DNA from: an uncultured Desulfobacterales bacterium
GTDB lineage: Bacteria; Desulfobacterota; Desulfobacteria; Desulfobacterales; JAUVVS01
DNA: 36,250 nt
Assembly: GCA_964594355.1 (NCBI GenBank)
Contig: CAZQOH010000001.1
Span: forward strand, 1-36,250
Reading direction: 5' to 3'
Shown here: piece after piece, positions 1 to 36,250 of the stretch
How the letters are laid out: the number at the start of each line of letters is the position of its first letter
How positions within the stretch are numbered: the first letter of the stretch is position 1
Position numbers and translations under genes: made by a program
The notes under the pieces: generated by a model
Seen by the model: the letters and a program-made list of their open reading frames with translations, nothing else
The model's database searches: none
What the model was told of the DNA's origin: nothing

Positions 1-85
1 TTGTTTTGAATTTTGAACATTAGGATTTTGATATTGTTTCGGATTTCGGATTTCGATATTCGGATTTTCAAAAAGCGGGTGTAAT
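1..85. repeat. Partial (window-truncated) copy of the palindromic repeat family seen at 12.7 and 15.7 kb, including a TTTCGGA-type heptamer tract (37-71)
   Basis: gaattttgaacattaggatttt..gtttcggatttcgg (8-45) resembles gaattttggtcattcgaatttgtttcggatttcg at 15749-15781. Heptamers tttcgga tttcgga tttcgat attcgga ttttcaa occupy 37-71. Confidence 0.55.
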
Positions 86-138
86 ATTGCAATATTTTAA
101 ATTGCCAAAATAAAACTTAAAACTTTTAAGACACTGTA

Positions 139-2376
139 CTATGAATAATCAAATGTCACTTTATCTTTTTTTAAATCAACGAAAACCTTGCCTCCCTTTT
201 CAAGTCGGCCAAAAAGAATTTGATCTGAGAGTAAATCCTTGATTTCCGTTTGTATTAGCCTATCAAGCGGTCTTGCACCGTAACGCGGATCATGGCCTCT
301 TTTTGCCAGCCATCTTCGCACTGTGGAAGAGAAGGCAAGGAAAACCTTTTTAGCATCAAGCTGTTCTTTAAGCTCCGCCATAAACTTGTCCGTTATCTTT
401 TCCATTATTTCAACATTCAGGGAGTTGAAATTAATAATGCCGTCAAGGCGATTTCTGAATTCAGGGTTGAAAAACTTTTCAATAGCCTTTTTCCCTTTGC
501 CTTCAGTATCATATTGGTCATCACCAAAGCCGATTGTCTGAGTGCTCATTTCTCTTGTTCCGGCATTTGAAGTCATTATAATAATAACATTTCTAAAATC
601 CGCCTTTTTCCCATTATTATCGGTCAGGGTTGCATGATCCATAACCTGGAGCAAGATATTGAACAGATCCAGATGAGCTTTTTCTAGTTCATCAAAAAGA
701 AGCACACTGTATGGATTCTTTCTGATGCCTTCCGTAAGAAGTCCTCCTTGATCAAAACCGATATAGCCGGGAGGTGCACCTATGAGACGCGCCACAGCAT
801 GCTTTTCCATATATTCACTCATATCAAAACGGATAAACTGAACACCGAGATTCGATGAAACCTGCTTGGCTACTTCTGTCTTCCCAACACCGGTAGGACC
901 TGTAAACAGAAACGAACCTATCGGCTTTTCCGGTGTTCCAAGACCGGCACGAGATCGCTTTATAGATGTGACGAGGGATTTAATGGCGTCGTCCTGTCCG
1001 AAAACCATTTCTTTTATACTTTCTTCAAGACCCTCCAATCTTGTTTTATCAGATATTGATACACTTCTAGTCGGTATTTTGGCCATCTTTGCTACTATTT
1101 TTTCTATATCCGAGGGGTGTATCTTTTTTCTTCTGGAAGAACCTGAAAGTCTGACAAAAGCTCCTGCCTCATCTATCACATCTATGGCCTTATCAGGAAG
1201 ATAGCGATCATTGATATATTTATCCGATAGTTCAGCAGCAGTTTTAAGTGCAGGGTCTGTAAAAACAATGCCGTGATGCTCTTCATACCGGGATCTAATC
1301 CCTTTTAATATTTTATAAGATTCTAAAGCATTCGGTTCTGTAATTTCGATCTTCTCAAAGCGGCGCGATAAGGCACGATCTTTTTCAAAATGATTCTTGT
1401 ATTCTTCATGGGTGGTAGATCCGATACAGCGAATATAACCTGTTGAAAGGGCAGGTTTCAATATATTTGATGCATCCATAGACCCGCTGCTTGTCGCTCC
1501 AGCTCCTACAATCGTATGGATTTCATCAATAAATAATATTGCATCTTTCTTCTTTTTCAGAGCTGCAATAACCCCTTTTAAACGTTGCTCAAAATCTCCT
1601 CGGAATTTGGTACCGGCTAAAAGCGCCCCAAGATCAAGTGAAAAAATACAAATATCTTTAAGTATTTCAGGAACAGTTCCATCATGTATATTAATAGCCA
1701 ATCCCTCGGCCATCGCGGTTTTCCCCACACCGGGATCTCCAACAAAAACCGGATTATTTTTGCGTCTTCGACAAAGAACCTGCATTGTTCGTTCCATCTC
1801 AAGTTCACGACCGATTAGCGGATCCAGCTTTCCCTCGGCAGCAATTTTGACAAGGTCAATTGTGAAAACTTCAAGCGGATTTACCCTTTTCTTTTTCCTT
1901 TCGCTACCTGTTTTCGCAAATCCACCCGATCTTTCTTTAAAAGGGAGCCTGGAAGAGCCGTGTGAAATGTAGCTCAAAACATCAAGCCGGGTAATCCCTT
2001 CTGAACTCAGAAAAAACGCAGCGTGAGAATCTTTTTCCTCAAAAATGGATGCGAGCAAGTCACCAACGGCAACCTCATTTTTTTCAGCAGAACGAGCATG
2101 ATTAACTGCCCTCTGGATCACTCTTTGAAAACCGATGGTTTGCTGAAGCACATATTCGCTCCCCTCAGGAACCTTTTCTAAACGTTCATTGAAAAAATTC
2201 TCAAGAACGTTTTTAAAGTTTTGAATATTTCCCCCGCAGTTTTCGATAATCTCTGAGCCAGTGCTGTCGTGCAGTATGGCATATAGTACGTGTTCGATAC
2301 AGATATATTCATGGCGACTTTTTTGAGCTACGCTAACGGCAAAGCCCAATGTTGCACTTAGCTCTTTACTAATCAT
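139..2376 (-). CDS. clpA: ATP-dependent Clp protease ATP-binding subunit ClpA
   Basis: 745-aa ORF with an ATG start. It has an N-terminal Clp repeat region and two AAA+ modules with Walker A motifs GDPGVGKT and GPTGVGKTE. It starts 4 nt after the clpS stop, the canonical clpS-clpA pair. Confidence 0.93.
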   Translation of the reverse strand: MISKELSATLGFAVSVAQKSRHEYICIEHVLYAILHDSTGSEIIENCGGNIQNFKNVLENFFNERLEKVPEGSEYVLQQTIGFQRVIQRAVNHARSAEKNEVAVGDLLASIFEEKDSHAAFFLSSEGITRLDVLSYISHGSSRLPFKERSGGFAKTGSERKKKRVNPLEVFTIDLVKIAAEGKLDPLIGRELEMERTMQVLCRRRKNNPVFVGDPGVGKTAMAEGLAINIHDGTVPEILKDICIFSLDLGALLAGTKFRGDFEQRLKGVIAALKKKKDAILFIDEIHTIVGAGATSSGSMDASNILKPALSTGYIRCIGSTTHEEYKNHFEKDRALSRRFEKIEITEPNALESYKILKGIRSRYEEHHGIVFTDPALKTAAELSDKYINDRYLPDKAIDVIDEAGAFVRLSGSSRRKKIHPSDIEKIVAKMAKIPTRSVSISDKTRLEGLEESIKEMVFGQDDAIKSLVTSIKRSRAGLGTPEKPIGSFLFTGPTGVGKTEVAKQVSSNLGVQFIRFDMSEYMEKHAVARLIGAPPGYIGFDQGGLLTEGIRKNPYSVLLFDELEKAHLDLFNILLQVMDHATLTDNNGKKADFRNVIIIMTSNAGTREMSTQTIGFGDDQYDTEGKGKKAIEKFFNPEFRNRLDGIINFNSLNVEIMEKITDKFMAELKEQLDAKKVFLAFSSTVRRWLAKRGHDPRYGARPLDRLIQTEIKDLLSDQILFGRLEKGGKVFVDLKKDKVTFDYS

Positions 2377-2380
2377 TGTT

Positions 2381-2695
2381 CTACTCTTTCTCCATTGTGC
2401 ATTTTAAAGGAAAATTGTTTTCTTGGGCTAAAGCACGAACCTTGCCCACCTTGGATTCTGCTACTTCATATATATAAATACCACACATTCCAATCCCTTT
2501 TCTGTGGACATTCAACATAATATTTACTGCTTCTTCTGTCGATTTATTAAAAACAAAGATAAGTACTTCTACAACAAACTCCATTGTGGTATAATCATCA
2601 TTAAGAAGCAATACCTTATACATGGGAGGTTCGGTAACTTCATCTCGGGCTTTCGATTTTACTTTTTCTTTGGTTTCAGTTTTGGAATGGGTCAT
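2381..2695 (-). CDS. clpS: ATP-dependent Clp protease adaptor ClpS
   Basis: 104-aa ORF. The core [20 protein letters not shown]...VH..G is the ClpS signature, and it sits directly upstream of clpA. Confidence 0.9.
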
Positions 2696-2766
2696 TTAAC
2701 TTAAAACCTAAAACTTGATATCTTGCATAATTATAAAGCTTTTTTAAATGAAAATCAACCCGCAAC

Positions 2767-5298
2767 TCATTTACCACAACATTTCTTATACTTTTTCCCG
2801 CTTCCGCAGGGGCAAGGGGCGTTTCTGCCTACCTTTTTTCCGGCTCTTTTAACCGGCTTTTTACCTGTTGTTTCGGCATCATCTCCACCGGAAAATACGA
2901 GTTTCTCTTCCTTTGGTTGCCTTAAATCATCGATCTTATCAGGTTCAGTAATCTGAATTCTGAACAAAATCCCAAGAGTCTCTTCTTTGACTCTGGAAAT
3001 CATATCCTGAAACATTTCAAAACCTTCTTTTTTATAAACAATCAATGGGTTCTGTTGAGCATAGCCTCTGAGACCTATTCCCTCTTTTAAGTGATCCATG
3101 CTAAGAAGGTGGTCCTTCCATAGATTGTCAACAGTTTGAAGCATCACAATGCGTTCCAGATTCCTGAATTCTTCTGCTCCTATCATACTCTCTTTTTCAT
3201 TATATACTTCTTTGACAGAATCAGATATCAGCCGGGCCAATCCGTCTTTGGTGAACCCGTCCAATGTATCATTATCGAAGGTACTCAGACGAAAATTAAA
3301 CTGTTTGAACACCGCCTCTTTAAGCCCTTTTATATCCCATTCTTCAGGGAGGGTTTTTTCATCGGCAAAAAATTCGGCGATCTCCTCAGCTTTTTCGCTG
3401 ATCATATCCTCAATAGATGTTTTTAGATCTTTTCCAGCCAGTGCTTCACGACGCTGTCTATATATAACCTCTCTTTGCTGGTTCATAACATCATCATATT
3501 CGAGAAGCTGTTTTCTAATATCAAAATTGTGTCCTTCAACCTTTCCCTGGGCATTTTCTATAGCCCTACTTATCATATTGTGTTGAATGGGCTCACCCTC
3601 TTCCATTCCCAGTTTCTCCATAATCCCTGTTATTCGTTCTCCTCCAAATATCCGCAGCAGGTCATCCTCCAGGGCAAGATAGAAACAGGATGATCCCGGA
3701 TCACCTTGTCGGCCTGATCGGCCCCTAAGCTGATTATCGATTCGCCGACTTTCATGTCTTTCGGTTCCTATTATGTGAAGTCCCCCTCTTTCAGTCACAC
3801 CATCACCAAGCACAATGTCTGTACCTCGACCGGCCATATTTGTAGAAATTGTCACAGCCCCTTCCTGGCCGGTCATTGCAATAATTTCAGCCTCTTTTTG
3901 ATGGTTTTTTGCATTCAGCACCGAATGTTTGATGCCCCTCTTTTTCAGTTTTCTACTAAGACTCTCTGAAACATCAATTGAAATTGTTCCAACCAAAACA
4001 GGTTGTCCTTTTCTATGCAATTCTTCTATCTCATTTAGAACTGCTTCATATTTTTCTCTTTTAGTCTTATATATAACATCCGAGTTGTCGTTCCTGATCA
4101 TGGGTTGGTCTGTTGGAATAACTATTACGTCAAGGTCATATATTTTTTTGAATTCAGCTGCTTCGGTATCGGCTGTACCGGTCATGCCGGCAAGCTTGTT
4201 ATACATTCGAAAATAGTTCTGAAAGGTAATAGTGGCAAGAGTCTGGTTTTCATTTTCTATCTTAACATTTTCCTTAGCTTCAAGAGCCTGGTGTAACCCC
4301 TCACTGTAACGGCGCCCAGGCATCAGGCGACCGGTAAATTCATCAACGATCGTAACATTCCCACTCTTGACAATATAGTCAACATCGCGTTTGAAAAGTG
4401 TATGCGCTTTGAGGGCCTGATTGATATGGTGTAGAAGTTCAATATATTTTGGATCGAATAAATTATCGACTTTCAATATGTTTTCAGCTTTTGCGACTCC
4501 TCCCTCGGTTAACACTGCCGTGCGCGCCTTTTCATCTATTGTAAAATCTTTGTCACGGACAAGATGTGGGATGATACTATTAACTTTATAGTATAAGTTG
4601 GTCGATTTTTCTGCAGGACCTGAAATTATTAGAGGGGTTCTTGCTTCATCAACTAATATACTATCAACCTCATCTACAATAGCAAAATTGAGCTCACCCT
4701 GGACAATTGAGTCTTTGTAAAACTTCATATTGTCCCTTAAATAATCAAAGCCGAATTCATTATTTGTTCCATATGTAATATCGGCACCGTACGCCTTGTT
4801 ACGCTCATCGTCGTCCAAGCCATGCAATATGGACCCAACAGAAATGCCAAGGAAATTATAAATATTTCCCATCCATTCTGTGTCACGTTTTGCAAGATAA
4901 TCATTCACCGTAATAATATGCACGCCCTTACCTTGTATTGCGTTCAAATATGCAGGAAGGGTAGCAGCCAGCGTCTTTCCTTCACCCGTCTTCATTTCAG
5001 CAATCTTGCCCTCATGAAGAACAATCCCGCCGATAAGCTGGACATCAAAATGCCGCATATTGAGAGTACGTATCGATGCTTCTCTTACCGTTGCAAAAGC
5101 TTCCGGGAGAATATCTTCAAGGGGTTCACCCTTTTCAAATCTTTCTTTAAATAAATGATTCTGAGCCTTAAGCTGTTCGTCGTTCATGGCTTGCATTTTT
5201 TGTTCCAGGCTATTTATGGCCTCAACGGCTGGTTGAAGCTTTTTCAATTCCCTTTCGTTTTTACTACCAAAAACTTTTGTTAAAAGATTAAATACCAT
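2767..5298 (-). CDS. secA: Preprotein translocase ATPase SecA
   Basis: 843-aa ORF. Motor motifs MKTGEGKTL and [19 protein letters not shown] are present, with the C-terminal zinc-binding tail [15 protein letters not shown]. Confidence 0.95.
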
Positions 5299-5400
5299 TT
5301 AAAACTTATCCCCCTGATTCAAAATTAAATTAAACAATTTAGCCGTCCTTCATTTTTAGTTTACACTTCTTATTATAAGTTAACAGTTTTCAGTGATTTA

Positions 5401-5580
5401 TTCCCTTATCGTAATCATAATCATACTCTTAATCGTAATCAAGCTGATTATGATTAGGATTACGAAGAGGAGTTTGTAAAAAAATTGTAATCTATTTTAT
5501 GGACTTTATGAAAGATGCCCAAATTTAAAATAAATTACCTGAATTTCTGCTGAGATTCAAATAAGAGTATGATAAGGGAA
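5401..5580. repeat. Nested inverted repeats in the M23-peptidase/secA intergenic region
   Basis: ttcccttatc + catactctt (5401-5410 and 5422-5430, split by an 11-nt insert) is the reverse complement of aagagtatgataagggaa (5563-5580). The inner hairpin is ctctt..cgtaatc (5426-5440) with gattacgaagag (5458-5469). A CRTAAT-like hexamer periodicity runs over 5411-5446. Confidence 0.6.
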
Positions 5581-5618
5581 AGAAGAGAGGAAAAACAAGA
5601 ATGCAAATTTACGACAAT

Positions 5619-6545
5619 TTAGTTAAGTATGTATTTAGTAGGATTTACCTGAACACCGTTAAGACGAACCTCATAATGGAGATGGGGCCCTGTGCTTCGC
5701 CCGGTATTACCCATCAAAGCAATTGTGTCCCCTCTTTTTACCGCCTCACCTTGCTTTTTCATTGCCTTTCTTATATGGCCGTAGCGGGTAACCATTCCAT
5801 GGCCGTGATCAATCGTGATCATTTTGCCAAGCAATCCTTTTTTCCCAACAAATGCAACAACACCATCAGCCGGAACGATAATGGGTGTCCCTTTACGATT
5901 AGCAATATCCAATCCTTTATGAAACTCACGTCTGCCGGTAAATGGGGATATGCGGTATCCGAATCTGGATGATATCCAGCCTCTCGCCGGTCGGATTGTA
6001 GGAGTACAGGCCAGAAGGTTCCGTTGATCTTCAAGATATTTCAAGAGGGATTCAAACCCTTCTTTCTGATTCTTCGATGCCAGACTAAGTTGTTTAACCT
6101 GTTCGTGCATTTCGCGAACAAGGCTATTATGTTTTTTTGTAAGTTGAACTTTTGTATCAAGATCTTCAGGTCTGGAACCACCTATACCAAAAAGACTCTT
6201 CTCTTCATTAGTTTTTTCAGTATTCGCGACAATTCGTATCTTTTTCTCAAAATCATTTAATACCAACAGCTTTGATTTTAGCATATTGATTTCGCTTGCA
6301 AACTTTTGAATCTGCTTGCGTTGGTCGGCGATCTCTTCTTGTTGATATGAAATTTTCTTTTGAAGGTTGTTGCTATCTACTTTAGTTTGTTGAAAATTAT
6401 TGTAATCGTAGATAATAAAACCGATAAATATCAGACACGAAACAAGAAAAAGGCTTAAAATACGTAAAAATACCTTAGAAACAGTAACTTGTTTAATTGA
6501 AGATCTTGTACTGCCTAATACAAAAAAAGTGATTTTCTTTCGCAT
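5619..6545 (-). CDS. M23/LytM family metallopeptidase with N-terminal membrane anchor and coiled coil
   Basis: The track start at 6554 is TTG and the first ATG is at 6545 (MRKKITFF...). A hydrophobic helix is followed by a long charged coiled-coil-like stretch. C-terminal M23 motifs are HKGLDIA, DHGHGMVTRYGH and GPHLHYEVR. Confidence 0.8.
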   Translation of the reverse strand: MRKKITFFVLGSTRSSIKQVTVSKVFLRILSLFLVSCLIFIGFIIYDYNNFQQTKVDSNNLQKKISYQQEEIADQRKQIQKFASEINMLKSKLLVLNDFEKKIRIVANTEKTNEEKSLFGIGGSRPEDLDTKVQLTKKHNSLVREMHEQVKQLSLASKNQKEGFESLLKYLEDQRNLLACTPTIRPARGWISSRFGYRISPFTGRREFHKGLDIANRKGTPIIVPADGVVAFVGKKGLLGKMITIDHGHGMVTRYGHIRKAMKKQGEAVKRGDTIALMGNTGRSTGPHLHYEVRLNGVQVNPTKYILN

Positions 6546-6784
6546 AAAATTCAACTAATCGTTACGTTATGGATTCGACATTTTATATTATTGCCAGGGA
6601 TATTTTCAGTTTAAGCAACTATATCAATATTCTACATAATTAAGGCAGGCAAATACAAAATTTTTTTTAAAATATCATAAATTATATGAGGCTGTCAAGT
6701 AGTGAATACTATTATTTGTTTAGAAACGAAAATCCATCACTCTTTTTTAAAACTTTCCTTACCCCATTAATCGAATACCTATTT

Positions 6785-7693
6785 CTATGCAATTCCTAAT
6801 TTGAACTTCAATGATTTAAGGGTATTTTTCATAAGCATGGTGATGGTCATGGGACCAACGCCCCCTGGTACGGGTGTAATAAATCCTGCAATCTCCTTTG
6901 CTTTATCAAAATCTACGTCACCCTTTAAAATTGCAATCTTTTTTCCAGTCTTTTCACTGATTTTCTCTCCCACCCTGTTGACTCCAACATCAATTACGCA
7001 TGCACCAGACTTTATCCACTCAGGTTTTACAAGATCGGGAACACCGGCCGCAACGACCAGAATATCTGCGCGTTTACAATGCGAGGCCAAGTCTTTTGTT
7101 CGTGTATGAACAACGGTCACGGTTGAATTTGCACCATCCGCTTTTTGAAGCATCATGTTTGCTATTGGTTTTCCCACTATATTGGAACGACCTACAACAA
7201 CCACTTCAGCTCCGCTTGTATCAATACCTGAACGGACTATCAATTCCTGTATCCCTGCAGGTGTACATGGGGGAAACTTCACTTCAGCTCCTCCAATCAT
7301 AAGGCGTCCAACATTTACAGGGTGAAATCCATCTACATCCTTGTCTGGATCTATGGCATTTAGAACTTTTTTTTCATCAATATGTTTTGGAAGCGGCAGC
7401 TGAACAAGGATACCATGGATTGAATCATCCTTGTTATATTTATCAATAAGGGCCAAAAGATCTTCCTCAGACATATCTTCCGACTGGCTGTCCTGAATCT
7501 CATGGAAACCAAGCCGGTTGGCGGTTTTTATCTTCAGGGTCACGTACGATATGGAAGCAGGATTTTCACCCACCAAAATAGTTACAAGTCCTGGAACAAT
7601 ACCATGTTTTTCTTTTATCTCATTTACTTCGGCTGAAATTTCTTCAAGAATTCCCTCGCGAACTTCTGTTCCTTTTATTAACTTTGCTGACAT
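6785..7693 (-). CDS. folD: Bifunctional 5,10-methylenetetrahydrofolate dehydrogenase / methenyl-THF cyclohydrolase
   Basis: 302-aa ORF with typical FolD blocks: SISYVTLKIK, HGILVQLPLPKHID and VVVGRSNIVGKP. Confidence 0.92.
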   Translation of the reverse strand: MSAKLIKGTEVREGILEEISAEVNEIKEKHGIVPGLVTILVGENPASISYVTLKIKTANRLGFHEIQDSQSEDMSEEDLLALIDKYNKDDSIHGILVQLPLPKHIDEKKVLNAIDPDKDVDGFHPVNVGRLMIGGAEVKFPPCTPAGIQELIVRSGIDTSGAEVVVVGRSNIVGKPIANMMLQKADGANSTVTVVHTRTKDLASHCKRADILVVAAGVPDLVKPEWIKSGACVIDVGVNRVGEKISEKTGKKIAILKGDVDFDKAKEIAGFITPVPGGVGPMTITMLMKNTLKSLKFKLGIA

Positions 7694-7783
7694 TTTTAAT
7701 CTCCTTTTTTAATTAAATATACTTTTAATAATAACTTTTGCTCTTTATTCTAAATAAAATTGATTGTCAAGAAAACACATTCC

Positions 7784-7811
7784 AGTTTCAAGTTTCGAGT
7801 TTCAAGTTTCA
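7784..7811. repeat. Heptanucleotide tract (AGTTTCR) x4
   Basis: agtttca agtttcg agtttca agtttca, ending 7 nt from the argC stop codon (7819-7821). Confidence 0.88.
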
Positions 7812-7818
7812 AAATGAA

Positions 7819-8844
7819 TTACCTTTTCCAAAGTCCTGTTTTTTCGTCAAACCCAAGCATGATATTCATATTCTGAACAGCCTGACCTGCAGCGCCCTTC
7901 ACAAGGTTATCTATTGCAGATATAAGAATAATCCGATCGTTTCGTGTATCTATCTTAAAACCTATATCACAATAATTGGTCCCCCGGACATGTAAGGTGT
8001 CAGGCAGCCCGCTATTTGAACAAATGCGTATGAAATGACATCCATCATAGAATGAGGTAATTAAATCTTTTATTTCATCATGGTCAACCCTTTTGATAAT
8101 CCGCGAATAAATCGTTGTCAGCATTCCACGGGTCATTGGAACAAGATGTGGCACGAATGTAATGTTGATAGACTTTCCTGATTCGAGGCTCATCACCTCT
8201 TCCATCTCTGGAGTATGGCGGTGTTCGGCAACTTTATATGCCTTAAAAGATTCATTAACCTCACAAAAATGCGTTGTAAGTGAAATAGACCTGCCTGCAC
8301 CGCTGACACCCGATTTTGAATCCACAATTATAGTGTTTGTATCTATCAAATCATTCTTTAATAGAGGTATGATAGGTAAAAGTACGCTTGTGGGATAGCA
8401 TCCAGGATTACCTATCAAGACGGCTTCTTTTATTTTGTCGTGATATACTTCACAAAGACCGTAAACTGCTTTTCCAAGTAAATCTTTAGCTGTATGGAGC
8501 TGGTAAACAGACTCATATCTTGATGCATCCTTGAACCTGAAATCAGCGGAAAGGTCTACCACCTTCTTTCCCCGTCGTATAAGTTCGGGAACAATCTCCA
8601 TGGGGAGCTTATGAGGAAGCGCCGTGAATATCACATCGGCCCTGTCACAAACTGTGTTTACAGAAAATTCTTCACAAACCATGTCAACAACGCCTGCCAT
8701 GGAAGGGTATATCGTCTCAAACTTCACGCCGGCATACTGGCGGGAAGTCAGAATTGTAAGCTCTGTTTCAGGATGACCGGAAAGTATCCGAACAAGTTCC
8801 GCACCGGCATATCCTGTTGCTCCTACTACACCGACTCTGGTCAT
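7819..8844 (-). CDS. argC: N-acetyl-gamma-glutamyl-phosphate reductase
   Basis: Has the Rossmann motif VGATGYAGAEL and the catalytic Cys block GNPGCYPTS. The track start at 8874 is TTG. The ATG at 8844 is preceded by GAAGGAGGAGGAGG plus 4 nt, so I prefer it. Confidence 0.9.
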   Translation of the reverse strand: MTRVGVVGATGYAGAELVRILSGHPETELTILTSRQYAGVKFETIYPSMAGVVDMVCEEFSVNTVCDRADVIFTALPHKLPMEIVPELIRRGKKVVDLSADFRFKDASRYESVYQLHTAKDLLGKAVYGLCEVYHDKIKEAVLIGNPGCYPTSVLLPIIPLLKNDLIDTNTIIVDSKSGVSGAGRSISLTTHFCEVNESFKAYKVAEHRHTPEMEEVMSLESGKSINITFVPHLVPMTRGMLTTIYSRIIKRVDHDEIKDLITSFYDGCHFIRICSNSGLPDTLHVRGTNYCDIGFKIDTRNDRIILISAIDNLVKGAAGQAVQNMNIMLGFDEKTGLWKR

Positions 8845-8859
8845 AAAACCTCCTCCTCC

Positions 8860-8892
8860 TTCAGATATCGTCAAATAGTTGAGTGGTTAAGT
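8860..8892. repeat. Solo copy of the 25.6-kb element arm, directly upstream of the argC ribosome-binding site
   Basis: tagttgagtggttaagt (8876-8892) is identical to 25642-25658. The reverse complement of 8860-8885 (cactcaactatttgacgatatctgaa) matches 25768-25793 with one mismatch. Confidence 0.8.
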
Positions 8893-9021
8893 AAAAAGAT
8901 TAATCATTAAAGAATCCCCCGCAAAACGAGATGTTCGATGTTCAAATTGTTGCATCTGAAATTGTCTAAAATTAACTCGCTGGAGACGTACCACAATTTT
9001 AGGCATTTTTAGGTTATCCTG

Positions 9022-11382
9022 TCAAAAAGCCTCATACTCCGTCCTGGCTATTATCTCTTCCTGATGATCAATGTCCAAATCTACAAAATAGTCACTATAC
9101 CCTGCGACGCGAACAAGCAAATCACGATACTCCTCAGGAGCCTCCTGGGCTTTTCGGAGAGTAGAAGTATCGACAACATTAAATTGAATATGATGGCCGT
9201 TAAGTCTAAAATAAGCACGCATGAGATGCGCTAATTTTTCTATACCTTCTTTCCCTTCAAGAACGCTGGGTAAAAACCTCTGATTCAGAAGCGTACCACC
9301 CGATTTTACATGATCCATCTTCCCAAGAGATTTTATTACGGCTGTAGGGCCATTACGGTCAGCACCGTGAGATGGAGAAGTACCGTCAGATATAGGCATG
9401 CCTGCAAACCTGCCGTTAGCAGAAGCTCCCAGAACCTGTCCAAAATAGATATGGCAGGTGGTAGAAAGCATATTCAAGTGATATTGACTTCCCTTTGTAT
9501 TCGGTTTACCGTCAATAGCTTCAAATAAGGAGGCATATACTCTCTGCATGATAGAATCCGCATAATCATCATCATTACCATAAAACGGAGTCTTATTAAA
9601 AAGACGAAGACGGAGTGCTTCTTTGTCCTTAAAGTTTTTGTCCAGAGCATCCAGTAAATACTCCATGGTAATATTCTTATCTTCAAATACATGTTTCTTT
9701 ATAGCTGAAAGACTATCTGTAATTGTACCAATTCCACAGCACTGTATGTAATTCGTATTATACCGCGGGCCGGCATTATAATAATCTTTACCATTTTTAA
9801 TACAATCGCTAATAACAACGGAAAGGAAAGGAGCAGGCATATATGTCGCAAACATCCTCTCAATATAATTGTTTACCTTTATTTTAAGGTCAACAAAATA
9901 ATGGAGCTGTATGGAAAAGGCTTCATATAGGTCATCAAAACTCTTAAACTCCCTTGGATCCCCGGTCTCAGGCCCAATCTTTTTGTTCGTCACTGAATCA
10001 ACGCCGTTTGTAAGCGCAATTTCAAGGATTTTAGGAATATTAAAGTAGCCGGTCAGAATGTAGGCTTCCTTCCCAAAACTTCCGGTTTCGATACACCCGC
10101 TACAACCGCCCTCACGGGCATCTTCCAGGGTCTTTCCAACCCGAACCTGTTCCATAACAACCTCATCGGCATTAAAAACCGAAGGGTATCCATATCCCTT
10201 ACGGATCACACGGATAGCGGCTTTTAAAAAACGATCCGGCGTCTTATGACTGATCTGTATGTTACTTCCCGGTTGAAGAAGATGCATTTCATCAATAACT
10301 TCCAATATGATATAAGAGATTTCATTAACACCATCTGAACCATCACGTTTCATACCACCGAGGTTAATATTCGTAAAATCGTTATAAGTACCGCTTTCTC
10401 GAGCAGTAACACCCACTTTTGGAGGAGCGGGTTGGTTATTAACCTTTACCCAAAAACATTCAATAAGCTCTTTGGCCTTCTCCCGATCCATTGTTCCATC
10501 GGCCAGACCTTTTTCATAGAAGGGATAAAGATGGTGATCCATATGACCCGGGTTCATGGCATCCCATCCATTCAGCTCAGTGATGGTGCCCAGGTGAACA
10601 AACCAATACATTTGGATCGCTTCCCAGAGGTCGCGGGGTGCACGGGCAGGAACCCGGTGACAATTTGATGCAATTCTCTCAAGTTCAGATTTTCTCTGCT
10701 CATCAGTTTCTTTCTCAGCCATTTTTTCTGCCAAATCTGCATGACGTTCGGCAAAGATGATGGCAGCGTCACAGGAGATATCCATACCCTTTAATTCTTC
10801 AGCTTTAGCCGAAGCCTCCGGATCATTAAGATAATCAAGCTTTGCCAGACTTTCAGCTATTTCCACCTTGAAATCAAGCATACCTTTTTTGTAAAGAATA
10901 TTGTCAAGCGTTGTATGACCCGGTGCACGCTGCTCCATAAATTCAGTAAACATACCAGCCTTATATGCGGCCATCCATTCCCCAGGAGCAATACTGAATA
11001 GTCTATCCCGCATGGTCCTATTACGCCAGTATGGAATAACTTTATCTTTATAGATTTCAATGACCTCATTCGAAACCGTATATCTTGTCATATCTCTTGT
11101 GTTTAAGATTTGAAAATCTTTAACCGTATGACAGGTTAATTCCGGAAATGTTGGAACGGCTTTGGGAAAAGGACCGCGCTCTCCAACGATAAGTTCATCT
11201 TCACCAATAAAAATCGTCTTTTTTTCGCAAAGATTTTTAAAATTCAACGCCCTAAGAACAGGAAAAGAATATTTACCATAATTTTCCTTATAAAACTCAG
11301 TTACAAGCAAGGCACGTTCTGCGGAAATACTCGGCTCGATTTCAAAGCTTGCCTTTCGTAGCCTTGCGACTCTTTTGTTCAT
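9022..11382 (-). CDS. hypD: Glycyl radical enzyme of the dehydratase/eliminase class, probably trans-4-hydroxy-L-proline dehydratase
   Basis: 786-aa ORF with AGGAGG upstream of the ATG. It carries the glycyl-radical motif LVRVAGYSDYF (Gly761) and the thiyl loop GGCSGCIETG (Cys430, Glu432). His156, Asp274, Ser330, Phe336, Tyr446 and Thr641 lie at a constant -4 offset from the C. difficile HypD contact residues as I recall them. The activase gene ends 5 nt upstream. Confidence 0.72.
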   Translation of the reverse strand: MNKRVARLRKASFEIEPSISAERALLVTEFYKENYGKYSFPVLRALNFKNLCEKKTIFIGEDELIVGERGPFPKAVPTFPELTCHTVKDFQILNTRDMTRYTVSNEVIEIYKDKVIPYWRNRTMRDRLFSIAPGEWMAAYKAGMFTEFMEQRAPGHTTLDNILYKKGMLDFKVEIAESLAKLDYLNDPEASAKAEELKGMDISCDAAIIFAERHADLAEKMAEKETDEQRKSELERIASNCHRVPARAPRDLWEAIQMYWFVHLGTITELNGWDAMNPGHMDHHLYPFYEKGLADGTMDREKAKELIECFWVKVNNQPAPPKVGVTARESGTYNDFTNINLGGMKRDGSDGVNEISYIILEVIDEMHLLQPGSNIQISHKTPDRFLKAAIRVIRKGYGYPSVFNADEVVMEQVRVGKTLEDAREGGCSGCIETGSFGKEAYILTGYFNIPKILEIALTNGVDSVTNKKIGPETGDPREFKSFDDLYEAFSIQLHYFVDLKIKVNNYIERMFATYMPAPFLSVVISDCIKNGKDYYNAGPRYNTNYIQCCGIGTITDSLSAIKKHVFEDKNITMEYLLDALDKNFKDKEALRLRLFNKTPFYGNDDDYADSIMQRVYASLFEAIDGKPNTKGSQYHLNMLSTTCHIYFGQVLGASANGRFAGMPISDGTSPSHGADRNGPTAVIKSLGKMDHVKSGGTLLNQRFLPSVLEGKEGIEKLAHLMRAYFRLNGHHIQFNVVDTSTLRKAQEAPEEYRDLLVRVAGYSDYFVDLDIDHQEEIIARTEYEAF

Positions 11383-11387
11383 TGTTG

Positions 11388-12293
11388 TTAGCCTCCTATT
11401 TTAACTTTCAATCCATATTTTCTCAGTCGTTTCTTAATTGACTTCAGATCATTCTCGGAAGAGGGCGAAACATTTTTCAAAAGATATTTTACACCAATTT
11501 TTTTATACTTTGCTATAGCCGAATCATGATATTTTAATAAATTTACATTGGAGACACCAGGAAGAGAGGATATAAAAGACCCTGTACGATCAATGTTTTC
11601 ATTATCATTGTTAAATCCGGGGATAACAGGAATACGTACTTTTATATTTGCACCACGCCCGGCGAGTAGTTCAAGGTTGCTGAGAATCTGTTCATTTGAA
11701 ACGCCTGTATACTTTTTATGTTTTTCCGAGTCCATGTGTTTCACATCATAGATGAAAAGTTCCGTGTGTTCTGCAACGCTCATGAGTATCTTTGCATCTG
11801 CATAACCTGAAGTATCAACTGTCCTGTGGATTTCAAGCTTTCCGCTGGCATCGAGAAGCTCCAGAAGAAAACCGGATTGCATCAAAGGCTCACCACCGGA
11901 AAAAGTGACACCACCATTTGACTCATCATAAAAGATAATATCCCTTTCAATTTTCCGGACAACATCATCAACAGTACTAGTCTTTCCTATAAACTCAACA
12001 GCTTCCGAAGGGCAGGCTTGTGCACAAGTTCTGCACTTGATACATTTGGATTGATCCGTAACCACCCCCCTTGACGAAAGAGAATTCGCTTTCTGAGGAC
12101 AGACCTTGATACATTCTTCGCATCCGATACATCGTTCTTTTATATAAAATCGCTGGGCCGACATTGTCAGACCCTCGGGATTGTGACACCACCAACATGA
12201 AAGCGGACAACCTTTAAAAAAAACAGTCGTCCTGATACCCGGCCCGTCATGGATGGCATATTTTTTTATATTAAAAATTACACCTTTCTCCAT
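11388..12293 (-). CDS. Glycyl-radical enzyme activating protein (radical SAM)
   Basis: 301-aa ORF. It has the N-terminal CX3CX2C cluster (CPLSCWWCHNPE) plus two ferredoxin-type motifs (CIGCEECIKVCP, CIKCRTCAQACP). This is typical for activases of non-PFL glycyl radical enzymes. Confidence 0.9.
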   Translation of the reverse strand: MEKGVIFNIKKYAIHDGPGIRTTVFFKGCPLSCWWCHNPEGLTMSAQRFYIKERCIGCEECIKVCPQKANSLSSRGVVTDQSKCIKCRTCAQACPSEAVEFIGKTSTVDDVVRKIERDIIFYDESNGGVTFSGGEPLMQSGFLLELLDASGKLEIHRTVDTSGYADAKILMSVAEHTELFIYDVKHMDSEKHKKYTGVSNEQILSNLELLAGRGANIKVRIPVIPGFNNDNENIDRTGSFISSLPGVSNVNLLKYHDSAIAKYKKIGVKYLLKNVSPSSENDLKSIKKRLRKYGLKVKIGG

Positions 12294-12301
12294 CTGGTCC
12301 T

Positions 12302-12432
12302 AACCCGCATTTCTCATGAAGAATTTATCCTATGATTAATAACACAAAAATTAACTATAATATCATTTAAATACATTGATTATAAATTTTCATATAGATG
12401 AACATATAAATTCTTCATGAAAAAAGCGGGTT
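12302..12432. promoter_or_regulatory. 27-bp inverted repeat pair (2 mismatches) bracketing 77 bp of AT-rich DNA just upstream of the activase/GRE operon
   Basis: aacccgcatttctcatgaagaatttat (12302-12328) compares with the reverse complement of 12406-12432, aacccgcttttttcatgaagaatttat. The proximal arm ends 8 nt before the activase ATG (12293). Confidence 0.8.
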
Positions 12433-12489
12433 AAAGACTCCTTGTTTACAGATGGTTTCTATCTGAAAATGCTCTAAAGAGCAAGAATA

Positions 12490-12800
12490 TTGTGGGGGAA
12501 ATGCGGAGTGAGGTGGACAGGATGGTCGTAGTGCAACGGACTTGTGCGCCTCAGGCGTAGATCCCGCATGAGCGGAGTTGGAGCGAAGCGGCCTCCGGCT
12601 CGGAGAGAAATAACAAATTACAAGCACCAAATTACAAATAAATCCCAAGTTACAATATCCAAAACTCAAATAAGATCCAAAACTAATTGTTTGGAATTTT
12701 GAATTTTAGTCATTGTGATTTGTTTGGTATTTGTCTTTTGGTTATTGTGATTTATTTGGTGTTTGTTATTTTTCTTTTGTTTTTTGGTATAAAAACGTAA
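12490..12800. repeat. Long imperfect palindromic element (GC-rich flank + AT-rich heptamer-like arms)
   Basis: The arms pair, for example aaataacaaa (12608-12617) with tttgttattt (12762-12771). The core gaattttagtcattgtgatttgtttgg (12701-12727) matches 15749-15776 at about 22 of 27 positions. The flank block cctccggctcggagagaaataac resembles ttccggcgagaaatac at 15578-15593. Confidence 0.65.
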
Positions 12801-12828
12801 AAAATCAGATATAAGGCACTAGCAGGTT

Positions 12829-13797
12829 CTACCAAATGTATTTTTTAAATCCTGCTAAACCTTTTGGTGCATAAAGCATAATGCTTATTAAAAGCGCCCC
12901 GAAAAGTACCAGTCGCCAGGCAGCCAGCTCTCTGAAATATTCCTGAAACCCTATAAGAAGAAAAGCCGCAACAATAGAACCCCAAAGTGTTCCTCTTCCT
13001 CCAACATAGGCCATTGTCAAAATCTCTACAGTTCTTGGAACCCCGAATTCGGTTGCATCAGGAGTAAGGATACCAATGTAGTGGGCGTAAAAGGCTCCTA
13101 TAACACCTGTAAAAAAACAGGCTGTAGTAAAATTGATAAGTTTGTATTTAGTGGCACTTAGGCCTAACGTCTCAGTGGCAAGTTGATCTTCTCGTATGGC
13201 CTTGAAGGAGAGTCCTATTTTTGAGTTGACCATAAGAAAGGCGATTGTAAAGCTAATAATAACGAGAAGTAAAAGCAGATAATAGTAAGGTAGAAGCTCC
13301 GCTCGAGAATAGTTTAATCCAAAAATGTCGGGTATGGGTTTGACGGCCAGACCCAACATTCCTCGTGTATATCCCGGGGTGTTTGATATGGTCAGTCGCA
13401 GCACCTCGGCTACAAACCAGGTAGCAAGACCCACAAAGATCCCCCTCAGTCTGAGAGTAACCAGTCCCGTTAAAAATCCCAAAATCCCTGAAGCTATACC
13501 ACCGATAAGTAAACCGTACCAGGGATTTATCTCATAGTGAAATGCCGCAAGGGCAGATCCATAGGCACCGGCACATATAAATCCGGAAAAACCGAAATTA
13601 TAAAGTCCTGCGTAGCCGATCTGAAGATCATACATTACTCCCCATATGCCAAACATCAGGGCAGAAATAAAGACCGTGGTAATAAAGCGATTCTCCCGCC
13701 ATATTAGAGGGACCAGGATGAGAAAAGCCAAAACAAGGGATAGTTTAATATAGCGAGAAGCGTTCATTCCCTTTTGGGGACTTCCTAAGAAACTCAT
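12829..13797 (-). CDS. Branched-chain-amino-acid-type ABC transporter permease (LivM-like)
   Basis: Polytopic hydrophobic ORF. The long track version (to 13884) overlaps the upstream permease by 91 nt. The ATG at 13797 forms an ATGA start/stop overlap with the LivH-like stop, so I prefer it. Confidence 0.85.
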   Translation of the reverse strand: MSFLGSPQKGMNASRYIKLSLVLAFLILVPLIWRENRFITTVFISALMFGIWGVMYDLQIGYAGLYNFGFSGFICAGAYGSALAAFHYEINPWYGLLIGGIASGILGFLTGLVTLRLRGIFVGLATWFVAEVLRLTISNTPGYTRGMLGLAVKPIPDIFGLNYSRAELLPYYYLLLLLVIISFTIAFLMVNSKIGLSFKAIREDQLATETLGLSATKYKLINFTTACFFTGVIGAFYAHYIGILTPDATEFGVPRTVEILTMAYVGGRGTLWGSIVAAFLLIGFQEYFRELAAWRLVLFGALLISIMLYAPKGLAGFKKYIW

Positions 13798-14681
13798 GGT
13801 CGTTCTCCTGCCGATGCAAAGAGTCCCTCTGGTTTGAATACGAGAACCGCGATAACAATAGAAAAAACAATTACGTTCTGCCAACCTCCCGCGAGATAGA
13901 ACATGGCAAAAGCCTCAAGAAGCCCAACAAGGATACCGGCCGCAAAGGCCCCTTTTATGTTTCCAAGGCCGCCAAGGATGACGACCACAAAACTCTTCAG
14001 AACCGGTCCCATTCCGGCATTGGGATTGGCAGGGTAAAGAGTGATAAGAAGGGCTCCTGAGATTCCTGCCAGAGCCGCCCCAATCCCAAAGGCGATGGAG
14101 TACATTAGACCGGAATCAATACCAAGGGTCTGGGCTGCCTCCGAATGCTGAGATGTTGCCCGAATGGCCTTGCCTAAACTGGTATATTTAATAAAAGACC
14201 AGAGTAGTCCCACTGTCAGAGTGGCCAGACCCAGAATCGTCAGGTGATCATAAATAAAGACAACCTCCTTTATGACCAGCCGGCCGGCCACAAGATTGGG
14301 AATTCCTCTCTGAATGGCGCCGAAGATTATCAGGGCCAGATTTTGAAACATCACCATAAGGCCAATGGTCAGCACAAAGGAATCCATGAGCCATTCTCGG
14401 CCGGCTTTTTTGCGTAGCGGGGAAATTAGGCCCTTCTCAAGAATGAAGCCTACGATCAAAAGACCTGCACCAGAGGCGATAATGCCCAAAGGAAAAGGAA
14501 TACCCAGCATTGCGGTAATGAAATACATGATGTAGCAGCCGATCATAAAAAGCTCTCCATGGGCAAAGTTGACAATCCCCATAATACCAAAGATCAGCGA
14601 CAGACCAACTCCCATGAGCGCATACATCGCTCCCCTCACCAGACCGAGTACAAAAAGCTGCGTAAAAATACTGAAATCCAT
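13794..14681 (-). CDS. Branched-chain-amino-acid-type ABC transporter permease (LivH-like)
   Basis: 295-aa polytopic membrane ORF with the LivH-like N-terminus LVLGLVRGAMYALMGVGLSLIFG. Confidence 0.88.
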   Translation of the reverse strand: MDFSIFTQLFVLGLVRGAMYALMGVGLSLIFGIMGIVNFAHGELFMIGCYIMYFITAMLGIPFPLGIIASGAGLLIVGFILEKGLISPLRKKAGREWLMDSFVLTIGLMVMFQNLALIIFGAIQRGIPNLVAGRLVIKEVVFIYDHLTILGLATLTVGLLWSFIKYTSLGKAIRATSQHSEAAQTLGIDSGLMYSIAFGIGAALAGISGALLITLYPANPNAGMGPVLKSFVVVILGGLGNIKGAFAAGILVGLLEAFAMFYLAGGWQNVIVFSIVIAVLVFKPEGLFASAGERP

Positions 14682-14774
14682 ATTTTATATCCCTTTGGAA
14701 TTGACTATTAGATTGATAATTGTCTATCAAATATCTAAGAAAAACCTGATAAGATATAAATAAAATAATTAATT

Positions 14775-14816
14775 ATTCAATCTTCAATATTCAATCTTCA
14801 ATATTCAATGTTAAAT
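14775..14816. repeat. Heptanucleotide tract (ATTCAAT/CTTCAAT) x6
   Basis: attcaat cttcaat attcaat cttcaat attcaat gttaaat. It overlaps the LivF-like stop codon (14811-14813) and lies in the gap before the LivH-like start. Confidence 0.9.
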
Positions 14817-15521
14817 CCATTCCTTAATAACATCTTCGATCGTATCAACAAACTTTTCTTTGGGACCGTGGTGACTGTTCTGTCCCAACCGAAGTACATA
14901 TATATAATCAGCCACATCCACGCACTTATGGACCTTCTGATCTACAATAAGAATGGTGAATCCTTTTTCCTTAAGCTTGACGATCTCTTCATAAACAGAG
15001 TCAACCAGCTTGGGCATCAACCCAACAGAGGGCTCGTCGATCAAGATGGTTCGGGGCTTTGTCATGGTGAGACGGGCAATCTCAAGTGTTCGCTGCTCGC
15101 CACCTGACAGGACCCCGGCCAATGCCTTTCTCTTCTCTTTTAAAACAGGATATCGATCAAAAACATCTTCCAAGGCAACCTGAAGAGCTTCCCGGTCACG
15201 CTTTATTATCCACCCTCCAAGCTCAAGATTTTCCTCAACAGTCATTGTCGGAAAGACGCTGTGCCCCTGAATGAGATGGGCAATGCCCTGACCCAGCATT
15301 TTATCAGGCTTAAGCCCCTTGATAGATTCACCATGGTGAAAAATGTCCCCTTCGCTGGGATATAGGTACCCGTATATAGTCTTGAGAAGTGTTGATTTTC
15401 CCGCTCCATTAGGACCGATGATGCCTGTGAGGGATCCTTCCTCCGCGACAACACTCACATCATTTAGAATGGAAACTTCTTTTACATAGCCTGAAGTGAT
15501 ATTTTTAATCTCAAGAGTCAT
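14811..15521 (-). CDS. ABC transporter ATP-binding protein (LivF-like)
   Basis: 236 aa. Walker A GPNGAGKST, signature LSGGEQ and Walker B ILIDEPS. Confidence 0.88.
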   Translation of the reverse strand: MTLEIKNITSGYVKEVSILNDVSVVAEEGSLTGIIGPNGAGKSTLLKTIYGYLYPSEGDIFHHGESIKGLKPDKMLGQGIAHLIQGHSVFPTMTVEENLELGGWIIKRDREALQVALEDVFDRYPVLKEKRKALAGVLSGGEQRTLEIARLTMTKPRTILIDEPSVGLMPKLVDSVYEEIVKLKEKGFTILIVDQKVHKCVDVADYIYVLRLGQNSHHGPKEKFVDTIEDVIKEWI

Positions 15522-15892
15522 AATTAGTTTGATTTAAACCCACCACTTCCAGTGGTGGACCCGAAAAGGTTCTACCGTTCCGGCGAGAAATACGGTGCAA
15601 AGCACGAAATACGAATTTCGAAATTCGAAACAAATCCGAAATTGTAATGTTCAAATGACAAAAACAAAGTCAAAAATAGGCCTAAAGAGTCTCAATATAG
15701 CTAGCTTTTTGGTATGTTGGACATAGCCCAATTTTTGTTTAATATTTCGAATTTTGGTCATTCGAATTTGTTTCGGATTTCGTGCTTCGAGTTTCGAATT
15801 TAGGTTCCAAAGCGCTTTTTCCCCCTTCAAGGGGGCTATCTGAGGCCTCCTGCTCTACGAGAGGAGCACTCACTTCTATCGCCGTTCATTTA
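15522..15892. repeat. Long imperfect palindromic element filling the whole LivG-like/LivF-like intercistronic gap
   Basis: aagcacgaaat (15600-15610) pairs with atttcgtgctt (15777-15787). Both arms carry heptamer-like units built on tcgaa, ccgaa and related cores. The terminal hairpins are ccaccact-tcc-agtggtgg (15540-15558) and ccccc-ttcaa-ggggg (15821-15835). Confidence 0.72.
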
Positions 15893-16606
15893 TCAACGGC
15901 CCAGATAGGCGTCAATGACTGATGGGTCATGACGAACCTTATCAGATTCCCCTTCGGCAATAGTCTTTCCGGCCGAAAGGACAGTCAGGTTCTTACACAG
16001 TTTCATGACCGATGGAATGTCGTGGCTGATAAGAAGGAAAGTCTTTGACTGTGTTTTATTCAGCTCAAAAGTGATCTCTATCAACCGATCAATCAAGGCA
16101 GGGTTGACACCGGCAAAAGGTTCATCCATAAGAACTACCTCGGGGTCCGCCATCATGGTCCGCATAAATTCAAGAAGCTTCTTCTGTCCGCCGGAGATTT
16201 CAACACCTAATTGATCCCGCAAATGGGTGAGATCTGCCATCTCTAAAAGCTCCAGCGCCTTTTTCTCTCCTTCCCTTTTTGAAATGTGTCTGGGAATAAT
16301 AGGAACCATCATGTTGTCCATGAGGGTCATTTCATTAAAGACTCGGGGAACCTGAAAGGTTCGGCCAATACCCATATGAGCAATTTTATTTGGCTTGCTG
16401 TTAGTAATTTCACGGCCCTTGAACAAAATCGTCCCCTTCTCAGCAGTGTAAACGCTGTTGATTACATTGAACATGGTAGTTTTGCCTGCCCCGTTAGGCC
16501 CGATGACGCCGTGAATCTTTCCCTCTTCAACACTCAAAGAGACGCCATCCAAAGCTGGAATGCCACCAAAGTGTTTAAAAACATCATGAACTTCCAATAA
16601 TGCCAT
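15893..16606 (-). CDS. ABC transporter ATP-binding protein (LivG-like)
   Basis: 237 aa. Walker A GPNGAGKTT, signature ISGGQKK and Walker B VLMDEPFAG. Confidence 0.88.
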   Translation of the reverse strand: MALLEVHDVFKHFGGIPALDGVSLSVEEGKIHGVIGPNGAGKTTMFNVINSVYTAEKGTILFKGREITNSKPNKIAHMGIGRTFQVPRVFNEMTLMDNMMVPIIPRHISKREGEKKALELLEMADLTHLRDQLGVEISGGQKKLLEFMRTMMADPEVVLMDEPFAGVNPALIDRLIEITFELNKTQSKTFLLISHDIPSVMKLCKNLTVLSAGKTIAEGESDKVRHDPSVIDAYLGR

Positions 16607-16622
16607 TGTGAAACCCTAAAGA

Positions 16623-16653
16623 ATTCACAAGCCCCTTTTGGGGGCTTGTGAAT
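16623..16653 (-). terminator. Strong intercistronic hairpin after the binding-protein gene (possible attenuator or mRNA-stabilising stem)
   Basis: attcacaagcccc (16623-16635) and ggggcttgtgaat (16641-16653) form a 13-bp perfect stem with a 5-nt loop. It lies between the SBP stop (16697) and the LivG-like start (16606). Only a weak T-rich tail (ttcttt) follows on the minus strand. Confidence 0.5.
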
Positions 16654-16696
16654 GGTTTGTTATTTATATTGTCGAACGATAATGAAAGAGTCAAGT

Positions 16697-18034
16697 TTAG
16701 AGCCATGGAGGTGCTTTGAACTTGGCTTCGGCAAGATCAAGAGGCCAGATTATTTTTGGTTTTCCACCGTGCATCTGGGCCATTGGTAAAAAGAACCCTT
16801 TCATAAAATTACCCGTTCGGACGTCATTTCTTGAAAGCTGATGAAGGGTCCCCTCCTGAGAGAAGTCTTTCCAGAAGTCGTTGTACGTAGCAAAATCATA
16901 GAGTTGCCAGACTCCCTTGTGTTTCACCTTCTCTCTAATGTGCTCTGTCAGCTTTTCGAATTTAAGAGACCCCACATCCCTGAGAACCTTTATTGCCATC
17001 ATGGTATGATCGTATGGATGACCGGAAGGTGCAATCCCTGCATCAACGCCGTATTTGTCCTTAAACCGTTTCATCCATTCTTTCTGTTCAGGAGAAATGG
17101 GATAGGGAGAATCCATACAAAGGGCAAAGTCTGAAGCCTCTTTGGTGTTTTGATACCATTCCCCTGTCCATGTGAGCCCGTGAGCAATAAATAGGGCCTT
17201 GAGTCCCATGGCGCGAACCTGCTTGACAAAATTGTACATGGGCACTCCACCTGTCTGTGTGACTGCCACGACAGATACTTTGGCTGCTTTGTACTTTGTG
17301 ATGATAGGTGTGAACTCGGTCTCATCAATAGCATTCACATCAAAGGGCATCACGTCAAAGCCGGCAGTTCTCAGACTGACCTCCAAAGCTTCGCCCCATC
17401 CCCGGCCATAATCGGTGTCTTCAACAATGACGGCAGCCTTTTTGTTTGCCGGCTTCCATAGGCCTTTTTCCATGAAATGCATAAGCGGTGGTCCATAGAG
17501 CCCTGCAAAAACCGGAGGGGATGACCAGCCCTTGAACCATCCCTGGTATTTCTCAGGATGGTCGTTAATTTTAAAGTTGACGTACTGTGACTCGCCCTGA
17601 TGCCCAATGTGAACGATCTTGAGGGGAGATTCTGCATCCATACAGGCCATGGCAACAGATGAATGCCAACCTGTAACCATCATTTTGACCCCTGCGTTGA
17701 CGGCGTGTGTTATGGCTCTGACCGATTTTTCAGGGCTCGACTGGCTGTCCACCCACACTGGTTGGATATCCAAGGTTTTGCCATCGACCTTCACGGGGAT
17801 CTCTCCCGCCGCCCTGGCATCCTCAAGGGCCATCTTAATACCCCTCTTGAACGCATCTCCTGTCCGGCTGGCAGGTCCCGTGAAAGGGCCCATAAAACCG
17901 ATCTTCAGCTTCGTCGCCGCATGGGCATTCTTTGGAAGGCCCGCTGTTAGGACACCTCCGGCAACAGCAGCTATCCCAACGGTTTTTACAAAGTCACGAC
18001 GAGTCATTCCTTCTTTTCTTTCCTCTTCTTTCAT
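16697..18034 (-). CDS. Periplasmic substrate-binding protein of the Liv/amide type (type I PBP fold) with twin-arginine signal peptide
   Basis: 445 aa. The N-terminus MKEEERKEGMTRRDFVKTVGIAAVAGGVLTAGLPKNAHA-AT has a TRRDFVK Tat motif, a hydrophobic core and an AHA cleavage site. A strong GGAAAGGAGG lies upstream, and it is the first gene of the ABC operon. Confidence 0.85.
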   Translation of the reverse strand: MKEEERKEGMTRRDFVKTVGIAAVAGGVLTAGLPKNAHAATKLKIGFMGPFTGPASRTGDAFKRGIKMALEDARAAGEIPVKVDGKTLDIQPVWVDSQSSPEKSVRAITHAVNAGVKMMVTGWHSSVAMACMDAESPLKIVHIGHQGESQYVNFKINDHPEKYQGWFKGWSSPPVFAGLYGPPLMHFMEKGLWKPANKKAAVIVEDTDYGRGWGEALEVSLRTAGFDVMPFDVNAIDETEFTPIITKYKAAKVSVVAVTQTGGVPMYNFVKQVRAMGLKALFIAHGLTWTGEWYQNTKEASDFALCMDSPYPISPEQKEWMKRFKDKYGVDAGIAPSGHPYDHTMMAIKVLRDVGSLKFEKLTEHIREKVKHKGVWQLYDFATYNDFWKDFSQEGTLHQLSRNDVRTGNFMKGFFLPMAQMHGGKPKIIWPLDLAEAKFKAPPWL

Positions 18035-18117
18035 AGTAAATCCTCCTTTCCTCTATTGGTTGTTTAGAAAAAAGTAATAGATTGAACCTTTAGAATTCTT
18101 CACCTCCTTTCATACAA

Positions 18118-18264
18118 CTTGAGACCTTTGCAAAACGCCCCCTTTTGCTCAATTTCTGCGTTAGGCTCAAATTTTAATCCTCAAAATACTCAATGTATTC
18201 CTGTGGTTAAAATTTTCGCCTGCCTTGAACTTGAACAAAATTGAGCATTTTTCAAAGGTCTCAA
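18118..18264. repeat. Three-tier imperfect palindrome in the gap between the racemase-family gene and the ABC binding-protein gene
   Basis: ttgagacctttg (18119-18130) pairs with caaaggtctcaa (18253-18264), and tgctcaattt (18146-18155) with aaattgagca (18238-18247). ggctcaaattttaa (18164-18177) pairs with ttaaaattttcgcc (18207-18220), with 2 mismatches. Confidence 0.7.
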
Positions 18265-18376
18265 CTTTCCAATAAAAAAAGTAATTATTTAGCCATGCCA
18301 CTAAAACACGTATGAAAAGTGAAGTCAAGACACAAATAAAATATATCAATCTTACTCTTTCAAATCTCTTATTTTT

Positions 18377-19387
18377 CTACAAAACAAACCCATTTGCAAA
18401 AGGGTCTTCGGGATCTATAACAAATTTATGAAATCCCGTCAGAAATGGGCGACAACTGACTTTAGGAACGATTGCGGGAATATCACCCACCTTGGTTTCA
18501 GATAAGATCTCGCCTTTGAAAACAGAGCGTATGGAACTTTCGTGACGAAATTGCTGGCCAACGGCGAGTTTTCCTTTTCTGTTAAGAACAGCCATTCTGG
18601 CACAGGTTCCACTGCCACAGGGAGATCGATCAGCCTGGCCTAAGCCGAATATCACAATGTTTCGCGCATCTGCATGGGGTCCTGAGGGTGGAGCGGTGAT
18701 TATACAGAGGTCAATTGTACGTATATGCTCCTTTGTTTTGTCCTGTACCGGTATCTGTTTGTTAGCAGCATTAAGTACAGCCATTCCCTTCTTTATCAAT
18801 TCATTTGTATATTCAGAGTCAATACTTTCGATGCCAAGTTGATCAGAATTCACAATTACAAAAAAGTTACCTCCGTAGCCTACATCCACAATAATTTTAC
18901 CATGCTCCGGTACTTCTATTTCCTTATCTAAAACCCAGGCATAGGATGTCACATCTACAAAACTGACTTCTGTTACCCTGTCGTTTTCATCGGTTAATAC
19001 CGTTCCCTCAATTATACCTGCCGGCACCTCAAGTCGAACGGTTGTTTTTCCCGGTTTAGATTCAACCCTGCCCGTTTCAACCATCATCGCACATATACCG
19101 AGTGTGCCATGACCACACATATTCAAATAACCTTTACCATCCATATATATAACGGCAGCATCGGCAGAAGGATCAATGGGAGGAAGGAGTATGGCCCCAA
19201 ACATATCTCGGTGACCACGAGGCTCGTGCATAAGTGACATTCGAAGCCAATCCATATGATTTTTAAGATAATCCATGCGCTCAGCCATGGTGTCTCCTTT
19301 GACTTTTCCGAACCCGTCAACAATTATCCGTGTAGGTTCTCCGGCCGTATGCGAATCGATTACAGATATGATATTCTTTAAATTCAT
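18377..19387 (-). CDS. Proline racemase family enzyme (4-hydroxyproline 2-epimerase or proline racemase type, Cys/Cys)
   Basis: 336 aa. The N-terminal VIDSHTAGEPTRII is the family hallmark. Both catalytic positions are Cys (NMCGHGT, Cys91; DRSPCGSGT, Cys257), which indicates an epimerase/racemase rather than the Cys/Thr dehydratase subtype. Confidence 0.85.
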   Translation of the reverse strand: MNLKNIISVIDSHTAGEPTRIIVDGFGKVKGDTMAERMDYLKNHMDWLRMSLMHEPRGHRDMFGAILLPPIDPSADAAVIYMDGKGYLNMCGHGTLGICAMMVETGRVESKPGKTTVRLEVPAGIIEGTVLTDENDRVTEVSFVDVTSYAWVLDKEIEVPEHGKIIVDVGYGGNFFVIVNSDQLGIESIDSEYTNELIKKGMAVLNAANKQIPVQDKTKEHIRTIDLCIITAPPSGPHADARNIVIFGLGQADRSPCGSGTCARMAVLNRKGKLAVGQQFRHESSIRSVFKGEILSETKVGDIPAIVPKVSCRPFLTGFHKFVIDPEDPFANGFVL

Positions 19388-19400
19388 TAAATCCTCCCTT

Positions 19401-20573
19401 TTAAACCAGTCCGCTTTCGCTTAGTGGTTTTTTTTCCAAAATCCGTTCGGGCCGAAAGACCGACAAATCCAGAGTTGATTGTCTCCCTAATATCAGTTCC
19501 GACATGTAGCGACCCACTGCCGGCGCCTGCTGAAGCCCATGACCGGAAAAGCCGTTGGCCAGAAAGAACCCTTTAAGTTCCGGCCACTCACCAAGTATTG
19601 CGTTCCCGTCGAGATTATTCACTGCGTATAACCCTGCCCAGCCTCGAACCAGTTTGAGCGTATCAAAGGCAGGGACGAACTCGGCTAATTCCGGCCAGAG
19701 AGTCTCCATGAATCTCTTATCATCCCAGGTAAAGTCGAATCCAACCGGATCCTCCGCCATTGACTTGCCCAACAGGATCAAGCCGCCTGTTTCAGTTCTG
19801 AAATAAAGTCCAGAGGGTAGAATGGTCAGGGGTAACGGTCCTTCGGGTTTAACTGCTGTTTTGAGCGTGAAAACCTGACGTTTGACAGGATCAACCGGTA
19901 TCTTTACTCCAGCCGTCTGCGCCACGTTGGCTGCCCACGCGCCGGTACAATTAACCACAAATTTGGACTTCAGACTTCCGTCTGAAGCCAGCTTGACCCC
20001 CGATGTCCTTCCATGATCAGCTATAATCTCAACGACCTCGTCTTTAATGTATTTCGCCCCTAATGATCCGGCTTTTTTCTTATATCCCATTAAAACGGCA
20101 TAGGCATCAAAATGACCGTCTTGAGACCCAAAGGAGCCACCTGCCAGACTGCCGGGTTCATAAAGTGGATAATGTTCCTTGATTTTTTCCGGTGACCACC
20201 ACTCTACCTGACAACCCAGGCTTTTCTGTAAGTCCAGAGCTTCTTCGGCCGCCTTACGGGCATCTTCTTCCACTAGAAAAAGATTGCCCTCACGGCGATA
20301 GTAGATTTTCGGTTTGTTATCATCGATTGCCATCTCGTCCTCAAAACGCTCTAAAACGTCAAATGCGTATTGTGAGACCTGAATGTTCTCCTTGAGGCTG
20401 AACTGGATACGCGCATTTACCATGGACAGGGTGGTTGAGGCTCTTTCATAGGTGGGGTCTCGTTCAACAACCGCTACTTTGATATTTGCATCAGCGCTCA
20501 TGAGGTAATAAGCTGTGGAGCTGCCCATGACACCGCCGCCGACAATGATGATATCGTAGATGTTATTGTTCAT
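19401..20573 (-). CDS. FAD-dependent oxidoreductase (DAO / sarcosine-oxidase-beta-like family)
   Basis: 390 aa. It has the N-terminal FAD fold YDIIIVGGGVMGSSTAYYL and a length and layout typical of the DAO family. Its stop lies 13 nt before the racemase-family start. Confidence 0.8.
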   Translation of the reverse strand: MNNNIYDIIIVGGGVMGSSTAYYLMSADANIKVAVVERDPTYERASTTLSMVNARIQFSLKENIQVSQYAFDVLERFEDEMAIDDNKPKIYYRREGNLFLVEEDARKAAEEALDLQKSLGCQVEWWSPEKIKEHYPLYEPGSLAGGSFGSQDGHFDAYAVLMGYKKKAGSLGAKYIKDEVVEIIADHGRTSGVKLASDGSLKSKFVVNCTGAWAANVAQTAGVKIPVDPVKRQVFTLKTAVKPEGPLPLTILPSGLYFRTETGGLILLGKSMAEDPVGFDFTWDDKRFMETLWPELAEFVPAFDTLKLVRGWAGLYAVNNLDGNAILGEWPELKGFFLANGFSGHGLQQAPAVGRYMSELILGRQSTLDLSVFRPERILEKKPLSESGLV

Positions 20574-20594
20574 AGAAGTATAAATTTTCTTTTA

Positions 20595-20777
20595 TTAATT
20601 AATCTTAACCCTGACAAGCCGGAAGGGTTAATCGTTATTTGTTATTCTTTATTATAGCGGTTTTCAAAAATATGTTCCGATTGATTCGCGTCTAAGCTTC
20701 CGGACTCATCGTGGGTTTATTTCTTTTAAACAATTAACCAATAACAAATAACGAATAACTCCCAATTGGTTTTTTAC
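20595..20777. repeat. Palindromic intergenic element with terminal hairpins and heptamer arms
   Basis: Left hairpin: ttaaccct (20595-20602) with agggttaa (20614-20621). Arm cgttatttgttatt (20623-20636) pairs perfectly with aataacaaataacg (20730-20743). Right hairpin: tcccaat (20750-20756) with attggga (20771-20777). Confidence 0.75.
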
Positions 20778-20789
20778 CCGATTGGGATA

Positions 20790-21941
20790 TTATTTAAATT
20801 GTTCCATTTTAGAAAAATCACGATACAAATCAAAATGTTTTAAGATTTCTATATCCTCCTTTGATAGTTCATTTGAAATGATTCTGCAAATTAATTTCCC
20901 TAAACCGGGTCCCAACATGAATCCCTGACCACACATACCTACTGCATTTATGAAATTAGGAGTTTCTTTAAGAGCCCCAACTATTGGGAATCCATCTGGA
21001 GTCCTCTGATATTGCCCGCGCCAGGTTCGGCGAACTTTAATATTGGCCAGTTTTGGGAAAAGTTTTACCATTCGTCCGGCAACTTGTGGTAAAAAAAAGG
21101 AAGTGGAATCACAATCCGTTCCATATATAGACGGTTTGGGAGTTATACAGAAAATCACCTGCCCTTCATTATTTTGATAAAAATAAAAATTCGCTGAATC
21201 TTTAGTTGGCCTCATATCGACAATCATTGGTCCGAAAAATCTTTTAACAGGTTCGGTGATACCGCCTTCATGACTGTCAGGAACCACAGGTAAATCCAGG
21301 TTTACCATTTTTCCGATTTCTTTTGCATTATTTCCTGAAGCATTTACAACAAAATTACAATGATAATTCCCTTTGTTTGTAACTACTTTTATGGGATTAT
21401 TTTTTTTAACTTTTATATCAACAACTTTTTCTTTGAATTTATATTTTCCGCCAAACTCCAGACTTTTGAAATAGAAGGCACTGTTTGCTAAAAGTGGCGA
21501 CGCACTTCCATCATCTGGTGAATAGGTGGAGCCTTGTAATCCATTTTCGTTTATACCCGGAACCAATTCTTTATATTCTTCCGCAGAAATCCAATCTATA
21601 TTCAATCCAAATAATTTTTGGATCTTTAACAAAGCTTTAAGTTTTTTTTCATCTTTTTTTGTATAAGCCGGAAAACTGTATCCGTTTTTTATCCATCCAA
21701 TATGGTCGCCATACTTTTCTTTCCAGGTGGAGAAAATCTCTATACTTAGCTGACAGACTTTGATTTTCCCTTTATTGGAATGAGTGGCACGAATACCTCC
21801 GATAGCTCTTTTATTCTGTCCTTGTCCTGGTGAAGACAGCGCATCAATAACCAAGACTTTAATCCTCTTCTCTGCCAAAGTCAAAGCAATTGGAACACCA
21901 ATAGAACCCGCGCCGATAACGATTACTTCGTATTTATTCAT
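20790..21941 (-). CDS. FAD-dependent oxidoreductase, beta-subunit-like (sarcosine oxidase beta / opine oxidase B / D-hydroxyproline dehydrogenase beta type)
   Basis: 383 aa. It has the FAD fold YEVIVIGAGSIGVPIALTL and the GGIRATHS block. It is partnered with the large Fe-S flavoprotein gene upstream. Confidence 0.8.
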   Translation of the reverse strand: MNKYEVIVIGAGSIGVPIALTLAEKRIKVLVIDALSSPGQGQNKRAIGGIRATHSNKGKIKVCQLSIEIFSTWKEKYGDHIGWIKNGYSFPAYTKKDEKKLKALLKIQKLFGLNIDWISAEEYKELVPGINENGLQGSTYSPDDGSASPLLANSAFYFKSLEFGGKYKFKEKVVDIKVKKNNPIKVVTNKGNYHCNFVVNASGNNAKEIGKMVNLDLPVVPDSHEGGITEPVKRFFGPMIVDMRPTKDSANFYFYQNNEGQVIFCITPKPSIYGTDCDSTSFFLPQVAGRMVKLFPKLANIKVRRTWRGQYQRTPDGFPIVGALKETPNFINAVGMCGQGFMLGPGLGKLICRIISNELSKEDIEILKHFDLYRDFSKMEQFK

Positions 21942-21960
21942 TCTTATTCCAGGGTTGCAT

Positions 21961-22072
21961 CATCCGTCATCTGTCTTCTGCCATCTGTCATCCGTCATCC
22001 GTCATCCGTCATCTGTCATCCGTCATCCGTCCTCTGTCTTCTGTCTTCCGTCATCCGTCATCTGTCATCCGT
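21961..22072. repeat. Tandem heptanucleotide array, 16 head-to-tail units of CATCYGT and variants (ACRGATG on the coding strand)
   Basis: Read directly: catccgt catctgt cttctgc catctgt catccgt x3 catctgt catccgt x2 cctctgt cttctgt cttccgt catccgt catctgt catccgt. It fills most of the 139-bp gap between the alpha-like stop (22081) and the beta-like start (21941). Confidence 0.95.
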
Positions 22073-22080
22073 CACCAATC

Positions 22081-24162
22081 CTAACCTCCATCTGAAAATT
22101 TTCCCAAAGGAACCTCAACAAAAAGGGGACGTCGTAAATTTAATTCAACCTCTTCCAAAGGAATATCTTCTTCACGGAATATTTGCTTCACTAAGTTTTC
22201 ACATGTTTTGTAACCACAAGGACCCATCCCGGCGCGAGTGATTGCCTTAATCTGGTTCATATTTATAATCCCTTTGCGAACAAGAGAACGTATTTCATCG
22301 GCATTAACTCTTTCACAGAGGCAAACCATTTCTTCTTCATCAATATTATCTGGGAAACGAAGATCTTCAAGCGGCTTTGATATGTCTTCATCTTGAATTC
22401 GAAAAGAAACAACTTTTTGGGCAATCTCTTTTGGAACTTTAATTCTTACTAATTGGGTTTTATTTGTAAATTTAGTCTTGGTAACACGAACAACCTCAAA
22501 ATTGCCAAGAGGATTGGTATCATTATCAACACATTCGACATTGTCACCTTTCTCAATTTTGATGTTGGAAACTTCATAAGGCAAAGTGACCAAAGGATTC
22601 TGTGCATCTTTTCGGAAATCAACAAGAGTAATTGCCAGCCCGGGACAAATCGCCACACATTTTGCACAACCATTACACCCGTTTCCCTCAAAAACAGGAA
22701 GACCTCGTATGGGATCACCTTTAATCTTTATGGAATTTGTTTTGCAAACAGTGATACACGGGTTACAGGGAATTTCCTGTCTACAGTGAATAATGGGCGC
22801 CACCCCTTCACTTAATTTTGAAATTCTCGTTTTATAAACTTTGCCGGCTGGAGATTTCAATGTTTCCGCTTTTTCATACCAACTTTTCGGAATTTCGTTG
22901 ACATCCGCTCTAAGCTCTTTGGCAATTTTTAGTCCGACAATTTTCCCATTAAACATTGCTGAAGAAGCTTCTGCAATTTCCATGGCGTCCCCGGCGGAAT
23001 AGACATTTAATCCTGCTGTCTTTGCTTCTTCTGCAAATTCACTGACAGATTCCAGACCGACTGCAATGAGAATTGTGTCACATTCAAAAGTTTTTTCAGT
23101 ACCATCGATTATTTTAAAATTGCTATCGATCTGTGCAATCGTAATTGAAGTAACAGATTTCTCTCCATTTGCCGAACTTATGGTGTGGGATGTATAAATC
23201 GGCACCCCAAGTCTTTTTAATTTATCTTCATGAACCTTGTATCCACCGCATTTCGGCAATGCTTCCACAAGTCCCACAACATTTATACCGGCCTGCAAAG
23301 CGTGATAACCGGCAATAAGACCTACATTCCCGCCGCCAATTATAAACAGCTTTTCGGTGGGACGAATCATATCTCTATTTACCAGGGTTTGAAATGCGCC
23401 TGCTCCATAAATTCCTGCCAGTCTATTTCCTTTAAAACGAAGGAATTTTTCCCTTGCACCGGTGGCGTTTAAAACAATTTTAGGTAAAACTATTTTATAA
23501 ACACCGTCTTTAAGGATACCCACTGCTTTATCTTTAAAAACATACAAAGCAGTGCTGTTTGTCCAGATTTCTATGTTTTCATTTTCCAAAACCTTCTTGG
23601 TAAGCATTTTGCCGATATCTATTCCACGCATTCCGGCAAAAGAATCTTCCACCGATCCGAAGAACTTATGAGTTTGCAAAACCAATTTGCCGCCCAACTC
23701 GCTTTTATCATCAACCAGCAGGGCTTTTATGCTGTTTTCTCCCAATTGAATTGCCGCGGAAAGACCGGCCGGACCTCCGCCAATAATTAAAACATCCGTT
23801 TTTAGATGCTCAATATCGCTGATTTTCGGTTTTTTATTAACTTCCGGAAGCTTTGGAAGACCTTCTACACTTTCTATAATCATATTTTCTGCAACTTCGG
23901 TCATACAGGCCTTTACAGGAATACCGTTTGCAATTACGGCACACTTTGCACACTGACCGTTGGCACAAAAGATACCTTGAGCGCTTCCATCTTTATGATG
24001 GTGCCCGAAAATTTTAACCCCGTTTGCAAAAAGTGCGGAAGAAATGACCTCCCCCTTTTTAGCTTTTATAGGTGTTTTATTCCAATAACATGTAATATCC
24101 TCCAATTCCTTAATGGGCAATATTGGGTGTTTTACTAACCTATAGTTACTCACCTTTTTCAC
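22081..24162 (-). CDS. Multi-domain Fe-S flavoprotein: 2Fe-2S-like N-domain + FAD/NAD(P) pyridine-nucleotide-disulfide-type oxidoreductase + ferredoxin-like 4Fe-4S region + BFD-like 2Fe-2S C-domain (alpha-subunit-like)
   Basis: 693 aa. It has an N-terminal Cys cluster (FCANGQCAKCAV...KAC) and two GxGxxG folds (LIIGGGPAGLSAA, FIIGGGNVGLIAG). It also has CRQEIPCNPCITVC plus CNGCAKCVAICP, and a C-terminal CLCERV...GPCGYKTC. The start is uncertain (GTG 24162, GTG 24153 or TTG 24120); the two GTG candidates overlap the MttB-family stop at 24146 and the TTG lies 25 nt downstream of it. Confidence 0.8.
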   Translation of the reverse strand: MKKVSNYRLVKHPILPIKELEDITCYWNKTPIKAKKGEVISSALFANGVKIFGHHHKDGSAQGIFCANGQCAKCAVIANGIPVKACMTEVAENMIIESVEGLPKLPEVNKKPKISDIEHLKTDVLIIGGGPAGLSAAIQLGENSIKALLVDDKSELGGKLVLQTHKFFGSVEDSFAGMRGIDIGKMLTKKVLENENIEIWTNSTALYVFKDKAVGILKDGVYKIVLPKIVLNATGAREKFLRFKGNRLAGIYGAGAFQTLVNRDMIRPTEKLFIIGGGNVGLIAGYHALQAGINVVGLVEALPKCGGYKVHEDKLKRLGVPIYTSHTISSANGEKSVTSITIAQIDSNFKIIDGTEKTFECDTILIAVGLESVSEFAEEAKTAGLNVYSAGDAMEIAEASSAMFNGKIVGLKIAKELRADVNEIPKSWYEKAETLKSPAGKVYKTRISKLSEGVAPIIHCRQEIPCNPCITVCKTNSIKIKGDPIRGLPVFEGNGCNGCAKCVAICPGLAITLVDFRKDAQNPLVTLPYEVSNIKIEKGDNVECVDNDTNPLGNFEVVRVTKTKFTNKTQLVRIKVPKEIAQKVVSFRIQDEDISKPLEDLRFPDNIDEEEMVCLCERVNADEIRSLVRKGIINMNQIKAITRAGMGPCGYKTCENLVKQIFREEDIPLEEVELNLRRPLFVEVPLGKFSDGG

Positions 24163-25618
24163 TTTCGGCTAATTCCTTTTCACCCTTTTTTCTTAGTCGC
24201 TTAAGTTCCCCAAGGACTGAATCTGATAATGGAGGAACCTCATGTGTTTCCAGTATCGTCCGGATTTTTTCCTGAATTCGATCAACCATTGTCTTTTTGC
24301 CTTCATTAGCCCAGAGATCAAATGTTTGCCTGGCCATTAAGGTTGGAATCCAATGCTCGTTTCTAAAATGCTGATATGTGTGTTCCTCCTGGAGAAAGTT
24401 ACCACCTGGACCGACTTTTTCTATGATTTCACGAGCTAATGTTTCTGAATTTACTTTTACTCCCTGGAGAAATCGTTTGACCATACCTATCACTTCATCG
24501 CCCATAACCAGCATTTCCGCGGAGCTGATCATTCCACTATCGAGATATCCCACATCATGGATAATGTTGACTCCGCCCAGAGCCTGAGTAAGGCAGGAAA
24601 AAGCACTCTCTATACCGGCCTGCGGATCCAAAGTCTTTGCATCGGTACAACCTGCCGTTCCCCAAGTGGGAAGGCCATAAAGCCGCGCGACATCACCATA
24701 GGCGGCTGTTAAAAGACTCAGCTCCGGAGCGCCAAAAGTCATATTTCCAGTCGCCATGTCCATAACAGTTGGGACACCTCCCAGAACATAAGGCGTTCCA
24801 GGTCTTTTAAGCTGGGACAGTATCAATCCCATGATGCTTTCCGTATTCGTAAGGACAAGGGTTCCGGCCATGGTAACAGGACTTGTCGAGCCTGCCTGAT
24901 TTGCCGGACCTCCGATCACCGGCATACCCAGTCCCGCCGTATAAAGGACTTTTTCTGCGACATCCTGGGGATAGACGAGAGGCGTAATAGGTTCCGGGTA
25001 AGCTACAATAAAGGGACGTTCTCTTAGTCGATCCATGCCTCCAGCCACTGCCGCCGCCATATCATATACAATCTCATGGGCCCTGGAGGAAAAGGTGAGG
25101 AAAATGATAGGCTTCCGGGTATTGGTCACAGCCGCCACAAATTCATGTAGTTCCGCTGCCTGAGCCGGTGTTACGTCCTGGCAAGACCCCATGGGCATTA
25201 TCCAGTCAATGTTAGGAAGGGCATCGGCGATCAGGGCGCCTCTGGCGATATCTTCGACCCTAGTCGGGTGGATCTCATAAGTCAGGGCATCCCGCGTATT
25301 TGGGCTGGCCGGATTTGTTCCAAAATAGGTTTTCCGTCCCTCCACTTCCAATGCACGATTACCTTCCCGATCGTACAGAGTAAACCCTTTTGGGGTCAGG
25401 CGAATACATTCCTCCACAATATACTGGGGCGTTTTTACAATATCCCCGTCTACATGGGCACCGGCTTTTTTCAGGAGATTAATGGCCTCTTCACATATAA
25501 CTTTATAGCCAACCTTCTCAAGAACTTCCAAGGAAGCCCGGTGGATTTCATAGACCTGATCATGAGAAAGAATGGAAAACTGTGGTGATCTTTGCGATAT
25601 AAATGATGACTGTATCAT
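24146..25618 (-). CDS. MttB-superfamily (trimethylamine methyltransferase family) protein, non-pyrrolysine type
   Basis: 490-aa uninterrupted ORF with no in-frame TAG. Its length and N-terminal pattern (ILSHDQVYEIHRASLEVLEKVGYKV) are typical of MttB-family quaternary-amine:corrinoid methyltransferases. AGGAGGG precedes the ATG. Confidence 0.85.
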   Translation of the reverse strand: MIQSSFISQRSPQFSILSHDQVYEIHRASLEVLEKVGYKVICEEAINLLKKAGAHVDGDIVKTPQYIVEECIRLTPKGFTLYDREGNRALEVEGRKTYFGTNPASPNTRDALTYEIHPTRVEDIARGALIADALPNIDWIMPMGSCQDVTPAQAAELHEFVAAVTNTRKPIIFLTFSSRAHEIVYDMAAAVAGGMDRLRERPFIVAYPEPITPLVYPQDVAEKVLYTAGLGMPVIGGPANQAGSTSPVTMAGTLVLTNTESIMGLILSQLKRPGTPYVLGGVPTVMDMATGNMTFGAPELSLLTAAYGDVARLYGLPTWGTAGCTDAKTLDPQAGIESAFSCLTQALGGVNIIHDVGYLDSGMISSAEMLVMGDEVIGMVKRFLQGVKVNSETLAREIIEKVGPGGNFLQEEHTYQHFRNEHWIPTLMARQTFDLWANEGKKTMVDRIQEKIRTILETHEVPPLSDSVLGELKRLRKKGEKELAESEKGE

Positions 25619-25634
25619 GATGCCCTCCTAAGGC

Positions 25635-25793
25635 AGTTAAGTAGTTGAGTGGTTAAGTTGTTATTATTATGTCAATATTTTGTATTTGTATGAAAATTGG
25701 ATGCCCATTGTTTGGATGATTATAATCTTTCGAAATTTCAATGATTGTTTCCAACTCAACCATTTCTCACTCAACTACTTGACGATATCTGAA
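25635..25793. repeat. Inverted-repeat element between the MttB-family start and the PIN stop
   Basis: aagtagttgagtg (25640-25652) is the exact reverse complement of cactcaactactt (25768-25780). The arms extend imperfectly. Parts of this element recur at 8860-8892. Confidence 0.75.
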
Positions 25794-25798
25794 TTAGG

Positions 25799-26278
25799 TT
25801 AATCGATGGTAATAATATTCAGTTCAGGGAAATAGCTTGAGTAATATCCTCTATCACCCGTTACAATCTTTCGTCTTTTCGTTTGAAGAGCATATGCTCC
25901 AATAATAAAATCAGTAAGAATATATTGTCTAATTTTAATCTCAGAGTTACAATATGTACAGGTTAGTTTCTTAAGTTTTTTTCCGCATCTTTGGCATATT
26001 ACTACACGGCGTTTGTTATATATCTTCCAACGTTTGGCAGCTATTAGATATGCTTCCGGTTTTATATCGCCAATTACAATACCTGTGTCGCGTAAAAAAG
26101 CATTTAATTCTTTTACATCCTCGAACATCAACGAAAGTTCACCATATACAATCTTTGGAATAACCAGAATGTTTTTTGGGGATAGTTCTCCCAATAAATT
26201 GGCATACTTTTTACCGAAATCAGGGATGGCATTATATATATAGACAAGGGGATTTGTGTCAATAATGATACTATTCAT
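25799..26278 (-). CDS. PIN-domain (VapC-like) toxin with an internal CxxC-x8-CxxC zinc-ribbon-like insert
   Basis: Acidic PIN residues lie in IIIDTNPLVY, YGELS and LTDFIIGAYA, with the insert ICQRCGKKLKKLTCTYCN. The ATG at 26278 overlaps the antitoxin stop by 8 nt, so I prefer it over the track start at 26302. Confidence 0.75.
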   Translation of the reverse strand: MNSIIIDTNPLVYIYNAIPDFGKKYANLLGELSPKNILVIPKIVYGELSLMFEDVKELNAFLRDTGIVIGDIKPEAYLIAAKRWKIYNKRRVVICQRCGKKLKKLTCTYCNSEIKIRQYILTDFIIGAYALQTKRRKIVTGDRGYYSSYFPELNIITID

Positions 26279-26501
26279 CGTCTCTACCGCGAAATTCATC
26301 AATCATTTGATCAATGCCCTCTTTACTGCGACTTTTTCCACGTCCAAGCCACTTCATGAATCTATTCTCACGTCTGCTTCTCACAATTAAAGCTTTATTC
26401 CCCTCTGTAATAACATCAACATCCATTCCCGGTAACAAGCCGAATTTATTCCTTATATCTTGAGGTATAGTAATCTGACCTTTGCTAGTTATTTTTGGCA
26501 T
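26271..26501 (-). CDS. AbrB/SpoVT/MazE-family antitoxin
   Basis: 76 aa. The N-terminal KGQITIPQDIRNKFGL is a swapped-hairpin DNA-binding motif, and the C-terminal tail is charged. It sits upstream of and overlaps the PIN gene. Confidence 0.8.
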   Translation of the reverse strand: MPKITSKGQITIPQDIRNKFGLLPGMDVDVITEGNKALIVRSRRENRFMKWLGRGKSRSKEGIDQMIDEFRGRDDE

Positions 26502-26626
26502 TATATTCTCCTTTGGCAGTATTACTTTGCTTAAAGGGTAATACCAACAAAAAAGTATGTCAATAGTGAATTTTCAAAAAAAGGCTTGCCAAAGTAGTTT
26601 TAATATGTTTCATTATTTTAAAATGT

Positions 26627-26641
26627 TTTTCATATTATGAA
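26627..26641. promoter_or_regulatory. 15-bp palindrome TTTCATA-T-TATGAAA, candidate IclR operator, upstream of ppnP
   Basis: A perfect 7-bp inverted repeat with a 1-nt spacer, ending 48 nt before the ppnP ATG. An identical 15-mer occurs at 27083-27097. Confidence 0.5.
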
Positions 26642-26689
26642 ATTAGTAATAGGGGACCCACAAATATTCAATGAACAAGGAGCAATGAC

Positions 26690-26968
26690 ATGATCAAGGT
26701 GAACGCGTATTTTGAAGGGAACGTTAAAAGCCTGGGGTTTGAGCGTGAGAAGGTGGCATTTACCGCGGGTGTAGTTTTGCCGGGTACATACACTTTCGAT
26801 ACCCAAAGCGAGGAACATCTCACGATAACCGTTGGAGAAATTGAGGTGCTGCCGCCGGGATCCGAATGGCGGATCGTGAATACTGGCGAGACGGTCACCA
26901 TTCCGGCAAACTCGAATTTTGACCTGAAAGTGAAACAGACCGCCTCGTATATCTGTAAATACGAGTAA
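26690..26968 (+). CDS. ppnP: Pyrimidine/purine nucleoside phosphorylase PpnP (DUF1255 cupin)
   Basis: 92 aa. It is collinear with my recollection of E. coli YaiE/PpnP (NxYFxGxVKSxGF...GxYTFxT...E.M....G......P..........G........F.L.V....SY.C.Y). AAGGAG lies 8 nt upstream. Confidence 0.82.
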   Translation: MIKVNAYFEGNVKSLGFEREKVAFTAGVVLPGTYTFDTQSEEHLTITVGEIEVLPPGSEWRIVNTGETVTIPANSNFDLKVKQTASYICKYE

Positions 26969-27082
26969 ACACGTAAACACCTGAACATGTGACGCCGCCA
27001 GGCTTTTTGCTACCAGAAACTTTTTGAACATTCTAAAATTTAAACTTGGCAGGAAAAAATTTTATAGAGATATGAAAATCGC

Positions 27083-27097
27083 TTTCATATTATGAAA
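27083..27097. promoter_or_regulatory. 15-bp palindrome TTTCATA-T-TATGAAA, candidate IclR operator, upstream of iclR
   Basis: Identical to 26627-26641 and ending 30 nt before the iclR ATG. An extra TATGAAA half-site lies at 27071-27077. The centre reads TATTAT, which is -10-like. Confidence 0.5.
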
Positions 27098-27127
27098 ATT
27101 TATAACTGATTTTCCACTGCTATTAAA

Positions 27128-27877
27128 ATGAAAATCAATTCAATCGAACGCTGTCTGAAAGTTATTGATATCTTAAGTAATCATTCCAAGGGCTTGAAGT
27201 TGACGGAAATCAGCCGTCTACTCGACTTGCACCCGAGTTCGGTGCATCACATGGTTTCGACACTGCTGCCCCATGATTATCTATCCCAGGATCCGGACAC
27301 CAAAAAGTACTCATTGGGATTTCGATTTCTGGACATCAGCCGTAAAATTTTAGATAATCTGGACATCCGTCAAATTGCCCATCGCCATCTGGAAGTCTTA
27401 CGCCAGGAGGTCCAGGAAGCCGTTCATCTGGCGATGCTGCGGGGTGATAAGGTCGTTTATATCGACAAGCTGGACACCCTCAGCGGCCTGTCGCTTGCCA
27501 CTTATGTGGGATTTGCCGCCGATCCGCATGCGGCTGCCGGCGGTAAGGTTTTGCTGGCCGGCTTAAACGATGACGCGGTCAAAGGCATTTATAAAAACAA
27601 GTCTTTAAAAGCTTATGGTAAAAATACCATTACGCGTCTACCGGCACTGATGGCAGAGCTGGCCAGAATTCGCAAACAGGGATATGCCGTCGATAATGAA
27701 GAATACTACGAAGGTGTTCGCTGTGTTGCCGCTCCGGTCCGCTCTGGCGGTGAAGTAATTGCATCCATCAGCGTAACAGGTTCCATATTCACGATGACCC
27801 AGGGGCGCATTGAAAAGGAACTGGCTGCGACGGTTGTAAGGGCAGCAGATTCGGTTTCCGCCGAAATAAAGTGGTAG
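27128..27877 (+). CDS. IclR-family transcriptional regulator
   Basis: 249 aa. It has an N-terminal winged HTH (LKVIDILSNHSKGLKLTEISRLLDLHPSSVHHMVSTL) and a C-terminal IclR effector domain (GYAVDNEEYYEGVRCVAAPV). Confidence 0.9.
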   Translation: MKINSIERCLKVIDILSNHSKGLKLTEISRLLDLHPSSVHHMVSTLLPHDYLSQDPDTKKYSLGFRFLDISRKILDNLDIRQIAHRHLEVLRQEVQEAVHLAMLRGDKVVYIDKLDTLSGLSLATYVGFAADPHAAAGGKVLLAGLNDDAVKGIYKNKSLKAYGKNTITRLPALMAELARIRKQGYAVDNEEYYEGVRCVAAPVRSGGEVIASISVTGSIFTMTQGRIEKELAATVVRAADSVSAEIKW

Positions 27878-27906
27878 ATCATTTAAGGGATGGGGAGAGG
27901 AAGGCA

Positions 27907-28458
27907 ATGAAAGAGATTAGAATACACGGAAGAGGCGGTCAGGGCTCTCTTGTTCTGGCGCAATTTATGGCCATTGCTGCCCTGGAGGACGGCAAATACA
28001 GCCAGGCATTTCCATTTTTAGGCGGCGGAGGGGAACGTCGCGGCAAACCGATCGTTGCGTTTTGCCGGCTCAGTGACCAGCCCATCCGCACCCGTAGCCA
28101 CGTTCATGCACCCGATTATGTCATCGTGCAGGATGCCACCATTCTCAGTGAGGTTGATGTCGCCGGAGGTCTGAAGCAGACCGGATCGATCTTAATCAAT
28201 ACGGATAAATCGGTGGCTGATTTAGGGCTTGAAAATTCGAATGCCGTCACCATATCCGCAGATGAACTGGCCCGCAGGATTCTGGGCCGACCCATTATCA
28301 ACACCGCACTTCTGGGCACGTTTGCCGGCTTTAGCCGGGAGCTGTCGCTGGAAGCCGCGTTGAACGCCGTGCGGAGTAAATTCCCCGGTGAACTGGGGGA
28401 AAAAAATGCACAGGTTGTCGCAGAAAGTTACCACGCATTTTTAAAGGAGACTTCATGA
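27907..28458 (+). CDS. 2-oxoacid:ferredoxin oxidoreductase, gamma subunit
   Basis: [19 protein letters not shown] is the typical gamma-subunit N-terminus. The ATG at 27907 is preceded by GGGGAGAGGAAGG. The track start at 27871 overlaps the iclR end. Confidence 0.88.
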
Positions 28459-28712
28459 AACTGACAAAAGGCGCAGTTGTTGAGGGCGGAACCTCCTTGA
28501 ATTACAAGACCGGCGGGTGGCGGGACCAGCGACCGGAGATTGATAAGGAATTGTGTAATCAGTGCGGTAAATGCCGGGAAGTTTGCCCGGATGACGCCGT
28601 CCGCCACAATGACGACCGCTTTGAAATCGACTATGATTTTTGCAAAGGATGTGGCATCTGCGCCTATGAGTGCAAGGCTGTGGCCATCCAAATATTACCG
28701 GAGGAAAAATAA
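28455..28712 (+). CDS. 2-oxoacid:ferredoxin oxidoreductase, delta subunit (2x[4Fe-4S] ferredoxin)
   Basis: 85 aa. It has two cluster motifs ([23 protein letters not shown]) and an ATGA overlap with the gamma stop. Confidence 0.85.
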
Positions 28713-28714
28713 CC

Positions 28715-29905
28715 ATGGACAACATCAGAGTGGTAGAGGGGTCTGAAGCCGTCGCACTGGCGGTAAAGGCCTGTCGACCCCATGTTATTTCGGCTTACCC
28801 CATCAGCCCTCAAACGCATATTGTCGAGGGTCTGGCCAGAATGGTAGCCGATGGCGATATCGATGCCGAGTACGTCAGAGTCGAATCCGAGTTTTCAGCA
28901 GCCAGTGTGCTGGCCGGCGCAGCGGCCGCAGGCAGCCGCAGCTATACGGCCTCATCTTCCCAGGGGCTGTTACTGATGACCGAAGTACTATACGCCAGTA
29001 CGGGCATGCGCCTGCCGTTTGTAATAACCGGTGTGAACCGATCGGTATCGGCGCCGATCAACATCCAGGTAGACCACCAGGACAGCATGTCCCTGCGGGA
29101 TGCCGGCCTGATACAATTTTACGTGGAAAGTGTCCAGGAAGCCTATGACATGCATCTAGCGGCCTTCAAAATCGCGGAGGATCCAGACATCATGCTACCG
29201 GTCATGTTGTGCATGGACGGCTGGGTACTGACCCATTCTTACGAGCGGGTGCAGTTCGTCAACCAGCAGGCTGTCGATGATTTTCTCCCGCCATTTGCTC
29301 CCGAGCATTATCTGGACCCGGCCATGCCGAAAACCTGGGGCTCCTATGCCGAATCGGATGCCATGATGGAATTCAAATATGCGATTCACAAAGCCATGAC
29401 CGAAGGAAAATCCCGAATCCAGGAAATCCTGGATGAGGTATCGGCGCTGACCGGCCGTGATAACAGCGGGCTGATCGAAGCCTACCGTATCGACGGTGCC
29501 GAAGTTATTTTGGTGGCGATAGGATCTGTCACCGGTTCGGTTAAGGATGCTGTTGACGAGCTGTGGGACGCCGGCAAAAACGTCGGCCTGCTCAAGATCA
29601 GATGCTATCGGCCATTCCCGCACGAGGAGATTTGGCAAGCCGTAAAGGGTGCCAAAGTTATCGCCGTGATGGACGCCAGCTTTTCCATGGGCAGCGAAGG
29701 CCCGATCGGTCTTGATCTGAAGGCTAAATTATTCGGCCGGCCGCAAGCGCCCATGGTGGTTGATTTCGTTGCCGGACTCGGCGGACGTGAAATCAATACC
29801 CACACGGTTCACCAACTGGTTGCGCGCACCGAGGAGATTCACCGCTCAGGACAGGTGTTATCCGAACCGGAGTGGGTGGACCTCGACTCGACCATTGTAT
29901 CTTAG
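28715..29905 (+). CDS. 2-oxoacid:ferredoxin oxidoreductase, alpha subunit
   Basis: Starts MDNIRVVEGSEAVALAV at the ATG at 28715, preceded by GGAGGAAAAA and located just after the delta stop. The layout is typical of POR/VOR alpha subunits. Confidence 0.88.
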   Translation: MDNIRVVEGSEAVALAVKACRPHVISAYPISPQTHIVEGLARMVADGDIDAEYVRVESEFSAASVLAGAAAAGSRSYTASSSQGLLLMTEVLYASTGMRLPFVITGVNRSVSAPINIQVDHQDSMSLRDAGLIQFYVESVQEAYDMHLAAFKIAEDPDIMLPVMLCMDGWVLTHSYERVQFVNQQAVDDFLPPFAPEHYLDPAMPKTWGSYAESDAMMEFKYAIHKAMTEGKSRIQEILDEVSALTGRDNSGLIEAYRIDGAEVILVAIGSVTGSVKDAVDELWDAGKNVGLLKIRCYRPFPHEEIWQAVKGAKVIAVMDASFSMGSEGPIGLDLKAKLFGRPQAPMVVDFVAGLGGREINTHTVHQLVARTEEIHRSGQVLSEPEWVDLDSTIVS

Positions 29906-29920
29906 GCGAAGGAGAAACAA

Positions 29921-30832
29921 ATGACCGTCAAAAAGAAAACCCAAAAAGAATCGCTGTTTGTCTCCGGCCATCGAGCATGTCACGGCTGCGGTATGGCGCT
30001 GGGGGTTCGGCATATTCTGGAGGCAACCGGAAATGATGTGATCGTGGTTTCACCCACCGGATGTCTGGAAACCTTTACCTCGCCCTATGGCTTCTCACCC
30101 TGGCGGGTGCCCTGGATACACCACGTGTTTGAAAATGCTCCGGCAGTTGCCACCGGTATCGTCGCCGCCCTGCGAGCTCAGGGGCGAGACCACACCCGAG
30201 TGGTCGCTATCGGCGGGGATGGCGGAACGTTTGATATCGGATTTGGTGCCCTTTCGGGGATGCTGGAGCGCGGCGATGATGTCCTTTATATATGTGTCGA
30301 CAATGGCGCCTATATGAATACCGGCGGCCAGCGCAGCGGAGCAACCCCTGTCTGGGCGGCGACCACAACAGCCCCGGCCGGCCGGCAATCCATGGGCAAA
30401 GTCGAGATGAAAAAGGATCTTCCCGAGATCATTGCGGCCCATGGTATTCCTTATGTGGCCACCGCATCGATTGCCTATCTGGGCAATCTAAAGAATAAAA
30501 TAAAAAAAGCCATGACCTACCACGGGCCGCGTTATATTCAGATCGACACCCCCTGCCCCTCGGTGTGGAGCTTTCCGTCACATCTGACGCTTGAAATCGG
30601 CCGGCTGGGTGTCAACAGCGGGCTGGTGCCGCTGTTTGAAAAAGAAAACGGAGAAATCACCGCGGTTCGCAAAATTAAGCGCAAAATTCCGGTCGCTGAT
30701 TATCTGACAAAGCAAAAACGATATCGGCACCTGTTTGACTCCGAGCAGGGACAGATCAAGATCGAAAAAATTCAGGCACTGGCCGATACCAACATTGAAA
30801 AATACGGACTGTTATCCGTAGGAAATCATTGA
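29921..30832 (+). CDS. 2-oxoacid:ferredoxin oxidoreductase, beta subunit (TPP-binding)
   Basis: 303 aa. It has the CHGCG cluster ligands near the N-terminus and the TPP motif GGDGGTFDIGF...DNGAYMNTGGQ. GAAGGAG lies upstream. Confidence 0.9.
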   Translation: MTVKKKTQKESLFVSGHRACHGCGMALGVRHILEATGNDVIVVSPTGCLETFTSPYGFSPWRVPWIHHVFENAPAVATGIVAALRAQGRDHTRVVAIGGDGGTFDIGFGALSGMLERGDDVLYICVDNGAYMNTGGQRSGATPVWAATTTAPAGRQSMGKVEMKKDLPEIIAAHGIPYVATASIAYLGNLKNKIKKAMTYHGPRYIQIDTPCPSVWSFPSHLTLEIGRLGVNSGLVPLFEKENGEITAVRKIKRKIPVADYLTKQKRYRHLFDSEQGQIKIEKIQALADTNIEKYGLLSVGNH

Positions 30833-30876
30833 GCAGGAGGCTTCACATGAAACTACAAAAAGGAGGTTTGTGAACC

Positions 30877-31959
30877 ATGGAATCCATCTTCGAATACATG
30901 GAAAAATACGACTTCGAGAATCTATTTTTCTGCCAGGACAAGGCGCTTGATTTCAAGGCCATTATCGCCATCCACGACACAACCCTGGGTCCCGCCACCG
31001 GCGGCTGCCGCATGTGGAAGGATTATCCCAGCGAGCTGGATGCTATCGAGGATGCCCTGCGGCTGGCACGCGGAATGACTTACAAGTACGCTGCCGCCGG
31101 GGTGAATCTGGGCGGGGGAAAGGCGGTCATCATCGGCGACCCCAAACGCAAGGACCGTGAGCCAATCTTCCGGGTTCTAGGGAAATTCATCAATCGTCTG
31201 GGCGGCAAATACATCACCGGCGAAGATGTGGGCACCACCTTGCAAGATATGGAATACATCCGCATGGAAACCGAGCACGTCGTCACTCTACCGACCTATT
31301 TAGGCGGGGCCGGTTACATCGCCCCCATGACAGCGTATGGTACCATCCGCGCCATGCAGGCCTGCTGCAACCGCGTCTATGGCTCGGACAGCCTGGAGGG
31401 GAAAACCGTAACGGTGCAGGGGCTGGGGGCGGTCGGTCACAACGTTGTCGAGCAACTCCACGAGCTCGGCGCCAAGTTGATCGTCACGGACATCGATCCT
31501 GCCAAAGTGGAGACCATAACGGCGCGTTTCGAGGCCAGCGCCGTGCAGGTCGAGGCCATCTATGATGTCGACTGCGACATTTTTTGTCCCTGTGCCCTGG
31601 GAAAAGTCATCAATGACGATACCCTCAGCCGTCTGAAGTGCAAAATCATCTGCGGCTCCGCCAACAATCAGCTGGTCGAAGAGCGCCACGGCGATCGGAT
31701 AGAGAAAATGGGACTGGTCTATGCCCCGGACTACATTGCCAACGCCGGCGGTACCATCTATGATACGGATCGCCTGGGGGTTGGTGGGGTCAGCGATGAG
31801 CGCGGCAAGACCAAAGTGGCCCGCGTCTATGACAACATGCAGCGTGTGTTTGAAATCGCCGACCGCGACCGGCTGCCGACTTATCAAGCAGCCGATCGCA
31901 TTGCGGAGGAGAGAATCAGTCAAATTGCCGAGGTGAAAAAGTATGTGGATGATTTGTGA
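30877..31959 (+). CDS. Leucine-dehydrogenase-like amino acid dehydrogenase (Glu/Leu/Phe/Val dehydrogenase family)
   Basis: 360 aa. Blocks IIAIHDTTLGPATGGCRMW, AIEDALRLARGMTYKYAAAGVNLGGGKAVIIGDP and KYITGEDVGTT closely resemble Bacillus-type LeuDH as I remember it. AAAGGAGG lies upstream. Confidence 0.88.
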   Translation: MESIFEYMEKYDFENLFFCQDKALDFKAIIAIHDTTLGPATGGCRMWKDYPSELDAIEDALRLARGMTYKYAAAGVNLGGGKAVIIGDPKRKDREPIFRVLGKFINRLGGKYITGEDVGTTLQDMEYIRMETEHVVTLPTYLGGAGYIAPMTAYGTIRAMQACCNRVYGSDSLEGKTVTVQGLGAVGHNVVEQLHELGAKLIVTDIDPAKVETITARFEASAVQVEAIYDVDCDIFCPCALGKVINDDTLSRLKCKIICGSANNQLVEERHGDRIEKMGLVYAPDYIANAGGTIYDTDRLGVGGVSDERGKTKVARVYDNMQRVFEIADRDRLPTYQAADRIAEERISQIAEVKKYVDDL

Positions 31960-32143
31960 TCCTGGAACAAAAAAAGGTGTCTTTTCTTACTTGAATACTT
32001 CAAAAGGAGGAGATGAGCAAATGAATGAAAGTACATCAAAGCGTATAATGATATCTAATTGAGTTGACGCACATAATCATCACCTAACCGATAACCCAAT
32101 GGAAAGTTGCTATAGGCGAAATTCCCAAACGATTGGAGGAGAT

Positions 32144-33349
32144 ATGTCAAAGAGTCAAGTGAGCATCGTCAAGACCGGGATGCGGCCTGATTACGACGCC
32201 GTGCTGGCCGCCGTGCGCAAGAGCATCGATTTAATCGGCGGCCTGGATGACCTGGTCAATTCGGGTCAAATAGTTTTAATCAACCCTTCCTGGGTGGCCG
32301 CCCCAGCCGACAAGGAGACCGGGACCTGCACCTGGCCCGAGGTCAGCCGAGCCGTAGCCGACGTGGTCAAAGCGGCTGGCGCACGGCCGATCATCGCTGA
32401 ATCCTCAGCCGTGGGCGTGGACTGCGAAAAGGTCATTAAAGAATCGGGGCATGCTGAATTAAGGGACCTGGGCTACGAAGTGGTCAATCTCAAAGAGGAC
32501 AAAACGGTCAAACTGTCCGTTCCCGGCGGCGGTTTGATATTTGACCCCATGCCGGTCTGGGAAACCGTGGCACGGGCCGACGCCATTATCACCGTTCCGG
32601 TTTTAAAGACCCATGATCAGACCGAGATGACCTGTTCGATTAAAAAACTGAAAGGCCTGCTGCCCGACAAAACCAAGCGGGCATTTCACCAGCAGGGATT
32701 ATATGATGCGGTCATCGACTTAATGGCTGCGGTCAAACCGTCTCTAACCATCGTCGACGCCATCATCTGCCAGGAAGGCATGGCCCCCATCTACGGCGAT
32801 CCGGTCGAGATGGATTTGATTTTGGCCAGCCGGGACCTGGTTGCGGCCGATACCATTTGCGGGCTGATTATCGGCTACCAGCCGGAAGATTTGAAGCTGA
32901 CCGTCAATGCGGCCGAACGCGGTTTGGGGATTATGGACCCGGCAGCCATTGAGGTCGTGGGAGAATCGGTCGAATCGGTCCAACGTCGTTTCGTCAGGGC
33001 TTCCGAGGCGGCACCCAAGGTTACGGTTAACGGTTTCAAGCTGATTGTCGGGGAAGAAACCTGTACCGGCTGCCGCAATACTGTTTATTCCGTTCTTAAC
33101 CAACTCGATGGCGAGGGTAATCTGGATTATCTGGAGAAAATATCCATATTGACCGGCGGGGCCGAGTTTCCCGAGGAAGGCGCGGCCAAAGGTGTTGTCA
33201 CGGTGGGCGATAAATGCACGCCCAAAGATCGGCGCGGCGACCGTCACGCCAAGGGCTGCCCGCCCAACAATATCGATGTCGTTCAGGCAATATTAGGCGA
33301 TCGGGGCAAGGCCAAACGGACGTATGCCGACGATCCCGATTCCGACTAA
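32144..33349 (+). CDS. DUF362-domain protein with Cys-rich C-terminal extension
   Basis: The ATG at 32144 is preceded by GGAGGAG. It has DUF362-like blocks (VLINPSW, PIIAESSAVG, VPVLKTHDQTEMTCSIKKLKG, IVDAIICQEGMAPIYGDP). The C-terminal Cys residues are CTGC...C...C. Function is unknown. Confidence 0.72.
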   Translation: MSKSQVSIVKTGMRPDYDAVLAAVRKSIDLIGGLDDLVNSGQIVLINPSWVAAPADKETGTCTWPEVSRAVADVVKAAGARPIIAESSAVGVDCEKVIKESGHAELRDLGYEVVNLKEDKTVKLSVPGGGLIFDPMPVWETVARADAIITVPVLKTHDQTEMTCSIKKLKGLLPDKTKRAFHQQGLYDAVIDLMAAVKPSLTIVDAIICQEGMAPIYGDPVEMDLILASRDLVAADTICGLIIGYQPEDLKLTVNAAERGLGIMDPAAIEVVGESVESVQRRFVRASEAAPKVTVNGFKLIVGEETCTGCRNTVYSVLNQLDGEGNLDYLEKISILTGGAEFPEEGAAKGVVTVGDKCTPKDRRGDRHAKGCPPNNIDVVQAILGDRGKAKRTYADDPDSD

Positions 33350-33471
33350 TACAGCGAAATCGATTGTGGACTTTATTATTTTGAATAAAGTGATTGAAAG
33401 ATGTTTTCTGCCTGAAGCTTCAATCGGCTTTAAGATAAATTCATTGATGCTTGATTAAGGAATATATAGAT

Positions 33472-33485
33472 CCTCAATCTTCAAT
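33472..33485. repeat. Two heptamers CCTCAAT CTTCAAT, the same unit as at 14775-14816
   Basis: It abuts the stop codon (33487-33489) of the opine-dehydrogenase-family gene. Only two units are present, so this is a weak call. Confidence 0.5.
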
Positions 33486-33486
33486 C

Positions 33487-34584
33487 TCAAGACCGTTTCC
33501 CCTTTTCGAGATAGGTCTTGATCTGTTCTATATTTAGCCCATTTAATCCCATCTTTTCTAGGTTTCGTCCCTCTTCCCGGCAATTCTTACCCATGATAGC
33601 ATTTCCGATCTCGATAAAGGCATCCATAATCGGCGTATCGACGCCGACTGCATCACCTAAAGCGGCCCATGCCACAAGACCGTATGGAATATCTTCAGTC
33701 ACATATCGATTCTCTAGAGAGTCCGGCCCCTTGACCGGTGTAAGCCCCGCGCTTCCATTCAATGATTCCCAAAGAGTCCCTCTGGGACCGTATCCTGATT
33801 CAACCATCATATCCACACCTGTTGGTAATTGAATCCCCAGCTTTTCACCTATTTCCAACCGCTCCTTATCTAAAGATTCCATAACCCTCACAACCGAAGG
33901 GCTCATTCCCTCCTCGTACATGTAAAATTCTCCATGGGATCTCTCGATACGTCCGGCATTAAGCAAAGAGCCGGCAGGATGAAGAAGAGGGGTCAGATGA
34001 CCCAAACCTGTTTCAACCACCGTCTTCTTAAGATCAAAGGAATATAACTCTTTTATCTTACTATATACGATGCTACCCATATTTCCGGGGATAGTGGCAA
34101 GACCGCAAACCGATCGAATATGAAACGTCTTAACGACAGCCGGGGCAATCAGGCGGGTTGCAAAAGGAAGTCCTCCTGTTTCACCGATAACGATATTCTT
34201 ATGGTTTCCATTGGATCGAAGTGTTTTTCGAAACTCAAGAGCCGCCAGTGTACCGGGCATTATCACAACGATCTGGTCTTCCGTGAGGTGAGGAGCCAGA
34301 AGCTTGGCATAGGTGGCGATCGTAAATCCCGGAAGAGGAATAAAGACAACTTCGACGTCCTCAACCGCTTCACTGATATCGGTTGTTACAATATTCAATC
34401 TGCCTATTCCAGCCCCTGCCACTCCCGACATTTCAATCTCACGGGTTTCAAATACTTTCCTCATGCGACCGGCAAATTGTTCCATTTCAAACATGTTCAC
34501 AGTCAAGCCTTTAAGGGCAAGATCCGCTGCGATTGTATGAGAGCCGTTTCCTCCGCCCATGACGGCAACCTTCATTGAACTCAT
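33487..34584 (-). CDS. NAD(P)-dependent opine (octopine/nopaline) dehydrogenase family protein
   Basis: It has the Rossmann motif MKVAVMGGGNGSHTIAADLA and the family block YVTEDIPYGLVAWAALGDAVGVDTP. The start is ambiguous (34596, 34584 or 34575); GGAGGTG sits 5 nt before the ATG at 34584. Confidence 0.75.
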   Translation of the reverse strand: MSSMKVAVMGGGNGSHTIAADLALKGLTVNMFEMEQFAGRMRKVFETREIEMSGVAGAGIGRLNIVTTDISEAVEDVEVVFIPLPGFTIATYAKLLAPHLTEDQIVVIMPGTLAALEFRKTLRSNGNHKNIVIGETGGLPFATRLIAPAVVKTFHIRSVCGLATIPGNMGSIVYSKIKELYSFDLKKTVVETGLGHLTPLLHPAGSLLNAGRIERSHGEFYMYEEGMSPSVVRVMESLDKERLEIGEKLGIQLPTGVDMMVESGYGPRGTLWESLNGSAGLTPVKGPDSLENRYVTEDIPYGLVAWAALGDAVGVDTPIMDAFIEIGNAIMGKNCREEGRNLEKMGLNGLNIEQIKTYLEKGKRS

Positions 34585-34681
34585 CAACACCTCCATAAGA
34601 TCTCAATTGAGTGATAACGCTCAATTAGAATTATTTGTCCATAAAGGACGGTTAAAGAACCATTAATCAATTTCTTTCGTA

Positions 34682-35092
34682 TCAATGGTCGCTCCCATCA
34701 TAAATCCACATTGGCTCTGTTTTGCCTGCACGTTTAAAGCCTAAACTTTTATAAAATTCAATTGCTTTACCGTCTGCCACAAGCATTTGTTGATGAAATG
34801 ATGCATATTTCTGCTTCAAACATTCCATCATAGCACGGCCGATTCCTTTACCCTGGTGTTCTGGATGAACCAGCATATGTGGATAGTAGACTACTAAATA
34901 ACCATCAGATAAAGCATTAGCAATTCCAACAAGTTTTCCTGAAATTCTAGCTGTAACTATTGAGTCAGAATTTTTAAGAGCGGGAATTAACAGTTCTGGT
35001 TTTTCAGCTGATGACCAGCCATTTGCTTTATAAAGCTCTATGACCTCATTTGTTTCAATATCATTATTTTCAAGGCTTATTTCTAAATTCAT
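34682..35092 (-). CDS. GNAT family N-acetyltransferase
   Basis: 136 aa. It has the acetyl-CoA binding motif HPEHQGKGIGRAMM and a typical GNAT length. Confidence 0.8.
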   Translation of the reverse strand: MNLEISLENNDIETNEVIELYKANGWSSAEKPELLIPALKNSDSIVTARISGKLVGIANALSDGYLVVYYPHMLVHPEHQGKGIGRAMMECLKQKYASFHQQMLVADGKAIEFYKSLGFKRAGKTEPMWIYDGSDH

Positions 35093-35161
35093 TTATGACC
35101 CCATTTTTATACATAAAGCTGAAATCAACTATACAGCTTTTTTGTGCCATGGATTAATTTG

Positions 35162-36064
35162 TTAAGCATCTCTCATCTTTGTAGCTCTTTCCATTGCAAT
35201 AAGAACATTTCGATGGAATATTTTATAAGGAATGCTTGTGTTAAGATGAGCAAGCCTTTTAATATATCTTTTTTCAGATACTTCAACTAAATGGGGTAGG
35301 TAAAAAAAATTTTCCCACTCTTTGATTTTTTTCTGAAACTTTTTTGTTATGTTCGTTGCTAAAGGATTATCAAGGTGTTTTCTATTCCATGGACAGGCTT
35401 CTTGACATATCTCACAATCACCTATCCTATTCTCCATAACTATTTGCATTTTTTTTGTTAAATTTTCAATCTGTAATAGATATGACATACAATTTTTTAA
35501 GTTCAATATATATGGTTGATCAAGCGCTTCTAAAGGACAGGCTTTTTGACATTCGTCACAGTTGCGGCATCGGTTTGATTCCTCTTTGGTGTTATGCTCA
35601 AGATCGGCGTTTGTTATAATTCCTCCAAGAGCTAAAAACGTTCCATACTTTTTTGATATGAGTAAGGAATGTTTGCCTTGCCATCCTAAACCTGCTCTTA
35701 TCGCAGCAAGTTTTAATGGGAGAATAGATCCTTCTTTCGCGGAACCATCACAAACAATTGCTTGATAGCCTTCATTTTTTAGAAGATTCACAATCGGTTC
35801 AAGTGGTTTTACGACATCAAGAAAGAACTCTGAAAGATAGAGTCTGCTAGTTCTGCCATACCAAGGATTTTTCCAGGCTGGAAGGGTTAATCCACCGATA
35901 TAGATACCTGCAATAATAATTGTGTTTGCGTCCTGTAAAGATAACTTTGGATCTGTTCTTCTAGAATGGGTCAATAGATAATCTGAGAAGGTGTATGTTT
36001 CAGCAAATCCTAACACATCTATCCCAGTGGAATGTGCAAGATCTCTAATTTTGTCTGACAGCAA
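35162..36064 (-). CDS. Epoxyqueuosine-reductase (QueG)-like / reductive-dehalogenase-related 4Fe-4S protein, short form
   Basis: 300 aa with a TTG start (no nearby ATG) and AAGGA upstream. Blocks LKLAAIRAGLGWQGKHSLLISKKYGTFLALGGIIT, CRNCDECQKACP, CMSYLLQIE and CEICQEACPWN follow the QueG pattern. Confidence 0.62.
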   Translation of the reverse strand: MLSDKIRDLAHSTGIDVLGFAETYTFSDYLLTHSRRTDPKLSLQDANTIIIAGIYIGGLTLPAWKNPWYGRTSRLYLSEFFLDVVKPLEPIVNLLKNEGYQAIVCDGSAKEGSILPLKLAAIRAGLGWQGKHSLLISKKYGTFLALGGIITNADLEHNTKEESNRCRNCDECQKACPLEALDQPYILNLKNCMSYLLQIENLTKKMQIVMENRIGDCEICQEACPWNRKHLDNPLATNITKKFQKKIKEWENFFYLPHLVEVSEKRYIKRLAHLNTSIPYKIFHRNVLIAMERATKMRDA

Positions 36065-36250
36065 TTTTTTTTCCTTTTTCGTAAAAATAATGTCCGTTCA
36101 GACATTCATTCAAAATATTTAGAATTAAATTATACATAATGATAAGCTCACCAGTGGCAGAAACCGCGAGGTTTTTGACATCTGGTGCAGTGCCAGGTGT
36201 ATGTCTTCAAAAGGTTTTGGACAAATCAGGCATTAAAATAAGAGAGGGTT

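Follow-up and report, generated by a model that had tools for sequence, protein, structure and literature searches.

The window, a stretch of 36,250 nucleotides from an uncultured sulfate-reducer-type bacterium (Desulfobacterales), carries a 12-gene island that consists of at least three separable modules and is not one conserved pathway. We tentatively interpret it, at slightly less than even probability, as a lineage-specific modular island for the anaerobic use of proline-type imino acids that was built in a variable spot upstream of argC. All 12 open reading frames lie on the minus strand, at the coordinates given below, in the order MttB, alpha, beta1, beta2, racemase, binding protein (SBP), ATPase1, ATPase2, permease1, permease2, activase and HypD; the co-directional genes claimed by a previous sequence-only reading are thus indeed present. 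Identical gene order in independent JGI and ENA assemblies of uncultured Desulfobacterales excludes an assembly chimera. Families were assigned by Pfam and NCBIfam profile searches of the open reading frames in the window, and these, together with PDB matches and residue mapping, bear out every family call of that reading.

The sequence-only reading had joined all 12 genes in one candidate pathway, taken here as co-evolved, in which the MttB-family protein converts a (hydroxy)proline betaine to an N-methyl imino acid, a flavoprotein N-demethylase yields hydroxyproline (Hyp) or proline, the racemase adjusts the stereochemistry and HypD converts Hyp to P5C. All required enzyme classes are present, and the scheme resembles the aerobic HpbBC/HpbA/PutA route. 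However, the 12 genes are not co-conserved: in the otherwise syntenic sister MAG (L008), the run of ten genes that begins with MttB and ends with the permease leads directly to argC, HypD and activase being absent, and racemase and MttB orthologues recur in unrelated contexts. The alpha/beta1 pair, the racemase orthologues and the MttB orthologues are each found elsewhere without the others, the pair standing alone in Cloacimonadota and Desulfobacteraceae. At locus L007, the activase is 79% identical versus 92-97% for its neighbours. We consider the linear betaine-to-P5C pathway unlikely; the caveat attached to it, of two or three possibly independent units, fits the evidence better.

The glycyl radical enzyme (GRE) at the end of the island (9022..11382, minus strand, 786 aa) is, from its sequence, a true trans-4-hydroxy-L-proline dehydratase, which confirms the HypD-type assignment made previously. 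It scores 1258 bits on the equivalog NF043068 (cut-off 1100), aligns without gaps to C. difficile HypD (6VXC, 1045 bits) and keeps 12 of the 12 catalytic and Hyp-binding residues (R156, H160, D278, K326, S334, D339, F340, C434, E436, Y450, T645 and G765). The glycyl-radical activating enzyme (11388..12293, minus strand, 301 aa) ends 5 nt before HypD and exceeds the TIGR02494 cut-off of 174 with 352 bits; its top equivalog match, to the HypD activase NF043069, stays with 385 bits under the cut-off of 425. The 12 nearest HypD relatives occur in other contexts and MttB was not found next to any of them, so that this HypD subclade provides no MttB linkage in support of a single pathway; activase-HypD pairs at 77-83% identity adjoin Nuo genes, an M24 peptidase or other ABC genes. 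The functional link between HypD and MttB that had been proposed is nevertheless real elsewhere: in another HypD subclade, a total of 10 MttB genes occurs at 6 of 21 metagenome loci, partly in tight overlapping operons, along with a DAO flavoprotein or ProRac-family gene and AOR genes. The MttBs of these loci are of the [W/F]GTAGC type and the complete set for binding free Hyp is retained in the GREs, which speaks for the single pathway, as does the fact that GREs for N-methyl-hydroxyproline are already known and that anaerobes therefore do attack methylated hydroxyprolines. On the other hand, two MttBs flank HypD in locus L041, compared with one MttB in the window.

The MttB-superfamily protein (24146..25618, minus strand, 490 aa; PF06253, E=1e-99) is non-Pyl, as had been stated, because its 490-aa reading frame has no internal stop. 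It reaches 437 bits on TIGR02369, under the cut-off of 525, shares ~31% identity with MtgB, and matches the PDB entries of MtgB and MttB with 247 and 239 bits, respectively. Residue mapping assigns it to a '[W/F]GTAGC' subgroup with Cys at the pyrrolysine position and Trp at the MtgB R312 site, the Trp being present in 120/120 homologues. In contrast, all characterised acidic-betaine methyltransferases, with MtgB, MtpB, MtcB, MtyB and MthB among them, keep the carboxylate-binding Arg at this site, and its absence here speaks against the betaine-demethylating role on which the single pathway depends. At two pocket positions the clade is closer to the true TMA enzyme. Together, the Trp and the TMA-like sites suggest that the MttB substrate may be unrelated to proline.

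Such a pocket would fit an alternative in which a recombination hot spot brought the genes together by chance: an MttB for unrelated methylated amines, metabolically unlinked, would lie upstream of a proline-dehydrogenase/racemase/transporter module, and the HypD cassette would have been acquired separately. MttB orthologues (60-78% identity) do occur in quite different contexts, including Opp-type ABC systems, other MttBs, URO-D and an enolase-superfamily racemase, and the genomes concerned are rich in MttBs, as many as 4 lying within 21 kb. Codon GC3 is a mosaic, which supports modularity in general, at 0.44 for MttB versus 0.32 for the overlapping alpha gene, 0.29 for beta1 and 0.51 for beta2. 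However, the MttB stop overlaps the alpha start by 17 nt, which implies translational coupling, the junction is retained in L008 at 88-94% identity, and MttBs with the same motif recur in HypD operons elsewhere. We assign chance association a low probability. No P5C dehydrogenase, proC, corrinoid protein, MT2 or RamA gene was found within the 36 kb window, in agreement with an earlier caveat on corrinoid and P5C-processing proteins; the missing corrinoid protein is a weak objection to a role of MttB, because other loci with MttBs of the same active-site motif likewise have none.

By sequence, the three flavoproteins resemble an L-proline-/opine-dehydrogenase-type set with a single Fe-S alpha subunit and two alternative betas. 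They fall into the sarcosine-oxidase/L-proline-dehydrogenase alpha and beta families, which upholds the previous call of alpha-like and beta-like flavoproteins. Alpha (22081..24162, minus strand, 693 aa; Fer2_4, Pyr_redox_2, Fer2_BFD and a weak Fer4_21) has a fused gamma-like N-terminus. A [2Fe-2S] domain lies at its N-terminal end and a BFD-like one, also [2Fe-2S], at its C-terminal end, in addition to an FAD/NAD domain and a 4Fe-4S-like Cys motif. In the PDB it is best matched by sarcosine oxidase alpha (2GAG_A) and by the L-proline dehydrogenase alpha of P. horikoshii (1Y56_A), and homologues with ~70% identity occur across phyla. A sarcosine-oxidase-like N-demethylase would be expected to have a folate-binding domain; Pfam searches found none in alpha, which counts against the N-demethylation step of the single pathway. 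Both DAO-family (PF01266) betas have 1Y56_B, the L-proline dehydrogenase beta, as best PDB match: beta1 (20790..21941, minus strand, 383 aa) with E=1e-51 (runner-up 5e-20) and beta2 (19401..20573, minus strand, 390 aa) with E=2e-38. They share only ~22% identity, yet both contain the R-x-W motif of hetero-oligomeric beta subunits, the FMN-type R305-T-W of beta1 aligning with R310-G-W of beta2. Beta1 is the conserved partner that always adjoins alpha in other phyla, and the beta2 gene precedes that of the racemase by 13 nt. Alpha probably serves both betas, an arrangement for which archaeal L-proline dehydrogenase and the 'subunit-exchange' opine dehydrogenases are precedents; similarity to the archaeal enzymes, at the 25-35% level, would point to proline-type substrates for alpha-beta1 and alpha-beta2.

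The set of one alpha(gamma) and two unrelated betas also matches B. japonicum opine dehydrogenase (OdhB1-C-A-B2), which raises the alternative that the flavoproteins are an OdhA/B1/B2-like dehydrogenase for opines or other secondary amines. Proline or another amino acid would then be freed from an imino-diacid imported by the ABC system and be processed by racemase and HypD. ABC importers are typical of opine oxidase clusters, and a gene of the NAD-type Octopine_DH family is located 8 kb away from the cluster (33487-34596), with another following an MttB paralogue in locus L013. However, an unrelated operon on the opposite strand lies between the former and the cluster, the best matches are to L-proline dehydrogenase beta and not to opine enzymes, and in amino-acid-fermenting phyla the alpha/beta1 pair is kept at ~70% conservation with neither transporter nor opine genes, which makes an opine dehydrogenase quite improbable.

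The Cys/Cys proline-racemase-family enzyme (18377..19387, minus strand, 336 aa; PF05544, E=3e-114) has proline racemase as top NCBIfam match, at 408 bits under the cut-off of 556, and A. sticklandii proline racemase (7PB3) as best PDB match. Both catalytic Cys are kept, and the discriminating sites 1 and 5 carry Phe/Phe, as they do in ProR. The Cys/Cys family membership proposed before thus stands, whereas a Hyp role is not supported: judged by these residues the signature is that of proline racemase, not of a Hyp epimerase, which again disfavours the single pathway. Orthologues at ~70% identity have no adjoining DAO genes, and a known cluster of ProR, alpha-beta L-proline dehydrogenase and transporter exists in Thermococcus litoralis. 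A classical Pseudomonas LhpA-G-type pathway, with a Hyp 2-epimerase and a hetero-oligomeric D-hydroxyproline dehydrogenase, would use the same families (ProRac-family enzyme, DAO beta and alpha/gamma subunits), and exactly such a cluster is found in Desulfovibrio sp. MES5 (L010). Yet the DHDPS-family Pyr4H2C deaminase and aldehyde dehydrogenase of that cluster, with which the pathway is completed, are missing from the window, the ProR-type racemase is only 39% identical to its L010 counterpart and alpha only ~24%, and we regard this pathway as extremely unlikely.

The SBP (16697..18034, minus strand, 445 aa) is a Liv-type (cluster B) protein (PF13458, Peripla_BP_6) with a twin-arginine signal (TIGR01409; 28.5 bits, cut-off 16.7). 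It is not of the ProX/OpuAC type and not a betaine binder, which speaks against the single pathway. Similarity to solved amino-acid binders is weak, none being an informative liganded relative, and with ~70% identity in L008 versus 88-94% for the enzymes the SBP diverges much faster. After a hairpin (16623-16653) follows the ABC importer (12829..16606, minus strand; ABC_tran, BCA_ABC_TP_C and BPD_transp_2) with ATPase1 (15893-16606) and ATPase2 (14811-15521), both ABC_tran, and permease1 (13794-14681) and permease2 (12829-13797), both BPD_transp_2. Permease2 had been identified correctly, but its start is most likely 13797 (322 aa) and not 13884. The transporter substrate would be a proline-type imino acid.

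Besides three tight junctions (-17, -4 and 5-13 nt) there are gaps of 535, 371, 342, 216, 139, 129 and 90 nt, and the suspicion that gaps are repeat-filled proved right, as tandem and inverted repeats were found. The alpha-to-beta1 spacer is filled by a tandem TCATCCG array (21960..22074; period 7, 16.4 copies by TRF, i.e. ~16) that varies between assemblies (15-16 copies in L001 and L002, 8 in L004 and L005) and in which two contigs break; in other phyla alpha and beta1 overlap without a spacer. The 535-nt spacer between importer and activase (12294..12828) contains a 28-nt inverted repeat (12301-12328/12406-12433) around an AT-rich promoter-like stretch and low-complexity repeats (12687-12790), and has only a 54-60-nt piece (12443-12502) in common with the L008 and L007 spacers. 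It is likely the start of a separate HypD transcription unit, which is at odds with a single pathway. A leader motif of octamer repeats, AACCACTYAAC / CCACTCAACTAYTTRAC (25636..25662, minus strand), lies 18 nt upstream of the MttB start, with a copy before argC (8870-8888) and an inverted copy at 25767-25798 (3 matches versus 0.01 expected). Further copies precede DAO1 and argC in L008 and the activase in L007. Such argC leader copies at module heads, and a cluster boundary formed by a PIN/MazE pair in the window versus dapB in L008, speak for chance neighbours. The large spacers and separate leaders argue for several transcripts, which makes co-expression and co-regulation of the island hypothetical.

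In our working model of a modular island, module A (24146-18377) would comprise the MttB-family methyltransferase, alpha with two betas, and the proline racemase, module B (18034-12829) the Liv-type importer with its Tat-exported SBP, and module C (12293-9022) a self-contained activase and HypD cassette that has a control region of its own upstream. The racemase would equilibrate imported L- and D-proline, and the alpha-beta complex would oxidise the ring C-N bond of proline to a pyrroline carboxylate, most likely P5C. HypD would form the same product by dehydrating trans-4-hydroxy-L-proline, and housekeeping enzymes encoded outside the window would convert P5C to glutamate or proline. MttB probably opens a further entry, in that it would take an N-methyl group off a methylated imino acid with the help of corrinoid partners encoded elsewhere, and beta2 may oxidise the N-methyl imino acid that is left. 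Against the model stand the P5C-processing and corrinoid-related genes missing from the window, the Trp of the MttB clade, the fast-diverging SBP, the HypD relatives with no adjoining MttB, the racemase orthologues with no adjoining DAO genes, the signs of several transcripts and the 25-35% level of similarity behind the alpha-beta substrates. For MttB we infer this substrate because HypD operons with [W/F]GTAGC-type MttBs exist in another subclade and because a 78% identical MttB orthologue adjoins URO-D and B12-binding genes. The methylated-proline entry step is plausible but unproven; the locus as a whole we read as a modular proline/hydroxyproline island that converges on P5C.

The 12 co-directional open reading frames that the sequence-only reading had described on the minus strand between positions 9022 and 25618 are present, and each family named for them was confirmed by Pfam and NCBIfam. 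Transcription order begins with an uninterrupted MttB-superfamily gene (24146-25618), whose stop overlaps by 17 nt with the start of alpha, a 693-residue flavoprotein with Fer2_4, Pyr_redox_2 and BFD domains (22081-24162). Two DAO-family flavoproteins assigned by Pfam follow, DAO1 (20790-21941) and DAO2 (19401-20573), and a Pro_racemase-family gene starts 13 nt after the second of them; these five genes are referred to as module A. Module B is an ABC importer with a Peripla_BP_6 binding protein carrying a twin-arginine signal and, according to Pfam, two ATPases and two Liv-type permeases. Module C consists of a glycyl radical enzyme (GRE) activase (11388-12293), which ends 5 nt upstream of the GRE gene, assigned to HypD by Pfam and NCBIfam. 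An identical racemase protein was found on 12 contigs drawn from several JGI and ENA samples; these agree in gene order up to and including both flank junctions, and the arrangement is therefore no assembly artefact. The nearest genomes are MAGs labelled Deltaproteobacteria and Desulfobacterales. A seemingly split MttB gene in one ENA assembly (L002, 4591-4603), first taken for a pseudogene or a recoded stop, consists of ten Ns at a scaffold join, with neither frameshift nor recoding. An Rfam gathering scan of the whole window returned no riboswitch and no other RNA family.

Judged by family score and residue set, the window GRE is a true HypD, predicted to dehydrate Hyp to P5C. It scores 1258 bits on the curated equivalog NF043068 (trans-4-hydroxy-L-proline dehydratase; cut-off 1100) and aligns with Clostridioides difficile HypD over 780 residues without a gap, at about two-thirds identity (1045 bits). 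The glycyl radical motif RVxG (G761 in RVAGYS) and the Cys-x-Glu loop (C430-I-E432) are present. In addition, the HypD-specific residues H160, D278, D339, S334, F340, Y450, T645, R156 and K326, for which a role in Hyp binding or acid-base chemistry was shown by structure and mutagenesis, are all identical at the aligned positions. The same residue set is invariant at all 80 loci (67-83% identity) recovered in a metagenome scan with HypD, and an activase adjoins in 67 of these. The window activase itself is above the cut-off of TIGR02494, while it reaches 385 bits on the HypD-activase equivalog, under the cut-off of 425. Likeness to the C. difficile pair HypD/HypD-AE (PDB 6VXC/6VXE) thus comprises the radical motif, the CXE loop, all Hyp-binding and acid-base residues and the adjoining activase. 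In contrast to Clostridia, where adjacency to proC is common, the window HypD has no adjoining proC, and its cassette is an insertion in a deltaproteobacterial MAG, flanked by an ABC importer and by argC. HpyG and HpzG are likewise GRE eliminases of hydroxyproline derivatives in anaerobes, being described as dehydratases of N-methyl-cis-4-hydroxy-L/D-proline (PDB 8ID1, 8IOF; Jiang et al. 2024, cited in PMC13450708); they show that methylated hydroxyprolines are anaerobic substrates. However, the window GRE aligns to them with 398-453 bits against 1045 to HypD, and it keeps the free-Hyp binding set.

The sequence-only reading had described the 12 genes as a supercluster, with the caveat that they might be two or three operons; neighbourhood conservation does not bear out a single unit. 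When 185,579 species representatives were scanned for exact 8-residue racemase patterns, a search that reaches close relatives only, the block was found in just two further MAGs. Contig L008, from a sister MAG whose racemase is 90% identical, keeps the ten-gene stretch that extends from MttB through permease2 in synteny. This stretch runs directly into argC-folD-M23, and neither activase nor HypD nor any remnant of them was detected at that junction. The HypD cassette is an indel. It also diverges faster than its neighbours: in L007, the activase is only 79% identical, whereas the adjoining genes are at 92-97%. The transporter is diverging faster as well, its genes in L008 being 69-73% identical compared with 85-94% for the enzymes and flanks. 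ArgC and FolD, considered as pathway members, are both true equivalogs that still adjoin the block in L008 without HypD, and were rejected.

The same modularity was seen when the components were followed outside this lineage. In Cloacimonadota and Desulfobacteraceae, alpha and DAO1 (about 70% identical) overlap and form a unit by themselves, and neither an MttB nor a racemase gene lies near it. Racemase orthologues are found in unrelated contexts in Phycisphaerae and Kiritimatiellota (about 70% identity) and in Mesorhizobium (54%). MttB orthologues at 60-78% identity lie beside Opp-type transporters, other MttBs, URO-D and a B12-binding protein, the URO-D and B12-binding genes being near the 78% orthologue in locus L011. 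Codon GC3 splits the cluster at single-gene resolution into a mosaic, in which DAO1 (0.29), alpha (0.32), activase (0.35), HypD (0.36) and racemase (0.37) resemble the housekeeping flank, and higher values are found for permease2 (0.39), MttB (0.44), the ATPases (0.46-0.50) and DAO2, permease1 and the binding protein (0.51-0.52). The 12-gene combination is unusual and was found in this lineage only; all its components are members of known families.

Repeats and hairpins mark the boundaries between several of these genes. In the 535-nt spacer ahead of the activase, the arms of a 28-nt inverted repeat bracket an AT-rich, promoter-like stretch, and this spacer looks like a separate HypD control region. 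Inverted repeats or hairpins are present in four spacers, at 12301-12433 (28-nt arms, 93% complementary), 18116-18267 (41-nt arms, 80%), 20627-20759 (25-nt arms, 88%) and, after the binding-protein gene, 16623-16653 (a 14-bp GC-rich hairpin); they could serve as attenuators or stabilise the mRNA, or they could be REP-like elements. Both argC and MttB are preceded by a leader motif of octamer repeats (AACCACTYAAC / CCACTCAACTAYTTRAC), placed immediately ahead of the ribosome-binding site. It matches three times in the window, at 8870-8888 (minus), 25636-25662 (minus) and 25767-25798 (plus), where 0.01 matches are expected, and recurs in L008 (7163-7195 and 17520-17552) and L007 (7062-7077). It precedes DAO1 in L008 and the activase in L007; in the window and its relatives, the motif shared with argC stands at several module heads. 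The argC leader also has a 31-nt inverted copy, which adjoins the stop of a PIN-domain gene. The motif could be a shared regulatory or leader element, or a scar left by recombination as one insertion after another took place upstream of argC. Sigma-70 and terminator consensus scans gave counts no higher than shuffles and were therefore used as local hints only; the sigma-54 promoter pattern matched less often than expected, with no match in the spacers. The PIN-domain (VapC-like) gene and its MazE/AbrB-type antitoxin partner occupy 25799-26501 on the same strand, immediately upstream of MttB. In L008, dapB takes this position, so that the upstream boundary of the block is variable.

With regard to function, the racemase and flavoproteins point to proline-type substrates. 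The racemase contains the Cys/Cys catalytic pair (NMCGHG and DRSPCGSG), and its nearest solved relative is the proline racemase (ProR) of Acetoanaerobium sticklandii, with which it shares Phe/Phe at discrimination sites 1 and 5. These sites separate proline racemases from hydroxyproline epimerases (HypE has small, Cys or Tyr residues; TlProR has Trp). Its score on the NCBIfam proline racemase model NF010576 is 408, under the cut-off of 556, and it also falls below the cut-offs of all Hyp-epimerase and T3LHyp-dehydratase models. For both DAO proteins, the top solved match by far is the beta subunit of Pyrococcus L-proline dehydrogenase, and alpha matches the alpha subunits of this enzyme and of sarcosine oxidase. 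The R-x-W (FMN) motif, reported in the beta subunits of hetero-oligomeric enzymes of the L-ProDH, D-HypDH and opine dehydrogenase group, with which HCN synthase is also grouped, is found at R305-T-W in DAO1 and R310-G-W in DAO2, the two being aligned with each other. Alpha combines an FAD domain and a BFD-type [2Fe-2S] domain (Pfam) with an N-terminal gamma-type [2Fe-2S] motif (C-x4-C-x2-C-x11-12-C, residues 66-86) and further ferredoxin-like Cys motifs. Taken together, alpha and the two DAO betas fit the hetero-oligomeric DAO-type amine dehydrogenases, with a predicted alpha-beta complex and a predicted substrate.

Two characterised systems resemble this arrangement. In Thermococcus litoralis, a Cys/Cys racemase (TlProR) is clustered with alpha-beta and alpha-beta-gamma-delta dye-linked L-proline dehydrogenases and amino-acid transporter genes, and the gamma-like N-terminus fused to alpha is shared with this system and that of P. 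horikoshii (PDH1, 1Y56). The window locus differs in being bacterial, in the extra ferredoxin-like Cys motifs of alpha, in its ProR-like Phe at site 5, where the bifunctional TlProR has Trp, and in the addition of MttB and HypD. The opine dehydrogenase OdhB1-C-A-B2 of Bradyrhizobium japonicum, known for 'subunit exchange', likewise has one electron-transfer alpha(+gamma) and two poorly related DAO-type betas, each with R-x-W; the window sequences are nearer to L-ProDH than to opine enzymes, and pairing of DAO2 with alpha is putative. A tandem array of the heptamer TCATCCG (CGGATGA on the coding strand) fills the spacer between alpha and DAO1 (21960-22074), in contrast to other phyla, where the two genes overlap without a spacer. 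Some assemblies carry 15-16 copies and others 8, two contigs end within the array, and as a variable-number repeat it may act on DAO1 expression.

Drawing on the T. litoralis counterpart for the racemase, alpha-beta dehydrogenase and transporter, we consider the locus most likely to be a modular island for proline-type imino acids, in which modules A to C would converge on P5C; the predicted HypD product would be the same as that of an L-proline dehydrogenase. The classical LhpA-G / D-hydroxyproline dehydrogenase route was ruled out because the Pyr4H2C deaminase (DHDPS family) and the alpha-KGSA (aldehyde) dehydrogenase are absent from the window; the complete cluster of Desulfovibrio sp. MES5 (L010, 2760-13576) has both. 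The cluster of that sulfate reducer encodes an MFS transporter, the DHDPS-family deaminase, a DAO beta, a Fer2_4 gamma, a Pyr_redox_2/BFD alpha, the aldehyde dehydrogenase, a ProRac-family epimerase and an amino-acid permease. Comparison of the binding protein with solved structures gave only weak partial matches and did not yield a ligand. Enzymes for the fate of P5C, as well as corrinoid partners, must lie outside the 36 kb window.

The upstream operon at 27128-33349 (plus strand) was considered as a downstream part of the pathway and rejected, as it lies on the opposite strand, has a GC3 of 0.53-0.71 and resembles an aromatic or branched-chain amino-acid module. It encodes IclR, a four-subunit 2-oxoacid:ferredoxin oxidoreductase, an ELFV-type amino-acid dehydrogenase (nearest to ScyB-like Trp dehydrogenase, below cut-off) and DUF362, and its GC3, compared with about 0.35 for housekeeping genes, suggests that it was probably acquired horizontally. 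In two loci whose alpha homologues are of the Cloacimonadota type, a DUF362 gene likewise lies downstream of the alpha/DAO pair. Eight kb from the cluster lies an NAD-type Octopine_DH-family gene (33487-34596, minus). Another such gene directly follows an MttB paralogue in the MttB-orthologue locus L013 (18608-19717), which also contains an enolase-superfamily racemase and three more MttBs. This hints that these bacteria commonly use compounds of an opine-like or betaine-like kind.

MttB is the weakest link of the pathway reading. PF06253 covers its residues 5-475 without an in-frame amber codon, and it is about equidistant from MtgB (247 bits) and the true TMA enzyme (239 bits). With MtgB, MtpB, MtcB, MtyB and MthB it shares the Pfam family, the fold class, the lack of pyrrolysine and the equivalent of MtgB His348, the one residue kept of the four that bind glycine betaine in MtgB. 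It differs from this group by its identity of about 31%, by the replacements F356 to Gly and Y97 to Pro, by a Cys at the pyrrolysine position and by a Trp in place of Arg312. The arginine binds the acid group of the substrate and is reported to be conserved in all five enzymes; the site is Trp in 120 of the 120 closest homologues and Tyr in the TMA enzyme. The window protein and these homologues (P0001-P0120) belong to a large subgroup with Trp/Phe at the R312 site, Gly/Ala/Ser at the F356 site and Cys where the TMA enzyme has pyrrolysine, captured by the motif [W/F]GTAGC[T/S]D; we found no characterised member in the literature searched. No corrinoid protein, MT2 or activase for MttB is encoded in the 36 kb window. 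A 594-residue protein in L008 (619-2403, minus; divergent, upstream of dapB-MttB) has a C-terminal B12-binding domain, while its N-terminal 460 residues matched no family; it is more mutase-like than methyltransferase-corrinoid-like and was rejected as a corrinoid partner.

MttB could share a role with the flavoproteins and HypD, making the locus an anaerobic analogue of the HpbBC / HpbA / PutA route. In Paracoccus denitrificans, HpbD, HpbB-C (Rieske), HpbA (flavin) and PutA convert proline betaine via N-methylproline and proline to P5C/glutamate, with a racemase for the D-isomer, and the window locus would follow the same series if the betaine reading is right. The aerobic pathway differs in that both demethylations are carried out by wholly different, oxygen-dependent families and in that its racemase belongs to the enolase superfamily. 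The translational coupling of MttB with alpha, retained in L008, and the linkage of HypD and MttB in other lineages argue for a shared role. A simple betaine-to-proline series, as the sequence-only reading had proposed, is disfavoured by the missing Arg of MttB, by the Liv-type binding protein and by an alpha without a folate-binding domain.

The linkage in other lineages was seen in six of the 80 metagenome HypD loci, all within one 21-locus HypD subclade, with 10 MttB genes in 155 kb of flank, while none was found in 604 kb around the remaining 59 loci. The subclade of the window HypD (L021-L032) has no MttB link, its neighbours being Nuo genes, an M24 peptidase or other ABC genes. L041 (1-10047) and L046 (957-11861) contain a compact operon GntR-MttB-activase-HypD-MttB-ferredoxin-AOR-DAO, in which MttB overlaps the activase. 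This order suggests that HypD is supplied by two demethylations in succession and that AOR then oxidises P5C / glutamate semialdehyde. As a candidate for anaerobic breakdown of methylated hydroxyproline, the operon is cleaner than the window itself. Further arrangements are activase-HypD-SDR-MttB-AcnX (cis-3-hydroxyproline dehydratase family)-GntR in L034 (545-8755), GntR-MttB...HypD-ABC importer-AOR in L039 (143-10199) and, in L051 (343-6210), a Cys/Cys ProRac-family gene with an epimerase-like signature ahead of activase-HypD-x-MttB. L064 (8059-12257) starts with racemase-activase-HypD as in L051, and its contig ends in HypD. The MttBs of these loci are 35-40% identical to the window MttB and to each other, and all have the motif [W/F]GTAGC[T/S]D; no corrinoid protein is encoded in the loci. 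These operons support the general idea that some MttB paralogues feed HypD, and the [W/F]GTAGC MttB branch, with its recurrent pairing with HypD, is the more interesting lead. HpyG/HpzG clusters reportedly include MttB-type demethylases as well, which was not counted as evidence. Our literature search linking hydroxyproline, MttB and glycyl radical enzymes returned no paper.

Orphan non-pyrrolysine MttB genes number in the dozens in marine Desulfobacterales and their relatives, and their substrates are a standing question. Together with the tighter HypD-MttB operons, the window provides a testable candidate substrate class, the N-methylated proline and hydroxyproline osmolytes of plants, algae and invertebrates. 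It is a rather unlikely proposal that the [W/F]GTAGC branch comprises corrinoid-dependent N-demethylases for N-methylated proline or hydroxyproline. With HypD and the two-beta Fe-S flavoprotein dehydrogenase, these would give bacteria of marine sediments an undescribed, fully anaerobic route by which osmolytes of the stachydrine or betonicine type are converted to P5C and glutamate. Substrates of the branch might include the tertiary amines N-methylproline and N-methylhydroxyproline. If true, a substrate class would be assigned to part of the large orphan non-Pyl MttB paralogue set. The window also suggests that, in sulfate-reducer-type bacteria, the breakdown of hydroxyproline and that of proline meet at P5C, with an oxygen-independent Fe-S flavoprotein that would replace PutA. 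Should these readings be wrong, the locus still illustrates clearly how lineage-specific catabolic islands are put together from a roaming HypD cassette and dehydrogenase pairs that elsewhere stand alone.

Follow-up and report, generated by a model that had tools for sequence, protein, structure and literature searches.

Among the closest described relatives of the locus reported here are the methyltransferases of the MttB superfamily that lack pyrrolysine and the aerobic pathway for proline-type betaines. In the glycine betaine methyltransferase MtgB, residues Y97, R312, H348 and F356 bind the substrate, and the carboxylate-binding R312 is reported to be conserved in MtcB, MtpB, MthB and MtyB (PMC13080624). 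Eubacterium limosum encodes the shared proteins MtqC, MtqA and RamQ apart from mtpB, mtcB and mtyB (PMC8604678), and in marine bacteria genes for the later steps of glycine betaine demethylation are found near mtgBCD (PMC12478193). The aerobic degradation of proline betaine employs a Rieske demethylase, then a flavin-dependent N-methylproline demethylase and then proline dehydrogenase (PMC3950512).

Marine Desulfobacterales carry many MttB-family paralogs whose substrates are unassigned. Here, we analyzed a 36,250-nucleotide (36 kb) stretch of DNA from an uncultured Desulfobacterales bacterium (the window), whose lineage has relatives among marine-sediment sulfate reducers. An MttB-family gene lies directly ahead of genes for proline and hydroxyproline catabolism (Table 1).

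Table 1. Features of the MttB locus, in window coordinates.
Feature	Coordinates	Strand	Description
HypD (trans-4-hydroxy-L-proline dehydratase, glycyl-radical) and activase	9022..12293	-	HypD 9022-11382, activase 11388-12293
Liv-type ABC importer	12829..18034	-	Pfam Peripla_BP_6, ABC_tran, BPD_transp_2; two ATPases, two permeases
Proline racemase family enzyme (Cys/Cys type)	18377..19387	-	PF05544, E 3e-114
DAO2, second DAO-family flavoprotein	19401..20573	-	390 aa; candidate D-proline or N-methylproline dehydrogenase; PF01266, E 2.9e-63
Beta subunit	20790..21941	-	383 aa; DAO-fold FAD dehydrogenase; PF01266, E 4.5e-53
Heptamer tandem array	21960..22074		GGATGAC on the gene strand, 16.4 copies (TRF); fills the alpha-beta spacer
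Alpha subunit	22081..24153	-	690 aa; N-terminal 2Fe-2S, FAD/NAD(P) Rossmann domains, 4Fe-4S motifs, BFD-type 2Fe-2S
MttB stop/alpha start overlap	24146..24153	-	8 nt; TAA 24148-24146, GTG 24153; read from sequence
MttB-superfamily methyltransferase, non-pyrrolysine	24146..25618	-	490 aa; Trp-319 clade
MttB ribosome-binding site	25619..25640	-	AGGAGGG, 5 nt before ATG; left edge of conserved synteny
MazE/PIN toxin-antitoxin pair	25799..26501	-	Pfam PIN, MazE_antitoxin; directly upstream of MttB, variable left flank

A non-pyrrolysine MttB-family protein of the Trp-319 clade

The MttB-family protein matches PF06253 over residues 5 to 475 of 490 (E 1.3e-99), a full-length TIM-barrel match. Its ORF is open throughout, with no in-frame TAG, as an earlier note on this DNA had read it, and the pyrrolysine of Methanosarcina barkeri MttB (PDB ID: 7xcl) aligns with an ordinary residue, Cys324, placing the protein among the non-pyrrolysine members of the superfamily. 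Identity as trimethylamine methyltransferase MttB proper was rejected, given the absence of a TAG codon and a score of 437 bits against the equivalog model TIGR02369, below its curated cut-off of 525. The top PDB matches are MtgB (2qne/9yce, E 1e-72), with MttB (7xcl) also present, and the alignments run end to end. MtgB residues Y97, R312, H348 and F356 correspond to P103, W319, H354 and G362; with Y97, R312 and F356 replaced, the pocket for glycine betaine has not been preserved and both aromatic cage residues have changed; only H348 is retained, and identity as MtgB was likewise rejected. W319 is invariant in the 120 closest homologs (120/120), all of which thus have Trp where the characterized betaine methyltransferases have the carboxylate-binding Arg. 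The Trp at the R312 position and the replaced cage residues are observations that speak against a proline-betaine role. The full-length gene has evolved under purifying selection, with dN/dS of 0.07 to 0.11 across three lineages (the window and two sister lineages, L009 and L012).

The MttB-alpha junction and its distribution

The three candidate starts, GTG 24162, GTG 24153 and TTG 24120, share the reading frame of alpha, and the MttB stop falls inside or close to them, in agreement with the earlier note. GTG 24153 is homologous to the GTG starts of L009 and L012, so the overlap in the window is 8 nt; most alpha homologs begin to align at residue 4 of the long alpha ORF. In L009, GGAG is followed by the alpha GTG 7 nt past the MttB stop, and in L012 AAGGAG is followed by the GTG 1 nt past it. 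Across the three lineages, at dS of 0.4 to 0.6, the sequence at the junction has turned over but the spacing has stayed tight, leaving no space for a separate promoter between MttB and alpha. When the three were aligned, similarity ran from the MttB ribosome-binding site onward and the upstream sequences were unrelated; that the conserved block begins exactly at this site favors the reading adopted in the Discussion. MttB is probably translationally coupled to alpha.

MttB stands directly ahead of alpha only in this lineage and in L009 and L012. Of the 80 alpha-bearing genomes, 77 lack the pairing, as do all MttB relatives of no more than 80% identity. The closest MttB relatives have genes for peptide-type ABC transporters and amidases as neighbors and none for proline enzymes, which also counts against a proline-betaine role. 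The juxtaposition picked out in the earlier note thus recurs outside the window. It goes back to one evolutionary event, so comparisons among genomes lend little support to a metabolic link.

A possible, though less probable, explanation is that MttB is a functional methyltransferase whose substrate is some unrelated methylated amine, that horizontal transfer brought it into a recombination hot spot ahead of the proline operon, and that it has kept its neighbors by descent and not through a metabolic link. This would fit a single event confined to three related lineages, the unrelated neighbors of close MttB relatives, a density of 3 MttB genes per 963 kb of alpha-beta flank, which is not above a plausible genome background, and a Trp-319 pocket unlike that of known carboxylate-betaine enzymes. 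The zone upstream of MttB is also plastic: it contains toxin-antitoxin pairs and, in L009, integrase fragments and three such pairs. However, the junction has stayed tight (spacers of 1 and 7 nt and the 8-nt overlap) through dS of about 0.6 despite remodeling of both its sequence and the upstream flank, it offers no room for a promoter, and the remaining genes of the block share one substrate theme.

Base composition and origin of the MttB gene

The MttB gene is more GC-rich (0.481) than alpha (0.396) and beta (0.362), which bears out by computation what had been judged by eye, and GC3 follows the same order (0.440, 0.323 and 0.294; z = 4.1 for MttB versus alpha). The break that had been placed at the MttB-alpha junction lies elsewhere: in 60-codon windows, MttB has a GC of 0.50 to 0.56 over codons 60 to 350 and 0.41 to 0.42, the level of alpha, over codons 360 to 490, so that the step falls near 24540, some 400 nt within the MttB gene. 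High GC is likewise seen in DAO2, the binding protein, the ABC genes and a 6-kb block (27128-33349), compared with a window core that has a GC of 0.41 and a GC3 of 0.35. The whole window is a compositional mosaic, and the GC step is not special to the junction. Codon usage is host-like in alpha, beta, the racemase and HypD and foreign-like in DAO2; DAO2 and MttB are the sole enzyme genes of the block with a foreign-like composition.

Because its closest relatives lie on contigs of 52 to 59% GC, MttB was probably acquired horizontally; its GC and GC3 are intermediate between those of the host and of these relatives. The suggestion that the module was assembled by recombination finds support in these relatives, in the homology that ends at the MttB ribosome-binding site in three lineages and in the divergence between the window and L009, which varies along the cluster. 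Strong heterogeneity within a single metagenomic contig could also signal chimeric assembly of the junction and the GC step, to which we give practically no credence. Twelve contigs from several JGI and ENA samples share the arrangement and show natural variation in heptamer copy number and a split LeuDH gene, and the per-gene GC pattern is repeated in the two diverged lineages. An assembly artifact at the junction is thereby refuted.

Flavoproteins and other enzymes of the locus

Alpha contains the Pfam domains Fer2_4, Pyr_redox_2, Fer4_21 and Fer2_BFD and matches 2gag_A and 1y56_A (E 2.3e-17) in the PDB, and the best match of beta is 1y56_B, the beta subunit of Pyrococcus horikoshii L-proline dehydrogenase (E 1.1e-51). 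A PH1364-like beta directly after a PH1363-like alpha is the architecture of a PDH1-type L-proline dehydrogenase, and beta follows alpha in 73/73 informative genomes. The alpha-beta spacer, about 5 nt in most other genomes, measures 139, 146 or 90 nt depending on the sample, and L009 and L012 have the heptamer array in the corresponding position. Alpha was also considered as the alpha subunit of heterotetrameric sarcosine oxidase (SoxABDG) and rejected: it matches only residues 138 to 423 of the 996-position soxA model and has no C-terminal folate-binding (GCV_T) match, with Fe-S domains at that position.

DAO2 matches 1y56_B (135 bits) and then glycine, sarcosine and dimethylglycine oxidases, and its stop lies 13 nt ahead of the racemase start. 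For the racemase, the top NCBIfam model is proline racemase (408 bits) and the PDB match is the proline racemase 7pb3 (340 bits). HypD scores 1045 bits against 6vxc, versus 511 for the next glycyl-radical enzyme, and has a Gly_radical domain and an adjoining radical-SAM activase (Pfam PFL-like, Gly_radical and Radical_SAM). Racemase and HypD link alpha-beta to proline by context. The importer, whose binding protein (16697-18034) carries a TAT signal, is of the Liv type, and no betaine transporter (BCCT or OpuA) is found at the locus, a second observation that speaks against a proline-betaine role.

The earlier note had offered as an example that the demethylated product passes straight to an N-methyl amino acid dehydrogenase, and alpha-beta (or DAO2 with alpha) could accordingly be an N-methylproline or N-methyl-hydroxyproline dehydrogenase that takes the MttB product directly. 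Beta and DAO2 do have the fold of sarcosine, dimethylglycine and proline dehydrogenases, DAO2 is the one enzyme gene of the block besides MttB with a foreign-like composition, and the aerobic pathway employs a flavin enzyme for this step (PMC3950512). However, alpha-beta is 66 to 75% identical to the nearest other surveyed bacterial pairs (Desulfobacterales and Cloacimonadota, L013-L045) and 53 to 64% identical to more distant bacterial and archaeal ones, all without an adjacent same-strand MttB gene, and Pfam detected in the locus flavoproteins no folate-binding domain that would take the second methyl as methylene-THF, which weighs against a proline-betaine role of the locus as well. Alpha orthologs at 55 to 75% identity occur in Desulfobacterales, Cloacimonadota, Anaerolineae and Asgard archaea, and the Asgard pair adjoins ornithine and arginine genes (ornithine carbamoyltransferase, class-III aminotransferase and carbamate kinase). 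Given these MttB-free relatives and the Asgard context, a conserved general function is favored for alpha-beta and the N-methyl dehydrogenase appears improbable. By sequence, the pair is orthologous to proline-dehydrogenase-type pairs that are widespread, and is not an enzyme dedicated to N-methyl amino acids.

Corrinoid partners

The window encodes no corrinoid protein or pterin methyltransferase: the Pfam B12-binding domain matched none of its ORFs, tblastn with a canonical corrinoid protein gave nothing below E 0.1, and the DxHxxG...SxL...GG motif is absent in six frames. The absence of a partner within 10 kb, as the earlier note had it, thus extends across 36 kb, and corrinoid protein, second methyltransferase (MT2) and activase genes are also missing from about 7 kb past one window end. 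The premise that such partners are usually encoded nearby is too strong, because MtqC, MtqA and RamQ of E. limosum are encoded apart from mtpB, mtcB and mtyB; a corrinoid gene is also nearby in only one of 12 close MttB relatives (70 to 90% identity, at least 4 kb of flank). Some members of the Trp-319 clade (L118, L120, L124, L132 and L007) do have a corrinoid protein and a pterin or URO-D methyltransferase encoded beside them in canonical clusters. Lack of an adjoining corrinoid gene is the rule in this clade and no sign of unusual chemistry. Of the options raised earlier, a distant corrinoid partner is best supported, and most likely the protein is an ordinary methyltransferase that depends on a corrinoid protein encoded elsewhere.

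The other option, that MttB was recruited to work with an oxidoreductase as a new partner, applies only at the level of the operon in one narrow lineage and does not extend to the proteins: none of the 240 listed homologs of the two is an MttB-alpha fusion, and nothing in the data points to a physical complex. A complex of MttB with the Fe-S flavoprotein, in which chemistry is independent of a corrinoid protein or alpha serves for reductive activation, would draw on the overlapping genes and the missing local corrinoid gene; set against the lack of fusions, the clade members in canonical three-component clusters and the 77 of 80 genomes without the pairing, it is very unlikely.

Discussion

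On balance, we favor a horizontally acquired MttB that heads a resident proline/hydroxyproline operon, draws on remote, shared partners and demethylates a proline-type osmolyte. An ancestor of this Desulfobacterales lineage would have gained the gene from a higher-GC relative, with insertion directly ahead of a resident operon for the proline-dehydrogenase-type alpha-beta pair, DAO2, proline racemase, the ABC importer and HypD. Co-transcribed with alpha and probably coupled to it in translation, MttB would be the substrate:corrinoid "MT1" component, and the corrinoid protein, corrinoid:tetrahydrofolate methyltransferase and reductive activase would be encoded elsewhere and probably shared with other MttB paralogs. 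The substrate may be a quaternary proline-related osmolyte of the stachydrine or betonicine type, and the flavoproteins, racemase and HypD could complete the conversion of the demethylated product to pyrroline-5-carboxylate. In favor of this metabolic link, the neighboring enzymes all belong to proline or hydroxyproline enzyme families, and the proposed sequence of reactions has precedents in the aerobic proline betaine route (PMC3950512) and in the marine mtgBCD loci (PMC12478193).

The position of MttB in such an operon gives a concrete substrate hypothesis, namely the proline-type osmolytes of algae, plants and invertebrates. We further speculate, while regarding it as unlikely, that the Trp-319 MttB, DAO2 and alpha-beta make up a complete oxygen-independent route in sulfate-reducing Desulfobacterales from proline-type betaines (stachydrine, betonicine) via proline or hydroxyproline to pyrroline-5-carboxylate, in which the cobalamin methyltransferase would remove the first N-methyl group and a flavoprotein would remove the other. 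If true, a substrate would thereby be assigned for the first time to a very large, uncharacterized MttB clade that has no carboxylate-binding arginine.

Compared with the MtgB/MtgC/MtgA glycine betaine:THF system of Desulfitobacterium hafniense (2QNE, 9YCE), the window MttB shares the superfamily, the full-length TIM barrel without pyrrolysine and H348 (H354); it differs in its sequence (about 31% identity, MAFFT alignment), in the Trp, Pro and Gly that replace R312, Y97 and F356, and in the lack of an adjoining mtgC or mtgA. MtpB, MtcB and MtyB of E. limosum are likewise non-pyrrolysine proteins with corrinoid protein, second methyltransferase and activase in other clusters. The substrate of MtpB is proline betaine, and N-methylproline is not known to be metabolized further by E. 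limosum. These enzymes differ in retaining the R312 equivalent (PMC13080624), and no operon with proline dehydrogenase is reported for them. The MtgBCD loci of marine aerobic bacteria (PMC12478193) resemble the window in placing an MttB-family gene beside enzymes for later demethylation steps, but have mtgC and mtgD, glycine betaine as substrate and aerobic hosts.

PDH1 of P. horikoshii (PH1363/PH1364; 1Y56) resembles the flavoprotein pair in its subunits (beta to PH1364, E 1e-51; alpha to PH1363, E 2e-17) and in the order alpha then beta, whereas the window pair is a putative bacterial enzyme and has as its alpha a 690-aa fusion with N-terminal 2Fe-2S, 4Fe-4S motifs and BFD-type 2Fe-2S. With the HypD/P5C reductase route of Clostridioides difficile (6VXC) the locus shares a HypD ortholog with a neighboring activase and, in sister lineages, a nearby ProC-like gene; here, the locus around HypD is larger and also encodes MttB, a dehydrogenase of the PDH type, a racemase and an importer. 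The proposed order of steps, N-demethylation, flavoprotein N-demethylation and proline oxidation, is that of the aerobic proline betaine/hydroxyproline betaine pathway of Paracoccus denitrificans (HpbB/C, HpbA, PutA), in which the first step, by the Rieske demethylase HpbB/C, depends on O2, whereas a cobalamin-type methyltransferase is proposed here; the window proline dehydrogenase is of the PDH type and not PutA, and there is no HpbD epimerase. The arrangement is a lineage-specific variant of known ones, and the locus, a candidate anaerobic counterpart to the O2-dependent pathway, hints at an oxygen-free route for proline-type osmolytes.

Gene order and the MttB-alpha junction

Every gene from 26501 down to 9022 lies on the minus strand, running from a toxin-antitoxin pair through MttB (the non-pyrrolysine methyltransferase gene), alpha (the large Fe-S flavoprotein gene) and its DAO-fold partner beta to a glycyl-radical enzyme. 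The MttB ORF is uninterrupted, as the earlier note had read it, and encodes a full-length protein (PF06253, E 1.3e-99); the MttB stop and three candidate alpha starts fall where that note placed them. In two sister lineages that share the junction, alpha begins with a GTG lying 7 nt past the MttB stop and preceded by GGAG (L009), or 1 nt past the stop and preceded by AAGGAG (L012). Both starts align with GTG 24153 in the window; alpha is therefore 690 amino acids long and overlaps MttB by 8 nt, which settles the suggested overlapping start in its favor. A promoter scan of the window returned 29 sites, too close to the 23.7 expected to be informative; a TG-extended -10 element lies ∼48 nt upstream of MttB. 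A terminator scan found no minus-strand terminator between the genes, and an Rfam scan found no cobalamin or other riboswitch in the window.

Features of the locus and their base composition
Feature	Position	Strand	GC	GC3	Remarks
MazE/PIN toxin-antitoxin pair	26501-25799	-			first in transcription order, directly upstream of MttB
MttB	25618-24146	-	0.481	0.440	
alpha	24153-22081	-	0.396	0.323	2Fe-2S, FAD/NAD(P), 4Fe-4S and BFD-type 2Fe-2S domains
alpha-beta spacer					139 nt in the window
beta	21941-20790	-	0.362	0.294	DAO fold
DAO2 (second DAO gene)	20573-19401	-	0.491	0.512	
Proline-racemase-family gene	19387-18377	-			
Liv-type ABC importer	18034-12829	-			
ABC binding protein			0.494	0.520	
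Glycyl-radical activase	12293-11388	-			
HypD-like glycyl-radical enzyme	11382-9022	-			
Core genes (asd, folD, secA, clpS, clpA)			0.41	0.35	after glycyl-radical enzyme
GC-rich block	27128-33349		0.49-0.57	0.53-0.71	
Opposite side of locus					cupin gene, IclR regulator, 2-oxoacid:ferredoxin oxidoreductase, Leu/Val dehydrogenase, DUF362 gene, opine-dehydrogenase-family gene

Several intergenic spacers are filled by heptanucleotide tandem arrays (37-67, 7780-7812, 14776-14817, 20729-20759 and 21960-22074). The largest, at 21960-22074, consists of 16.4 copies of GGATGAC on the gene strand and separates alpha from beta, which lie ∼5 nt apart in most other genomes. The array is kept in both sister lineages (L009 13555-13623, L012 12078-12156), extends into the end of the alpha ORF in L012, and differs in copy number between samples. 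Elsewhere, a MITE-like element at 15600-15800 (36-nt inverted repeats with 81% complementarity, separated by 120 nt) occupies part of the 371-nt spacer separating two ABC ATPase genes. At 35162-36064 there is a gene for a 300-residue protein with a Fer4_16 double-cluster domain, of the type found in QueG (epoxyqueuosine reductase) and in reductive dehalogenases. Every assembly of the contig ends ∼190 nt past this gene, suggesting a repeat or strain-variable region.

Distribution of the pairing

Twelve contigs, assembled from several JGI and ENA samples, encode the exact MttB protein, each time in one constant arrangement. An assembly chimera at the junction was considered and rejected, since these multi-sample contigs agree yet show natural variation (alpha-beta spacers of 139, 146 and 90 nt), and L009 and L012 repeat the GC pattern. 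MttB directly precedes alpha also in the L009/L010/L011/L093 lineage (MttB 91% identical) and in the Desulfobacterales MAG contig L012 (MttB 94%, alpha 88%); across the three lineages, dS is 0.43 to 0.65 and dN/dS 0.07 to 0.13, for MttB and alpha alike. Upstream homology ends at the MttB ribosome-binding site, so the conserved block runs from MttB through the transporter and the left flank is variable. This flank is a plasticity zone; its L009 equivalent of window 25799-26501 (L009 2159-5386) holds integrase fragments with BrnT/BrnA, DUF4258 and VapBC pairs.

Alpha homologs were found in 80 genomes spanning Desulfobacterales, Cloacimonadota, Anaerolineae, Elusimicrobiota, Thermoplasmata and Asgard archaea. 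Beta follows alpha in all 73 that were informative, and only L012 has a same-strand MttB ahead of alpha. Conversely, among 62 metagenome loci with MttB relatives, alpha adjoins only relatives at least 91% identical. The new MttB-oxidoreductase pairing proposed earlier is thus a real operon join in three lineages but disappears outside this group, and it arose only once. In two other Desulfobacterales loci, a lone MttB paralog lies directly beside an opposite-strand alpha-beta pair (L021 8049-9518 (-), 47% identical; L036 4168-5616 (-), 31% identical), with housekeeping genes around and no corrinoid gene. We dropped MttB enrichment beside alpha-beta as support, as its density there (3 per 963 kb of flank) is within plausible background and a positional test gave only p ∼0.1; the two juxtapositions are suggestive, and statistically indistinguishable from chance.

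Composition and origin of MttB

The composition break proposed at the junction stands in one respect: MttB is richer in GC than alpha and beta, and its GC3 differs from that of alpha with z = 4.1. Its position does not. MttB is GC-rich over codons 60 to 350, and GC has dropped to that of alpha by its final 130 codons, so the step lies near 24540 and not at the junction. Both ends of MttB (24146-24540, the last ∼130 codons, and 25440-25618, the first ∼60) have host-like GC and GC3, which may stem from recombination with a resident sequence or from uneven amelioration. By codon-usage log-likelihood, alpha, beta, the racemase and HypD are core-like, MttB is intermediate, and DAO2 and the transporter genes tend toward the foreign class. 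The per-gene GC pattern is repeated in L009 and L012, and the mosaic is therefore older than their split.

Outside the lineage we examined the 12 closest relatives of MttB (61-78% identical), which all sit on contigs of 49 to 59% GC. In 11 of the 12, contig GC is 52 to 59% and gene GC3 0.60 to 0.77; the exception is L114 (49% and 0.56). The simplest reading is that MttB was acquired horizontally from a higher-GC Desulfobacterota donor and then partly ameliorated. Nucleotide identity between the window and L009 is uneven, at ∼0.89 in MttB and 0.93 to 0.99 in alpha (0.97-0.99 in its 3' half), whereas identity to L012 is flat at 0.85 to 0.89; homologous exchange therefore went on inside the cluster. 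The earlier idea of a recombination-assembled module is accordingly supported, with horizontal transfer producing the join and exchange continuing afterwards.

A separate GC-rich island at 27128-33349 carries genes for an IclR regulator, the four subunits of a 2-oxoacid:ferredoxin oxidoreductase, a Leu/Val dehydrogenase and a DUF362 protein. The island probably represents a module for branched-chain amino acid oxidation gained by horizontal transfer, and no equivalent is present in the corresponding zone of L009.

Corrinoid partner and the Trp-319 clade

The reported lack of a corrinoid protein near MttB extends to the whole 36-kb window: Pfam analysis of all ORFs, tblastn using as query the canonical corrinoid protein of a relative's locus, and a motif search in six frames revealed neither a corrinoid protein nor a pterin methyltransferase. 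On one side the contig stops at the same place in all assemblies; the sequence gained past the other end brings no partner gene, just Aat, a PCMT-type methyltransferase and products that match no Pfam family. Such isolation is common: among 12 close MttB relatives with at least 4 kb of flank, only one has a corrinoid gene nearby, and E. limosum uses a shared corrinoid protein, second methyltransferase and activase whose genes lie elsewhere (PMC8604678). The MttB-alpha pair is no pointer to corrinoid-independent chemistry.

A B12-binding protein of 594 to 615 residues beside MttB in L009 and L012 was rejected as the corrinoid partner: its fold resembles that of AdoCbl mutases, the window lacks it, and three distant genomes pair it with a ProC-like gene but have no MttB beside it. 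This protein and a P5C-reductase-like gene occupy L009 7928-9775 (-) and 6968-7774 (-) and L012 5779-7563 and 4573-5379, and occur also in L154, L155 and L156, the reductase-like gene following in 5/5 genomes examined. The protein is 65 to 75% identical across phyla and has a C-terminal B12-binding domain and no Pfam match in its N-terminal 480 residues; its AlphaFold model (pLDDT 87) matches methylmalonyl-CoA mutase, glutamate mutase and ornithine aminomutase. The pair has the look of a B12-dependent isomerase and reductase module that is as yet uncharacterised.

MttB scores 437 bits, below the 525 cut-off of the trimethylamine-methyltransferase equivalog, and the residue aligned to the pyrrolysine of M. 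barkeri MttB is Cys324. In MtgB, glycine betaine is held by Y97, R312, H348 and F356, with R312 reported as kept in MtcB, MtpB, MthB and MtyB (PMC13080624); the window MttB instead has P103, W319, H354 and G362. W319 and H354 are invariant among the 120 best homologs (58-91% identity), which define a large, uncharacterised Trp-319 clade. Since some members (L007, L118, L120, L124 and L132) belong to canonical clusters that also encode a corrinoid protein and a pterin-binding or URO-D methyltransferase, the clade is, on gene context, best treated as genuine corrinoid-dependent methyltransferases. An opine-dehydrogenase-family gene recurs by Trp-clade MttB genes (window 33487-34596, L009 897-2000, L114 7140-8294); in L114 it is directly followed by a 67%-identical MttB and then a DAO flavoprotein gene.

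Predicted function of the locus

The best solved relative of beta is the Pyrococcus horikoshii L-proline dehydrogenase beta subunit (E 1e-51). Alpha matches the partner subunit of that enzyme; it also matches sarcosine oxidase alpha over the N-terminal part of the latter, yet has no folate-binding domain. Asgard archaeal alpha-beta orthologs adjoin ornithine carbamoyltransferase, a class-III aminotransferase and a carbamate-kinase-type gene, a context that would fit a proline/P5C role. The racemase-family protein is nearest to true proline racemases, DAO2 shares the dehydrogenase fold of beta more distantly, and HypD (trans-4-hydroxy-L-proline dehydratase) matches the glycyl-radical enzyme at 1045 bits, compared with 511 for the next enzyme of that class. 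Together, the dehydrogenase pair, racemase, DAO2 and HypD mark the locus as a predicted proline/hydroxyproline utilisation cluster.

We propose that a quaternary proline-type amine serves as methyl donor, with MttB methylating a remote corrinoid protein; the methyl group would pass to tetrahydrofolate, and the demethylated product would enter the downstream proline/hydroxyproline enzymes. The weak points of this scheme are the atypical substrate pocket, an importer of Liv type and not a betaine transporter, the lack of a folate-binding domain for a second demethylation, and the single origin of the pairing. Our literature search returned no paper featuring both MttB and hydroxyproline, and nothing on anaerobic N-methylproline demethylation. 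The earlier observation was largely correct and its interpretation partly so: the MttB-alpha pair is a real operon join, made by horizontal transfer, kept under selection and specific to this lineage, and it is chiefly useful as a lead to the substrate of an MttB clade that is still uncharacterised. The proposed scheme has parallels in the aerobic proline-betaine pathway (PMC3950512) and in marine bacteria whose later demethylation genes lie near mtgBCD (PMC12478193), and the join is a variant of arrangements already known.
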